Source of the DNA: a virus | Taxonomy: Duplodnaviria > Heunggongvirae > Uroviricota > Caudoviricetes | Length of the DNA stretch: 25,598 nt | Strand: one strand, 5' to 3' | IMG/VR virus record: IMGVR_UViG_2606217107_000001 | Part shown: positions 1-25,598 of the stretch, piece after piece | Layout of the letters: every line of letters starts with the position of its first letter | Numbering within the stretch: position 1 is the stretch's first letter | Notes under the pieces: model-generated | The model's database searches: none | The model's input: the letters and a program-made list of their open reading frames with translations, nothing else | Told to the model about the DNA's origin: nothing | Translations under genes and position numbers: made by a program

Positions 1-33
1 GGATCAGTTGACCGATCCAGTGGCTGTGTAAGA

Positions 34-67
34 ATCCGGAAACGCTCACTTGTTTCCGGATTTTTTT
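34..67 (+). promoter_or_regulatory. Perfect 10-bp stem-loop plus T-tract immediately upstream of the transposase ATG (terminator-like; likely blocks read-in transcription or translation)
   Basis: atccggaaac (34..43), loop gctcactt, gtttccggat (52..61), then tttttt (62..67) directly before ATG at 68. Repeated identically in copy 2 at 24248..24281. Confidence 0.5.
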
Positions 68-1396
68 ATGCACATTGGACAGGCTCTTGATCTGGTATCC
101 CGTTACGATTCTCTGCGTAACCCACTGACTTCTCTGGGGGATTACCTCGACCCCGAACTCATCTCTCGTTGCCTTGCCGAATCAGGTACTGTAACGCTAC
201 GCAAGCGCCGTCTTCCCCTCGAAATGATGGTCTGGTGTATTGTTGGCATGGCGCTTGAGCGTAAAGAACCTCTTCACCAGATTGTGAATCGCCTGGACAT
301 CATGCTGCCGGGCAATCGCCCCTTCGTTGCCCCCAGTGCCGTTATTCAGGCCCGCCAGCGCCTGGGAAGTGAGGCTGTCCGCCGCGTGTTCACGAAAACA
401 GCGCAGCTCTGGCATAACGCCACGCCGCATCCGCACTGGTGCGGCCTGACCCTGCTGGCCATCGATGGTGTGTTCTGGCGCACACCGGATACACCAGAGA
501 ACGATGCAGCCTTCCCCCGCCAGACACATGCCGGGAACCCGGCGCTCTACCCGCAGGTCAAAATGGTCTGCCAGATGGAACTGACCAGCCATCTGCTGAC
601 GGCTGCAGCCTTCGGCACGATGAAGAACAGCGAAAATGAGCTTGCTGAGCAACTTATAGAACAAACCGGCGATAACACTCTGACGTTAATGGACAAAGGT
701 TATTACTCACTGGGACTGTTAAATGCCTGGAGCCTGGCGGGAGAACACCGCCACTGGATGATACCTCTCAGAAAGGGAGCGCAATATGAAGAGATCAGAA
801 AACTGGGTAAAGGCGATCATCTGGTGAAGCTGAAAACCAGCCCGCAGGCACGAAAAAAGTGGCCGGGACTGGGAAATGAAGTGACTGCCCGCCTGCTGAC
901 CGTGACGCGCAAAGGAAAAGTCTGCCATCTGCTGACGTCGATGACGGACGCCATGCGCTTCCCCGGAGGAGAAATGGGGGATCTGTACAGTCATCGCTGG
1001 GAAATCGAACTGGGATACAGGGAGATAAAACAGACGATGCAACGGAGCAGGCTGACGCTGAGAAGTAAAAAGCCGGAGCTTGTGGAGCAAGAGCTGTGGG
1101 GTGTCTTACTGGCTTATAATCTGGTGAGATATCAGATGATTAAAATGGCGGAACATCTGAAAGGTTACTGGCCGAATCAACTGAGTTTCTCAGAATCATG
1201 CGGAATGGTGATGAGAATGCTGATGACATTGCAGGGCGCTTCACCGGGACGTATACCGGAGCTGATGCGCGATCTTGCAAGTATGGGACAACTTGTGAAA
1301 TTACCGACAAGAAGGGAAAGGGCCTTCCCGAGAGTGGTAAAGGAGAGGCCCTGGAAATACCCCACAGCCCCGAAAAAGAGCCAGTCAGTTGCTTAA
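68..1396 (+). CDS. insG: IS4 transposase (DDE family), 442 aa
   Basis: ORF 50..1396; protein from [20 protein letters not shown]... recognised as the E. coli IS4 transposase. Start placed at ATG 68 (MHIGQ), which gives 442 aa; the track start at 50 lies inside the upstream hairpin. Confidence 0.9.
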
Positions 1397-1409
1397 CTGA
1401 CTGGCATTA
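1392..1409. repeat. IS4 right terminal inverted repeat (copy 1)
   Basis: cttaactgactggcatta; reverse complement matches the left repeat at 24198..24215 in 16 of 18 positions. Confidence 0.8.
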
Positions 1410-1552
1410 CCTCTTTGAAGGCGGTTTTTTTTGCGCTTGATTGCATGATTTTGCACGTCAATAAGTTCGTATTGACATATCCATAATGTCTGTTCTGGCG
1501 CGGATTCAGCTAATGCGGGCAACTGCATTAAAATCGTCCCACGAAGCGGGCG

Positions 1553-1571
1553 GGCGAGGCGGGGAAAGCAC
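1553..1571. other. Putative P2-type cos site (19-nt cohesive end sequence)
   Basis: GGCGAGGCGGGGAAAGCAC matches my recollection of the P2/P4 cohesive end. It lies ~170 bp from the portal gene Q, as in P2. Not verified against a database. Confidence 0.55.
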
Positions 1572-1740
1572 TGCGCGCTGGCGGTGGGGCTGATTTTATT
1601 TTTTCAGCGTCTGAGCGCGTCGTGATGGCGTTTAGATTGTGCGCCGTGGCGTTGGTGTGTCTGCGGGGTGTTTTGTGCGGTGGTGAGCGTGTGAGGGCGT
1701 GATGACGGGGTGTAAAAAAGCCGCCCGCAGGCGGCGATGT

Positions 1741-2775
1741 TCAGCCGTTGTCGGTGTCCAGTGAGTAGTTTTTAAAGCGGATGACCTCCTGACCGAGCCA
1801 GCCGTTTATCTCGCGGATCCTGTCCTGTAACGGGATAAGCTCATTGCGGACAAAGACCTTTGCCACTTTCTCAATATCACCCAGCGACCCGACGTTCTCC
1901 GGCTTACCGCCCATCAACTGAAAGGGGATGCGGTGCGCGTCCAGCAGGTCAGCGGCGCTTGCTTTTTTGATATTAAAAAAATCGTCCTTCGTTGCCACTT
2001 CACTGAGCGGGATAATTTTAATGCCGTCGGCTTTCCCCTGTGGGGCATAGAGAAACAGATTTTTAAAGTTGTTGCGGCCTTTCGACTTAACCATGTTTTC
2101 GCGAAGCATTTCGATATCGTTGCGATCCTGCACGGCATCGGTGACGTACATGATGTATCCGGCATGTGCGCCGTTTTCGTAATACTTGCGGCGGAACAGC
2201 GTGGCCGATTCATTCAGCCAGGCAGAGTTAAGGGCGCTGAGATATTCCGGCAGGCCGTACAGCTCCTGATTAATATCCGGCTCCAGCAGGTGAAACACGG
2301 AGCCGGGCGCGAAAGGTGTCGGCTCGTTGAAGGACGGCACCCACCAGTAAACATCCTCCTCAACACCACGGCGGGGATATTTTGCCGGTGAGGGTTCCAG
2401 TCTGATGACCTTACCGGTGGTGCTGTAGCGCTTTTCCAGAAACGCATTACCGAACACCAGAAAATCCAGCACAAAGCGGCTGAAATCCTGCTGGGAAAGC
2501 CACGGATGCGGGATAAATGTCGAGGCCAGAATATTGCGTTTAACGTAAATCGGTGAGCTGTGATGCACGGCAGCACGCAGGCTTTTTGCCAGACCGGTAA
2601 AGCTGATTGGTGGCTCATACCATCTGCCGTTACTGATGCATTCGACGTAATCCAGAATGTCACGGCGGTCGAGTACCGGCACCGGCTCACCAAAGGTGAA
2701 TGCCTCCATTTTCGGGGCGCTGGCGGTCATTGTTTTTGCCGCAGGTTGCGGTGTTTTCCCTTTTTTCTTGCTCAT
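1741..2775 (-). CDS. Q: Portal protein (P2 gpQ-like), 344 aa
   Basis: ORF 1741..2775 minus; protein MSKKKGKTPQPAAKTMTASAPKMEAF... recognised as P2 portal. First gene next to cos, transcribed leftward with P as in P2. Start overlaps the P stop. Confidence 0.92.
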   Translation of the reverse strand: MSKKKGKTPQPAAKTMTASAPKMEAFTFGEPVPVLDRRDILDYVECISNGRWYEPPISFTGLAKSLRAAVHHSSPIYVKRNILASTFIPHPWLSQQDFSRFVLDFLVFGNAFLEKRYSTTGKVIRLEPSPAKYPRRGVEEDVYWWVPSFNEPTPFAPGSVFHLLEPDINQELYGLPEYLSALNSAWLNESATLFRRKYYENGAHAGYIMYVTDAVQDRNDIEMLRENMVKSKGRNNFKNLFLYAPQGKADGIKIIPLSEVATKDDFFNIKKASAADLLDAHRIPFQLMGGKPENVGSLGDIEKVAKVFVRNELIPLQDRIREINGWLGQEVIRFKNYSLDTDNG

Positions 2776-4547
2776 CAGTAAAACTCCAGAATGGTGGATG
2801 TCAGCGGGGTGCTGATACCGGCGGTGAGTGGCTCATTTAACAGGGCGTGCATGGTCGCCCAGGCGAGGTCGGCGTGGCTGGCTTCCTCGCTGCGGCTGGC
2901 CTCATAGGTGGCGCTGCGTCCGCTGCTGGTCATGGTCTTGCGGATAGCCATAAACGAGCTGGTGATGTCGGTGGCGCTGACGTCATATTCCAGACAGCCA
3001 CGGCGGATGACGTCTTTTGCCTTGAGCACCATTGCGGTTTTCATTTCCGGCGTGTAGCGGATGTCGCGCGCGGCGGGATAGAACGAGCGCACAAGCTGGA
3101 ACACGCCGACACCGAGGCCGGTGGCATCAATACCGATGTATTCGACGTTGTATTTTTCGGTGAGTTTGCGGATGGATTCCGCCTGGGTGGCAAAGTCCAT
3201 GCCTTTCCACTGGTGACGCTCAAGTATTCTGAATTTGCCACCGGCCACCACCGGCGGTGCCAGTACCACGCATCCGGCGCTGTCGCCACGGTGTGACGGG
3301 TCGTAACCAATCCATACCGGTCGGGAGCCGAACGGATTTGCGGCAAACGGCGCATAGTCTTCCCATTCTTCCAGCGTGTCGACCATGCAGCGTTGCAGCT
3401 CCTCGAACGGGAACACCGACGCCTTGTCGTCAACAAATTCACACATGAACAGGTTTTTAAAATCGTCGGCGCTGTTTTCACGTTTAAGCTGCTCAATGTC
3501 GAACAGTGTGCAGCCGCCTTTCAGGGCGTCCTCAATGGTGACAATCTGCCGCCACTGGCCGTCCGCACAGAGAAGACCACCGGCAAGGGCGTTATGACTG
3601 ACGTCGATTTCCACGCGTTCGGCGGCGCTGGCGCGTCCCCGGTTGAACAGTTCACCCGACCAGAACGGGTAGGCGTCGTGCGCCAGCGTGGACGGGGTGG
3701 AGAAATAGGTCGAGCGCAGGTGACTCTGTGAGGCCATACCTGATGCCACCTTACGCAGTACCTGAAAATTCGGGATCCAGAAAATCTCGTCGACGTACAG
3801 GTCGCCGTTATGGCTCTGCGCGGTGTTGGAGTTGGTGCCGAGAAAAATCAGTTTTGCGCCGTTATTGCCCAGGACAATCGGGTCACCGGTCAGGTCAACG
3901 TCAACCAGACGGGCAAAGGCGATGATGTATTCGCGGAACACATACGCCTGCGTTTTACTGGCCGACAGAAAAATCTGGTTATGGCCGGTTTTCAGGGCGC
4001 GCAGCAGCGCCTCGCGGGAAAAATAAAACGTTGCGCCAATCTGGCGGGATTTCAGGATATCGCGGATGCGGTGCTCAAGCCCGGCACGATACCAGTGCAA
4101 CTGATAGTCGAAAGACTGCTCAAAGAAAATCTGCTCCAGCTTTTCGATGGCCTCGTCACTGAAAAAATTCTTTTTCGGTTTGCGACGCCCGCCTTTGTTG
4201 CGGTTAGCGACGTTCGGATTAAGGTCTGCCTCGTTGCCGGTCTGGCTGTAGCGGTTTACCCGTGCCAGTCGTTCAATCTGGCGTCCCAGCAGGTCAATTT
4301 CCTTGAAGTCACCGCCGGTTTTCTGCGGTTTGATGATGAGCTGGGTCAGCCGCGCTTCCAGGCTCATTTCGACACGGCTGATGGGGGCAACGCTGTCCCA
4401 GCCGTCGCGCTGTTTCCAGCTCTGCACCGTCGGGCGTTTCATCTGCAACATGGCGGCAATCTGCGGCACGGAAACCCCCTGCCAGTACAGCAGCGCCGCC
4501 TGACGACGCGGGTCGTGTAAAAGAGTGGTGTCTGTGGTGATGGTCAT
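2775..4547 (-). CDS. P: Terminase large (ATPase) subunit (P2 gpP-like)
   Basis: ORF 2775..4577 minus. Likely start is the ATG at 4547 (MTITTDTTLLHDPRR...), preceded by GAGG; an alternative in-frame start is at 4577. Recognised as P2 gpP. Confidence 0.9.
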   Translation of the reverse strand: MTITTDTTLLHDPRRQAALLYWQGVSVPQIAAMLQMKRPTVQSWKQRDGWDSVAPISRVEMSLEARLTQLIIKPQKTGGDFKEIDLLGRQIERLARVNRYSQTGNEADLNPNVANRNKGGRRKPKKNFFSDEAIEKLEQIFFEQSFDYQLHWYRAGLEHRIRDILKSRQIGATFYFSREALLRALKTGHNQIFLSASKTQAYVFREYIIAFARLVDVDLTGDPIVLGNNGAKLIFLGTNSNTAQSHNGDLYVDEIFWIPNFQVLRKVASGMASQSHLRSTYFSTPSTLAHDAYPFWSGELFNRGRASAAERVEIDVSHNALAGGLLCADGQWRQIVTIEDALKGGCTLFDIEQLKRENSADDFKNLFMCEFVDDKASVFPFEELQRCMVDTLEEWEDYAPFAANPFGSRPVWIGYDPSHRGDSAGCVVLAPPVVAGGKFRILERHQWKGMDFATQAESIRKLTEKYNVEYIGIDATGLGVGVFQLVRSFYPAARDIRYTPEMKTAMVLKAKDVIRRGCLEYDVSATDITSSFMAIRKTMTSSGRSATYEASRSEEASHADLAWATMHALLNEPLTAGISTPLTSTILEFY

Positions 4548-4720
4548 GAATACCTCGCCGTGATGAATACACGGCAAGGCTACTGAGTCGCGCCCCGCGA
4601 TTCGCTAAGGTGCTGTTGTGTCAGTGATAAGCCATCCGGGACTGATGGCGGAGGATGCGCATCGTCGGGAAACTGATGCCGACATGTGACTCCTCTAATC
4701 ACTATTCAGGACTCCTGACA
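4548..4720. promoter_or_regulatory. Divergent intergenic region expected to hold Ogr-dependent late promoters for P-Q (leftward) and O-N-M-L (rightward)
   Basis: 173-bp non-coding gap between divergently oriented P and O, as in P2. Promoter elements not resolved by eye. Confidence 0.4.
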
Positions 4721-5575
4721 ATGGCAAAAAAAGTCTCAAAATTCTTTCGTATCGGCGTTGAGGGTGACACCTGTGACGGGCGTGTCATCAGTGCGCAGGA
4801 TATTCAGGAAATGGCCGAAACCTTTGACCCGCGTGTTTATGGTTGCCGTATTAACCTGGAACATCTGCGCGGCATCCTGCCTGACGGTATTTTTAAACGT
4901 TATGGCGATGTGGCCGAACTGAAGGCCGAAAAGATTGACGATGATTCGGCGCTGAAAGGCAAATGGGCGCTGTTTGCGAAAATCACCCCGACAGATGACC
5001 TTATCGCGATGAACAAGGCCGCGCAGAAGGTCTACACCTCAATGGAAATTCAGCCGAACTTTGCCAACACCGGCAAATGTTATCTGGTGGGGCTGGCCGT
5101 CACCGATGACCCGGCAAGCCTCGGCACGGAATACCTGGAATTCTGCCGCACGGCAAAACACAACCCCCTGAACCGCTTCAAATTAAGCCCTGAAAACCTG
5201 ATTTCAGTGGCAACGCCTGTTGAGCTGGAATTTGAAGACCTGCCTGAAACCGTGTTCACCGCCCTGACCGAAAAGGTGAAATCCATTTTTGGCCGCAAAC
5301 AGGCCAGCGATGACGCCCGTCTGAATGACGTGCATGAAGCGGTGACCGCTGTTGCTGAACATGTGCAGGAAAAACTGAGCGCCACTGAGCAGCGCCTCTC
5401 TGAGATGGAAACCGCCTTTTCCGCACTTAAGCAGGAGGTGACTGACAGGGCGGATGAAACCAGCCAGGCATTCACCCGCCTGAAAAACAGTCTCGACCAC
5501 ACCGAAAGTCTGACCCAGCAGCGCCGCAGCAAGGCCACCGGTGGTGGCGGTGATGCCCTGCTGACGAACTGCTGA
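4721..5575 (+). CDS. O: Capsid scaffolding protein (P2 gpO-like), 284 aa
   Basis: ORF 4655..5575; start placed at ATG 4721 (MAKKVSKFFRIG...), giving 284 aa as recalled for P2 gpO. Confidence 0.9.
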   Translation: MAKKVSKFFRIGVEGDTCDGRVISAQDIQEMAETFDPRVYGCRINLEHLRGILPDGIFKRYGDVAELKAEKIDDDSALKGKWALFAKITPTDDLIAMNKAAQKVYTSMEIQPNFANTGKCYLVGLAVTDDPASLGTEYLEFCRTAKHNPLNRFKLSPENLISVATPVELEFEDLPETVFTALTEKVKSIFGRKQASDDARLNDVHEAVTAVAEHVQEKLSATEQRLSEMETAFSALKQEVTDRADETSQAFTRLKNSLDHTESLTQQRRSKATGGGGDALLTNC

Positions 5576-5633
5576 CCGGCGTCAGTCAGTCCGGGAAAAC
5601 CTTCACGATTAACCCTTAATTTCAGGAAAAACT

Positions 5634-6707
5634 ATGCGCCAGGAAACCCGCTTTAAATTTAATGCTTACCTGTCCCGTGTTGCCGAACTGAACGGCATCG
5701 ACGCCGGTGATGTGTCGAAAAAATTCACCGTTGAACCGTCGGTCACCCAGACCCTGATGAACACCATGCAGGAGTCCTCTGACTTTCTGACCCGCATCAA
5801 CATTGTGCCGGTCAGCGAAATGAAAGGGGAAAAAATTGGCATCGGTGTCACCGGCTCCATCGCCAGCACCACCGACACCGCCGGTGGCACCGAGCGTCAG
5901 CCGAAGGACTTCTCGAAGCTGGCGTCTAACAAGTACGAATGCGACCAGATTAACTTCGATTTTTATATCCGCTACAAAACGCTGGACCTGTGGGCGCGTT
6001 ATCAGGATTTCCAGCTCCGTATCCGTAACGCCATTATCAAACGCCAGTCCCTTGATTTAATCATGGCCGGTTTTAACGGCGTGAGGCGTGCCGAAACCTC
6101 TGACCGCAGCAGCAATCCGATGCTGCAGGATGTGGCGGTCGGCTGGCTGCAGAAATACCGCAATGAAGCCCCGGCGCGCGTGATGAGCAAGGTCACTGAC
6201 GAGGAAGGTCACACGACCTCTGAGGTCATCCGCGTGGGTAAGGGCGGTGATTATGCCAGCCTCGATGCACTGGTGATGGATGCGACCAACAACCTGATTG
6301 AGCCGTGGTATCAGGAAGACCCTGACCTTGTGGTGATTGTGGGGCGTCAGCTACTGGCGGACAAGTATTTCCCCATCGTTAACAAGGAGCAGGACAACAG
6401 CGAGATGCTGGCCGCTGACGTCATCATCAGCCAGAAACGCATCGGCAACCTGCCGGCGGTACGCGTCCCGTACTTCCCGGCGGATGCGATGCTCATCACG
6501 AAGCTGGAAAACCTGTCCATCTACTACATGGATGACAGCCATCGCCGCGTGATTGAGGAAAACCCGAAACTCGACCGCGTGGAGAACTACGAGTCAATGA
6601 ATATTGATTACGTGGTGGAAGACTACGCCGCCGGTTGCCTGGTGGAAAAAATTAAGGTCGGTGATTTCTCCACACCGGCTAAGGCGACCGCAGAGCCGGG
6701 AGCGTAA
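5634..6707 (+). CDS. N: Major capsid protein (P2 gpN-like), 357 aa
   Basis: ORF 5634..6707; AGGAAA ribosome-binding site upstream; protein MRQETRFKFNAYLSRVAELNG... recognised as P2 gpN. Confidence 0.93.
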   Translation: MRQETRFKFNAYLSRVAELNGIDAGDVSKKFTVEPSVTQTLMNTMQESSDFLTRINIVPVSEMKGEKIGIGVTGSIASTTDTAGGTERQPKDFSKLASNKYECDQINFDFYIRYKTLDLWARYQDFQLRIRNAIIKRQSLDLIMAGFNGVRRAETSDRSSNPMLQDVAVGWLQKYRNEAPARVMSKVTDEEGHTTSEVIRVGKGGDYASLDALVMDATNNLIEPWYQEDPDLVVIVGRQLLADKYFPIVNKEQDNSEMLAADVIISQKRIGNLPAVRVPYFPADAMLITKLENLSIYYMDDSHRRVIEENPKLDRVENYESMNIDYVVEDYAAGCLVEKIKVGDFSTPAKATAEPGA

Positions 6708-6710
6708 CCG

Positions 6711-7454
6711 ATGACGAGTCCCGCACAGCGCCACATGATGCGGGTCTCGGCAGCGATGACCGCGCAGCGGGAAGCCGCCCCGCTGCGACATGCAACTGTC
6801 TATGAGCAGATGCTGGTTAAGCTCGCCGCAGACCAGCGCACACTGAAAGCGATTTATTCAAAAGAGCTTAAGGCCGCGAAAAAGCGCGAACTGCTGCCGT
6901 TCTGGTTGCCGTGGGTGAACGGCGTGCTGGAGCAGGGCAAAGGTGCACAGGATGACATTCTGATGACGGTCATGCTGTGGCGTCTGGATACCGGCGATAT
7001 TGCCGGTGCGCTGGAGATTGCCCGTTATGCCCTGAAGTACGGTCTGACCATGCCGGGTAAACACCGCCGCACCCCGCCGTACATGTTCACCGAGGAGGTG
7101 GCGCTCGCGGCCATGCGCGCTCACGCTGCCGGTGAGTCTGTGGATACCCGCCTGCTGACGGACACCCTTGAACTGACCGCCACGGCAGACATGCCTGATG
7201 AAGTGCGCGCAAAGCTGCACAAAATCACCGGTCTGTTTCTGCGTGACGCTGGTGATGCCGCAGGTGCGCTGGCGCACCTGCAACGTGCGACACAGCTCGA
7301 CTGTCAGGCAGGCGTCAGAAAAGAGATTGAACGACTGGAGCGGGAGCTGAAACCGAAGCCGGAGCCGCAGCCCGAAGCGGTCACCCGTGCCCCGCGTAAG
7401 ACCCGGAGCGTGACACCGGCAAAACGTGGACGCCCGAAAAAGAAAGCCAGTTAA
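6711..7454 (+). CDS. M: Terminase small (endonuclease) subunit (P2 gpM-like), 247 aa
   Basis: ORF 6711..7454; lysine/proline-rich basic C-terminus; position and length as for P2 gpM. Confidence 0.9.
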   Translation: MTSPAQRHMMRVSAAMTAQREAAPLRHATVYEQMLVKLAADQRTLKAIYSKELKAAKKRELLPFWLPWVNGVLEQGKGAQDDILMTVMLWRLDTGDIAGALEIARYALKYGLTMPGKHRRTPPYMFTEEVALAAMRAHAAGESVDTRLLTDTLELTATADMPDEVRAKLHKITGLFLRDAGDAAGALAHLQRATQLDCQAGVRKEIERLERELKPKPEPQPEAVTRAPRKTRSVTPAKRGRPKKKAS

Positions 7455-7552
7455 CAACGAATGCGCCCCGCGCCAGGGCGGCACGCCGGTCAGTGAGGGT
7501 GAATCACCTGACGCTGTACCGGCGTCCACCGCCCGACTTTTCAGAGGTAGTC

Positions 7553-8062
7553 ATGATGACGCTGATTATTCCGCGAAAGGAGGCTCCCGTGTCCGGTGAG
7601 GGTACGGTGGTCATCCCGCAACCGGCAGGCGACGAGCCGGTGATTAAAAACACGTTCTTTTTTCCCGATATCGACCCGAAGCGCGTCCGGGAACGTATGC
7701 GCCTTGAGCAGACCGTCGCCCCCGCCCGTCTGCGTGAGGCCATCAAGTCAGGCATGGCTGAAACAAATGCGGAGCTGTACGAGTACCGCGAACAGAAAAT
7801 TGCCGCCGGTTTTACGCGTCTGGCGGACGTTCCGGCGGACGACATCGACGGTGAAAGTATCAAAGTTTTTTACTACGAGCGCGCCGTGTGTGCGATGGCG
7901 ACCGCGTCGCTTTATGAGCGTTATCGCGGCGTGGATGCCAGTGCGAAAGGCGACAAGAAGGCTGACAGCATTGACAGCACCATTGATGAACTGTGGCGGG
8001 ATATGCGCTGGGCGGTGGCGCGTATCCAGGACAAGCCGCGCTGCATCGTGAGTCAAATCTGA
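7553..8062 (+). CDS. L: Head completion/stabilisation protein (P2 gpL-like), 169 aa
   Basis: ORF 7493..8062; start placed at ATG 7553 (MMTLIIPRKE...), preceded by GAGG at 7544..7547. Confidence 0.88.
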   Translation: MMTLIIPRKEAPVSGEGTVVIPQPAGDEPVIKNTFFFPDIDPKRVRERMRLEQTVAPARLREAIKSGMAETNAELYEYREQKIAAGFTRLADVPADDIDGESIKVFYYERAVCAMATASLYERYRGVDASAKGDKKADSIDSTIDELWRDMRWAVARIQDKPRCIVSQI

Positions 8063-8265
8063 TGAAGACCTTTGCGCTACAGGGCGACACGCTCGACGCC
8101 ATTTGTGTCCGGTATTACGGGCGCACTGAGGGCGTGGTTGAGACCGTGCTCGCCGCAAATCCGGGACTGGCTGAACTGGGTGCGGTGCTGCCACACGGCA
8201 CCGCCGTCGAACTGCCCGACGTTCAGACCGCGCCCGTGGCTGAAACTGTCAATCTGTGGGAGTAA
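8062..8265 (+). CDS. X: Tail protein X (P2 gpX-like), 67 aa
   Basis: Inside ORF 7993..8265; start at ATG 8062 (MKTFALQGDTLDAICVRYYG...), overlapping the L stop. Confidence 0.85.
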   Translation: MKTFALQGDTLDAICVRYYGRTEGVVETVLAANPGLAELGAVLPHGTAVELPDVQTAPVAETVNLWE

Positions 8266-8268
8266 CGC

Positions 8269-8550
8269 ATGACAGCAGAAGAAAAAAGCGTCCTGTCGCT
8301 TTTCATGATTGGGGTGCTGATTGTTGTCGGCAAGGTGCTTGCCGGTGGTGAACCCATCACCCCGCGTCTGTTTATCGGGCGCATGTTGCTCGGTGGTTTT
8401 GTCTCGATGGTTGCCGGTGTTGTTCTGGTGCAGTTTCCTGACCTGTCACTGCCTGCAGTGTGCGGCATCGGCTCCATGCTGGGTATCGCCGGTTATCAGG
8501 TGATTGAGATTGCCATTCAGCGCCGTTTTAAGGGCAGGGGGAAACAGTAA
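8269..8550 (+). CDS. Y: Holin (P2 gpY-like), 93 aa
   Basis: ORF 8269..8550; hydrophobic membrane-spanning segments and charged C-terminus (RRFKGRGKQ); first gene of the lysis cassette. Confidence 0.9.
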   Translation: MTAEEKSVLSLFMIGVLIVVGKVLAGGEPITPRLFIGRMLLGGFVSMVAGVVLVQFPDLSLPAVCGIGSMLGIAGYQVIEIAIQRRFKGRGKQ

Positions 8551-9047
8551 TGCCGGTAATTAACACGCATCAGAATATCGCGGCCTTTCTCGACATGCTG
8601 GCCGTGTCCGAAGGGACGGCGAATCATCCGCTGACGAAAAACCGGGGCTATGACGTGATAGTCACCGGACTGGACGGGAAGCCGGAAATTTTCACCGACT
8701 ACAGTGACCACCCGTTCGCACATGGCCGACCGGCGAAGGTGTTTAACCGTCGCGGTGAAAAATCCACGGCCTCCGGTCGCTATCAGCAACTTTACCTGTT
8801 CTGGCCGCATTACCGCAAACAGCTTGCCCTGCCGGATTTCAGTCCGTTGTCACAGGACAGACTTGCCATTCAGTTGATCCGCGAACGCGGTGCACTGGAT
8901 GACATCCGGGCGGGACGCATTGAGCGCGCCATTTCACGCTGTCGCAATATCTGGGCGTCCCTGCCGGGTGCCGGTTACGGTCAGCGTGAGCATTCACTGG
9001 AAAAACTGGTCACCGTCTGGCGTACCGCTGGCGGCGTACCGGCTTAA
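8550..9047 (+). CDS. K: Endolysin (P2 gpK-like), 165 aa
   Basis: ORF 8550..9047; follows the holin; protein MPVINTHQNIAAFLDMLAVSEGT... recognised as P2 K. Confidence 0.9.
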   Translation: MPVINTHQNIAAFLDMLAVSEGTANHPLTKNRGYDVIVTGLDGKPEIFTDYSDHPFAHGRPAKVFNRRGEKSTASGRYQQLYLFWPHYRKQLALPDFSPLSQDRLAIQLIRERGALDDIRAGRIERAISRCRNIWASLPGAGYGQREHSLEKLVTVWRTAGGVPA

Positions 9048-9061
9048 ACGGAGTAAACACC

Positions 9062-9487
9062 ATGAAGAAATTATCCCTTTCACTGATGCTGAACGTGTCG
9101 CTGGCGCTGATGCTGGCACTGTCCCTGATTTATCCGCAGAGCGTGGCCGTCAGTTTTGTCGCTGCCTGGGCGATTCTGGCGACGGTTATCTGTGTGGTTG
9201 CCGGTGGTGTCGGCATGTATGCCACTGAGTATGTGCTGGAACGCTACGGGCGGGAGCTTCCGCCGGAATCGCTGGCCGTGAAGATTGTCACGTCGCTGTT
9301 TTTGCAGCCGGTGCCGTGGCGCAGACGGGCAGCGGCTCTGGTGGTGATGGTGGCGACGTTTATCTCGCTGGTCGCCGCCGGATGGATTTTTACCGCGCTG
9401 ATTTATCTCGTGGCGTCACTGTTTTTCCGGCTGATACGTACGGCCTGCCGTCAGCGTTTTGGGGGGCGGGAACCATGTCAAAGCTGA
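9062..9487 (+). CDS. lysA: Lysis timing protein LysA-like membrane protein, 141 aa
   Basis: ORF 9062..9487; multiple hydrophobic helices; position and length as for P2 lysA. Confidence 0.85.
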   Translation: MKKLSLSLMLNVSLALMLALSLIYPQSVAVSFVAAWAILATVICVVAGGVGMYATEYVLERYGRELPPESLAVKIVTSLFLQPVPWRRRAAALVVMVATFISLVAAGWIFTALIYLVASLFFRLIRTACRQRFGGREPCQS

Positions 9488-9900
9488 TGATTGTGCTGGT
9501 TGTGTTGTTATCACTGGCGGTGGTAGGTCTGTTTCTGGCGAAGCATGAAAACGCCAGCCTGCGCACCTCACTGGACAGGGCGAGCAACGTCGCCAGCGGG
9601 CAGCAGACGACCATCACCATGCTGAAAAATCAGCTTCATGTTGCGCTCACCAGGGCAGACAAAAACGAGCTGGCGCAGGTGGCACTGCGTCAGGAACTGG
9701 AGAACGCCGCGAAGCGTGAAGCACAGCGCGAGAAAACCATCACGAGGTTACTCAATGAAAACGAAGATTTTCGCCGCTGGTATGGTGCTGACCTGCCTGA
9801 TGCTGTGCGCCGGTTGCACCAGCGCCCCGCCTGCACCGACGCCAGTGATTGTCGCCAACGCCTGCCCGAAAGTGAGCCTTTGCCCGATGCCGGGCAGTGA
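9475..9900 (+). CDS. lysB: Inner-membrane spanin (Rz-like; P2 LysB-like), 141 aa
   Basis: Inside ORF 9316..9900; start at ATG 9475 (MSKLMIVLVVLLSLAVVGLFLA...); N-terminal transmembrane helix then a helical domain. Confidence 0.85.
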   Translation: MSKLMIVLVVLLSLAVVGLFLAKHENASLRTSLDRASNVASGQQTTITMLKNQLHVALTRADKNELAQVALRQELENAAKREAQREKTITRLLNENEDFRRWYGADLPDAVRRLHQRPACTDASDCRQRLPESEPLPDAGQ

Positions 9901-10045
9901 CCCGGAGACGAACGGCGATTTAAGTGCCGATATCCGACAGCTTGAGAACGCGCTGGCACGCTGTGCCAGCCAGGTAAAAATGATTAAACACTGTCAGGAC
10001 GAAAACGATGCTCAAACCCGACAGCCTGCGCAGGGCGCTGACTGA
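9755..10045 (+). CDS. lysC: Outer-membrane lipoprotein spanin (Rz1-like; P2 LysC-like), 96 aa
   Basis: Inside ORF 9638..10045; start at ATG 9755 with GAGG upstream; signal peptide MKTKIFAAGMVLTCLMLCAGC with lipobox-like cysteine, proline-rich; out of frame inside and beyond the 3' end of lysB. Confidence 0.8.
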   Translation: MKTKIFAAGMVLTCLMLCAGCTSAPPAPTPVIVANACPKVSLCPMPGSDPETNGDLSADIRQLENALARCASQVKMIKHCQDENDAQTRQPAQGAD

Positions 10046-10475
10046 TGCCGTCACGGTGCTGAAAACCAGTCCCGAGATGCTGCGGATATTCGTTGATAAC
10101 GGGAGTATTGCCTCCACGCTGGCGACGTCGTTGTCATTCGAAAAGCGTTACACGCTCAATGTGATTGTGACCGACTTTACCGGTGATTTTGACCTGCTCA
10201 TCGTGCCGGTGCTGGCGTGGCTGCGGGAAAATCAGCCCGACATCATGACCACCGACGCAGGCCAGAAAAAGGGCTTCACGTTTTATGCGGACATCAACAA
10301 TGACAGCAGCTTTGATATCAGCATCAGCCTGATGCTGACCGAGCGCACGCTGGTCAGTGAGGTGGACGGCGCGCTGCATGTGAAGAATATCCCGGAACCC
10401 CCGCCGCCGGAGCCGGTCACCCGCCCGATGGAGCTTTATATCAATGGTGAACTGGTGAGTAAGTGGGATGAATGA
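10008..10475 (+). CDS. R: Tail completion protein (P2 gpR-like), 155 aa
   Basis: ORF 10008..10475; position and length as for P2 gpR. Confidence 0.88.
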   Translation: MLKPDSLRRALTDAVTVLKTSPEMLRIFVDNGSIASTLATSLSFEKRYTLNVIVTDFTGDFDLLIVPVLAWLRENQPDIMTTDAGQKKGFTFYADINNDSSFDISISLMLTERTLVSEVDGALHVKNIPEPPPPEPVTRPMELYINGELVSKWDE

Positions 10476-10920
10476 GTTTAAGCGTTTTGAAGACCGGCTG
10501 ACCGGACTGATTGAGTCGCTGTCACCGTCAGGGCGTCGGCGACTGAGCGCCGAACTGGCGAAACGTCTGCGTCAGAGTCAGCAGCGCCGGGTGATGGCAC
10601 AGAAAGCCCCGGACGGCACACCCTACGCACCACGCCAGCAGCAGAGCGCCAGAAAAAAGACCGGTCGCGTTAAGCGAAAAATGTTTGCGAAACTTATCAC
10701 CAGTCGTTTTTTGCATATCCGCGCCAGCCCGGAGCAGGCATCAATGGAGTTTTACGGCGGGAAGTCGCCGAAAATCGCCAGTGTGCATCAGTTCGGTCTG
10801 TCGGAAGAAAACCGGAAAGACGGTAAGAAAATTGATTATCCGGCGCGTCCTCTGCTCGGCTTTACCGGTGAGGATGTGCAGATGATTGAAGAGATTATCC
10901 TGGCTCACCTCGACCGTTAG
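10468..10920 (+). CDS. S: Tail completion protein (P2 gpS-like), 150 aa
   Basis: ORF 10468..10920; overlaps the R stop; position and length as for P2 gpS. Confidence 0.88.
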   Translation: MNEFKRFEDRLTGLIESLSPSGRRRLSAELAKRLRQSQQRRVMAQKAPDGTPYAPRQQQSARKKTGRVKRKMFAKLITSRFLHIRASPEQASMEFYGGKSPKIASVHQFGLSEENRKDGKKIDYPARPLLGFTGEDVQMIEEIILAHLDR

Positions 10921-10986
10921 TTGTGCCATTCCCGACACCTCATCGGCACATTGCCGCCGGTATGACCCGGCGGCATCCTTCCCGTT
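10921..10986 (+). promoter_or_regulatory. Intergenic region expected to hold the late promoter for the V-W-J-I-H-G operon
   Basis: 66-bp gap between S and V, the position of the P2 late promoter P_V; motif not confirmed. Confidence 0.35.
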
Positions 10987-11622
10987 ATGAACACTCTCGC
11001 AAATATTCAGGAACTCGCGCGCGCACTGCGCAACATGATCCGCACCGGCATTATCGTCGAAACCGACCTTAACGCCGGTCGCTGCCGTGTGCAGACCGGC
11101 GGCATGTGCACCGACTGGCTTCAGTGGCTGACCCATCGCGCCGGACGTTCGCGCACATGGTGGGCACCTTCCGTGGGGGAACAGGTGCTGATTCTGGCCG
11201 TGGGCGGTGAACTCGACACGGCGTTCGTTCTGCCGGGGATTTATTCCGGCGATAACCCCGCGCCGTCTGCGTCGGCGGATGCCCTGCATATCCGTTTCCC
11301 TGACGGGGCGGTGATTGAGTATGAACCCGAAACCAGTGCACTCACGGTAAGCGGAATTAAAACGGCCAGCGTGACGGCTTCTGATTCTGTTACTGCCACG
11401 GTGCCGGTGGTCATGGTGAAAGCGTCAACCCGCATCACCCTGGACACCCCGGAGGTGGTCTGCACCAACAGACTGATTACCGGCACGCTGGAAGTGCAGA
11501 AGGGCGGGACGATGCGCGGCAACATTAAACATACCGGCGGTGAACTCTCATCAAACGGTAAGGTACTGCATACCCATAAACACCCCGGCGACAGCGGCGG
11601 CACAACCGGGAGTCCTCTATGA
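10987..11622 (+). CDS. V: Baseplate central spike protein (P2 gpV-like), 211 aa
   Basis: ORF 10987..11622; recognised as P2 gpV. Confidence 0.9.
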   Translation: MNTLANIQELARALRNMIRTGIIVETDLNAGRCRVQTGGMCTDWLQWLTHRAGRSRTWWAPSVGEQVLILAVGGELDTAFVLPGIYSGDNPAPSASADALHIRFPDGAVIEYEPETSALTVSGIKTASVTASDSVTATVPVVMVKASTRITLDTPEVVCTNRLITGTLEVQKGGTMRGNIKHTGGELSSNGKVLHTHKHPGDSGGTTGSPL

Positions 11623-11966
11623 CAGCGCGTTATCTTGGAATGAATCGCAGTGATGGCCTGACTGTCACTGACCTTGAGCATATCAGCCAGAGTATCGGCG
11701 ATATCCTGCGCACGCCGGTCGGCTCACGGGTGATGCGTCGTGATTACGGCTCATTGCTGGCGTCAATGATTGACCAGCCGCAGACCCCGGCGCTTGAGTT
11801 GCAGATTAAGGTCGCCTGTTACATGGCGGTGCTGAAATGGGAACCCCGCGTCACCCTGTCATCCGTCACCACTGAGCGCAGTTTTGACGGGCGAATGACG
11901 GTCACGTTAACCGGCCAGCACAACGACACCGGCCAGCCACTTTCGTTAACCATCCCTGTGAGTTGA
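11619..11966 (+). CDS. W: Baseplate wedge protein (P2 gpW-like), 115 aa
   Basis: ORF 11619..11966; GGGAG ribosome-binding site; overlaps the V stop. Confidence 0.9.
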   Translation: MTARYLGMNRSDGLTVTDLEHISQSIGDILRTPVGSRVMRRDYGSLLASMIDQPQTPALELQIKVACYMAVLKWEPRVTLSSVTTERSFDGRMTVTLTGQHNDTGQPLSLTIPVS

Positions 11967-11970
11967 AACC

Positions 11971-12879
11971 ATGCCGATTATCGACCTGAACCAGCTACCC
12001 GCACCGGATGTGGTCGAGGAGCTGGACTTTGAAACCATTCTTGCCGAACGCAAGGCGACACTGATTTCCCTTTACCCGGAAGACCAGCAGGAGGCGGTTG
12101 CCCGTACCCTGACGCTGGAATCCGAGCCTCTCGTCAAACTGCTGGAGGAAAATGCTTATCGTGAGCTTATCTGGCGTCAGCGTGTGAATGAGGCCGCACG
12201 GGCGGTAATGCTGGCCTGTGCCGCCGGTAATGACCTTGATGTGATTGGTGCCAATTACAACACCACGCGCCTGATTATCACCCCGGCAGATGATTCGACC
12301 ATCCCGCCGACACCGGCAGTGATGGAGTCTGACACCGATTATCGTCTGCGTATTCAGCAGGCGTTTGAGGGCTTAAGCGTCGCCGGGTCGGTGGGATCCT
12401 ATCAGTATCATGGTCGCAGTGCCGACGGGCGTGTCGCGGATATTTCTGTCACCAGTCCGTCTCCGGCCTGCGTCACCATCTCTGTGCTGTCACGTGAAAA
12501 TAACGGTGTGGCATCCGAAGACCTGCTGGCGGTGGTGCGCAACGCCCTTAATGGTGAGGACGTCAGACCGGTGGCCGACCGTGTGACCGTGCAGTCTGCC
12601 GTCATCGTTGAATACCAGATAAATGCCACGCTTTACCTTTATCCTGGCCCCGAAAGCGAACCCATTCGCGCTGCCGCCGTGAAAAAACTGGAAGCGTATA
12701 TCACGGCACAGCACCGGCTGGGGCGCGACATCCGACTGTCTGCCATTTATGCCGCTTTGCATGTGGAAGGCGTGCAGCGTGTCGAGCTGGCCGCACCACT
12801 GGCCGACATTGTGCTCAACAGTACGCAGGCGTCTTTCTGTACCGAATACCGCGTCGTGACCGGAGGCTCGGATGAGTGA
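11971..12879 (+). CDS. J: Baseplate assembly protein (P2 gpJ-like), 302 aa
   Basis: ORF 11971..12879; recognised as P2 gpJ. Confidence 0.9.
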   Translation: MPIIDLNQLPAPDVVEELDFETILAERKATLISLYPEDQQEAVARTLTLESEPLVKLLEENAYRELIWRQRVNEAARAVMLACAAGNDLDVIGANYNTTRLIITPADDSTIPPTPAVMESDTDYRLRIQQAFEGLSVAGSVGSYQYHGRSADGRVADISVTSPSPACVTISVLSRENNGVASEDLLAVVRNALNGEDVRPVADRVTVQSAVIVEYQINATLYLYPGPESEPIRAAAVKKLEAYITAQHRLGRDIRLSAIYAALHVEGVQRVELAAPLADIVLNSTQASFCTEYRVVTGGSDE

Positions 12880-13402
12880 TTCGCGCCTGCTGCCGACCGG
12901 CTCATCACCGCTTGAAGTTGCCGCCGCAAAAGCCTGTGCGGAAATTGAAAAAACGCCGGTCAGTATTCGTGAACTGTGGAACCCGAACACCTGTCCGGCA
13001 AATCTGCTGCCGTGGCTGGCGTGGGCGTTTTCGGTCGACAGGTGGGATGAAAAGTGGCCGGAAGCGATAAAACGCGCCGTTATCCGCGATGCCTATTTCA
13101 TCCACTGTCATAAAGGCACGATAGGTGCAATCCGGCGTGTGGTGGAGCCGCTCGGCTATCTCATCAACGTGACGGAGTGGTGGGAAAACAGTGACCCGCC
13201 CGGCACCTTCCGGCTTGATATTGGTGTACTGGAAAGCGGTATCACAGAGGCAATGTATCAGGAAATGGAACGGCTGATTGCCGATGCCAAACCTGCAAGC
13301 CGCCACCTTATTGGCCTGAACATTACCCGGGACATTCCCGGCTACCTGTTCGCCGGTGGTGTGGCTTACGACGGCGATGTAATTACGGTTTACCCCGGAT
13401 AA
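12872..13402 (+). CDS. I: Baseplate protein (P2 gpI-like), 176 aa
   Basis: ORF 12872..13402; GGAGG ribosome-binding site; overlaps the J stop. Confidence 0.9.
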   Translation: MSDSRLLPTGSSPLEVAAAKACAEIEKTPVSIRELWNPNTCPANLLPWLAWAFSVDRWDEKWPEAIKRAVIRDAYFIHCHKGTIGAIRRVVEPLGYLINVTEWWENSDPPGTFRLDIGVLESGITEAMYQEMERLIADAKPASRHLIGLNITRDIPGYLFAGGVAYDGDVITVYPG

Positions 13403-13412
13403 GTGAGGAATA

Positions 13413-15707
13413 ATGAGCACAAAATTCAAAACCGTTATCACCACTGCCGGTGCAGCAAAGCTGGCAGCGGCAACCGCACCGGGAGGGCGGAAGGTCAACA
13501 TTACCACGATGGCCGTCGGGGATGGCGGTGGTAAATTGCCTGTCCCGGATGCCGGACAGACCGGGCTTATCCACGAAGTCTGGCGACATGCGCTGAACAA
13601 AATCAGTCAGGACAAACGAAACAGTAATTATATTATCGCAGAACTGGTTATTCCGCCGGAGGTGGGCGGTTTCTGGATGCGTGAGCTTGGCCTGTACGAT
13701 GATGCGGGAACATTAATTGCCGTGGCGAACATGGCCGAAAGTTATAAGCCAGCTCTTGCCGAAGGCTCAGGGCGTTCGCAGACCTGTCGCATGGTCATCA
13801 TCGTCAGCAGTGTGGCCTCAGTGGCGCTGACCATTGACACCACAACGGTGATGGCAACGCAGGATTACGTTGATGACAAAATTGCAGAGCATGAACAGTC
13901 ACGACGTCACCCGGACGCCTCGCTGACCGCAAAAGGTTTTACTCAGTTAAGCAATGCGACCAACAGCACGTCTGAAACACTGGCCGCAACGCCGAAAGCG
14001 GTAAAGGCCGCGTATGATCTTGCTAACGGGAAATACACTGCGCAGGATGCCACCACAGCGCGAAAAGGCCTTGTCCAGCTCAGTAGCGCCACCAACAGCA
14101 CGTCTGAAACGCTCGCCGCAACACCAAAAGCGGTAAAGGCAGCATATGACCTTGCTAACGGGAAATACACTGCACAGGACGCCACCACAGCGCGAAAAGG
14201 TCTTGTCCAGCTCAGTAGCGCCACCAACAGCGATTCTGAAACGCTTGCGGCAACGCCAAAGGCGGTTAAGACAGCGTATGACCTTGCTAACGGGAAATAC
14301 ACTGCACAGGACGCCACCACGGCGCGGAAAGGTCTTGTTCAGCTCAGTAGCGCCACCAACAGTGATTCTGAAACGCTGGCCGCAACATCAAAAGCGGTGA
14401 AGTCTGCCTATGACAATGCTGAAAAACGTCTTCAGAAAGATCAGAACGGTGCGGATATTCCGGGAAAGGATACCTTCACGAAAAATATCGGTGCCTGTCG
14501 TGCTTATAGCGGCGCTTTGAGCACTGAAGCCGGAAACTGGACAACCGCTCAGTTTATTGAATGGCTGGATTCCCGTGGTGCATTTAATCATCCGTACTGG
14601 ATGTGCAAAGGCTCCTGGTCATATGCAAATAACAAAATCATTACGGATACCGGATGTGGTGATATCCACCTGGCTGGTTGTGTCGTCGAGGTCATGGGAA
14701 CTAAATCTGCAATCACTATCCGAGTGACCACGCCGACAACATCAAGTGGTGGCGGTACAACCAGCGCGCAATTCACTTACATTAATCATGGGGACGGCTA
14801 CTCCCCCGGCTGGCGTCGTGACTGGAATCGTCAGGGCGACTCAATGACCGGAACGATTAATCAGGATGGCGGAAGCCAGAATGCCTATATGTCTACGGCC
14901 TTATGTTCAGGCACCAGAGGCGGCAAAAAATATCTCAGAAAGTTTCGTGGTGGAGAAGGAGACACTATCTGGCATGAAACAGTACAGGGCGGGGTAATTC
15001 GCTGGGCGACAGGAAACTATGACGCTCAGGAAGAATTATCACTCAGCTCCGCTTATGGTCTTCGTTCTAGAGGTGAAATTACATCACTCAGTGCTAATGG
15101 TCTGCGCATTGCTTATGGCAATTATGGATTCTTTATCAGGAATGATGGTGGCAGCACATATTTAATGCTGACGGCCTCTGGTGATAAATTTGGGACATGG
15201 AACGGTTTAAGGCCGCTGACTATCAATAACGCTAATGGCGGAGTGTCAATGGGGCATGGCCTGAGTGTTACTGGTGATATTGCCTCAAGTACCAAAGTAC
15301 GTGCCGGTAGCGGGAAAAAGTTCACGGTCAGCAGCAGCAATACATCCACGAAGGAAGCCGCATTCAATTTGTGGGGAAACTCAAGTCGTCCGGTGGTGGC
15401 TGAATTAGGTGATGATGCAGGCTGGCATTTTTACAGTCAGAGAAATACAGATAACAGCATCACTTTTGCTGTTAACGGTCAGGTATCACCATCTAACTAC
15501 AGTAATTTTGATTCACGTTATGTACGCGATATCCGGCTTGGGACTCGAGTTGTCCAGACCATGCAGAAAGGGGTGATGTATGAGAAAGCAGGGCACGTAA
15601 TTACCGGGCTTGGTATTGTCGGTGAAGTCGATGGTGATGACCCCGCAGTATTCAGACCAATACAAAAATACATCAATGGAACATGGTATAACGTCGCACA
15701 GGTGTAA
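13413..15707 (+). CDS. H: Tail fibre protein (P2 gpH-like) with expanded internal repeats and a divergent distal domain, 764 aa
   Basis: ORF 13413..15707; P2 H-like N-terminus (MSTKFKTVITTAGAAKLAAAT...). Contains ~3.6 tandem copies of a 44-aa unit. Longer than the ~669 aa I recall for P2 H; distal part is lower in GC. Confidence 0.9.
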   Translation: MSTKFKTVITTAGAAKLAAATAPGGRKVNITTMAVGDGGGKLPVPDAGQTGLIHEVWRHALNKISQDKRNSNYIIAELVIPPEVGGFWMRELGLYDDAGTLIAVANMAESYKPALAEGSGRSQTCRMVIIVSSVASVALTIDTTTVMATQDYVDDKIAEHEQSRRHPDASLTAKGFTQLSNATNSTSETLAATPKAVKAAYDLANGKYTAQDATTARKGLVQLSSATNSTSETLAATPKAVKAAYDLANGKYTAQDATTARKGLVQLSSATNSDSETLAATPKAVKTAYDLANGKYTAQDATTARKGLVQLSSATNSDSETLAATSKAVKSAYDNAEKRLQKDQNGADIPGKDTFTKNIGACRAYSGALSTEAGNWTTAQFIEWLDSRGAFNHPYWMCKGSWSYANNKIITDTGCGDIHLAGCVVEVMGTKSAITIRVTTPTTSSGGGTTSAQFTYINHGDGYSPGWRRDWNRQGDSMTGTINQDGGSQNAYMSTALCSGTRGGKKYLRKFRGGEGDTIWHETVQGGVIRWATGNYDAQEELSLSSAYGLRSRGEITSLSANGLRIAYGNYGFFIRNDGGSTYLMLTASGDKFGTWNGLRPLTINNANGGVSMGHGLSVTGDIASSTKVRAGSGKKFTVSSSNTSTKEAAFNLWGNSSRPVVAELGDDAGWHFYSQRNTDNSITFAVNGQVSPSNYSNFDSRYVRDIRLGTRVVQTMQKGVMYEKAGHVITGLGIVGEVDGDDPAVFRPIQKYINGTWYNVAQV
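13944..14417 (+). repeat. Tandem 132-bp in-frame coding repeat (~3.6 copies) inside tail fibre gene H
   Basis: gctaacggg recurs at 14022, 14154 and 14286 (period 132 bp); protein unit QLS(S/N)ATNS(T/D)SETLAATPKAVK(A/T)AYDLANGKYTAQDATTARKGLV repeats at residues ~178, 222, 266 and 310. Confidence 0.9.
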
Positions 15708-15710
15708 TTT

Positions 15711-16238
15711 ATGCAGCATTTAAAAAATATTACTGCGGGTAATCCAAAAACTGTTGCCCAATATCAACTGACAAAAAATTTTGATGTTATCTGGTTATGG
15801 TCCGAAGAGGGAAAAAACTGGTATGAGGAAGTAAGTAATTTTCAGGAAGACACGATAAAGATTGTTTACGACGAGAATAATATAATTGTCGGCATCACCA
15901 GAGATGCTTCAACGCTCAACCCTGAAGGTTATAGCGTTGTCGAGGTTCCTGATATTACCGCCAACCGACGTGCTGATGACTCAGGTAAATGGATGTTTAA
16001 GGATGGTGCCGTGATTAAGCGGATTTATACGGCAGACGAACAGCAACAACAGGCAGAATCACAAAAGGTCGCGTTACTTTCCGAAGCGGAAAGCGTTATT
16101 CAGCCACTGGAGCGCGCTGTCAGGCTGAACATGGCAACAGATGAGGAGCGTAGCCGACTGGAAGCATGGGAACGCTACAGTGTTCTGGTCAGCCGTGTGA
16201 ATCCTGCAAATCCTGAATGGCCGGAAATGCCGCAATAA
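15711..16238 (+). CDS. G: Tail fibre assembly chaperone (P2 gpG-like), 175 aa
   Basis: ORF 15711..16238; directly downstream of H; C-terminal part resembles the conserved tail fibre assembly domain. Confidence 0.85.
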
Positions 16239-16389
16239 GTTGTATGAGCTGACATATCTATAGCACAGAGTAAAGCCTAATCTGACAGTCTGCTCTGTGC
16301 AAGGAGCGGACATTACCTAACACATTGGTAACCTTCACAGATTTACGCGTTCTACATAGTTAGCATTGTATCTGATGAGTTATCATGTT

Positions 16390-17169
16390 TTAAAATATCC
16401 AACTGATAAATCCACCTGAATACTTTTCACTAATTTTGATTGCATAAAGATCATGAAGAGTTATAAATAAATCATTATCTTCTTTGAAAATTAACTCCTC
16501 ATATTCTGCCATTATCAAATTATGTTGTGTTGTTAGTTTAGATATGTTATCTATTTCACTGGCAAGCATGGATTTGTTTACATTGGTGTGTGGATCCATG
16601 GCAATATATTTCCGCATCAATGGAATTAGTTGATTAGGGTCTATATTTTTTGCATTTTCCTTTGCTTTTTTTTGTCTTTCTGAATAGATGGAGTTAATTG
16701 TGTTAGTGTGTTTTTTCGCCAGTCTCTTAAACTCTGGATATGAACCAGTAACTAATGCAAGCTCTTCGTACTTAAGGAACAAATCGATATTGCATTTTTT
16801 TACCGTTATTTCAAGATCTTCAACTCTTTTTTTTAACTCTTCATTTGTTTTAATAAGAGACATCGGGAGAACTTCATAATGTTGTCCTAATTCTGAATCA
16901 GGGCTCATTGCCATATGTACTATTTCATTATACATGAGCTGATAAGAAGCAGATAACTCTCCATACTTTAGAAATAGTTCATTGTGTGAAGATGAACAAG
17001 AACTTTGTAATTTCATCATTGGTCTAAAGTAATCCTTTATAAACTCCTCCTGAAGATCTTGGTCTTTTTTGTAGCTCTCTAGGATTCCAGCAAAAAGAAA
17101 TGATCCTAAAGATATAGAGATTATGGATATTAGCAATTGACTAAGGAATGATTGTGTTTCATTACTCAT
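16390..17169 (-). CDS. Hypothetical membrane-anchored protein encoded by an AT-rich insert at the Z/fun position; candidate exclusion or defence gene, 259 aa
   Basis: ORF 16390..17169 minus; AGGA ribosome-binding site 6 nt before the ATG; N-terminal hydrophobic helix (FLSQLLISIISISLGSFLFAGIL); internally repeated LFLKY(G/E)EL motif; region is far lower in GC than its flanks; opposite strand to the late operons. Function not recognised. Confidence 0.7.
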   Translation of the reverse strand: MSNETQSFLSQLLISIISISLGSFLFAGILESYKKDQDLQEEFIKDYFRPMMKLQSSCSSSHNELFLKYGELSASYQLMYNEIVHMAMSPDSELGQHYEVLPMSLIKTNEELKKRVEDLEITVKKCNIDLFLKYEELALVTGSYPEFKRLAKKHTNTINSIYSERQKKAKENAKNIDPNQLIPLMRKYIAMDPHTNVNKSMLASEIDNISKLTTQHNLIMAEYEELIFKEDNDLFITLHDLYAIKISEKYSGGFISWIF

Positions 17170-17446
17170 AAAACATCCTTAAAAAATAACACGAAAAGTG
17201 ACTCCTGACAGGGAAGAAACGACAGGTCGGAAACAAACTTAACTGATGAGTTAGCCGTAGTCCAGAACCTTGTTTGAACACTTAGTGTGACTGTTTGCAT
17301 CTCAGGAATTTGTGCCAATAACATTTGAATCCTTATAATTTATTTAAATCAAATTTAGTTACTCGCTCAAAGCAGGCTGTCAGATTTGATAGCATTTGGG
17401 CTATGTAAATTGTCAGGCGGAAAATGAGTGAGTACAAATCAAGACT

Positions 17447-17474
17447 GGCGGGCGAATTGCCCGCCTTTTCTTTA
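17447..17474 (+). terminator. Intrinsic terminator (plus strand) between the AT-rich insert and FI
   Basis: ggcgggc (17447..17453), loop gaatt, gcccgcc (17459..17465), followed by ttttctttat; T-run only on the plus strand. Confidence 0.6.
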
Positions 17475-17569
17475 TCTGTTGTTTCATCCACTGACCAGCT
17501 AGGTCAAATAGCGTCTCATGCACTGCCCAACAGACAATAGTTGCACCCATTAACCACGGAGTTAAACGG
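17475..17569 (+). promoter_or_regulatory. Region expected to hold the late promoter for the FI-FII-E-T-U-D operon
   Basis: Non-coding stretch between the terminator and the FI start, the position of P2 P_F; motif not confirmed. Confidence 0.35.
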
Positions 17570-18760
17570 ATGAGTGACTATCATCACGGCGTGCAGGTGC
17601 TGGAGATTAACGACGGCACCCGCGTCATTTCCACCGTATCCACTGCCATTGTCGGCATGGTCTGCACGGCCAGCGATGCGGATGCGGAAACCTTCCCCCT
17701 CAATAAACCTGTGCTGATTACCAATGTGCAGAGCGCAATTGCAAAGGCTGGTAAAAAAGGCACGCTGGCGGCATCGTTGCAGGCCATCGCCGACCAGTCA
17801 AAACCGGTCACCGTTGTCGTGCGTGTGGAAGACGGCACCGGCGACGACGAGGAAACGAAACTCGCGCAGACCGTTTCCAATATCATCGGCACCACCGACG
17901 AAAACGGTCAGTACACCGGACTGAAAGCCCTGCTGGCGGCGGAGTCGGTAACCGGTGTTAAACCGCGTATTCTCGGCGTGCCGGGACTGGACACCAAAGA
18001 GGTGGCTGTTGCACTGGCATCAGTCTGTCAGAAGTTGCGCGCTTTCGGGTATATCAGCGCATGGGGCTGTAAAACCATTTCCGAGGTGAAAGCCTACCGT
18101 CAGAATTTCAGCCAGCGTGAGCTGATGGTCATCTGGCCGGATTTCCTCGCATGGGATACGGTCACCAGTACCACCGCCACCGCGTATGCCACCGCCCGTG
18201 CGCTGGGGCTGCGCGCTAAAATCGACCAGGAGCAGGGCTGGCATAAAACGCTGTCCAATGTCGGGGTGAACGGTGTTACCGGCATCAGCGCCTCTGTATT
18301 CTGGGATTTGCAGGAGTCCGGCACCGATGCTGACCTGCTTAACGAGTCAGGCGTCACAACGCTGATTCGCCGCGACGGTTTTCGCTTCTGGGGTAACCGT
18401 ACCTGCTCTGATGACCCGCTGTTCCTCTTTGAAAACTACACCCGCACCGCGCAGGTGCTGGCTGACACGATGGCTGAGGCGCACATGTGGGCGGTGGACA
18501 AGCCCATCACCGCAACGCTGATTCGCGACATCGTTGACGGCATCAATGCCAAATTCCGTGAGCTGAAAACAAACGGCTATATCGTGGATGCGACCTGCTG
18601 GTTCAGCGAAGAATCCAACGATGCGGAAACCCTCAAGGCCGGAAAACTGTATATCGACTACGACTATACCCCGGTGCCTCCTCTTGAAAACCTGACCCTG
18701 CGCCAGCGTATTACCGATAAATACCTGGCAAATCTGGTCACCTCGGTTAACAGCAATTAA
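17570..18760 (+). CDS. FI: Tail sheath protein (P2 gpFI-like), 396 aa
   Basis: ORF 17570..18760; GGAG ribosome-binding site; recognised as P2 FI. Confidence 0.93.
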   Translation: MSDYHHGVQVLEINDGTRVISTVSTAIVGMVCTASDADAETFPLNKPVLITNVQSAIAKAGKKGTLAASLQAIADQSKPVTVVVRVEDGTGDDEETKLAQTVSNIIGTTDENGQYTGLKALLAAESVTGVKPRILGVPGLDTKEVAVALASVCQKLRAFGYISAWGCKTISEVKAYRQNFSQRELMVIWPDFLAWDTVTSTTATAYATARALGLRAKIDQEQGWHKTLSNVGVNGVTGISASVFWDLQESGTDADLLNESGVTTLIRRDGFRFWGNRTCSDDPLFLFENYTRTAQVLADTMAEAHMWAVDKPITATLIRDIVDGINAKFRELKTNGYIVDATCWFSEESNDAETLKAGKLYIDYDYTPVPPLENLTLRQRITDKYLANLVTSVNSN

Positions 18761-18772
18761 GGAGCCTGACCG

Positions 18773-19291
18773 ATGGCAATGCCGCGCAAACTCAAGTTAA
18801 TGAACGTCTTTCTGAACGGCTACAGCTATCAGGGCGTCGCGAAGTCCGTCACGCTGCCAAAACTGACCCGTAAGCTCGAAAACTATCGCGGTGCGGGGAT
18901 GAACGGCAGCGCACCGGTAGACCTCGGCCTTGATGACGATGCGCTGTCAATGGAGTGGTCGCTCGGTGGCTTCCCGGATTCGGTTATCTGGGAGCTTTAC
19001 GCCGCAACCGGTGTGGATGCCGTACCGATTCGTTTTGCAGGCTCTTACCAGCGCGACGATACCGGCGAAACGGTGGCCGTCGAGGTGGTCATGCGTGGAC
19101 GTCAGAAAGAAATCGACACCGGCGAGGGCAAACAGGGAGAAGACACCGAGTCGAAAATCTCCGTGGTCTGCACCTATTTCCGGCTGACGATGGACGGCAA
19201 GGAGCTGGTCGAAATCGACACCATCAACATGATTGAGAAGGTGAACGGCGTCGACCGGCTGGAGCAACACCGCCGCAATATCGGCCTGTGA
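18773..19291 (+). CDS. FII: Tail tube protein (P2 gpFII-like), 172 aa
   Basis: ORF 18773..19291; AAGGAG ribosome-binding site; recognised as P2 FII. Confidence 0.93.
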   Translation: MAMPRKLKLMNVFLNGYSYQGVAKSVTLPKLTRKLENYRGAGMNGSAPVDLGLDDDALSMEWSLGGFPDSVIWELYAATGVDAVPIRFAGSYQRDDTGETVAVEVVMRGRQKEIDTGEGKQGEDTESKISVVCTYFRLTMDGKELVEIDTINMIEKVNGVDRLEQHRRNIGL

Positions 19292-19298
19292 TTTTCAT

Positions 19299-19319
19299 CC
19301 GGTCAGCCTGGCTGACCGG
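19299..19319 (+). other. Perfect 9-bp stem, 3-nt loop hairpin between FII and E (possible attenuator or RNA-stability element)
   Basis: ccggtcagc ctg gctgaccgg; no T-run follows, so not a canonical terminator. Confidence 0.3.
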
Positions 19320-19347
19320 TTAACCCTGATTCATAAGTGAGAAAACC

Positions 19348-19623
19348 ATGAACAAAGAAAATGTCATTACCCTGGACAATCCGGTCAAACGTGGTGAGCA
19401 GGTTATCGAACAGGTCACGCTGATGAAACCCAGTGCCGGGACGCTGCGCGGTGTCAGTCTGGCAGCGGTCGCGAACTCCGAAGTCGATGCACTGATTAAG
19501 GAGCTGCCGCGCATGACGGCACCGATGCTGACCGAGCAGGAAGTCGCCGCGCTGGAACTGCCTGACCTTGTGGCGCTGGCCGGTAAGGTGGTCGGTTTTT
19601 TGTCGCCGAACTCGGTGCAGTGA
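19348..19623 (+). CDS. E: Tail assembly chaperone (P2 gpE-like), 91 aa
   Basis: ORF 19348..19623; position and length as for P2 gpE. Confidence 0.9.
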   Translation: MNKENVITLDNPVKRGEQVIEQVTLMKPSAGTLRGVSLAAVANSEVDALIKELPRMTAPMLTEQEVAALELPDLVALAGKVVGFLSPNSVQ

Positions 19624-19775
19624 CGTTTCCAAAAAATCTGTCGGTCGATGACCTGATGGCGGATGTGGCAGTGATATTTCACTGGCCGCCATCAGAACTG
19701 TATCCCATGAGCCTGACCGAACTCATCACATGGCGCGAAAAGGCGCTCCGGCGAAGCGGAAACACGAATGAGTAA
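19348..19775 (+). CDS. E: Tail assembly chaperone E+E' fusion made by a programmed -1 frameshift at T TTT TTG (19596..19602), 142 aa
   Basis: Slippery heptamer gg-tttttt-g near the 3' end of E. The -1 frame stays open to a stop at 19773..19775 (...FPKNLSVDDLMADVAVIFHWPPSELYPMSLTELITWREKALRRSGNTNE), overlapping the T start. Product length matches recalled P2 E+E'. Confidence 0.75.
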
Positions 19776-22215
19776 CAATGTAAAATTACAGGTATTGCTC
19801 AGGGCTGTTGACCAGGCATCCCGCCCGTTTAAATCCATCCGCACAGCGAGCAAGTCGCTGTCGGGGGATATCCGGGAAACACAAAAATCACTGCGCGAGC
19901 TGAACGGTCACGCATCCCGTATTGAGGGATTCCGCAAGACCAGCGCACAGCTCGCCGTGACTGGTCATGCACTTGAAAAGGCACGGCAGGAAGCCGAAGC
20001 CCTTGCCACACAGTTTAAAAATACCGAACGTCCGACCCGTGCTCAGGCGAAAGTGCTGGAATCCGCAAAGCGTGCGGCGGAGGACTTACAGGCGAAATAT
20101 AACCGCCTGACGGACTCCGTTAAACGCCAGCAGCGGGAACTGGCCGCTGTGGGAATTAATACCCGCAATCTTGCACATGATGAGCAGGGACTGAAAAACC
20201 GTATCAGTGAAACCACCGCACAGCTTAACCGTCAGCGTGACGCACTGGCGCGTGTCAGTGCACAACAGGCAAAACTTAACGCAGTAAAACAGCGTTATCA
20301 GGCAGGCAAGGAACTGGCCGGAAATATGGCCTCAGTGGGCGCTGCCGGTGTGGGGATTGCGGCGGCGGGAACGATGGCCGGAGTTAAGTTGCTGATGCCC
20401 GGTTATGAGTTTGCGCAGAAAAACTCAGAATTGCAGGCCGTGCTCGGAGTGGCAAAAGACTCCGCCGAAATGACCGCACTACGCAAACAGGCGCGCCAGC
20501 TCGGTGACAACACCGCCGCCTCGGCGGATGATGCGGCCGGTGCACAGATAATCATCGCGAAAGCGGGTGGGGATGTTGATGCCATTCAGGCGGCAACGCC
20601 GGTCACGCTGAATATGGCGCTGGCGAACCGCCGCACGATGGAAGAAAACGCCGCCCTGCTGATGGGGATGAAATCCGCCTTTCAGCTTTCAAACGATAAG
20701 GTCGCTCATATCGGGGATGTTCTCTCCATGACGATGAACAAAACCGCCGCCGATTTTGACGGCATGAGCGATGCGCTGACCTATGCCGCACCTGTGGCAA
20801 AAAATGCCGGTGTCAGCATTGAAGAAACCGCCGCAATGGTCGGGGCGCTGCATGATGCAAAAATCACAGGCTCAATGGCGGGGACGGGAAGCCGTGCCGT
20901 GTTAAGTCGCCTGCAGGCACCGACGGGAAAAGCATGGGATGCACTCAAAGAGCTTGGCGTGAAAACCTCAGACAGTAAGGGGAATACCCGACCAGTATTT
21001 ACCATTCTGAAAGAAATGCAGGCCAGCTTTGAGAAAAACCGGCTCGGTACTGCCCAGCAGGCTGAATACATGAAAACTATTTTCGGGGAGGAGGCCAGCT
21101 CAGCCGCCGCCGTGCTGATGACTGCCGCCTCAACCGGAAAGCTGGACAAACTGACCGCTGCGTTTAAAGCCTCAGACGGGAAGACCGCCGAGCTGGTAAA
21201 TATCATGCAGGACAACCTCGGCGGTGACTTTAAGGAGTTTCAGTCCGCTTATGAGGCGGTGGGGACAGACCTGTTTGACCAGCAGGAAGGCGCGCTACGT
21301 AAGCTCACGCAGACGGCCACAAAGTATGTGTTAAAACTCGACGGCTGGATACAGAAAAACAAATCACTGGCGTCAACCATTGGCCTCATTGCCGGTGGTG
21401 CGCTGGCGCTTACTGGCATCATCGGTGCAATTGGTCTTGTAGCCTGGCCGGTTATCACCGGCATCAATGCCATCATCGCGGCAGCAGGCGCAATGGGGGC
21501 AATCTTCACGACGGTTGGTAGTGCCGTTATGACGGCCATCGGGGCGATTAGCTGGCCGGTTGTGGCTGTGGTGGCCGCCATTGTCGCCGGGGCGTTGCTT
21601 ATCCGTAAATACTGGGAGCCTGTCAGCGCATTCTTTGGCGGTGTGGTTGAAGGGCTGAAAGCGGCATTTGCGCCGGTGGGGGAACTGTTCACGCCACTGA
21701 AGCCGGTGTTTGACTGGCTGGGCGAAAAGTTACAGGCCGCGTGGCAGTGGTTTAAAAACCTGATTGCCCCGGTCAAAGCCACCCAGGACACCCTGAACCG
21801 TTGCCGTGATACTGGCGTCATGTTCGGGCAGGCACTGGCTGACGCGCTGATGCTGCCGCTTAATGCGTTCAACAAACTGCGCAGCGGTATTGACTGGGTA
21901 CTGGAAAAGCTCGGGGTCATCAACAAAGAGTCAGACACACTTGACCAGACCGCCGCCAGAACTCATGTCGCCACGTATGGCACCGGTGGTTATATTCCGG
22001 CGACCAGCTCTTATGCAGGCTATCAGACTTATCAGCCGGTCACGGCACCGGCTGGCCGCTCTTATGTAGACCAGAGTAAAAACGAATATCACATCAGCCT
22101 GACGGGTGGTACTGAGCCGGGGACACAGCTTGACCGCCAGTTACAGGATGCGCTCGAAAAATACGAGCGGGATAAACGTGCGCGCGCCCGTGCCAGCATG
22201 ATGCATGACGGTTAA
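19768..22215 (+). CDS. T: Tail tape measure protein (P2 gpT-like), 815 aa
   Basis: ORF 19768..22215; long helical protein with a glycine/alanine-rich hydrophobic central segment; position as for P2 T. Confidence 0.92.
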   Translation: MSNNVKLQVLLRAVDQASRPFKSIRTASKSLSGDIRETQKSLRELNGHASRIEGFRKTSAQLAVTGHALEKARQEAEALATQFKNTERPTRAQAKVLESAKRAAEDLQAKYNRLTDSVKRQQRELAAVGINTRNLAHDEQGLKNRISETTAQLNRQRDALARVSAQQAKLNAVKQRYQAGKELAGNMASVGAAGVGIAAAGTMAGVKLLMPGYEFAQKNSELQAVLGVAKDSAEMTALRKQARQLGDNTAASADDAAGAQIIIAKAGGDVDAIQAATPVTLNMALANRRTMEENAALLMGMKSAFQLSNDKVAHIGDVLSMTMNKTAADFDGMSDALTYAAPVAKNAGVSIEETAAMVGALHDAKITGSMAGTGSRAVLSRLQAPTGKAWDALKELGVKTSDSKGNTRPVFTILKEMQASFEKNRLGTAQQAEYMKTIFGEEASSAAAVLMTAASTGKLDKLTAAFKASDGKTAELVNIMQDNLGGDFKEFQSAYEAVGTDLFDQQEGALRKLTQTATKYVLKLDGWIQKNKSLASTIGLIAGGALALTGIIGAIGLVAWPVITGINAIIAAAGAMGAIFTTVGSAVMTAIGAISWPVVAVVAAIVAGALLIRKYWEPVSAFFGGVVEGLKAAFAPVGELFTPLKPVFDWLGEKLQAAWQWFKNLIAPVKATQDTLNRCRDTGVMFGQALADALMLPLNAFNKLRSGIDWVLEKLGVINKESDTLDQTAARTHVATYGTGGYIPATSSYAGYQTYQPVTAPAGRSYVDQSKNEYHISLTGGTEPGTQLDRQLQDALEKYERDKRARARASMMHDG

Positions 22216-22229
22216 GGAGGTGACGAAAA

Positions 22230-22709
22230 ATGATGCTCGCGTTAGGTATGTTTGTTTTTATGCGCCAGACGCTGCCACACCAGACCATGCAGCGTGAATC
22301 AGATTATCGCTGGCCGTCAAATTCCCGTATCGGTAAACGGGATGCCTACCAGTTTCTCGGTGTTGGCGAGGAAAACATGACGCTTGCCGGTGTGCTTTAT
22401 CCTGAACTGACCGGTGGAAAGCTGACGATGACCACGCTCAGACTGATGGCAGAGGAAGGCCGGGCGTGGCCGTTGCTGGATGGCACCGGCATGATTTACG
22501 GCATGTATGTCATCAGCAGGGTGAGTGAAACAGGGAGTATTTTCTTTGCAGACGGCACACCCCGGAAAATTGATTTTACGCTGTCGCTCACCCGCGTTGA
22601 TGAATCACTGGCCGCGCTTTATGGCGATATCGGTAAACAGGCGGAATCGCTCATCGGTAAGGCTGGCAGTATGGCGACCAGATTCACGGGTATGACGGGG
22701 GCGGGATAA
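22230..22709 (+). CDS. U: Tail protein (P2 gpU-like), 159 aa
   Basis: ORF 22230..22709; AAGGAGG ribosome-binding site; recognised as P2 U. Confidence 0.9.
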   Translation: MMLALGMFVFMRQTLPHQTMQRESDYRWPSNSRIGKRDAYQFLGVGEENMTLAGVLYPELTGGKLTMTTLRLMAEEGRAWPLLDGTGMIYGMYVISRVSETGSIFFADGTPRKIDFTLSLTRVDESLAALYGDIGKQAESLIGKAGSMATRFTGMTGAG

Positions 22710-23872
22710 TGCTGGATGCGCTGACATTTGATGCTGGCAGTACGCTGACGCCGGATTACATGCTGATGCTCGACAGCAGGGATATTACCGGCAATATCAG
22801 TGACCGTCTGATGAGCATGACCCTGACGGATAACCGGGGCTTTGAGGCTGACCAGCTTGATATTGAACTGAACGATGCCGACGGGCAGGTCGGGCTGCCG
22901 GTTCGTGGCGCTGTCCTGACGGTGTATATCGGCTGGAAAGGGTTTGCCCTGGTATGCAAAGGGAAATTTACCGTTGATGAGGTTGAACACCGGGGCGCGC
23001 CGGATGTGGTTACCATCCGCGCCCGGAGTGCAGATTTTCGCGGGACGCTCAATTCCCGCCGGGAAGGCTCCTGGCATGACACCACGCTCGGTGCGATTGT
23101 TGAGGCGATAGCCTCCCGTAACAGGCTGGAAGCCAGTGTCGCTCCGTCACTGGCAAGAATTAAAATCCCGCACATCGACCAGTCGCAGGAGTCTGATGCG
23201 AAATTCCTGACCCGTCTTGCAGAACGCAACGGTGGTGAGGTCTCGGTAAAAATGGGAAAACTGTTGTTTCTCAAAGCGGGGCAGGGGGTGACGGCCAGTG
23301 GTAAAAAAATCCCGCAGGTCACCATAACCCGCAGCGACGGCGACCGCCATCATTTTGCGATTGCTGACCGTGGAGCCTATACCGGCGTAACGGCAAAGTG
23401 GTTACACACCAAAGACCCGAAGCCACAAAAGCAGAAGGTAAAACTGAAACGCAAAAAGAAAGAGAAACACCTGCGCGCACTGGAGCACCCGAAAGCGAAA
23501 CCGGTCAGGCAGAAGAAAGCGCCTAAAGTACCGGAAGCGCGCGAAGGTGAATACATGGCCGGTGAGGCTGACAACGTTTTTGCCCTGACTACGGTATATG
23601 CCACGAAAGCGCAGGCCATGCGCGCCGCTCAGGCGAAGTGGGATAAACTGCAACGGGGTGTGGCGGAGTTCTCCATCAGCCTGGCTACCGGTCGGGCAGA
23701 TATTTACACGGAAACACCGGTTAAAGTGTCAGGCTTTAAGCGCGTCATAGACGAGCAGGACTGGACAATCACTAAGGTGACACATTTTCTGAATAATAGC
23801 GGCTTCACGACGTCCCTGGAGCTTGAGGTCAGGCTTTCTGATGTGGAGTACGAAACAGAAGATGATGAGTGA
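22709..23872 (+). CDS. D: Tail protein (P2 gpD-like), 387 aa
   Basis: ORF 22709..23872; lysine-rich central segment; recognised as P2 D. Confidence 0.9.
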   Translation: MLDALTFDAGSTLTPDYMLMLDSRDITGNISDRLMSMTLTDNRGFEADQLDIELNDADGQVGLPVRGAVLTVYIGWKGFALVCKGKFTVDEVEHRGAPDVVTIRARSADFRGTLNSRREGSWHDTTLGAIVEAIASRNRLEASVAPSLARIKIPHIDQSQESDAKFLTRLAERNGGEVSVKMGKLLFLKAGQGVTASGKKIPQVTITRSDGDRHHFAIADRGAYTGVTAKWLHTKDPKPQKQKVKLKRKKKEKHLRALEHPKAKPVRQKKAPKVPEAREGEYMAGEADNVFALTTVYATKAQAMRAAQAKWDKLQRGVAEFSISLATGRADIYTETPVKVSGFKRVIDEQDWTITKVTHFLNNSGFTTSLELEVRLSDVEYETEDDE

Positions 23873-23953
23873 TGTTTTTGTTTTATCTGTTTGTTTTATA
23901 AGGATAAATTAACTAAAATGGCACCATCAACAAAACCGGAAGAGGTGCTCGCG
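23873..23953 (+). promoter_or_regulatory. AT-rich region upstream of ogr, presumably its own promoter
   Basis: 81-bp AT-rich gap before the ogr start; motif not resolved. Confidence 0.3.
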
Positions 23954-24172
23954 ATGTTTCATTGTCCTTTATGCCAGCATGCCGCACATGCGCGTACAAG
24001 TCGCTATATCACTGACACGACAAAAGAGCGTTATCACCAGTGTCAGAACGTGAATTGCAGCGCCACATTCATCACTTATGAGTCGGTACAGCGATATATC
24101 GTGAAGCCGGGAGAAGTCCACGCCGTAAGGCCGCACCCGTTGCCGTCAGGGCAGCAAATTATGTGGATGTGA
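23954..24172 (+). CDS. ogr: Late transcription activator Ogr (zinc-finger), 72 aa
   Basis: Inside ORF 23891..24172; start at ATG 23954 (MFHCPLCQHAAHARTSRY...), GAGG at 23942..23945; four cysteines (CPLC ... CQNVNC). Confidence 0.9.
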   Translation: MFHCPLCQHAAHARTSRYITDTTKERYHQCQNVNCSATFITYESVQRYIVKPGEVHAVRPHPLPSGQQIMWM

Positions 24173-24197
24173 TCACAAAAATAGCCCCTCAGTTGAG

Positions 24198-24215
24198 TAA
24201 TGCCGATCAGTTAAG
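24198..24215. repeat. IS4 left terminal inverted repeat (copy 2)
   Basis: taatgccgatcagttaag; imperfect inverse of 1392..1409. Confidence 0.8.
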
Positions 24216-24281
24216 GATCAGTTGACCGATCCAGTGGCTGTGTAAGAATCCGGAAACGCTCACTTGTTTCCGGATTTTTTT

Positions 24282-25598
24282 ATGCACATTGGACAGGCTC
24301 TTGATCTGGTATCCCGTTACGATTCTCTGCGTAACCCACTGACTTCTCTGGGGGATTACCTCGACCCCGAACTCATCTCTCGTTGCCTTGCCGAATCAGG
24401 TACTGTAACGCTACGCAAGCGCCGTCTTCCCCTCGAAATGATGGTCTGGTGTATTGTTGGCATGGCGCTTGAGCGTAAAGAACCTCTTCACCAGATTGTG
24501 AATCGCCTGGACATCATGCTGCCGGGCAATCGCCCCTTCGTTGCCCCCAGTGCCGTTATTCAGGCCCGCCAGCGCCTGGGAAGTGAGGCTGTCCGCCGCG
24601 TGTTCACGAAAACAGCGCAGCTCTGGCATAACGCCACGCCGCATCCGCACTGGTGCGGCCTGACCCTGCTGGCCATCGATGGTGTGTTCTGGCGCACACC
24701 GGATACACCAGAGAACGATGCAGCCTTCCCCCGCCAGACACATGCCGGGAACCCGGCGCTCTACCCGCAGGTCAAAATGGTCTGCCAGATGGAACTGACC
24801 AGCCATCTGCTGACGGCTGCAGCCTTCGGCACGATGAAGAACAGCGAAAATGAGCTTGCTGAGCAACTTATAGAACAAACCGGCGATAACACTCTGACGT
24901 TAATGGACAAAGGTTATTACTCACTGGGACTGTTAAATGCCTGGAGCCTGGCGGGAGAACACCGCCACTGGATGATACCTCTCAGAAAGGGAGCGCAATA
25001 TGAAGAGATCAGAAAACTGGGTAAAGGCGATCATCTGGTGAAGCTGAAAACCAGCCCGCAGGCACGAAAAAAGTGGCCGGGACTGGGAAATGAAGTGACT
25101 GCCCGCCTGCTGACCGTGACGCGCAAAGGAAAAGTCTGCCATCTGCTGACGTCGATGACGGACGCCATGCGCTTCCCCGGAGGAGAAATGGGGGATCTGT
25201 ACAGTCATCGCTGGGAAATCGAACTGGGATACAGGGAGATAAAACAGACGATGCAACGGAGCAGGCTGACGCTGAGAAGTAAAAAGCCGGAGCTTGTGGA
25301 GCAAGAGCTGTGGGGTGTCTTACTGGCTTATAATCTGGTGAGATATCAGATGATTAAAATGGCGGAACATCTGAAAGGTTACTGGCCGAATCAACTGAGT
25401 TTCTCAGAATCATGCGGAATGGTGATGAGAATGCTGATGACATTGCAGGGCGCTTCACCGGGACGTATACCGGAGCTGATGCGCGATCTTGCAAGTATGG
25501 GACAACTTGTGAAATTACCGACAAGAAGGGAAAGGGCCTTCCCGAGAGTGGTAAAGGAGAGGCCCTGGAAATACCCCACAGCCCCGAAAAAGAGCCAG
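24282..25598 (+). CDS. insG: IS4 transposase, second copy (partial; C-terminal ~4 codons and stop outside the window)
   Basis: Same reading frame and sequence as 68..1396, shifted by 24214 bp; runs off the window end. Confidence 0.88.

Follow-up and report, generated by a model that had tools for sequence, protein, structure and literature searches.

The 25,598-bp window analysed here, which is the entire draft contig JNMF01000058.1, ends in the sequence with which it begins, raising the question of whether it represents a circular molecule written past its origin or a piece of a prophage caught between two copies of one repeat. Both readings were put forward in the initial annotation, as a circle of about 24.2 kb with a single IS4 and as two IS4 copies in direct orientation around a 22.8-kb prophage segment. 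Two separate, direct IS4 insertions probably bracket the late half of a chromosomal P2-like prophage, with the contig broken inside both copies; the arrangement is ordinary and not a circular molecule.

Terminal identity and the IS4 element

Positions 1..1384 and 24215..25598 had been described as identical, and a self-comparison of the window at an offset of 24,214 bore this out at 1384 of 1384 positions, the full overlap possible at that offset in 25,598 bases. Other offsets between 24,000 and 24,500 never exceeded 60% identity. Chance cannot account for an exact 1.4-kb repeat, and the repeated sequence is IS4, a common insertion sequence of Escherichia coli. Joining 24198..25598 to 1385..1409 rebuilds an element of 1426 bp that is identical to the complete IS4 of a sister contig (JHDI01000155.1) and 98–99.7% identical, over nearly its full length, to copies in 1,718 closed E. 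coli genomes that carry the annotation ‘IS4-like element IS4 family transposase’. The terminal repeats lie at 24198..24215 and 1392..1409, as placed in the initial annotation, and the 1426-bp element is IS4, as identified there.

The terminal inverted repeats are 18 bp long and imperfect. The left one (TAATGCCGATCAGTTAAG) is at 24198..24215 (plus strand); the right one of copy A (1392..1409, plus strand) is an exact match to CTTAACTGACTGGCATTA, an end also present in all nine complete IS4 copies surveyed. Copy A (1..1409, plus strand) spans element positions 18–1426, lacking the first 17 nt because the contig begins there, and copy B (24198..25598, plus strand) spans element positions 1–1401, lacking the last 25 nt because the contig ends there; the two are in direct orientation. 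The open reading frame at 50..1396 (plus strand) encodes a single DDE transposase of 448 aa, with matches to Pfam Nterm_IS4 (E = 3e-33) and DDE_Tnp_1 (E = 3e-31), and the annotated IS4 transposases of closed genomes are likewise 448 aa long. Nothing in the element itself differs from IS4 of E. coli (insG; the founding member of the IS4 family). The insertion sites alone are particular, one of them (site B) being occupied in five closed genomes and the other (site A) seen occupied in the present lineage only.

Assemblies of the same segment stop at different points in or at IS4, as is expected when a multi-copy repeat lies on either side of unique sequence. JJLQ01000132.1 (24,564 bp), also an IMG/VR UViG, runs from IS4 position 8 to IS4 position 357, with 10 nt more of IS4 on the left than the window and a terminal direct repeat of 350 bp. 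JHDI01000155.1 (24,592 bp) carries copy B complete (1426 bp) and ends 1 nt later, and a Logan short-read contig ends 25 nt into IS4; none of these assemblies reaches more than 1 nt beyond the far end of IS4. The contigs differ from each other by a few SNPs (e.g., 5 in 11.5 kb) and therefore derive from different isolates, with the arrangement inherited.

A P2-like late region and its chromosomal context

Based on the Pfam assignments of the called genes, the unique part of the window holds a complete P2-like late region (1741..24172). From the left, the gene order is Q and P (minus strand), then O, N, M, L, X, Y, K, lysA/B/C, R, S, V, W, J, I, H, and G, followed by a 259-aa cargo ORF (minus strand) and then FI, FII, E/E′, T, U, D, and ogr (23954..24172; Pfam Ogr_Delta). 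A P2-type cos, GGCGAGGCGGGGAAAGCAC, occurs at 1553..1571 (plus strand; one exact match, 0 expected by chance), a 19-nt sequence reported as the cohesive end of P2-related phages (PMC3931495). The late region is 96–97.6% identical to P2-like prophages in >1,000 closed E. coli genomes, and the best closed-genome matches to it stop exactly at window position 24197.

Compared to P2-like (Peduovirus) prophages located at cpxP-fieF, the segment has the same cos, late-gene order and content, ogr, and fieF-pfkA neighbours, and such prophages likewise have accessory-gene slots between gpA and cos and between G and FI. The window differs in holding the late half only, with int, C, cox, B, gpA, and the cargo gene predicted to lie beyond copy A, off the contig. 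In related prophages the early-region genes (integrase, C/cox, gpA, and ori) are found to the left of site A, and no gpA, ori, integrase, C/repressor, or cox was detected among the Pfam-annotated called genes of the window. The 22.8-kb segment that had been described as a bracketed prophage is prophage DNA, as claimed, but only its late half (cos and Q to ogr), and the contig is without roughly one third of the phage genome.

This gene content bears directly on the circular reading, a 24,214-bp molecule with one IS4 that could be the product of excision between two IS4 copies. The ends overlap exactly, cos is on the segment, and recombination between two IS4 copies would leave the excised circle with just such a hybrid element, flanked on its left by site B and on its right by site A. 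However, the overlap is IS4 in three assemblies with differing stop points, unlike an arbitrary wrap-around, and the arrangement is inherited across isolates, yet the segment carries no gpA/ori, integrase, or other replication module. With cos and the late genes but without gpA/ori, integrase, or repressor, the segment could not persist as a circle. An autonomous circular replicon or complete phage genome was likewise rejected, as the terminal overlap is IS4, there is no replication gene, and a sister contig is linked to the chromosome. Direct terminal repeats of circular genomes, or terminal redundancy of phages, similarly give an exact direct repeat at the contig ends (here 1384 bp, or 350 bp in the IMG/VR version), but the repeat in this case is an insertion sequence of the host, at which the contig breaks off.

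The chromosomal link was obtained from JAPMDB010000021.1 (82,939 bp), a contig retrieved using a lineage-specific variant of LysA; look-ups with the widely shared late proteins (terminase, LysC, and capsid) returned unrelated long contigs only. JAPMDB010000021.1 begins with the final 75 nt of IS4, has a site-A junction identical to that of the window, and differs in the late region at 5 of 18,153 bp (99.97% identical). The ogr terminator is intact on this contig and is followed by fieF, pfkA, sbp, cdh, tpiA, and more chromosomal genes. This continuity into fieF-pfkA-tpiA places the segment on the chromosome, at the cpxP-fieF attachment site. With junction A and the late region joined to fieF-tpiA in a sister strain, the circle is extremely unlikely, and nothing positive emerged for the wrapped ~24.2-kb molecule offered in the initial annotation. 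Two direct IS4 copies around a prophage segment are instead favoured by the sister contigs, the half-targets at each junction, and the chromosomal linkage.

The same contig weighs against a tandem amplification through IS4 (IS4-late-IS4-late-IS4), in which some molecules would truly read from ogr through IS4 to cos. Unequal crossing-over can act on direct repeats 24 kb apart, and the assembly graph produced would match the inferred one, but JAPMDB010000021.1 has the region in a single-copy chromosomal context and an amplification would need to be retained in several isolates differing by SNPs with no evident selection, making this very unlikely. Repeats are also a frequent cause of misjoins, though a chimeric assembly of unrelated pieces through IS4 can be almost entirely discounted. 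The unique part is collinear from end to end with many P2-like prophages, both junctions recur in independent assemblies, and IS4 is confined to the contig ends with none inside.

Insertion sites in terminator hairpins

Classically, IS4 is 1426 bp in length, generates repeats of 11–13 bp, and has a target consensus of AAA-N20-TTT. Literature searches on the assembly accessions and on this target consensus gave no usable result. In a survey of nine complete copies in closed genomes, all were 1426 bp and each had an 11–13-bp target duplication, centred in every case on the loop of an A-run/hairpin/T-run site, such that simple insertion with target duplication was the rule (9/9). As read from relatives without the insertions, sites A and B are A-run/hairpin/T-run hairpins that match the nine surveyed sites; site B fits the AAA-N20-TTT consensus exactly and site A fits within its T-run. 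IS4 targets terminator hairpins very specifically, and consequently several closed genomes have it in the ogr terminator, either by repeated insertion or through the spread of one insertion.

Site A is the terminator of an upstream accessory (cargo) gene of HIRAN/HipA type, and the IS4 end there lies 143 bp from cos. Its right half occupies 1410..1432 (plus strand), comprising a predicted copy of the target duplication (CCTCTTTGAAGG), the remaining stem, and a T-run, with bases 1410..1421 directly flanking IS4 copy A reading cctctttgaagg. Ecol_656, L036, L041, L046–L049, and L051 have the site uninterrupted (...ACATAAACCGCCTCTTTGAAGGCGGTTTTTTTT...), and their alignments to the window start precisely at 1410; relatives with an empty site A are 99.3–99.5% identical, and isolated 33.8-kb phages also have the site empty. 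Its fold is a hairpin of about −14.5 kcal/mol with a U-run after it. At the inner junction, the right end of IS4 (...CTGGCATTA) abuts CCTCTTTGAAGGCGG, and the inner half of the site is intact to the single base. The site-A IS4 junction was absent from all closed E. coli genomes searched, and an exact pattern for this inner junction had no match in metagenome and GTDB-representative collections.

Site B is the ogr terminator, the left half of which lies at 24173..24197 (plus strand) and corresponds to half of the uninterrupted site in relatives (AAAAATAGCCCCTCAGTTGAGGGGCTTTATTT; L005, L007, and L009). A 13-bp copy of the target duplication (CCCCTCAGTTGAG; 24185..24197, plus strand) ends at the element, bases 24186..24197 flanking IS4 copy B being ccctcagttgag, and the inner junction passes from the terminator (...AGCCCCTCAGTTGAG) to the left end of IS4 (TAATGCCGATC). 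The fold is stable (−22 kcal/mol, z-score −5.9). In five closed genomes IS4 occupies exactly this position in the ogr terminator, and in the one of the five that was examined, 23CRST038, the element has CCCCTCAGTTGAG on both sides and is followed by fieF, in a prophage that is complete. The initial annotation had noted that the sequences flanking the two IS4 ends differ and are not the target duplication of a single insertion, which is correct, as each is one half of a separate terminator target.

Two insertions in place probably account for these junctions. On this reading, a P2-like prophage between cpxP and fieF on the E. coli chromosome has received two separate IS4 insertions in one orientation, copy A in the terminator hairpin after the HIRAN/HipA-type gene and copy B in the hairpin right after ogr, on the side of attR/fieF. 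The element cuts the loop region of such A-run/hairpin/T-run palindromes, duplicating 11–13 bp, so that each visible flank is half of a hairpin. With more than one copy of IS4 in the genome, the assembler would be blocked at IS4 and would write the 22.8-kb segment as a contig entering IS4 at both ends, hence the 1384-bp terminal identity.

The composite transposons Tn5 (IS50) and Tn10 (IS10) likewise have two copies of one insertion sequence around a segment, though the IS4 copies here are direct rather than inverted. Each inner junction is half of its own native target, and therefore the copies were inserted separately and in place. A composite transposon moved as a unit was rejected, both inner junctions being exact halves of native prophage terminators; the earlier description of the arrangement as composite-transposon-like holds for its geometry, but not for movement of the segment.

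Outer junctions and implications for circularity calls

We infer that the outer flanks of this contig are the other hairpin halves, in the early region on the left and on the attR-fieF side on the right. Under two in-place insertions, copy A would join the early region to the left end of IS4, predicted as the cargo-gene sequence ...AACCGCCTCTTTGAAGG followed directly by TAATGCCGATC, and copy B would join the right end of IS4 to attR-fieF, predicted as ...CTGGCATTA followed directly by CCCCTCAGTTGAGGGGCTTTATT. Scans with exact patterns, allowing for the 11–13-bp duplications, gave 0 matches to either outer junction in viral, metagenome, and GTDB-representative collections; these apparently lack the rest of the genomes of these strains, making the absence of matches, for the inner junction A as well, uninformative. 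A look-up by the HIRAN/HipA-type protein gave no route to a contig with the early region: its 90% cluster has 422 member sequences, and the cluster representative occurs on one unrelated 2.7-kb contig. No gene calls span the outer junctions, and ORFs entering either end of IS4 stop within nine codons.

The outer flank of copy A is the point at which a rearranged prophage could be accommodated. The late region would still be bracketed by IS4, but an IS4-mediated deletion, inversion, or translocation would have left it as a stranded remnant with DNA other than the early region outside copy A. This flank occurs in no assembly, every contig including JAPMDB010000021.1 stopping in IS4, and the site-A insertion occurs in no closed genome. 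Nothing positive was found in favour of a rearrangement, however, and the base-perfect inner half-site is as for a simple insertion, the type with target duplication observed in all nine surveyed copies; we consider a prior rearrangement unlikely.

The direct IS pair primes the prophage for the loss of its entire structural half by homologous recombination. Recombination between the IS4 copies might also yield a 24.2-kb circle, carrying cos and all the structural genes but none for replication or immunity, that is packaged by a P2-like helper as an accidental satellite-like or transducing element, although we regard this as highly improbable. P2 packages monomeric circles. If such packaging occurred, the helper would be a co-resident or superinfecting P2-like phage acting via cos, and the chromosome would be left, reciprocally, with a domesticated prophage reduced to its early part, immunity and the HIRAN/HipA cargo included.

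A unique segment flanked on both sides by the same host insertion sequence gives an exact terminal direct repeat in draft assemblies, and terminal repeats derived from insertion sequences should not be taken as evidence of a complete circular genome. The IMG/VR entry for this segment is 24.6 kb long and has a terminal repeat of 350 bp, and software that treats terminal repeats as circularity would score two-thirds of a prophage as complete. None of the isolated P2-like phages searched carry IS4; the phage records that do contain the element number two, both lambdoid.

IS4 at the contig ends

The initial annotation had reported identical sequence at the two ends of the window, and 1..1384 and 24215..25598 matched at 1384 of 1384 positions, the maximum overlap possible at an offset of 24,214 within 25,598 bases. 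The terminal inverted repeats of IS4 lie where it had placed them (left, 24198..24215; right, 1392..1409). Joining 24198..25598 to 1385..1409 yields a 1426-bp element without differences from the complete IS4 copy of the sister contig JHDI01000155.1, and the IS4-annotated copies in 1,718 closed E. coli genomes share 98–99.7% identity with it. Nterm_IS4 and DDE_Tnp_1 domains were found in ORF 50..1396 of the left copy (copy A, 1..1409); the element is IS4 itself. A 47-aa gene called over the IS4/prophage join (1385..1528, − strand), whose final seven codons and stop are the terminal inverted repeat of IS4, was found only in contigs of this lineage and served as a junction marker; it is almost certainly an annotation artefact.

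By exact-protein look-up, the window is the complete contig JNMF01000058.1 (25,598 bp; draft assembly GCA_000700105.1), and its unique segment recurs in other draft assemblies with differing stop points. JJLQ01000132.1 (24,564 bp) is equal in length to IMG/VR UViG_2582580962_000001, and both have a left end 10 nt past that of the window, with the same 10 nt; the IMG/VR record starts at IS4 position 8 and ends at IS4 position 357. JHDI01000155.1 (24,592 bp) ends one nucleotide after IS4 position 1426 and, judged from its total length, should start near IS4 position 1050, and a Logan short-read contig common to five samples ends 25 nt inside IS4. No assembly extended beyond the distal end of IS4 by more than one base. 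Three coincidences with mobile-element boundaries would not arise from a circle wrapped at an arbitrary point, but would from a unique segment between multi-copy repeats. The contigs are separated by a few SNPs (e.g., 5 in 11.5 kb), so they represent different isolates of one lineage in which the arrangement was inherited. The terminal repeat is a consequence of assembly, and such an IS-derived repeat imitates the signal used for calling viral contigs complete and circular.

Target sites and inner junctions

All nine complete IS4 copies taken from closed genomes were 1426 bp in length, with target duplications of 11–13 bp centred on a hairpin loop, and all nine targets were intergenic, terminator-like palindromes of A-run, hairpin and T-run (for example fbaB-gatY, lipA-tatE, htpX-yebQ, after rrf, and beside a tRNA-Pro gene). 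The target rule across this nine-copy survey is very strict, which accounts for recurrent insertion into the terminator of ogr.

The right flank of copy A, CCTCTTTGAAGGCGGTTTTTTTT, is the right half of ...ACATAAACCGCCTCTTTGAAGGCGGTTTTTTTT..., which is unbroken in closed genome Ecol_656 directly after a HIRAN/HipA-type cargo gene (site A). This site is also empty in close relatives 99.3–99.5% identical to the window, with alignments starting exactly at 1410, and unbroken in two isolated 33.8-kb phages. The left flank of the right-hand copy (copy B, 24198..25598), ...AAAAATAGCCCCTCAGTTGAG, makes up the left half of AAAAATAGCCCCTCAGTTGAGGGGCTTTATTT, the ogr terminator (site B), which is intact in three near-identical relatives. 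Each empty site is predicted to fold as a hairpin followed by a U-run. The two visible flanks are thus halves of two different IS4 targets and not one target duplication, as had been noted, and on this sequence comparison the two inner junctions are explained by two separate insertions. At both junctions the prophage sequence remains native, which means that the IS4 copies were inserted in place; the description of the arrangement as composite-transposon-like is apt for its geometry, but not for movement as a unit.

The position of copy A is the terminator of cargo in the gpA-cos slot. Among otherwise similar prophages the contents of this slot, immediately left of site A, vary widely (reverse transcriptases/retrons, GmrSD and HEPN, DNA methylases, AAA ATPases, protein kinases, HIRAN/HipA with an exonuclease); it is the known accessory or defence hot spot of P2.

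Probable chromosomal setting and history

In a sister strain, contig JAPMDB010000021.1 (82,939 bp; GCA_027979845.1) opens with the final 75 nt of IS4, has a site-A junction identical to that of the window and matches its late region with 5 mismatches in 18,153 bp, then continues from an intact ogr terminator through attR into fieF, pfkA, sbp, cdh, tpiA and beyond. In this sister strain the late region in its entirety, together with the IS4/cos junction, is thus physically chromosomal and occupies the cpxP-fieF attachment site, where related prophages are located in closed genomes. Five closed genomes carry IS4 in the ogr terminator at exactly the position and orientation of copy B; the copy in 23CRST038 is flanked by a duplication of 13 bp, CCCCTCAGTTGAG, with fieF next to it, and belongs to a prophage in which gpA, cargo, portal and terminase genes lie left of the late region. 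The window's segment holds no replication, integration or immunity functions, and its gene content between the IS4 copies includes no integrase, C, cox, B or gpA. The P2 origin sits within gene A, so the segment has no P2 origin. A 24.2-kb circle without such functions would not be heritable across several carrier isolates. Together with the sister-strain linkage and the closed-genome ogr insertions, this points to the chromosome and against the wrapped circle that had been proposed; the other proposal, two direct copies, agrees with that linkage and with the half-targets at both inner junctions. In some molecules the segment may be tandemly amplified or excised as a circle.

The most parsimonious history adds one insertion to the state of the sister strain: IS4 would have been at site A alone, and a further copy would then have inserted at the recurrent hot spot, the ogr terminator. 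The DNA left of copy A may instead be something other than the early region, as no closed genome has a site-A insertion, and pattern scans of three collections, apparently without the rest of the strains' genomes, returned neither outer junction (cargo gene/IS4 left end; IS4 right end/attR-fieF). Under the two-insertion history, homologous recombination between copies A and B would remove cos and all structural genes, leaving an early-only remnant with one IS4, and the prophage, if still excised, would have a genome ~2.9 kb longer than those of related phage isolates (roughly 33.8 kb).

Base 1 of the 23CRST038 record (NZ_AP045810.1) falls at the prophage gpA replication-endonuclease gene, and the same prophage sequence occurs at identical low coordinates (4682–5013) in at least 11 other closed genomes, which suggests that an automatic start-fixing tool treated the replication gene of P2 as the start gene of a chromosome or plasmid.

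Prophage content

A complete P2-like late region occupies 1741..24172, starting with Q and P (− strand) and continuing with O, N, M, L, X, Y, K, lysA/B/C, R, S, V, W, J, I, H, G, a 259-aa accessory ORF, FI, FII, E/E', T, U, D and ogr. The P2-type 19-nt cohesive-end sequence GGCGAGGCGGGGAAAGCAC, quoted as such in PMC3931495, lies at 1553..1571. At least 80% of the late region is present in >1,000 closed E. coli genomes (best identity, 97.6%), and homology to the best-ranked genomes ends exactly at 24197, the IS4 boundary. The phage portion is that of an ordinary P2-like prophage.

The accessory slot of P2 that separates tail-fibre assembly gene G from sheath gene FI is occupied by the 259-aa ORF (16390..17169, − strand), which had no Pfam or PADLOC match, its sole match being PHROG 7729 (function not known). 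This slot holds different cargo in related prophages, such as an SduA_C (Shedu) domain protein, and by this analogy the ORF may have a so far uncharacterised accessory or anti-phage role. Tail-fibre gene H (13413..15707) contains three overlapping copies of a 226-nt unit at 13931..14420 (spacing, 132 nt or 44 codons; 82–86% identity), a repeated module of the fibre shaft. A related P2-like prophage in GCA_052905945.1 has an internal deletion (~9378/9379) that fuses head-completion gene L (window ~8010) to the tail gene E region (window ~19323), with loss of the lysis, baseplate, fibre, sheath and tube genes.

What the first reader, a model, noticed from the sequence alone, without database searches (positions are those of the whole stretch)
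13944..14417. Tail fibre gene H has an expanded 132-bp in-frame tandem repeat
About 3.6 nearly identical copies of a 44-aa unit sit in the proximal shaft of H. The copies are almost identical at the DNA level, which suggests recent expansion by slipped or unequal recombination. H is 764 aa here against the ~669 aa I recall for P2 H; much of the excess is accounted for by the extra repeat units. Repeat number would change fibre length and is a likely source of strain-to-strain variation. The repeat also creates a spurious 125-aa antisense ORF (13943..14320).
Basis: seen in the sequence. Interest (0 to 1): 0.4.

Follow-up and report, generated by a model that had tools for sequence, protein, structure and literature searches.

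The report
Old structural repeat in P2-type tail fibre
The 132-bp tandem repeat in tail fibre gene H is real, but it is the well-known "phage tail fibre repeat" in its commonest four-unit arrangement, shared unit for unit with many P2-like phages. It is not a recent expansion in this genome.

Summary
A 132-bp, in-frame tandem array lies at 13932-14415 in a 764-aa P2-type H gene: three full 44-aa units plus a fourth that keeps its first 25-29 residues.

The units are near-identical as protein (39-42 of 44 residues) but only 80-90% identical as DNA. 43 of 59 differences fall at third codon positions, with dS 0.36-0.92 and dN 0.04-0.09. Each unit is 94-100% identical to the unit at the same position in other peduoviruses. 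So the duplications predate the divergence of these phages, whose N-terminal domains differ by dS 0.04-0.10.

The units are Pfam PF03406 (Phage_fiber_2; 4 hits, 253 bits). In 79 IMG/VR relatives chosen only by the N-terminal domain, the window's 1-2-3-T layout is the commonest (38/79). Counts were 2 units (13 contigs), 3 (2), 4 (50) and 5 (14). Six units occur in the protein database.

Copy number therefore does vary between strains, and a few other arrays hold 99-100% identical neighbouring units. P2 H (669 aa) has two units, so 88 of the 95 extra residues here are repeat units. The 125-aa antisense ORF exists but is not conserved. This is an ordinary, already known feature.

The parts
13413..15707 (+). 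Tail fibre gene H (764 aa), a mosaic: P2-type N-terminal domain, repeat array, then a distal part like Mu S/S' and T4 gp34
   Evidence: ORF. Pfam PF12571 (residues 1-151), PF03406 x4 and PF21446 (541-604). PDB sequence matches to Mu tail fibre S (8ju3 3e-93, 5yvq 6e-64) and T4 gp34. 97.8% identical over the full length, and the same length, as Yersinia phage vB_YpM_46 H.
13413..13931 (+). N-terminal domain of H (aa 1-173), inferred to attach the fibre to the baseplate
   Evidence: PF12571 Phage_tail_fib, E 2.5e-58. dS 0.04-0.10 against P2, Wphi, YpM46 and fiAA91. The attachment role is inferred from what is known of P2 and Mu fibres.
13932..14063 (+). Repeat unit 1 (type 1): KGFTQLSNATNSTSETLAATPKAVKAAYDLANGKYTAQDATTAR
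   Evidence: 91-97% identical to unit 1 of 13 other phages and prophages, but only 85% and 80% to its own units 2 and 3.
14064..14195 (+). Repeat unit 2 (type 2)
   Evidence: 94-100% identical to unit 2 of LR-71-1, YZ22PE244, P2DC1, P37, YpM46, P2_2H4, PMV-1, 12474III and UTAK-3, against 90% to its own unit 3.
14196..14327 (+). Repeat unit 3 (type 3, carries NSDSE)
   Evidence: 92-98% identical to the type-3 units of UTAK-3, STW0522, LR-71-1, 12474III, fiAA91, P2DC1, P2_2H4 and YpM46.
14328..14459 (+). Terminal unit (T). The first 25-29 residues match the unit, then it runs into AYDNAEKRLQKDQNGADI, the start of the Mu S-like distal part
   Evidence: This is the fourth PF03406 stretch. It aligns with the single unit of Mu S, chain residues 99-179.
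14460..15707 (+). Distal shaft and receptor-binding part, Mu S/S'-like with a gp34-type trimerisation domain
   Evidence: query 334-487 and 548-763; PF21446.
15711..16238 (+). Tail fibre assembly (chaperone) gene G
   Evidence: PF02413 Caudo_TAP, E 2.9e-35.
13943..14320 (-). 125-aa antisense ORF, a by-product of the repeat and judged not to be a gene
   Evidence: Listed. In 18 relatives the stop-free antisense stretch starts and ends at different places, and a second antisense frame is often open as well.

Best explanation
The array is a set of four Phage_fiber_2 (PF03406) structural repeats in the proximal shaft of a P2-type tail fibre. It sits between the N-terminal domain (inferred to attach to the baseplate) and a Mu S-like distal, receptor-binding part.

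The units arose by old tandem duplications and are held by purifying selection on the protein. Each has since diverged at silent sites, so positions 1, 2, 3 and terminal are recognisable unit types shared across peduoviruses. The window carries the commonest arrangement, 1-2-3-T.

Across the phage population, in-register unequal recombination or gene conversion between units sometimes adds, removes or overwrites one 132-bp unit. This yields fibres with 2 to 6 units. It presumably changes shaft length by one 44-residue module per chain of the (presumed) trimeric fibre.

Shown: the repeat, its family, unit orthology, copy-number variation and mosaic breakpoints.
Inferred: the trimeric shaft role, the effect on length, and the recombination mechanism.
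For: - Repeat and reading frame.
- Family: PF03406 with 4 stretches, 253 bits against a cut-off of 22. Flanked by PF12571 and a Caudo_TAP gene.
- Silent divergence: 43 of 59 differences between units are at third codon positions, with 43 transitions and 16 transversions.
- Rates: dS 0.36-0.92 and dN 0.04-0.09 between units. The N-terminal domain differs from most relatives by only dS 0.04-0.10.
- Positional orthology: each window unit is 94-100% identical to the same-position unit elsewhere, against 80-90% to its neighbours. Units cluster by type, not by genome. In 38 IMG/VR 1-2-3-T arrays the mean same-position identity is 0.946-0.964, against 0.81-0.90 for other positions.
- Copy number: 2-6 among the 120 best database proteins, always spaced 44 aa. 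Among 79 IMG/VR relatives chosen by N-terminal domain alone: 2 units (13), 3 (2), 4 (50), 5 (14).
- Gain and loss of single units: P37, PMV-1 and YZ22PE244 lack type 3, while STW0522 and fiAA91 lack type 2. A 5-unit array reads 1-2-3-3-T and a 6-unit array 1-2-3-2-3-T.
- Recent events elsewhere: neighbouring units are 99-100% identical in L036, L093 and L061 and in L018.
- Closest E. coli prophages: of the 40 rows listed, 32 are the same length and 6 are exactly 132 bp shorter.
Against: - No solved or confident predicted structure of the unit was obtained. The AF2 monomer model had pLDDT 44. The only PDB chains whose sequence contains the unit are Mu S entries, and the paper read says only the N-terminus of gp49 was built, without giving its extent. 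The shaft role and the length effect are therefore inferred.
- Unit types were assigned by nearest window unit. 1-3-3-T versus 1-2-3-T calls at 90-94% identity are soft.
- Some database copy numbers come from draft assemblies, which can collapse or inflate repeats.
- Traces of shared variants between units of the same phage show that some concerted evolution occurs, so 'old' is relative.
Confidence: 0.85

Rival explanations
1. Recent, ongoing expansion in this genome. Slipped-strand or unequal recombination lately added units, so this strain's H gene is an unusual long allele.
For: - Copy number does vary in the family.
- A few other arrays contain 99-100% identical neighbouring units.
- P2 itself has only 2 units.
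Against: - The window's units are only 80-90% identical, with dS 0.36-0.92.
- Each unit has a 94-100% identical positional counterpart in other phages.
- The 1-2-3-T layout is the commonest allele (38/79).
- The same layout occurs at the same length in vB_YpM_46 and in most of the closest E. coli prophages.
Confidence: 0.04
2. The array mainly serves as a recombination adaptor. The conserved half-unit (to ...AATPKAVK) offers a stretch of homology at which different distal receptor-binding modules are joined to the conserved N-terminal domain. Unit number would be a by-product of such exchanges.
For: - Similarity to relatives ends at gene positions 594, 726 and 860. These are about 75 nt into units 1, 2 and 3.
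- Distal modules of different kinds (TVMDETNK.., SAYDNAEK.., AANDNANGR..) all start right after KAVK.
- P37 has a very different N-terminal domain (dS 1.6) but 92-98% identical units.
- Mu S carries one such unit at the matching place.
Against: - Breakpoints also lie well outside the array, at about 264, 1050 and 1120-1190.
- Strong purifying selection on all 44 residues of every unit (dN/dS about 0.1) points to a structural role for the protein itself.
- The two roles are not mutually exclusive.
Confidence: 0.3
3. A template/variable repeat pair of a diversity-generating retroelement, or another programmed variation cassette acting on the fibre.
For: The repeats are about 130 bp long and lie in a tail fibre gene.
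Against: - The units are tandem and in frame in the proximal shaft, not at the C-terminal receptor-binding tip.
- Differences are mostly silent third-position transitions with no bias to adenine.
- The window ORFs I scanned against Pfam (H, G, I, J, the 16390-17169 ORF, the IS4 transposase, ogr, portal, sheath) include no reverse transcriptase, and the remaining ORFs follow the P2 late-gene order. I did not scan every ORF.
Confidence: 0.01

Closest known systems
Pfam PF03406 Phage_fiber_2, the 'phage tail fibre repeat' first noted in lambda Stf and found in many prophage side tail fibres
   Same: Four matches covering the whole profile, 253 bits. A repeat of about 42-44 residues in a tail fibre protein. 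According to PMC3368898, the domain was first identified in lambda Stf and little is known of its structure and function.
   Different: Nothing essential differs. Here the units are strictly tandem with a 44-residue period, in a myovirus (P2-type) fibre.
Bacteriophage P2 gpH (NC_001895, 669 aa) and other Peduovirus H proteins
   Same: Same gene order J-I-H-G. The N-terminal domain and first unit are about 94-97% identical at the DNA level.
   Different: P2 has 2 units (1-T) joined to a different distal module, TVMDETNK... The window has 4 units joined to a Mu S-like module. After gene position about 726 the two are unrelated at the DNA level.
Yersinia phage vB_YpM_46 H (NC_055845) and E. coli prophage alleles such as strain LR-71-1
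   Same: Same length (2295 bp), the same 1-2-3-T array, and 97.8-98.8% identity over the whole gene.
   Different: Only point differences.
Mu tail fibre protein S/S' (PDB 5yvq, 8ju3, 9ki1)
   Same: The window's terminal unit and most of the distal part match Mu S and S' (E 3e-93 and 6e-64). Mu S contains one Phage_fiber_2 unit.
   Different: Mu S has one unit and a different N-terminal domain. The window has four units on a P2-type N-terminus.

Membership tests
Pfam PF03406 Phage_fiber_2 repeat | Score above the curated gathering threshold of the family profile | tested here: met
   253 bits against a cut-off of 22, E 8.2e-77, 4 stretches. The best stretch covers profile positions 1-41 of 42.
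Pfam PF03406 Phage_fiber_2 repeat | Occurs within a phage tail fibre protein | tested here: met
   PF12571 N-terminal tail fibre domain in the same ORF. Caudo_TAP chaperone gene immediately downstream. Baseplate J and I genes upstream.
Peduovirus (P2-type) tail fibre gpH | N-terminal domain homologous to P2 gpH, and gene order V-W-J-I-H-G | tested here: met
   DNA identity of 95-98% with P2 over the N-terminal domain. The order J, I, H, G was confirmed by Pfam in the window. V and W were placed only by matching ORF positions to the annotated P2 region.
Peduovirus (P2-type) tail fibre gpH | Distal part homologous to that of P2 gpH | tested here: not met
   Identity falls to 30-50% after gene position about 726. 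Only the last ~70 nt recover, to 92%. The distal part matches Mu S/S' instead.
Recently expanded tandem repeat (VNTR-like) | Units near-identical at the DNA level (about 97-100%) | tested here: not met
   80.3-90.2% identity and dS 0.36-0.92.
Recently expanded tandem repeat (VNTR-like) | Copy number differs among close relatives | tested here: met
   2-5 units among 79 contigs with 98-100% identical N-terminal domains. One-unit differences occur among E. coli prophage alleles that are 94-96% identical.
Diversity-generating retroelement target | Adenine-specific differences between repeats | tested here: not met
   No adenine bias, and 43 of 59 differences are at third codon positions.
Diversity-generating retroelement target | Reverse transcriptase gene nearby | tested here: inconclusive
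   None among the nine window ORFs scanned against Pfam, and the other ORFs follow the P2 late-gene order. Not every ORF was scanned.
Trimeric fibre shaft module | The unit forms part of a trimeric shaft and adds a fixed rise per unit | not testable with these tools
   Only monomer prediction is available, and it gave pLDDT 44. I found no PDB entry known to resolve the unit.

The most novel reading that the evidence does not exclude
Unit number is not neutral. It is tuned together with the distal module, so that total fibre reach suits the receptor, and single-unit gain or loss is a fast adaptive switch. Two hints: unit number and distal-part length are negatively correlated in 75 IMG/VR alleles (Spearman -0.42, not corrected for relatedness), and five-unit arrays mostly sit on the short 337-residue distal module. 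A few arrays also show 99-100% identical neighbouring units, as expected from recent events.
Probability: 0.12. Interest if true: 0.4.

Novelty: already known. Interest (0 to 1): 0.12.

Why it matters
It matters little as a discovery. The repeat is a curated Pfam family, and this exact allele is present in sequenced phages and in many E. coli prophages.

The practical points are:
- The unit count can be trusted here, because 80-90% identical units are resolvable by short reads.
- P2 is a poor length reference, because its H gene is a different mosaic allele.
- Anyone engineering or typing P2-type fibres should expect alleles with 2 to 6 shaft units. Unit types 1, 2, 3 and T can serve as markers of recombination history.

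Tried and rejected
- AlphaFold2 monomer model of residues 140-400 with a 49-sequence alignment: mean pLDDT 44, pTM 0.22, all-helical. It was not usable, so I ran no fold search.
- PDB sequence search with two units alone: only Mu S entries match. The Mu in-situ paper says only the N-terminus of gp49 was built, without giving its extent. The unit's fold stays unknown to me.
- Literature search for earlier descriptions of unit-number variation in P2 H: nothing specific in the papers held. Haggard-Ljungquist 1992 and Christie & Calendar 2016 are not in the library.
- DGR reading: rejected on the substitution pattern.
- First motif regexes for counting units failed and were rewritten.
- PADLOC and Pfam gave nothing for the AT-rich ORF next to G.

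Full report
**1. The observation**

Tandem Repeats Finder reports one strong array in the window: 13959-14414, period 132, 3.5 copies, 89% matches, no indels, score 695. The repeat finder independently gives three in-register copies starting at 13931, 14063 and 14195.

The array lies inside the 764-aa ORF 13413-15707 on the + strand. 132 is a multiple of three, so the repeat is in frame. Cut on codon boundaries, the units are 13932-14063, 14064-14195 and 14196-14327. A fourth unit from 14328 keeps the unit sequence for about 29 residues, then continues as AYDNAEKRLQKDQNGADI.

The 125-aa antisense ORF at 13943-14320 is also there.

**2. What was wrong in the description**

The units are near-identical only as protein: 41, 39 and 42 of 44 residues for pairs 1-2, 1-3 and 2-3. 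As DNA they are 84.8%, 80.3% and 90.2% identical.
- Of the 59 pairwise differences among the three full units, 43 are at third codon positions. 43 are transitions and 16 are transversions.
- Nei-Gojobori estimates between units are dS 0.36-0.92 and dN 0.04-0.09, so dN/dS is about 0.1.
- This is the signature of old duplicates kept by purifying selection on the protein, not of a fresh expansion.

**3. What the gene and the unit are**

Pfam places three families on the protein:
- PF12571 (tail-collar fibre N-terminal domain) at residues 1-151.
- PF03406 Phage_fiber_2, the "phage tail fibre repeat", four times (E 8.2e-77, 253 bits against a cut-off of 22).
- PF21446 (gp34-type trimerisation domain) at residues 541-604.

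The neighbours are baseplate J, tail protein I and, downstream, a Caudo_TAP fibre assembly protein. This is the P2 J-I-H-G arrangement.

Against PDB sequences, residues 288-487 and 548-763 match phage Mu tail fibre S/S' (8ju3 3e-93, 5yvq 6e-64). Residues 550-624 match T4 gp34. Mu S carries a single Phage_fiber_2 unit, which aligns with the window's terminal unit.

So H here is a mosaic of a P2-type N-terminal domain, four shaft repeats and a Mu S-like distal part. PMC3368898 notes that the Pf2 domain was first identified in lambda Stf and that little is known of its structure and function.

**4. Comparison with relatives: unit by unit**

I fetched H from 15 annotated phages and E. coli prophages and three further alleles with five or six units.
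- Each window unit is most similar to the unit at the same position in other genomes. Unit 1 is 91-97% identical, unit 2 94-100%, unit 3 92-98% and the terminal unit 91-98%. All of these exceed the identity to the window's own neighbouring units.
- Clustering of 43 full units gives three groups that follow position, not genome.
- The N-terminal domain of the same genes differs from the window by only dS 0.04-0.10 for P2, Wphi, YpM46, fiAA91, P2DC1, PMV-1 and others. The duplications are therefore several-fold older than the split between these phages.
- vB_YpM_46 has the same 2295-bp gene at 97.8% identity. Among the 40 best complete E. coli genomes listed, 32 have the same length, 6 are exactly 132 bp shorter and 2 match only part of the gene.

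**5. Is copy number variable?**

Yes, across the family.
- Among the 120 best of 6994 database homologues, the unit motif occurs 2 to 6 times, always 44 residues apart.
- That list is ranked by score, so I took a second sample chosen only by the N-terminal domain: 80 IMG/VR contigs with 98-100% identical domains.
- Of 79 arrays fully contained, 13 have 2 units, 2 have 3, 50 have 4 and 14 have 5.
- The commonest layout is 1-2-3-T (38 of 79), which is the window's.
- Other layouts are 1-T (P2 type, 13), 1-3-3-T (8), 1-2-3-3-T (9), 1-2-2-T (4) and 1-2-2-3-T (4).

Three-unit alleles are of two kinds. P37, PMV-1 and YZ22PE244 lack type 3, while STW0522 and fiAA91 lack type 2. This implies independent one-unit events. 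A six-unit allele reads 1-2-3-2-3-T.

A few arrays hold neighbouring units that are 99-100% identical: L036, L093 and L061. An unrelated prophage fibre (L018) has four units that are 98-100% identical. Recent duplication or conversion does therefore happen, just not in this window.

**6. P2 as a length reference**

P2 H is 669 aa and has one full unit plus the terminal one. However, the two genes are unrelated at the DNA level after gene position about 726. The similar length of the two distal parts (427 and 434 residues) is therefore a coincidence between different modules.

**7. Mosaic junctions**

Similarity to various relatives stops at gene positions 594, 726 and 860, each about 75 nt into units 1, 2 and 3, just after ...AATPKAVK. 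Different distal modules all begin there.

P37 has a strongly diverged N-terminal domain (dS 1.6) but 92-98% identical units. The array is thus one of the places where fibre modules are joined. Other breakpoints lie at about 264, 1050 and 1120-1190. I therefore treat the adaptor role as a secondary, non-exclusive reading.

**8. Antisense ORF**

In 18 relatives, the stop-free antisense stretch that gives the 125-aa ORF begins and ends at different positions or is split. A second antisense frame is also open across the array in many of them. Its third codon positions coincide with those of H, which is the antisense frame most often open by chance.

**9. Rejected readings**

A diversity-generating retroelement is excluded by the tandem in-frame layout and by the absence of any adenine bias. 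I saw no reverse transcriptase among the ORFs I scanned, though I did not scan every ORF.

A structure prediction of residues 140-400 as a monomer was of no use, with pLDDT 44. The fold of the unit and its rise per unit remain inferred.

**10. Verdict**

The repeat is real and correctly located, but it is a known family in its commonest arrangement, shared unit for unit with sequenced phages. The idea of strain-to-strain variation in unit number holds for the family. The idea of recent expansion in this genome does not. Interest is low.

One loose hint may deserve a proper test. Unit number and distal length are negatively correlated in 75 alleles (Spearman -0.42, p 1.6e-4). This is uncorrected for relatedness, so it is only suggestive.

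Noticed in passing
window 1-1384 and 24215-25598: The two ends of the window are exactly identical over 1384 bp. They encode an IS4-family transposase (PF13006 + PF01609, ORF 50-1396). The P2 late region (Q...ogr) is therefore bracketed by two direct IS4 copies, or the window is a 24,214-bp circular path wrapped around. The ogr|IS4 junction exists in complete E. coli genomes next to fieF/pfkA. One example is NZ_AP045810, which has no IS4 upstream of Q. The int/C/cox/B/A early genes are not in the window.
   Followed up: partly
window 16200-17400, ORF 16390-17169 (-): An AT-rich island (GC 0.34 against 0.55-0.58) lies between G and FI, the position of Z/fun in P2. Its 259-aa ORF has no Pfam or PADLOC match and belongs to phrog_7729, of unknown function. 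Thirteen complete E. coli genomes carry the island over at least 80% of its length, and the twelve listed are 98-99% identical. Other relatives carry quite different genes at this spot, including an annotated SMEK domain-containing protein.
   Followed up: partly
L018 3001-4824 (E. coli OZ040295.1): A different prophage fibre of 607 aa has four Phage_fiber_2 units that are 98-100% identical at the DNA level. It has a Collar domain, and a resolvase/invertase gene lies downstream. This is a true case of recent expansion or homogenisation, for contrast.
   Followed up: partly
L036, L093, L061 (IMG/VR contigs): These close relatives of the window's H have neighbouring units that are 99-100% identical (layouts 1-3-3-T, 1-2-2-3-T and 1-2-3-3-T). 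This shows recent unit duplication or gene conversion in the population.
   Followed up: partly
L003 (phage P37), L013 and L015 (E. coli STW0522-31, UTAK-3), H gene positions 1-520: The N-terminal domain of H is itself mosaic. In P37 it is 68-85% identical over the whole domain. In STW0522-31 and UTAK-3 it is 67-83% identical over only the first ~264 nt. The rest of the gene is 95-100% identical to the window in all three.
   Followed up: partly
IMG/VR loci L020-L099: Unit number and the length of the distal part of H are negatively correlated (Spearman -0.42, p 1.6e-4, n = 75). Five-unit arrays mostly sit on a short 337-residue distal module. This is not corrected for shared ancestry.
   Followed up: no
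window 23891-24172 (+): The listed 93-aa TTG ORF is the Ogr/Delta zinc-finger late activator. PF04606 covers residues 24-70. The annotated ogrK in a relative is 219 bp, so the true start is probably an internal codon.
   Followed up: no

Follow-up and report, generated by a model that had tools for sequence, protein, structure and literature searches.

Distal tail fibre and chaperone genes of a P2-like phage as a mosaic of modules shared among enterobacterial myoviruses

Introduction

Within the late genes of a P2-like phage, the sequence becomes visibly poorer in GC from the distal part of the tail fibre gene H through the chaperone gene G, and the question raised by this locus is whether the change marks a host-range cassette that was exchanged horizontally as one block and that brought with it a receptor specificity different from that of P2. 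This was the original prediction, made for positions 14400-16238 of a stretch of 25,598 nucleotides of Caudoviricetes DNA (IMG/VR record IMGVR_UViG_2606217107_000001), hereafter called the window. Our analysis supports a related but more composite picture: the region very probably comprises the distal half of H together with the chaperone gene G from a Peduovirus (a P2-like phage or prophage) of an E. coli-type host, and is assembled from modules of a pool shared by enterobacterial myoviruses. The pattern as such is long known and is present nearly letter for letter in sequenced phages.

Results

Gene order and overall identity of the fibre gene

The features of the region are collected in Table 1. 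Gene I (PF09684, 12872-13402) precedes H and G, and the order is colinear with V-W-J-I-H-G of P2. H is 99.2% identical at the amino acid level, over 764 of 764 residues, to H of Yersinia phage vB_YpM_46 (Peduovirus YPM46). Its Pfam matches comprise Phage_tail_fib (PF12571, residues 1-151, E = 2.5e-58), four stretches of Phage_fiber_2 (PF03406, E = 8.2e-77) and Gp34_trimer (PF21446, residues 541-604). The block of H, G and orf259 is 97.2% identical in E. coli strain GB089, the best match among complete E. coli genomes, none of which holds an exact copy of the window; a match was found in 2136 E. coli genomes. Two copies of IS4 flank the element, and its early region lies outside the window.

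Table 1. Features of the H-G region and of the adjoining cargo slot (positions in the window)
Feature	Position	Strand	Basis
H, tail fibre protein, 764 aa, intact	13413..15707	+	ORF; Pfam matches; identity to vB_YpM_46 H
H N-terminal baseplate-attachment (collar) domain, P2 type	13413..13919	+	P2 identity; PF12571
Tandem shaft repeats of 132 nt (44 aa)	13959..14414	+	TRF, 3.5 copies
Mu S'-like (G(-) orientation) shaft module, H residues 340-488	14430..14876	+	No similarity to P2 H
T4-like long tail fibre / Mu S module, H residues 489-628	14877..15296	+	PF21446; PDB; tblastn
P2-type sub-tip, H residues 629-696	15297..15500	+	P2 H identity
Fibre tip of pro147/L-413C/Mu S type, H residues 697-764	15501..15707	+	Identities; contains HR2
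G, tail fibre assembly protein (Tfa), 175 aa, P2 G/Mu U/P1 U subfamily	15711..16238	+	Caudo_TAP PF02413
Conserved spacer after G, left border of cargo slot	16239..16315	+	Similarity to P2, YpM46 and 12474III ends at 16310-16315
Variable cargo slot, P2 Z/fun position, true GC minimum	16316..17361	.	GC 31-35%
orf259, uncharacterised 259-aa protein	16390..17169	-	ORF; GC 31%, GC3 0.27
Conserved region upstream of FI, right border of slot	17362..17569	+	Similarity resumes at 17362-17363

Base composition

The GC content is 47.0% in 14400-16238 versus 56.1% in the window minus 14400-17569. Given that windows of the same size (1,839 nt) placed elsewhere have a mean of 56.3% (SD 1.8, minimum 51.7, n = 376), the region lies about 5 SD below. 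The lowering is also seen at the codon level: GC3 ranges from 0.58 to 0.73 across the late genes (Q to I, FI to D), versus 0.45 in H residues 340-628, 0.45 in H 629-764, 0.38 in G 1-90 and 0.48 in G 91-175. The GC content is 55% (GC3 0.58) in the N-terminal domain of H, 49% in H 340-628 and 45% in G. The predicted drop was therefore confirmed, and its proposed start near 14400 is sound, since the 132-nt repeats stop at 14414 and the 97% identity to P2 stops at 14138. Its proposed end at 16238 did not hold, as the trough continues and deepens to 31-35% across 16239-17400.

The profile of P2 is alike, with 48.9% in H 252-533, 45.3% in H 534-669 and 43.8% in G, and because P2 has the same drop, low GC is no mark of difference from P2. 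A GC content of 44-47% in the block of H tip and G is found as well in P2, L-413C, Mu-like D108, P1 and P88, which makes six phages on three unrelated backbones, with flanking genes of 45-60% GC. Low GC (44-49%) thus appears to be a trait of the shared module pool that moves with the modules, and therefore P2 shows it too.

The proximal half of H is of P2 type

From 10987 to 14138 the nucleotide sequence is 96.9% identical to that of P2, and residues 1-251 of H are 94.8% identical to P2 H, so the N-terminus is indeed conserved, as had been proposed. Beyond 14138, identity to P2 runs on to ~14420 only by way of extra repeat copies: the motif SSATNSxSETLAATxKAVK is present in four copies in H, in two in P2 and in three in P88. 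The P2-type sequence stops within the last repeat motif, where P2 goes on TVMDETNKKAPL and the window goes on SAYDNAEKRLQKDQNGADIP.

The distal half of H is a mosaic

As judged from sequence comparison, H consists of five or more pieces of mosaic origin and not of one swapped cassette. Across H and G, breakpoints were located at ~14430, 14823, 15315, 15498 and 16040, and the nearest relative switches sharply from block to block between YpM46, L-413C, vB_EcoM-12474III and pro147, each being 97-100% identical in its block. Nucleotide identity to P2, which is 96.6-97.6% in the backbone, falls to none in H at 14430-15314, returns at 81.9% in the tip and G, is again absent in the cargo slot and then resumes at 96.6%. 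In tblastn searches and against the PDB, pieces of the distal H matched both S' and S of Mu, as well as gp34 of T4 and gp37 of T4-like phages.

Residues 340-488 are 71% identical to S' of Mu and D108, and PDB 8ju3 (Mu S/S') matches residues 334-487; at the nucleotide level, phage vB_EcoM-12474III is 95.6% identical up to 14823. The following module (residues 489-628) shares 49-64% amino acid identity with fibres of Serratia phage X20, Enterobacter phage PF-CE2 and many Tequatrovirus gp34 proteins, and structures of T4 gp34 (4uxe, 5nxf) match residues 550-624, while that of Mu S (5yvq_A) matches residues 548-763. A junction motif, DNAxxRLxKxxNGADI, is common to H, L-413C, 12474III and D108 S.

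Similarity to P2 at the nucleotide level returns at 15315, with 70-73% per 60-nt block. In the sub-tip (residues 629-696), 51 of 68 residues are identical to P2 H, against only 12/68 in L-413C, pro147 and D108 S. In the last 68 residues (697-764) the nearest relative is another one, with 67 identical residues in pro147, 65 in L-413C, 63 in D108 S and 55 in P2; this breakpoint, at 15498-15510, is common to several comparators. The tip contains HR2 (residues 716-746, nt 15558-15650), which is identical to pro147 at 31/31 positions and to P2 at 21/31. Identity of the H tip to S is 55.6% in D108 and 50.6% in P1. The original prediction held that the C-terminal half of H does not resemble P2 H, and this is correct for residues ~340-628, where no similarity to P2 was found, but not for the last 136 residues (629-764), which are 78% identical to residues 534-669 of P2 H. 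With its PF12571 domain, its PF03406 repeats, its place in the operon and its homologous tip, the protein of which the distal part is discussed here would, by sequence, qualify as a P2-type gpH fibre.

Gene G encodes a conserved chaperone

The stop codon of H (15705-15707) directly precedes the start of G, so that the chaperone gene lies immediately downstream of the fibre gene. The Caudo_TAP domain (PF02413) covers residues 40-175 of G (E = 2.9e-35). Residues 1-175 align full-length to Mu U (PDB 5yvq_B, E = 3.4e-102, 89% identical), and the similarity to P2 G, Mu U and P1 U takes in the fibre-specific N-terminal domain besides the C-terminal helices common to all Tfa proteins; lambda Tfa aligns to residues 113-174 only. 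Identities of G are 96% to YpM46, 95% to L-413C, 91% to P2 (175/175 residues), 89.7% to P1 U and 88.6% to D108 U. A breakpoint lies within the gene near 16040, with YpM46-like sequence before it and L-413C-like sequence after it. The C-terminus of G had been singled out as conserved, which it is, yet the same applies to the whole protein. From the sequence comparison, G is not foreign, and the chaperone as well as the tip of the fibre belongs to the P2/Mu/P1 type.

No sign of an invertible switch

Mu and P1 carry related fibre genes on invertible segments, and the corresponding elements were sought. No serine invertase (gin/cin) lies by the fibre genes; the only ORF of at least 60 aa between G and FI is orf259, which has no Pfam match. 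As to gix/cix crossover sites, nothing in H-G agreed with the D108 gix region at more than 20/36 positions, which equals the background elsewhere in the window; the gix-aligned stretch in H, which lies within the common junction motif, is degenerate (about 14/26), and in Mu-like D108 the common junction motif overlaps an annotated gix-related inverted repeat. A second, inverted pair of fibre tip and chaperone (S'U') was not found among the ORFs downstream of G; S'-like sequence is instead fused in frame within H. A relic of an invertase switch was thus rejected, the search for D108 gix-like or P1 cix-like sites having stayed at background and no invertase ORF having been found. Lacking an invertase gene, a functional gix/cix site and an inverted S'U' pair, the element carries a fixed fibre and not a switch.

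The cargo slot downstream of G

The trough continues into a slot with no similarity to P2, YpM46 or 12474III, which is 95.6% identical to L-413C. Its borders, 16315 and 17362, are alike against all three of the former comparators. The conserved region on the right corresponds to the pF promoter region of P2, the annotation of which has a pF activator site, and a terminator-like hairpin is found at 17447-17465. At least six different cargos occupy the slot in relatives, where P2 carries fun(Z), 12474III a gene for a SMEK-domain protein and pro147 one for a metal-binding protein, besides further hypothetical proteins; in YpM46, it holds a different gene of 1350 nt. The Z/fun hotspot has been described before, as has the combination of tail-fibre/Tfa swapping with defence-like cargo at this locus (bioRxiv 10.1101/2024.10.15.618418, PMC6823313).

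The cargo gene, orf259, has no match in Pfam, PADLOC or NCBIfam, and by these searches a recognised anti-phage system was rejected as its identity. It falls in PHROG 7729 (function unknown), and the same gene is present in L-413C (NP_839869). A hydrophobic stretch at residues 12-30 corresponds to a predicted N-terminal transmembrane helix, residues C58, H62 and N63 are invariant, and the AlphaFold2 model (pLDDT 81) is an all-helical bundle, for which a Foldseek search of the PDB gave no match at E < 0.01 and returned generic helical proteins only (ClyA, BAR domains, designed bundles). A profile search of 1.84 billion representatives recovered 91 members, nearly all of ~260 aa and almost all standalone. 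In one distant relative, the protein is joined to a caspase-like Peptidase_C14 domain. A homologue in Vibrio directly follows a type I restriction-modification operon, and one in Teredinibacter has an IS110-family transposase as its neighbour and lies in a setting of small genes unrelated to each other.

Discussion

Origin of the region

The notion of a horizontally exchanged cassette was borne out in that distal H and G belong to a shared pool of fibres and chaperones, but the unity of the exchange was not. That distal H and G were swapped as a single host-range cassette, directed at a receptor other than that of P2, is in our view unlikely. It would account for the lack of P2 similarity in H 340-628, for the 10/31 HR2 positions that differ from P2, and for the isolation, on Y. 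pestis EV76, of phages whose H tip is identical. However, G keeps 91% identity to P2 G across its full length, the last 136 residues of H keep 78% identity to P2, and five or more breakpoints at which the nearest relative changes fall within the block, one of them inside G. The drop in GC gives this reading no advantage, as P2 has it as well. With regard to the receptor, the middle of H is just as foreign in L-413C, which nevertheless shares the Y. pestis LPS-core receptor with P2 vir1 (PMC3182234), and a swap of HR1 left the host range of P88 unchanged (PMC5285337).

The opposite view, in which the block was vertically inherited from a P2 ancestor and became divergent and AT-richer through fast diversifying selection, is highly improbable. 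The tip and G are recognisably homologous to those of P2 (81.9% at the nucleotide level), and the composition in P2 is the same, both of which this view would expect; but the sub-blocks are 97-100% identical to YpM46, L-413C and pro147 and only 58-87% to P2, with sharp switches between them, the matches of H 340-628 are with Mu S' and fibres of T4-like phages and not with P2 H, and G is 89-90% identical to U of P1 and of Mu-like phages in unrelated genomes. Little credence can likewise be given to the idea that the drop in GC stems not from ancestry but from the amino-acid make-up of fibrous proteins or from codon usage tied to their expression. H 340-628 is rich in Gly/Ser/Thr (GC2 0.54, GC1 0.47), as such an effect would predict, yet third codon positions drop most (GC3 0.38-0.48 vs 0.58-0.73), the drop extends through the non-fibrous chaperone G into unrelated cargo, and the N-terminal half of the same fibre retains the backbone GC. 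Amino-acid composition was rejected as the cause because the drop is largest at GC3.

Under the favoured reading, a P2-type fibre built from pooled modules, H would attach to the baseplate by its P2-type N-terminal domain, and the four 44-aa repeats would lengthen its shaft. Distal to these, a Mu S'-type shaft would be followed by a trimerisation module of T4 gp34/Mu S type, a P2-type sub-tip and the last 68 residues of pro147/L-413C/Mu S type. Mu U is known to be needed for the fibre tip to fold and to stay bound to the tip; this and the domain roles of Tfa proteins go back to North et al. 2019, as summarised in PMC9608196. By analogy with Mu S-U, the N-terminal domain of G may clamp the fibre tip, with the conserved C-terminal helices driving the folding of the trimer. 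The positions of the breakpoints suggest that the arrangement arose by repeated homologous recombination at short conserved stretches, namely the junction of repeats and NGADI motif, the conserved last 68 codons of H, gene G and the fixed borders of the Z/fun slot.

Receptor and host range

A receptor unlike that of P2 had been taken as implied by the foreign distal H, and this does not follow, because L-413C, whose H has a middle no less foreign and a tip of like kind, uses the receptor of P2: both L-413C and P2 vir1 need GlcNAc and heptoses of the Y. pestis LPS core (PMC3182234). By analogy with P2, L-413C, Mu G(+) and P1, the receptor is most probably the LPS core oligosaccharide. Swapping of HR2 altered the host range in P88/pro147, whereas that of HR1, the middle hypervariable region, did not in P88 (PMC5285337), and thus probably only the fine host range differs from that of P2, through residues 716-746. 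The fibre can be summarised as one of vB_YpM_46/P37 type with a host-range segment of pro147 type, and from this fibre type and HR2 allele, receptors of rough or LPS-core kind are therefore expected, with a difference from P2 in the strains plated only.

Significance of the cargo

P2 keeps its T5-exclusion gene fun(Z) in the slot that is held here by orf259. It is a tentative possibility that the low-GC tract forms one hyper-variable locus of two parts, tip with chaperone and cargo, and that orf259 founds an undescribed family of single-gene, membrane-anchored phage-exclusion proteins. Hints in this direction are the compactness of its family, the neighbourhoods of the Vibrio and Teredinibacter homologues and the fusion to a caspase-like domain. 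This gene is a candidate worth testing for phage exclusion and the only mildly novel item in the region. In addition, the region illustrates how fibre tips and their chaperones pass between unrelated enterobacterial phages, taking their base composition with them; otherwise, its value lies mainly in annotation.

Comparison with known systems

The closest phage is vB_YpM_46, with P37 and VB-YPM-4 also close: its nucleotide identity is 97.1% across 10987-16314, its 136-aa tip is 100% identical and its G 96%, but it differs in the 3' third of G (from ~16040) and in the cargo, both of which are of L-413C type here. Conversely, L-413C is 95.6% identical at the nucleotide level over 15498-18760 (H tip, G, orf259 and FI), while its H has a different and longer middle (913 aa) and lacks the P2-type sequence that occupies residues 629-696 here (12/68 identical). 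The published account of L-413C presents its H as a four-part mosaic with P2-like N- and C-termini and a foreign middle, a plan that the present H shares (Garcia 2008, as summarised in PMC7460101). P2 itself has the same order of V W J I H G, cargo and FI, with 95% identity in H 1-251, 78% in H 629-764 and 91% in G; it differs in having two shaft repeats instead of four, in HR2 (10/31 positions) and in H 340-628, which unrelated modules have replaced here.

Among phages on other backbones, the S-U and S'-U' pairs of Mu/D108 and S-U of P1 are related to the present genes through G (~89% identical to U), the H tip (51-56% to S) and H 340-488 (71% to S'). The G segment of Mu and the C segment of P1 are invertible, whereas S'-type and S-type pieces stand here in series in one protein, and P88 has an invertase, unlike the H-G element described here. 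H 550-624 is 47.9-64.3% identical to the trimerisation domain of T4-like gp34, a fold that H of P88 and of pro147 has also been noted to carry (PMC5285337); in T4, this domain is the end of the proximal half-fibre that joins gp35, whereas in the present H it sits as an internal module within a short fibre made of a single chain. Finally, the cargo slot resembles the Z/fun hotspot of P2 in its fixed borders and in its low-GC cargo on the opposite strand, with orf259 in the place of fun(Z).

Genomic setting

Judged by its sequence, the window is the late-gene region of a P2-like (Peduovirus) phage, with 96.6-97.6% nucleotide identity to P2 over 1553-10922, 10987-14138, and 17362-24197 and the P2 gene order (cos, then Q, P, O, N ... 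V, W, J, I, H, G, FI ... D, ogr). Pfam matches were Tail_P2_I for the gene I product, Phage_tail_fib, Phage_fiber_2 (four stretches), and Gp34_trimer for H, and Caudo_TAP for G; by homology, H would be a trimeric receptor-binding fiber and G its assembly (Tfa) chaperone. Nothing fills the second moron slot of P2 (that of orf30, 938 nt in P2), which lies between S and V; just 64 nt (10923-10986) remain between two P2-homologous blocks. The window includes none of the early region of the phage (int, C, cox, B, A). Two direct IS4 copies (1-1409 and 24198-25598, with 1-1384 identical to 24215-25598 at every base) lie on either side of the late region; the left inverted repeat of IS4 (TAATGCCGATCAGTTAAGG) begins at 24198, within the ogr terminator and ahead of attP, and 143 nt separate the end of the left copy (1409) from cos. 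This arrangement could represent a truncated prophage, an IS4-bounded composite, a circular molecule of 24,214 bp, or two simple insertions.

Features of the tail-fiber region and segments of H
Feature	Position	Size	Description
H	13413-15707	764 aa	tail fiber
H segment 1	residues 1-251, plus two extra repeat copies to about 339		P2 type, 95% aa
H segment 2	residues 340-488		no P2 counterpart; S' variable part of Mu and D108, 71% identity
H segment 3	residues 489-628		carries T4 gp34 C-terminal trimerization domain (PF21446; PDB 4uxe, 5nxf)
H segment 4	residues 629-696		P2 type, 51/68 identical
H segment 5	residues 697-764		pro147, L-413C, Mu S type (67/68, 65/68, 63/68 identical)
G	15711-16238	175 aa	chaperone
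orf259	16390-17169	259 aa	minus strand, opposite to H/G
FI	start 17570		

Base composition of the H-G region

The original prediction took 14400-16238, the distal part of H plus G, for a low-GC, horizontally exchanged host-range cassette. The lower GC was borne out (47.0% versus 56.1% for the rest); equal-sized windows outside 14400-17569 (n = 376) average 56.3%, with an SD of 1.8 and a minimum of 51.7. Third-position GC (GC3), 0.58-0.73 in other late genes, is 0.45 in both H 340-628 and H 629-764, and the two halves of G have 0.38 (first) and 0.48 (second), so the drop is real, large, and acts at the codon level. The start at 14400 is sound, since the 132-nt tandem repeats (13959-14414) end at 14414 and P2-type sequence stops inside the last one. 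As a limit of composition, 16238 is arbitrary: the trough falls further, to 31-35% GC, over 16239-17400.

Nor does composition set this phage apart from P2, which has a matching profile (H 252-533, 48.9%; H 534-669, 45.3%; G, 43.8%; fun(Z), 32.8%). Taken together, the final 408 nt of the fiber gene and the chaperone gene range from 44 to 47% GC across six sequences (the window, P2, L-413C, P88, Mu-like D108, and P1), despite neighboring genes of 45 to 60% in these same six. Therefore, the composition belongs to the module itself and travels with it, and the GC drop is no mark of difference between the window phage and P2.

Mosaic structure of H and G

Comparison with P2, L-413C, vB_YpM_46 (YpM46), vB_EcoM-12474III (12474III), pro147, P88, D108, and P1 divided H into at least five segments (see table). 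Segment 2 also matches the Mu S/S' structure 8ju3, and its region has 95.6% nucleotide identity to 12474III as far as 14823. Segment 3 shows 49-55% identity to distal long-tail-fiber proteins of Serratia phage X20 and Enterobacter phage PF-CE2 and overlaps the beginning of the stretch matched by Mu S (5yvq_A, residues 548-763). Segment 4 is identical to L-413C, pro147, or D108 S at only 12 of 68 positions, and segment 5 to P2 at 55 of 68. The expected departure of distal H from P2 holds for residues 340-628 and fails for 629-764, and the suggested search of other fiber families returned Mu S', Mu S, and T4 gp34 for pieces of H. Over its full length, H is 99.2% identical to that of Yersinia phage YpM46, and phages P37, VB-YPM-4, and vB_YpM_46 share its 136-aa tip at 100% identity.

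The motif SSATNSxSETLAATxKAVK occurs four times in H of the window, three times in P88, and twice in P2. Counted as 44-aa Phage_fiber_2 shaft repeats, there are four in the window, YpM46, and 12474III, three in P88, and two in P2 and pro147. As repeat number differs among close relatives, expansion of the repeats changes fiber length in a process separate from tip exchange.

G is conserved end to end, with identities ranging from 88.6% (D108 U) and 89.7% (P1 U) through 91% (P2 G) and 95% (L-413C G) up to 96% (YpM46 G), and the solved Mu U chain 5yvq_B aligns over its full length (E = 3.4e-102). For Tfa proteins of the lambda type, the match is confined to residues 113-174, which make up the pan-Tfa C-terminal helical domain; this domain is probably what had been recognized when the G C-terminus was called conserved; that conservation is genuine and extends to the whole protein. 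Within G, near 16040, the nearest relative switches from YpM46 (97-100% per 60-nt block before) to L-413C (98-100% after). In the conserved spacer 3' of G, at 16264-16301, GCACAGAG and CTCTGTGC form the arms of an 8-bp inverted repeat whose loop is 22 nt; a terminator scan from G to the end of orf259 found none.

Origin of the mosaic

Horizontal exchange is upheld, and a single cassette is not, given the segments of H and the extra breakpoint in G. The breakpoints coincide with stretches that are short and conserved. These are the last Phage_fiber_2 repeat with the junction motif DNAxxRLxKxxNGADI, common to the window, L-413C, 12474III, and D108 S; H codon 697, where four comparators change together (15498-15510); mid-G; and the fixed borders of the cargo slot, 16315 and 17362, which are the same against P2, YpM46, and 12474III. 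This pattern fits repeated homologous recombination, which may have operated within a shared pool, rather than a single swap.

In Mu-like phages, the gix inversion site and the junction motif overlap, and an invertible host-range switch was considered. Window 14472-14500 (KDQNGADIPGKDTFTKNIG) is in register with the D108 S gix crossover site; it is degenerate, at about 14/26 by hand count. No gix site in H-G scored above background and no invertase was found in the window, so the switch was rejected and the fiber is taken as fixed. In D108, where the stretches concerned are 1764-1799 and 4740-4800, a second copy of the motif lies inside Sv', just past gixR, which suggests that Sv' itself once had an Sc/Sv junction.

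Receptor and host range

According to North et al. 2019 as relayed in PMC9608196, the Tfa of Mu has a variable N-terminal domain that binds the fiber tip and conserved C-terminal helices that are responsible for trimerization. A receptor specificity unlike that of P2 had been proposed; no change of receptor class is demonstrated, and P2 vir1 and L-413C both need the terminal GlcNAc and heptoses of the Y. pestis LPS core (PMC3182234). The H middles of P2 and L-413C are unrelated. Between P88 and pro147, swapping H residues 716-746 (HR2) altered host range, and swapping the upstream hypervariable region HR1 left it unchanged (PMC5285337). H of P88 also has 764 aa, and in our alignment the 13 variable positions given in that study are exactly the P88/window differences. 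The window carries the HR2 allele of pro147 (31/31), from which P2 differs at 10 of 31 positions. Based on homology, these receptor data, the swaps, and the shared allele, the receptor would be the LPS core, the same class as in P2, with a strain-level host range probably nearer to pro147, L-413C, and YpM46 than to P2.

The cargo gene orf259

The variable slot 16316-17361 holds orf259 (GC 31%, GC3 0.27) at the position of P2 fun(Z). L-413C carries the same gene, with unknown function. The protein belongs to PHROG 7729 (function unknown) and had no match in Pfam, PADLOC, or NCBIfam. Residues 12-30 form a hydrophobic N-terminal helix, predicted to be transmembrane; the predicted model is confidently all-helical, and a fold search with it gave no informative match. 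It belongs to a small family, for which a word search gave 46 clusters and a set of 1.84 billion proteins held 91 representatives, nearly all close to 260 aa long, with invariant residues including R49-P50-M51, C58, H62, and N63. A Vibrio sagamiensis homologue lies directly 3' of hsdM-hsdS-hsdR, a type I restriction-modification operon, with an HNH gene nearby; one from Teredinibacter adjoins an IS110-family transposase amid small unrelated genes. In a single distant relative, the homologous part follows a caspase-like Peptidase_C14 domain within a fusion protein. We regard orf259 as a candidate phage-exclusion gene; the hints fit a membrane-acting exclusion effector and prove nothing.

Comparison with known systems

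Every element of the H/G feature has been described before, and the feature is already known. That P2 H and G have been exchanged horizontally with the fibers of Mu, P1, lambda, and T4 was reportedly described by Haggard-Ljungquist et al. in 1992. The exact H is found in sequenced phages, and the H-G pair occurs at 97-98% identity in several complete E. coli genomes. The mosaic H of L-413C is attributed to Garcia et al. 2008 in PMC7460101, and the gp34-like fold of P2-like fibers and the role of HR2 as host-range determinant are described in PMC5285337. The sole mildly novel lead is orf259, and its setting too has precedent: P2-like phages have three moron regions (PMC6823313), and the Z/fun hotspot is a mixed locus swapping tail-fiber/assembly genes and defense-like cargo (bioRxiv 10.1101/2024.10.15.618418).

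What the first reader, a model, noticed from the sequence alone, without database searches (positions are those of the whole stretch)
16239..17569. AT-rich insert at the P2 Z/fun position encodes an unrecognised 259-aa membrane-anchored protein on the opposite strand
Between tail fibre assembly gene G and tail sheath gene FI lies a ~1.3-kb segment whose base composition is visibly far more AT-rich than the rest of the prophage. Its only sizeable ORF (16390..17169, minus strand) has an AGGA ribosome-binding site, an N-terminal transmembrane helix, a helical body with an internally duplicated LFLKY(G/E)EL motif, and no catalytic motif I can recognise. In P2 this exact position holds the non-essential Z/fun gene (phage T5 exclusion), and in P2-like prophages it is a known hotspot for variable anti-phage cargo. 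The composition, orientation and position all point to a horizontally acquired gene expressed from the prophage, plausibly an abortive-infection or superinfection-exclusion factor. I cannot say whether it is a homologue of P2 Fun or something undescribed.
Basis: partly seen in the sequence, partly recalled or inferred. Interest (0 to 1): 0.8.

Follow-up and report, generated by a model that had tools for sequence, protein, structure and literature searches.

The report
Unknown membrane protein in P2 moron slot
A P2-like prophage of E. coli carries, at a slot known to hold anti-phage genes, a foreign one-gene cassette for an undescribed membrane-anchored four-helix-bundle protein; it is a good but untested candidate for a factor that keeps other phages out.

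Summary
Between tail genes G and FI lies a ~1.05-kb cargo of 32% GC (flanks 56%). Its only sizeable ORF (16390..17169, minus strand, 259 aa) has an AGGA ribosome-binding site and one N-terminal membrane helix, and is otherwise all helical.

The gene is real. dN/dS against homologues is 0.09-0.28, and it is 99% identical to a hypothetical protein of Yersinia phage L-413C. It is not a homologue of P2 Fun(Z). It matches no Pfam, NCBIfam or PADLOC model, and only a PHROG of unknown function.

The family is small (91 representatives among 1.84 billion proteins). A confident AlphaFold model (pLDDT 94) shows a long four-helix bundle with no specific solved relative. Across 61 relatives the only near-invariant residues are C58 and C126, lost together at least four separate times. 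With long charged N-terminal extensions and one caspase fusion, this points to a periplasmic, disulfide-stapled bundle.

Relatives lie beside type I R-M, Mrr and AbiE genes and in a lambdoid prophage. A distant Pseudomonas branch is an ordinary syntenic chromosomal gene.

Best reading is an envelope-level anti-phage factor, but function and expression are untested.

The parts
16288..17377 (.). Mobile cassette: the stretch shared with copies outside P2 (Enterobacter ludwigii chromosome, E. bugandensis lambdoid prophage, partly Pectobacterium carotovorum). The AT-rich core is 16310-17361.
   Evidence: Alignments A6 and A7; junctions with the P2 backbone in A2 and A5; GC 32.1%.
16390..17169 (-). 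Gene for the 259-aa bitopic membrane protein (stop codon included).
   Evidence: 99% identical to L-413C AAP04457.1. dN/dS 0.09-0.28. Homologues keep the full length.
17176..17179 (-). Shine-Dalgarno AGGA, 6 nt before the ATG. It lies within a TAT(A/G/T)TT-TTAAGGAG block conserved in 8 homologue loci.
   Evidence: alignment A3.
17080..17136 (-). Codons for the single transmembrane helix (residues 12-30). This is the most conserved segment of the family.
   Evidence: Hydropathy; conservation 0.49 against 0.34 overall.
16996..16998 (-). Codon of Cys58, one half of the covarying cysteine pair.
   Evidence: Alignment A4: C58 and C126 are the only columns at least 90% conserved. 55 CC, 5 double losses, 1 single. 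The losses are independent.
16792..16794 (-). Codon of Cys126, the other half of the pair.
16279..16303 (.). Left inverted-repeat arm of the Z locus. The overlapping hairpin GTCTGCT-N10-AGCGGAC (16288-16311) is shared by the P2 backbone and by the 3' end of the cassette in Enterobacter.
   Evidence: I1; A5; A6; motif counts in L019.
17362..17386 (.). Right inverted-repeat arm. Its inner 16 nt (reverse complement GCCTGCTTTGAGCGAG) match the 5'-end motif GTCCGCTGTGAGCGA of cassettes in E. ludwigii.
   Evidence: I1; A2; A7.
17170..17361 (-). 5' leader/regulatory region of about 190 nt that travels with the gene. It is conserved in four different genomic contexts. The sense promoter is not identified.
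   Evidence: A3 and A7; promoter scan.
17447..17474 (+). G+C-rich hairpin plus T-run of the conserved P2 backbone, upstream of the FI late promoter region. It is not part of the cargo.
   Evidence: conserved in P2, P2-EC67 and P2SIAC10 (A2).

Best explanation
The segment is an intact, horizontally mobile one-gene cassette sitting in the Z/fun moron slot of a P2-like prophage.

What it encodes:
- A bitopic inner-membrane protein of an undescribed family.
- An 11-residue N-terminus, one strongly conserved signal-anchor helix (residues 12-30) and a juxtamembrane stalk with a Pro kink (R49-P50).
- A roughly 75-Angstrom up-down four-helix bundle whose conserved hydrophobic C-terminal tail returns to the membrane.
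- Two cysteines, C58 on helix 1 and C126 on helix 2, at the same height of the bundle. They behave as an obligate pair.

Inferred, not shown:
- The pair is a disulfide and the bundle faces the periplasm (N-in, C-out).
- The protein is made in the lysogen and acts at the envelope against superinfecting phages.
- It most likely interferes with tail-tip or ejection-protein penetration or DNA transfer across the inner membrane (superinfection exclusion). The variable membrane-distal half of the bundle would be the recognition surface. The conserved transmembrane helix, proximal bundle and tail would be the working part.

Shown here:
- The gene is real and under purifying selection.
- The architecture and fold class.
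- The cysteine covariation.
- Mobility of the cassette, and its defence-rich and prophage neighbourhoods.
For: Gene and selection:
- Full-length conservation in 46 clusters at 90% identity and in 91 representatives at 50% identity.
- dN/dS 0.09-0.28.

Architecture:
- A single hydrophobic helix.
- AlphaFold pLDDT 94.1 and pTM 0.85 with 61 sequences, all helical.

Topology:
- C58 and C126 are the only near-invariant columns at 17% mean identity.
- 55 sequences have both cysteines, 5 have lost both, 1 has lost one. Most of the 61 proteins have exactly two cysteines.
- The five double losses are not each other's relatives.
- 11 of 61 homologues carry N-terminal extensions of 30 aa or more, several of them K/R-rich.
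- P0121 and P0155 carry a 260-aa signal-less caspase domain before the membrane helix.

Where conservation lies:
- TM helix, stalk, proximal bundle and C-tail score 0.42-0.49; the distal bundle scores 0.25-0.29.

Context:
- Vibrio: homologue directly after hsdMSR and before an HNH gene.
- E. ludwigii: after an Mrr gene.
- L017: next to DUF6088-AbiEii and ParDE.
- E. bugandensis: in the moron region of a lambdoid prophage.
- Caspase fusion: directly after hsdR-S-AAA_13-hsdM.
Against: - No phenotype, expression or localisation data exist.
- The sigma-70 scan found no sense promoter. At 31% GC the gene could be silenced.
- For the window protein itself the positive-inside rule does not favour N-in: 0 K/R before the helix against 3 after it.
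- The cysteine proximity was inferred from helix register, not measured on coordinates.
- The family matches no PADLOC model and no PHROG annotated as exclusion.
- Distant Pseudomonas members sit at one syntenic chromosomal site, between a pga/DUF945 cluster and an efflux operon. This suggests an envelope role unrelated to phages for at least part of the family.
- Two Pectobacterium contexts are Rhs/T6SS islands rather than anti-phage islands.
- The cassette is rare: 13 of 5426 complete E. coli genomes, one phage among 50,697 records.
Confidence: 0.4

Rival explanations
1. Abortive-infection type factor. The bundle senses a phage cue in the periplasm or cytoplasm. The conserved transmembrane helix and hydrophobic C-tail then oligomerise and depolarise the inner membrane, killing or arresting the infected cell.
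For: - The transmembrane helix is the most conserved part of the protein, including small residues G22, S23, A27 and G28. This is more than a passive anchor needs.
- Fun(Z), at the same slot, is classed as an Abi system (PMC8594841).
- In P0121 and P0155 the module replaces the usual C-terminal domain of a family of caspase-like proteins. That is the behaviour of a sensor or effector module in cell-death-type immunity.
- The P0121 caspase matches PADLOC's caspase model at 9.3e-10.
- Neighbours include AbiEii and toxin-antitoxin genes.
Against: - Only one membrane helix, and no partner gene is conserved next to it.
- If the bundle is periplasmic it cannot see cytoplasmic phage products.
- No similarity to RexB, PifA or other known membrane Abi proteins in PADLOC.
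Confidence: 0.22
2. An envelope protein with no anti-phage role, which the prophage merely carries as a fitness moron. Candidate roles are periplasmic stress or housekeeping, or protection against envelope-targeting toxins of competitors (T6SS/Rhs effectors, bacteriocins, tailocins).
For: - Distant members in three Pseudomonas genomes occupy the same chromosomal site among envelope genes (pgaABCD, DUF945, an AaeAB-like efflux pump).
- Pectobacterium copies lie after an Rhs-Imm26 and orphan-immunity stretch, and next to Hcp-VgrG-Rhs. L017 has Rhs fragments nearby.
- P2-like phages also carry non-defence morons at their variable loci (PMC9122126).
Against: - The Enterobacterales and Vibrio branch to which the window protein belongs is mobile. 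It is found next to R-M, Mrr and AbiE genes and in two unrelated prophage types.
- The Z slot has yielded validated anti-phage genes.
- No similarity to known immunity-protein families in Pfam.
Confidence: 0.2
3. A silent or decaying passenger. The cassette is AT-rich foreign DNA that is not expressed in the lysogen and has no current function there.
For: - No sense-strand promoter in the consensus scan.
- 31% GC.
- The prophage in the window is bracketed by two identical IS4 copies and lacks its early region within the window.
- One of the 13 E. coli copies lies under two annotated CDSs, with 1330 of 1331 nt aligned (H33; not examined further).
Against: - The ORF is intact in the window, in L-413C and in GB089, with 2-3 amino-acid differences.
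- dN/dS is well below 1 at every distance.
- The roughly 190-nt upstream region and the ribosome-binding block are conserved across contexts.
Confidence: 0.08

Closest known systems
P2 Fun(Z) (AAD03288.1), the cargo at this slot in phage P2
   Same: - Same position between G and FI and same minus-strand orientation.
- AT-rich, non-essential lysogenic-conversion cargo bounded by the same conserved flanks.
   Different: - Fun(Z) is 528 aa.
- No sequence relationship: BLASTP E 0.41 and hhalign probability 0.9%.
- Fun(Z) has no Pfam match either.
Prophage superinfection-exclusion inner-membrane proteins, e.g. P22 SieA (PMC10883804)
   Same: - A single prophage-borne gene for an inner-membrane protein.
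- Carried as a moron.
- Proposed to act at the step of DNA passage through the envelope.
   Different: - No sequence similarity to any PHROG annotated as exclusion.
- The predicted architecture (one helix plus a large four-helix bundle with a cysteine pair) was found here by prediction only.
- A block of injection has not been tested.
Periplasmic four-helix-bundle ligand-binding domains of chemoreceptors and sensor kinases (Tsr, Vc1313, QseE, Adeh_2942)
   Different: - 7-10% identity and no Pfam 4HB_MCP or TarH match.
- De novo designed bundles score higher, so the match is to a shape and not to a family.
- No second membrane helix and no cytoplasmic signalling domain, except the N-terminal caspase in P0121 and P0155.
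SNIPE, a membrane-bound nuclease that cuts phage DNA during injection (PMC13190303)
   Same: A constitutively membrane-located single-protein defence that exploits the site of genome entry.
   Different: SNIPE has a nuclease domain. The protein here has no catalytic domain or conserved catalytic residues.

Membership tests
P2 Fun(Z) | Sequence homology to Fun(Z) | tested here: not met
   BLASTP best E 0.41 over 14 residues; profile-sequence hhalign probability 0.9%.
P2 Fun(Z) | Located between G and FI, transcribed against the late genes | tested here: met
   shared flanks in A2 and A5.
P2 Fun(Z) | Cloned gene blocks T5 and other phages | not testable with these tools
   Needs plating assays.
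Known anti-phage defence systems (PADLOC-DB v2.0.0) | Match to a defence-protein HMM | tested here: not met
   No family at E up to 1 for the window protein. Among 61 relatives only scattered single hits, apart from the caspase domain of P0121.
Superinfection-exclusion membrane proteins (SieA/Imm/gp15 type) | Inner-membrane location | tested here: inconclusive
   One strong predicted transmembrane helix that does not look cleavable. This is prediction only.
Superinfection-exclusion membrane proteins (SieA/Imm/gp15 type) | Sequence relationship to a described exclusion protein family | tested here: not met
   Only phrog_7729 (unknown function) matches. No PHROG annotated as exclusion matches.
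Superinfection-exclusion membrane proteins (SieA/Imm/gp15 type) | Expressed from the prophage and blocks DNA entry without killing the cell | not testable with these tools
   Needs transcript mapping and injection assays.
4HB_MCP / TarH periplasmic sensor domains | Profile match and placement between two membrane helices of a receptor | tested here: not met
Hemerythrin-like domain | Profile match above cut-off and conserved His/Glu/Asp metal ligands | tested here: not met
   TIGR02481 scores 13 bits against a cut-off of 51.75. H62 and other candidate ligands are not conserved in the wider family; only the two cysteines are.
Two-gene Abi systems with a membrane effector (RexAB type) | Conserved partner gene in an operon | tested here: not met
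   Neighbours differ in every context examined.

The most novel reading that the evidence does not exclude
The family is a periplasm-facing sensor module of bacterial immunity. A disulfide-stapled four-helix bundle on the outer face of the inner membrane detects the arrival of a phage tail tip or ejection proteins. In the stand-alone form (this gene) it blocks entry or perturbs the membrane directly. In the caspase-fused form it passes the signal across the membrane to a cytoplasmic protease. That would be a transmembrane-receptor style of anti-phage sensing. The gene also travels as a cassette bounded by a junction motif (GTCCGCT-N10-AGCGGAC ... GTCCGCTNTGAGCGA). This motif is shared by the P2 Z locus and by cassette arrays outside phages, which hints at a dedicated exchange mechanism for Z-locus cargo.
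Probability: 0.12. Interest if true: 0.85.

Novelty: new member of a known kind. Interest (0 to 1): 0.45.

Why it matters
- The Z/fun slot of P2-like phages has already yielded validated defence genes, and most of its cargo is still unnamed.
- This cargo is a compact, single-gene, experimentally tractable candidate from a family with no annotation anywhere.
- It has a confident structural model and a specific, testable prediction: a periplasmic bundle with an essential C58-C126 pair.
- If it excludes phages at the envelope, it would add a new protein family to the small set of entry-blocking factors. Its variable distal surface would give a handle on which phage component is recognised.
- The shared junction motif may explain how Z-locus cargoes are swapped.

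Tried and rejected
Searches that gave nothing specific:
- Pfam, NCBIfam and PADLOC gave nothing for the protein. PHROGs gave only phrog_7729 (unknown function), whose profile covers residues 79-259, so it reflects truncated gene calls.
- A profile search of PDB sequences gave nothing.
- Rfam found nothing real in 16100-17700.

Hypotheses rejected:
- Hemerythrin or a C58/H62 metal site: H62 is not conserved in the wider family.
- A cleavable signal peptide: the hydrophobic core is 19 residues long, there is no small-x-small cleavage site, and the helix is internal in the extended homologues.
- A second gene in the cargo: the small upstream ORFs are not conserved (A3 and A7).
- An ERIC-like high-copy repeat for the flanks: genomes with a match have a median of one place.
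- Homology between the E. ludwigii Mrr gene and the Mrr-domain cargo of P2-EC67.

Inconclusive or unavailable:
- A second word-index search with the wide alignment added only three Pseudomonas members.
- The L-413C genome paper and the paper 'prophages encode an arsenal of defense systems' could not be read.
- No paper mentions the protein accessions.

Full report
**1. The observation**

The window is the late region of a P2-like prophage of E. coli: portal, terminase, capsid, lysis, baseplate, tail fibre H and G, FI, FII, E, T, U, D and ogr.

Between gpG (15711..16238) and FI (17570..18760) there is one sizeable ORF, 16390..17169 on the minus strand, 259 aa. Every other ORF there is 63 aa or shorter.

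The cargo 16310-17361 is 32.1% GC, against 55.6% for the late genes. It is the lowest 1052-nt window in the 25.6 kb.

An AGGA lies 6 nt before the ATG. Residues 12-30 form the only hydrophobic segment. The LFLKY(G/E)EL motif is present twice, but as evidence of duplication it is marginal: 6 of 1000 shuffles score as well. The description is therefore correct.

**2. Boundaries and anatomy**

The cargo is bounded by imperfect inverted repeats at 16279-16303 and 17362-17386: 25 nt, 84% complementary, 1058 nt apart.

Alignment with P2, P2-EC67 and a third P2 isolate shows where the backbone is conserved. On the left it runs up to about 16314. On the right it resumes at about 17362. The right side includes a G+C hairpin with a T-run (17447-17474) upstream of the FI promoter region. 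GenBank annotates left and right inverted repeats at these flanks in P2-EC67.

P2's own cargo, Fun(Z), is 528 aa and also on the minus strand.

**3. The gene is real and mobile**

- The same insert, 98% identical, is in Yersinia phage L-413C, where it is annotated as a hypothetical protein. It is also in 13 of 5426 complete E. coli genomes. The flanks alone match about 1000 genomes.
- The exact protein is on record in E. coli, always as hypothetical.
- dN/dS against homologues falls from 0.28 to 0.09 with increasing distance.
- About 190 nt upstream of the start are conserved in four different contexts. A TAT(A/G/T)TT-TTAAGGAG block before the start codon is kept in all eight loci aligned.
- No sense-strand promoter passed the consensus scan, so expression remains unproven.

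**4. What the protein is**

There is no Pfam, NCBIfam or PADLOC match. The only PHROG match is one of unknown function, whose profile starts at Met79.

It is unrelated to Fun(Z) and to two other Z-locus cargoes.

The family is small. There are 46 clusters at 90% identity, all from Gammaproteobacteria. An exhaustive HMM search of 1.84 billion representatives found 91 members, nearly all 245-300 aa.

With 61 sequences AlphaFold gives pLDDT 94.1 and pTM 0.85. The model has a helix at 8-88 containing the membrane segment, then helices 100-141, 144-190 and 196-251. This is a long up-down four-helix bundle whose hydrophobic tail returns towards the membrane.

**5. Topology argument**

In the 61-sequence alignment (17% mean identity) the only columns conserved at 90% or more are C58 and C126.

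- 55 sequences have both cysteines, five have neither, and one has a single cysteine. Most of the proteins contain exactly two cysteines.
- The five double losses are unrelated to one another: four have nearest neighbours that keep both cysteines, and the fifth is marginal. The pair was therefore lost together at least four times.
- By helix register both residues lie about 15 residues from the membrane-proximal end of the bundle.
- Eleven homologues have hydrophilic N-terminal extensions of 30 residues or more, several of them K/R-rich.
- P0121 and P0155 have a 260-aa caspase domain with no signal peptide before the membrane helix.

Together these favour N-in, C-out with a periplasmic, disulfide-linked bundle. 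Against this, the window protein has no K/R before the helix and three after it. I put the periplasmic orientation at about 0.65.

Conservation is concentrated in the membrane helix, the stalk, the proximal bundle and the C-tail. The distal half is variable.

**6. Context of homologues**

| Organism or locus | Neighbourhood |
|---|---|
| Vibrio sagamiensis | directly after hsdM-S-R, before DUF4440 and an HNH gene |
| Enterobacter ludwigii | after an Mrr-type endonuclease |
| L017 | next to a Pol-beta NTase, DUF6088-AbiEii, ParDE and Rhs fragments |
| E. bugandensis | moron region of a lambdoid (Rac-like) prophage |
| Teredinibacter | beside IS110, with a HEPN gene about 6 kb away |
| Pectobacterium | an integrase island next to T6SS/Rhs, and a stretch after Rhs-Imm26 |
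| Burkholderia | a conjugative plasmid |
| Caspase fusion P0121 | directly after hsdR-S-AAA_13-hsdM |

The relatives of that caspase have a different, soluble C-terminal domain, so the membrane-bundle module was swapped in.

Against a purely defensive reading, three Pseudomonas members share one chromosomal site between pgaABCD-DUF945 and an efflux operon.

**7. Literature**

- The fun locus was noted as a second defence-enriched locus of P2-like phages, holding three newly validated systems (PMC9519451).
- The better known P2 hotspot is the old/tin locus (PMC9122126).
- Fun/Z protects against many phage groups by an unknown mechanism (PMC8594841).
- The Z slot is one of three moron regions of P2-likes (PMC6823313).
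- P22 SieA (PMC10883804) and SNIPE (PMC13190303) are the nearest functional comparators for inner-membrane factors acting at genome entry.
- No paper mentions this protein.

**8. Mechanism and verdict**

I commit to a prophage-borne envelope-level anti-phage factor, most likely an entry block, at 0.4 overall. Component estimates:

| Claim | Probability |
|---|---|
| Real functional gene | 0.95 |
| Bitopic four-helix-bundle protein | 0.9 |
| Periplasmic orientation | 0.65 |
| Anti-phage role | about 0.55 |
| Exclusion rather than Abi | about 0.6, given an anti-phage role |

The rivals are an Abi-type membrane killer, a non-phage envelope or immunity role, and a silent passenger.

This is a new, unannotated family placed in a known kind of locus. 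It is interesting as a clean experimental candidate rather than as a surprise.

**9. Side finding**

The cassette ends seen outside P2 fall about 16-25 nt inside the P2 inverted repeats, symmetrically on both sides.

In E. ludwigii the same end motifs recur far more often than chance allows: 4 matches against 0.14 expected, and 3 against 0.01 expected. They delimit an adjacent Mrr cassette as well.

This fits the site-specific exchange of Z-locus cargo proposed for P2-like coliphages (Nilsson et al., Mol Biol Evol 2004; cited from memory, paper not read here).

Noticed in passing
window 1-1384 and 24215-25598: The two ends of the window are 100% identical direct copies of an IS4-family element (Nterm_IS4 + DDE_Tnp_1 transposase). 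They bracket cos and Q...ogr of the prophage. The early region (int, C, cox, B, A) and the old/tin hotspot are not in the window. A related genome has IS4 only on the ogr side and an intact early region.
   Followed up: partly
window 16288-16311 and 17362-17377; L019 6124-6147, 6595-6651, 7789-7803, 8859-8882: There is a shared junction motif. A hairpin GTCyGCT-N10-AGCGGAC sits at the 3' end of the cassette and GTCCGCTNTGAGCGA at the 5' end. Both overlap the inner parts of the P2 Z-locus inverted repeats. In Enterobacter ludwigii the motifs recur (4 against 0.14 and 3 against 0.01 expected) and delimit a neighbouring Mrr cassette, which looks like a small cassette array outside any P2 prophage.
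   Followed up: partly
window 17312-17339 (+) to 17474: A sigma-70-like promoter (GTCCCA-type hexamer GTGCCA, 16-nt spacer, TATAAT) sits in the cargo on the strand opposite the gene and faces outward. In the E. ludwigii copy it reads TTGCCA-17-TATAAT. It would transcribe through the right inverted repeat to the backbone hairpin terminator, giving an RNA of about 130 nt. That stretch folds far better than shuffles (-44.8 kcal/mol, z -4.6).
   Followed up: partly
window 13931-14420: Tail fibre gene H contains three tandem 132-nt (44-aa) repeats, 82-86% identical to the first copy.
   Followed up: no
P0121, P0155; locus L033 8001-9539: A roughly 500-aa family of caspase-like proteins (Pseudomonas, Aeromonas, Vibrio, Psychromonas) normally has a soluble C-terminal domain. 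In two metagenomic members this domain is replaced by the membrane helix plus bundle of the present family. That gene lies directly after a type I R-M operon with an embedded AAA_13 gene.
   Followed up: partly
L010 9127-9513; L019 9041-9397: A DUF4440 gene lies immediately downstream of the homologue in both Vibrio sagamiensis and Enterobacter ludwigii, on different strands. This may be coincidence or a travelling neighbour.
   Followed up: no
L002 210-1121 (P2-EC67 ORF1): Another Z-locus cargo, annotated as a putative lysogenic conversion protein, carries an Mrr_cat restriction-endonuclease domain (E 4.3e-5, above the Pfam cut-off).
   Followed up: no
phrog_7729; P0067: The PHROG profile and some database entries for this family start at Met79 (181-182 aa). 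They omit the membrane helix and stalk, which are the most conserved parts of the protein. These are probably truncated gene calls.
   Followed up: partly

What the first reader, a model, noticed from the sequence alone, without database searches (positions are those of the whole stretch)
17447..17474. Terminator sits downstream of the insert, so late transcription may run antisense through the cargo gene
I see no convincing plus-strand intrinsic terminator directly after G (16239..16389 has an 8-bp inverted repeat at ~16263..16301 but no T-run). The first clear plus-strand terminator is at 17447..17474, after the minus-strand cargo gene and just before FI. This suggests the cargo was inserted between G and the original operon terminator. 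During lytic growth, late transcripts would then read antisense across the cargo gene, while in the lysogen the cargo would be expressed from its own promoter.
Basis: inference. Interest (0 to 1): 0.45.

Follow-up and report, generated by a model that had tools for sequence, protein, structure and literature searches.

The report
P2 tail-operon terminator displaced by cargo
The hairpin at 17447-17474 is the ordinary transcription terminator that ends the tail-fibre operon of a P2-like phage, and a 1.2-kb accessory-gene cassette sits between the last operon gene and this terminator, so late phage transcription probably enters the cassette backwards, although this has not been measured.

Summary
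GGCGGGC-GAATT-GCCCGCC plus TTTTCTTTA (17447-17474) is the only strong plus-strand intrinsic terminator in the 22.8-kb phage part of the window. Nothing comparable lies between the G stop (16238) and it.

In relatives without an insert, including cultured Yersinia phage P37, the same hairpin starts 5 nt after the G stop and abuts the Ogr-dependent PF promoter of the sheath gene FI. In this window, which is 98% identical to Yersinia phage L-413C, about 1.2 kb of AT-rich DNA (16239-17441) lies between them. This is the known P2 "Z/fun" hotspot cassette, and its left and right inverted repeats are already annotated in GenBank. Here it carries a minus-strand gene for a 259-aa membrane-anchored helical protein of unknown function.

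Across 45 cargo types at this site, genes occur in either orientation. Most minus-strand cargos, like this one, have no shielding terminator. P2 itself has one.

Actual antisense read-through remains an inference. Rho-dependent termination of the untranslated AT-rich RNA could stop it early.

The result is a solid, ordinary operon-boundary terminator and a modest new detail about a known hotspot.

The parts
15711..16238 (+). Gene G (tail fibre assembly protein), the last gene of the P2-type V late operon (V 10987, W, J, I, H, G)
   Evidence: phrog_136 E 1e-79 and Pfam Caudo_TAP. The upstream genes V, W, J and I match baseplate and tail families. L-413C annotates the same gene as G.
16239..17441 (.). 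The whole inserted 'Z-region' cassette: left repeat, AT-rich cargo and right repeat (66% A+T). It is absent from empty-site relatives.
   Evidence: Empty sites join the G stop to the hairpin with only 5 nt between.
16239..16314 (.). Left inverted repeat of the cassette. It contains the GCACAGAG/CTCTGTGC hairpin (16263-16300) and an overlapping GTCTGCTCT/GGAGCGGAC hairpin.
   Evidence: It is conserved next to at least 45 different cargos. GenBank AJ512682 and AJ512685 annotate it as 'left inverted repeat'. It is complementary to the right repeat: duplex -54.8 kcal/mol against -31 +/- 4.6 for shuffles.
16390..17169 (-). Cargo gene: a 259-aa protein with an N-terminal membrane helix and a helical bundle, function unknown
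   Evidence: phrog_7729; no Pfam or PADLOC hit. There are 46 homologues of fixed length 259 aa at 37-97% identity in Enterobacterales, Vibrio, Teredinibacter and Marinomonas. AlphaFold gives pLDDT 78 and an all-helical model. No PDB fold match reaches E < 0.05.
17362..17441 (.). Right inverted repeat of the cassette. Its inner ~10 nt, present in most relatives, are missing here.
   Evidence: GenBank annotates it as 'right inverted repeat', ending exactly where the hairpin begins.
17447..17474 (+). Rho-independent terminator of the V operon (backbone element): stem GGCGGGC/GCCCGCC, loop GAATT, tail TTTTCTTTA
   Evidence: In 39 distinct relatives 97.1% of stem cells pair, against 42-58% when the partner is slid. 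Two pairs show compensatory changes and the loop varies freely.
17476..17504 (+). Activator (Ogr-type) binding region of late promoter PF, placed by alignment to the site annotated in P2. It contains TGT-N12-CCA (17481-17498).
   Evidence: P2 record AF063097 features and alignment A3.
17544..17546 (+). PF transcription start, inferred by homology to the start annotated in P2. The terminator T-tract ends about 71 nt upstream.
17570..18760 (+). Gene FI (tail sheath), the first gene of the F late operon
   Evidence: phrog_23 E 1.5e-159 and Pfam Phage_sheath_1.

Best explanation
The hairpin and T-tract at 17447-17474 form the conserved Rho-independent terminator that ends the P2-type V late operon (V-W-J-I-H-G). 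It insulates the Ogr-activated PF promoter, whose activator site begins 1-2 nt after the T-tract. In the ancestral arrangement the terminator lies 5 nt after the G stop codon. In this phage a 1.2-kb AT-rich cassette bounded by roughly 80-nt imperfect inverted repeats has been placed exactly between the G stop and the terminator. This is the known Z/fun hotspot cassette. Here it carries a minus-strand 259-aa membrane protein gene.

Because the cassette contains no plus-strand intrinsic terminator, RNA polymerase leaving G late in infection must enter the cassette antisense to the cargo gene. It stops either at the backbone terminator or earlier through Rho. In the lysogen, where late promoters are silent, the cargo would be transcribed from a promoter of its own.

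Shown: the anatomy, the conservation of the hairpin, the empty sites, and the absence of an internal intrinsic terminator. Inferred: that the hairpin terminates in vivo, that read-through reaches across the cargo gene, and that this has any effect on cargo expression.
For: The hairpin is strong and is the only such site on the plus strand of the phage part.

The stem is maintained across 39 distinct relatives by G-U-compatible and compensatory changes such as GACGGGC/GCCCGTC and AACGGGC/GCCCGTT, while the loop varies. More distant relatives have a different hairpin at the same place.

Empty sites exist in L010, L033, L035, L052, L070, L073, Yersinia phage P37 and the distant L077, L078, L080 and L081. 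All show G stop, 5 nt, hairpin, then PF.

The PF activator site and start site annotated in P2 align directly downstream.

The operon end after Q shows the same design of a stop codon, a few nt, then a terminator.

No plus-strand terminator candidate better than weak AT-rich hairpins lies in 16239-17446. There is no long plus-strand ORF there.

Across 45 cargo types every cassette lies upstream of the hairpin. About 19 of 26 types that contain minus-strand genes lack any plus-strand terminator candidate ahead of those genes.
Against: There is no transcript data of any kind.

The T-tract is interrupted (4 T, C, 3 T).

In several lineages the stem carries a mismatch: L-413C itself has GGCGAGC with dG -8.6, and P2, L057 and L069 are also weakened. 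The hairpin is therefore not under uniform constraint.

The P2 GenBank record names a different hairpin, between G and fun(Z), as the putative V-operon terminator.

The 1.2-kb stretch is untranslated on the plus strand. It has C>G windows at 16360-16480 and 16760-16840, so Rho could terminate before the cargo gene is crossed. From established knowledge, P2 late operons show Rho-dependent polarity, which P4 Psu suppresses.

No minus-strand promoter for the cargo passed the consensus scan.
Confidence: 0.75

Rival explanations
1. The hairpin is the backbone terminator, but late transcription never reaches it in cassette-bearing phages. Rho, possibly helped by H-NS on the AT-rich DNA, terminates the untranslated transcript soon after G, so the cargo gene sees little or no antisense transcription. 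In that case the hairpin mainly stops transcripts that arise inside the cassette from running into FI in the lysogen, which matters for plus-strand cargos.
For: The plus strand of 16239-17446 has no ORF longer than 63 codons and contains windows with C/G of 1.5-1.9. Many plus-oriented cargos have no terminator of their own and would rely on the backbone hairpin. From established knowledge, Rho suppresses untranslated and antisense transcripts and acts on P2 late operons, as shown by the polarity that P4 Psu suppresses.
Against: Overall C content is low, about 16%, which makes for a poor Rho-loading substrate. Nothing here measures Rho action.
Confidence: 0.3
2. The conserved left-repeat hairpins (16263-16300 or 16288-16312) act as a non-canonical terminator or as an RNA-processing site directly after G, so the V transcript effectively ends there.
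For: The left flank is conserved next to all cargo types. In P2 it folds better than shuffles (z = -2.98). In a few relatives (L023, L069) the second hairpin is followed by a T-rich run and scores as a terminator candidate.
Against: In this window no T-run follows either hairpin. The fold is not better than shuffles (z = -1.06 on the plus strand, +0.40 on the minus strand). The conservation is explained equally well by the flank being one arm of the cassette's inverted repeats.
Confidence: 0.1
3. The hairpin ends a small RNA made from the conserved right flank, starting at the promoter-like site 17312-17339. Alternatively, it lies inside a small ORF (17424-17540).
For: A GTGCCA-16-TATAAT match lies on the plus strand at 17312-17339. 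There is a weak sub-threshold Rfam match to PrrB/RsmZ over 17364-17473. A 39-codon ORF starts at 17424.
Against: The promoter-like site lies in cargo-specific DNA that other cassettes do not share, and promoter-like hits are no more frequent than in shuffles (10 against 11.2). The Rfam hit scores 15.7 bits against a gathering score of 44, E 0.71. The ORF's ATG is CTG, ATA or TTG in many relatives, and the start is absent from empty sites.
Confidence: 0.04

Closest known systems
Phage P2 Z/fun hotspot between G and FI, described as the Z-region or lysogenic conversion locus (GenBank AJ512682, AJ512685; cited as Calendar 1998 and Nilsson 2004 in bioRxiv 10.1101/2024.10.15.618418; called the 'second defence-enriched locus' in PMC9519451)
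   Same: The position between G and FI is the same. The conserved left and right inverted repeats are the same, and so is the low G+C. The cargo is a single accessory gene of unknown or lysogenic-conversion type.
   Different: The cargo is a different gene: a 259-aa membrane helical protein instead of the 528-aa Fun(Z). This cassette has no plus-strand terminator of its own, and the inner end of the right repeat is truncated.
P2 'putative rho-independent terminator for V operon' (AF063097 15639-15666)
   Same: It has the same proposed role of ending the V-W-J-I-H-G transcript, on the same strand, with a hairpin and T-run.
   Different: It is a different sequence at a different place. It lies inside the cassette, 8 nt from the fun(Z) stop and 365 nt after G, and is not shared by other phages. 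The element studied here is the backbone hairpin next to PF. P2 also carries that hairpin, in a weakened form: GGTGAGC/GCCCGCC, with a fold no better than shuffles (z = 0.18).
Morons of lambdoid phages (from established knowledge: Juhala et al. 2000; lambda bor and lom inside the late transcription unit, with bor on the opposite strand)
   Same: An AT-rich accessory gene is embedded in a late operon region. It is presumably expressed in the lysogen and exposed to late read-through, antisense in the case of bor.
   Different: Classical morons carry their own promoter and terminator, and I found no terminator here. Lambda late read-through is enforced by Q antitermination, whereas P2 has no known antiterminator, so read-through here depends only on the absence of terminators.
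Invertase-bearing P2-like phages, which have an invertible tail-fibre segment at the same locus (described in bioRxiv 10.1101/2024.10.15.618418)
   Same: They share the G-FI locus and the PF promoter downstream.
   Different: In that class a plus-strand ORF whose C-terminus reads as a Hin/Gin-type invertase by my reading of the sequence abuts PF. The backbone hairpin and the cassette repeats are both absent.

Membership tests
Rho-independent (intrinsic) terminator | G+C-rich stem-loop immediately followed by a T(U)-tract on the transcribed strand | tested here: met
   A 7-bp stem made entirely of G-C/C-G pairs, a 5-nt loop, then TTTTCTTTA. Hairpin dG is -14.9. The minus-strand reading has no T-tract.
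Rho-independent (intrinsic) terminator | Intergenic position at the 3' end of a transcription unit | tested here: met
   In empty-site relatives it lies 5 nt after the stop of the last V-operon gene. In all relatives it lies directly upstream of PF.
Rho-independent (intrinsic) terminator | Structure rather than sequence is conserved | tested here: met
   97.1% of stem cells pair, against 42-58% in slid controls. Two pairs have changes on both sides, the loop varies, and distant relatives have a different hairpin at the same place. The sequences are closely related, so the covariation evidence is modest.
Rho-independent (intrinsic) terminator | Terminates transcription in vivo or in vitro | not testable with these tools
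   No transcript data were available, and no paper with 3'-end mapping of P2-like late operons was found in the held library.
P2 Z-region (Z/fun) hotspot cassette | Located between G and FI | tested here: met
P2 Z-region (Z/fun) hotspot cassette | Flanked by the conserved left and right inverted repeats annotated in AJ512682 and AJ512685 | tested here: met
   The left repeat is complete. The right repeat is present but lacks its inner ~10 nt.
P2 Z-region (Z/fun) hotspot cassette | Cargo confers lysogenic conversion or anti-phage defence | not testable with these tools
   No PADLOC or Pfam hit. One source names a homologue 'Lysogenic conversion protein', which is an annotation and not a test.
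Ogr/Delta-dependent P2 late promoter (PF) | Partial dyad TGT-N12-ACA centred near -55, upstream of a weak -10 | tested here: inconclusive
   TGT-N12-CCA at 17481-17498 is centred 55-56 nt upstream of the start site inferred by homology. P2's own annotated PF site also reads TGT-N12-CCA. Activation was not tested.
Moron (autonomous promoter-gene-terminator unit) | Own promoter upstream and own terminator downstream of the accessory gene | tested here: not met
   No minus-strand terminator follows the cargo stop. No minus-strand promoter passed the consensus scan in 17170-17361. A good Shine-Dalgarno sequence (AAGGA) precedes the ATG.

The most novel reading that the evidence does not exclude
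The hotspot's position inside the V transcription unit, upstream of its terminator, may be a built-in expression switch. During late growth, convergent transcription would silence minus-strand cargos such as this one, protecting the phage from its own defence or exclusion gene. Plus-strand cargos would be co-expressed with the tail fibres. In the read-through RNA the roughly 80-nt left and right repeats would pair into a long duplex (predicted -55 kcal/mol here), which RNase III could cut to excise the cassette RNA from the V mRNA.
Probability: 0.12. Interest if true: 0.6.

Novelty: new member of a known kind. Interest (0 to 1): 0.3.

Why it matters
The G-FI hotspot of P2-like phages is now mined as a reservoir of anti-phage systems. 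Knowing that every cassette there sits inside the late V transcription unit, upstream of its conserved terminator, affects several things:
- how cargo expression should be interpreted, since cargo can be sense or antisense to late transcription;
- how native-context clones should be designed, in particular whether to include the backbone terminator;
- how operon ends are annotated, because the terminator named in the P2 reference record is cargo-borne and not the shared one.

It also gives a simple, testable case of transcriptional interference between a phage late operon and a prophage accessory gene.

Tried and rejected
- Rfam over the whole window at gathering threshold gave no match. A permissive search of 16150-17650 gave only sub-threshold chance hits, including PrrB/RsmZ at 15.7 bits.
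- The small-RNA and small-ORF readings of the right flank were rejected. The promoter-like site is cargo-specific, and the ATG is not conserved.
- I considered whether the flanking repeats are crossover sites of the Gin/Hin/Cin type, because other P2-like phages carry an invertase here. They lack the AAACC-NN-GGTTT core by inspection, so I rejected this. This was not a formal test.
- I noticed a partial resemblance of the left flank (GAGCTTACAT) to the ERIC repeat consensus, recalled from memory only. I did not pursue it.
- Exact TGT-N12-ACA occurs only once in the window, inside H, and fewer times than chance would give. The real late promoters here use imperfect versions.
- Function of the cargo protein was not resolved. 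Pfam and PADLOC gave nothing. The structure is a TM helix plus a helical bundle, and Foldseek against PDB returned only generic helical bundles with E >= 0.05. Homologues also occur outside P2 phages, next to transposases and next to Imm26/DUF4303 genes, which gives no clear function.
- Literature: the Nilsson 2004, Haggard-Ljungquist 1992, Odegrip 2006 and Christie & Calendar 2016 papers are not in the held library. I therefore could not check whether the position of the terminator relative to the hotspot has been stated in print. The hotspot papers that are held do not discuss terminators at the P2 locus: the word does not occur in PMC9122126, PMC9519451 or bioRxiv 10.64898/2026.02.27.708500, and 10.1101/2024.10.15.618418 uses it only for genome-wide terminator prediction.
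- I looked for a link between a weakened backbone hairpin and the presence of a cargo-borne terminator. P2 and L069 fit, but L-413C and L057 do not, and the sample is too small.

Full report
**What the window is.** The window is a P2-like (Peduovirus) prophage segment. Region 15900-17800 is 98.1% identical over its full length to Yersinia phage L-413C and 100% identical to an IMG/VR contig (L014). Family searches identify the following genes:
- portal Q (1741-2775, minus strand)
- tail completion protein S (10468-10920)
- baseplate and tail genes V, W, J and I (10987-13402)
- tail fibre H (13413-15707)
- tail fibre assembly protein G (15711-16238)
- tail sheath FI (17570-18760)
- tail protein D (22709-23872)
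- an Ogr-like regulator (23891-24172)

Between G and FI lies one minus-strand ORF (16390-17169, 259 aa). L-413C annotates it as hypothetical.

**The observation.** The hairpin GGCGGGC-GAATT-GCCCGCC (17447-17465), followed by TTTTCTTTA (to 17474), is real.
- It is the best terminator-like site in 12000-25598.
- It folds far better than shuffled sequence (z = -4.18).
- Under stringent criteria it is the only plus-strand hit in the 22.8-kb phage part. Twelve dinucleotide shuffles gave a mean of 0.4 hits on both strands together.
- One of the two other stringent hits in the real sequence is the terminator directly after Q, at the end of the oppositely oriented P-Q operon. The second lies on the minus strand inside D.
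- Between the G stop and 17447 there are only weak AT-rich hairpins with poor tails.

**Is the hairpin backbone or cargo?** I fetched 80 loci encoding close relatives of FI and mapped G, the flanks and FI in each.

Six close relatives have no insert: L010, L033, L035, L052, L070 and L073. In these the G stop TAA is followed by 5 nt (ATACA or ACACA) and then the same hairpin, T-tract, PF region and FI. The G-FI gap is 128-132 nt. The cultured Yersinia phage P37 has the same arrangement. More distant relatives, with FI 87-91% identical (L077, L078, L080, L081), also have a G+C-rich hairpin and T-run a few nt after the stop of the upstream gene. In L078 the stem sequence is different: AACGGGC-CCCG-GCCCGTT.

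In an alignment of 39 distinct sequences:
- 97.1% of stem cells form standard pairs, against 42-58% when the 3' partner is slid by 1-3 columns.
- Two of the seven pairs show changes on both sides.
- The remaining variation is mostly G-U compatible.
- The loop varies freely (GAATT, TGATT, GGATT, TTATT, GAGTT, AGATT, ATTT).

The sequences are closely related, so this supports a structural constraint but is not strong covariation evidence. A few lineages carry a stem mismatch. These include L-413C itself (GGCGAGC; hairpin dG drops from -14.9 to -8.6), P2, L057 and L069.

**What lies downstream.** The P2 reference record annotates the PF activator-binding site and the F-operon transcription start. 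Aligning the window to P2 places the activator region at 17476-17504 and the start at about 17544-17546. The activator region contains TGT-N12-CCA, the same imperfect dyad as P2's own site. The T-tract therefore ends 1-2 nt before the activator region, about 71 nt upstream of the PF start. This is a terminator-promoter junction between two co-directional late operons. By contrast, no terminator separates S from the V promoter region.

**What the insert is.** The 1.2 kb from 16239 to about 17441 is 66% A+T. Its first ~75 nt and last ~80 nt are conserved next to many unrelated cargos and are absent from empty sites. The two flanks are inverted repeats of each other along their whole length. The predicted duplex is -54.8 kcal/mol in this window against -31 +/- 4.6 for shuffles, and -47 to -72 in relatives.

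This is already known. GenBank records AJ512682 and AJ512685 ("proviral Z-region" of P2-EC53 and P2-EC67) annotate a "left inverted repeat" and a "right inverted repeat". The right repeat ends exactly where the hairpin starts. The locus is the Z/fun hotspot of P2, noted again in recent defence-system surveys (PMC9519451; bioRxiv 10.1101/2024.10.15.618418; bioRxiv 10.64898/2026.02.27.708500). None of the held hotspot papers discusses a terminator at this locus. The primary P2 papers are not in the held library.

**How general the arrangement is.** A scan of IMG/VR for the right repeat, combined with the earlier loci, gave 119 loci with both flanks, falling into 45 cargo types. All of them lie upstream of the backbone hairpin.
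- 18 types carry only plus-strand genes.
- 15 types carry only minus-strand genes.
- 11 types are mixed. By my reading, the main plus-strand genes lie nearer G than the main minus-strand genes; a few types (L124, L119, L106) also carry further or short ORFs that break the order.
- 1 type has no ORF of at least 80 aa.

Of the 26 types that contain minus-strand genes, about 19 have no plus-strand terminator candidate (dG <= -9 plus a T-run) ahead of those genes. The window's type (12 loci) is one of these. P2 differs. Its record annotates a "putative rho-independent terminator for V operon" 8 nt from the fun(Z) stop. That hairpin folds well (z = -2.95), whereas P2's copy of the backbone hairpin is degraded (z = 0.18). 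The element named as the V terminator in the reference genome is therefore cargo-borne. The shared, ancestral terminator is the one next to PF.

**How it most likely works.** The anatomy is shown: operon, cassette, terminator, PF. The rest is inferred. Late in infection, polymerase that has transcribed G meets no intrinsic terminator for 1.2 kb. It therefore transcribes the cassette antisense to the cargo gene until the backbone hairpin. In the lysogen the cargo is read from its own promoter. It has a good AAGGA ribosome-binding site, but I could not pin down a promoter.

The main caveat is Rho. The plus strand of the cassette has no ORF longer than 63 codons, and it has two stretches with C/G of 1.5-1.9, although C content is only about 16%. 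It is established that Rho acts on untranslated P2 late RNA; this is the polarity that P4 Psu suppresses. Read-through may therefore be partial. The backbone hairpin also has a clear role for plus-strand cargos. Many of them lack their own terminator, so the hairpin would keep lysogenic cargo transcription out of the sheath operon.

**The cargo.** The 259-aa protein belongs to a family of fixed length found in Enterobacterales, Vibrio, Teredinibacter and Marinomonas. It has no Pfam or PADLOC match. The predicted structure is an N-terminal membrane helix followed by a long helical bundle (pLDDT 78). It has no informative match among solved structures. Homologues also occur outside P2 phages, beside an IS110 transposase in Teredinibacter and beside Imm26/DUF4303 genes in Pectobacterium. 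It is therefore a mobile single-gene module of unknown function.

**Verdict.** Antisense read-through is a sensible but untested consequence. The terminator is an ordinary member of a known kind, and the hotspot and its repeats are already described. What is added here is the placement of the hotspot inside the V transcription unit, and the distinction between the backbone terminator and P2's cargo-borne one.

Noticed in passing
window 1-1384 and 24215-25598: The two ends of the window are 100% identical over 1384 nt and match IS4, so the late-gene block (Q ... D, ogr) is bracketed by IS4 copies, or else the source contig was wrapped at a repeat. The early region (int, C, cox, B, A) is not in the window, so I cannot tell whether this prophage can still run late transcription on its own.
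   Followed up: partly
window 16239-16314 and 17362-17441; relatives L004-L194: The cassette's flanks are imperfect inverted repeats of roughly 80 nt that reach the very ends of the insert (GTTGTA... / ...TACAA). In most relatives a 33-36-bp near-perfect core directly borders the variable DNA. GenBank AJ512682 and AJ512685 already annotate them. In a read-through RNA they would form a long duplex. No clear target-site duplication was seen.
   Followed up: partly
45 cargo types in loci L004-L194: In the 11 mixed-orientation cassettes the main plus-strand genes lie nearer G and the main minus-strand genes nearer FI, giving a mainly convergent layout; in a few types (L124, L119, L106) extra or short ORFs break the order. 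This suggests inward-facing promoters near both repeats, or assembly from two half-cassettes.
   Followed up: no
loci L005, L006, L017, L019, L020, L024, L028, L032, L037, L038, L042, L045-L047, L061, L065 (about 150 nt upstream of FI): A second class of close relatives, with FI 99-100% identical, lacks both the hairpin and the cassette repeats. A plus-strand ORF ending ...STLYKKFPSSATKN*, which I read as a Hin/Gin-type invertase C-terminus, runs right up to the PF activator site. This fits the invertible tail-fibre segments reported at this locus.
   Followed up: partly
L003 (P2 AF063097) 3018-3058 and L001 (L-413C) 3040-3080: The backbone hairpin is weakened in P2 (GGTGAGC/GCCCGCC) and in L-413C (GGCGAGC/GCCCGCC). 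P2 has a substitute terminator inside its cassette, but L-413C does not.
   Followed up: partly
window 17411-17446 versus 16212-16243: The end of the right flank (GGCGGAAAATGAGTGAGTACAAATCA) resembles the 3' end of G plus the empty-site spacer (GGCCGGAAATGCCGCAATAAATACA). ATGAGTGAGTA at 17424 also echoes the FI start ATGAGTGACTA. These may be traces of how the cassette was first captured.
   Followed up: no
window 10918-10986: No terminator separates S from V. The V promoter's imperfect dyad (TGT-N12-ACC at 10922-10939) starts 2 nt after the S stop, so the O and V operons may be read through, unlike the G/FI boundary.
   Followed up: no
window 23309-23338, minus strand: A strong terminator-like hairpin with a T-run (dG -15.1) lies on the minus strand inside gene D. 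It is unexplained and possibly a chance match.
   Followed up: no
L197/L198 (Pectobacterium) and L195 (Teredinibacter): Homologues of the 259-aa cargo protein occur outside P2 phages, next to Imm26 and DUF4303 genes and next to IS110 or ISL3 transposases. The gene moves as a stand-alone module.
   Followed up: partly
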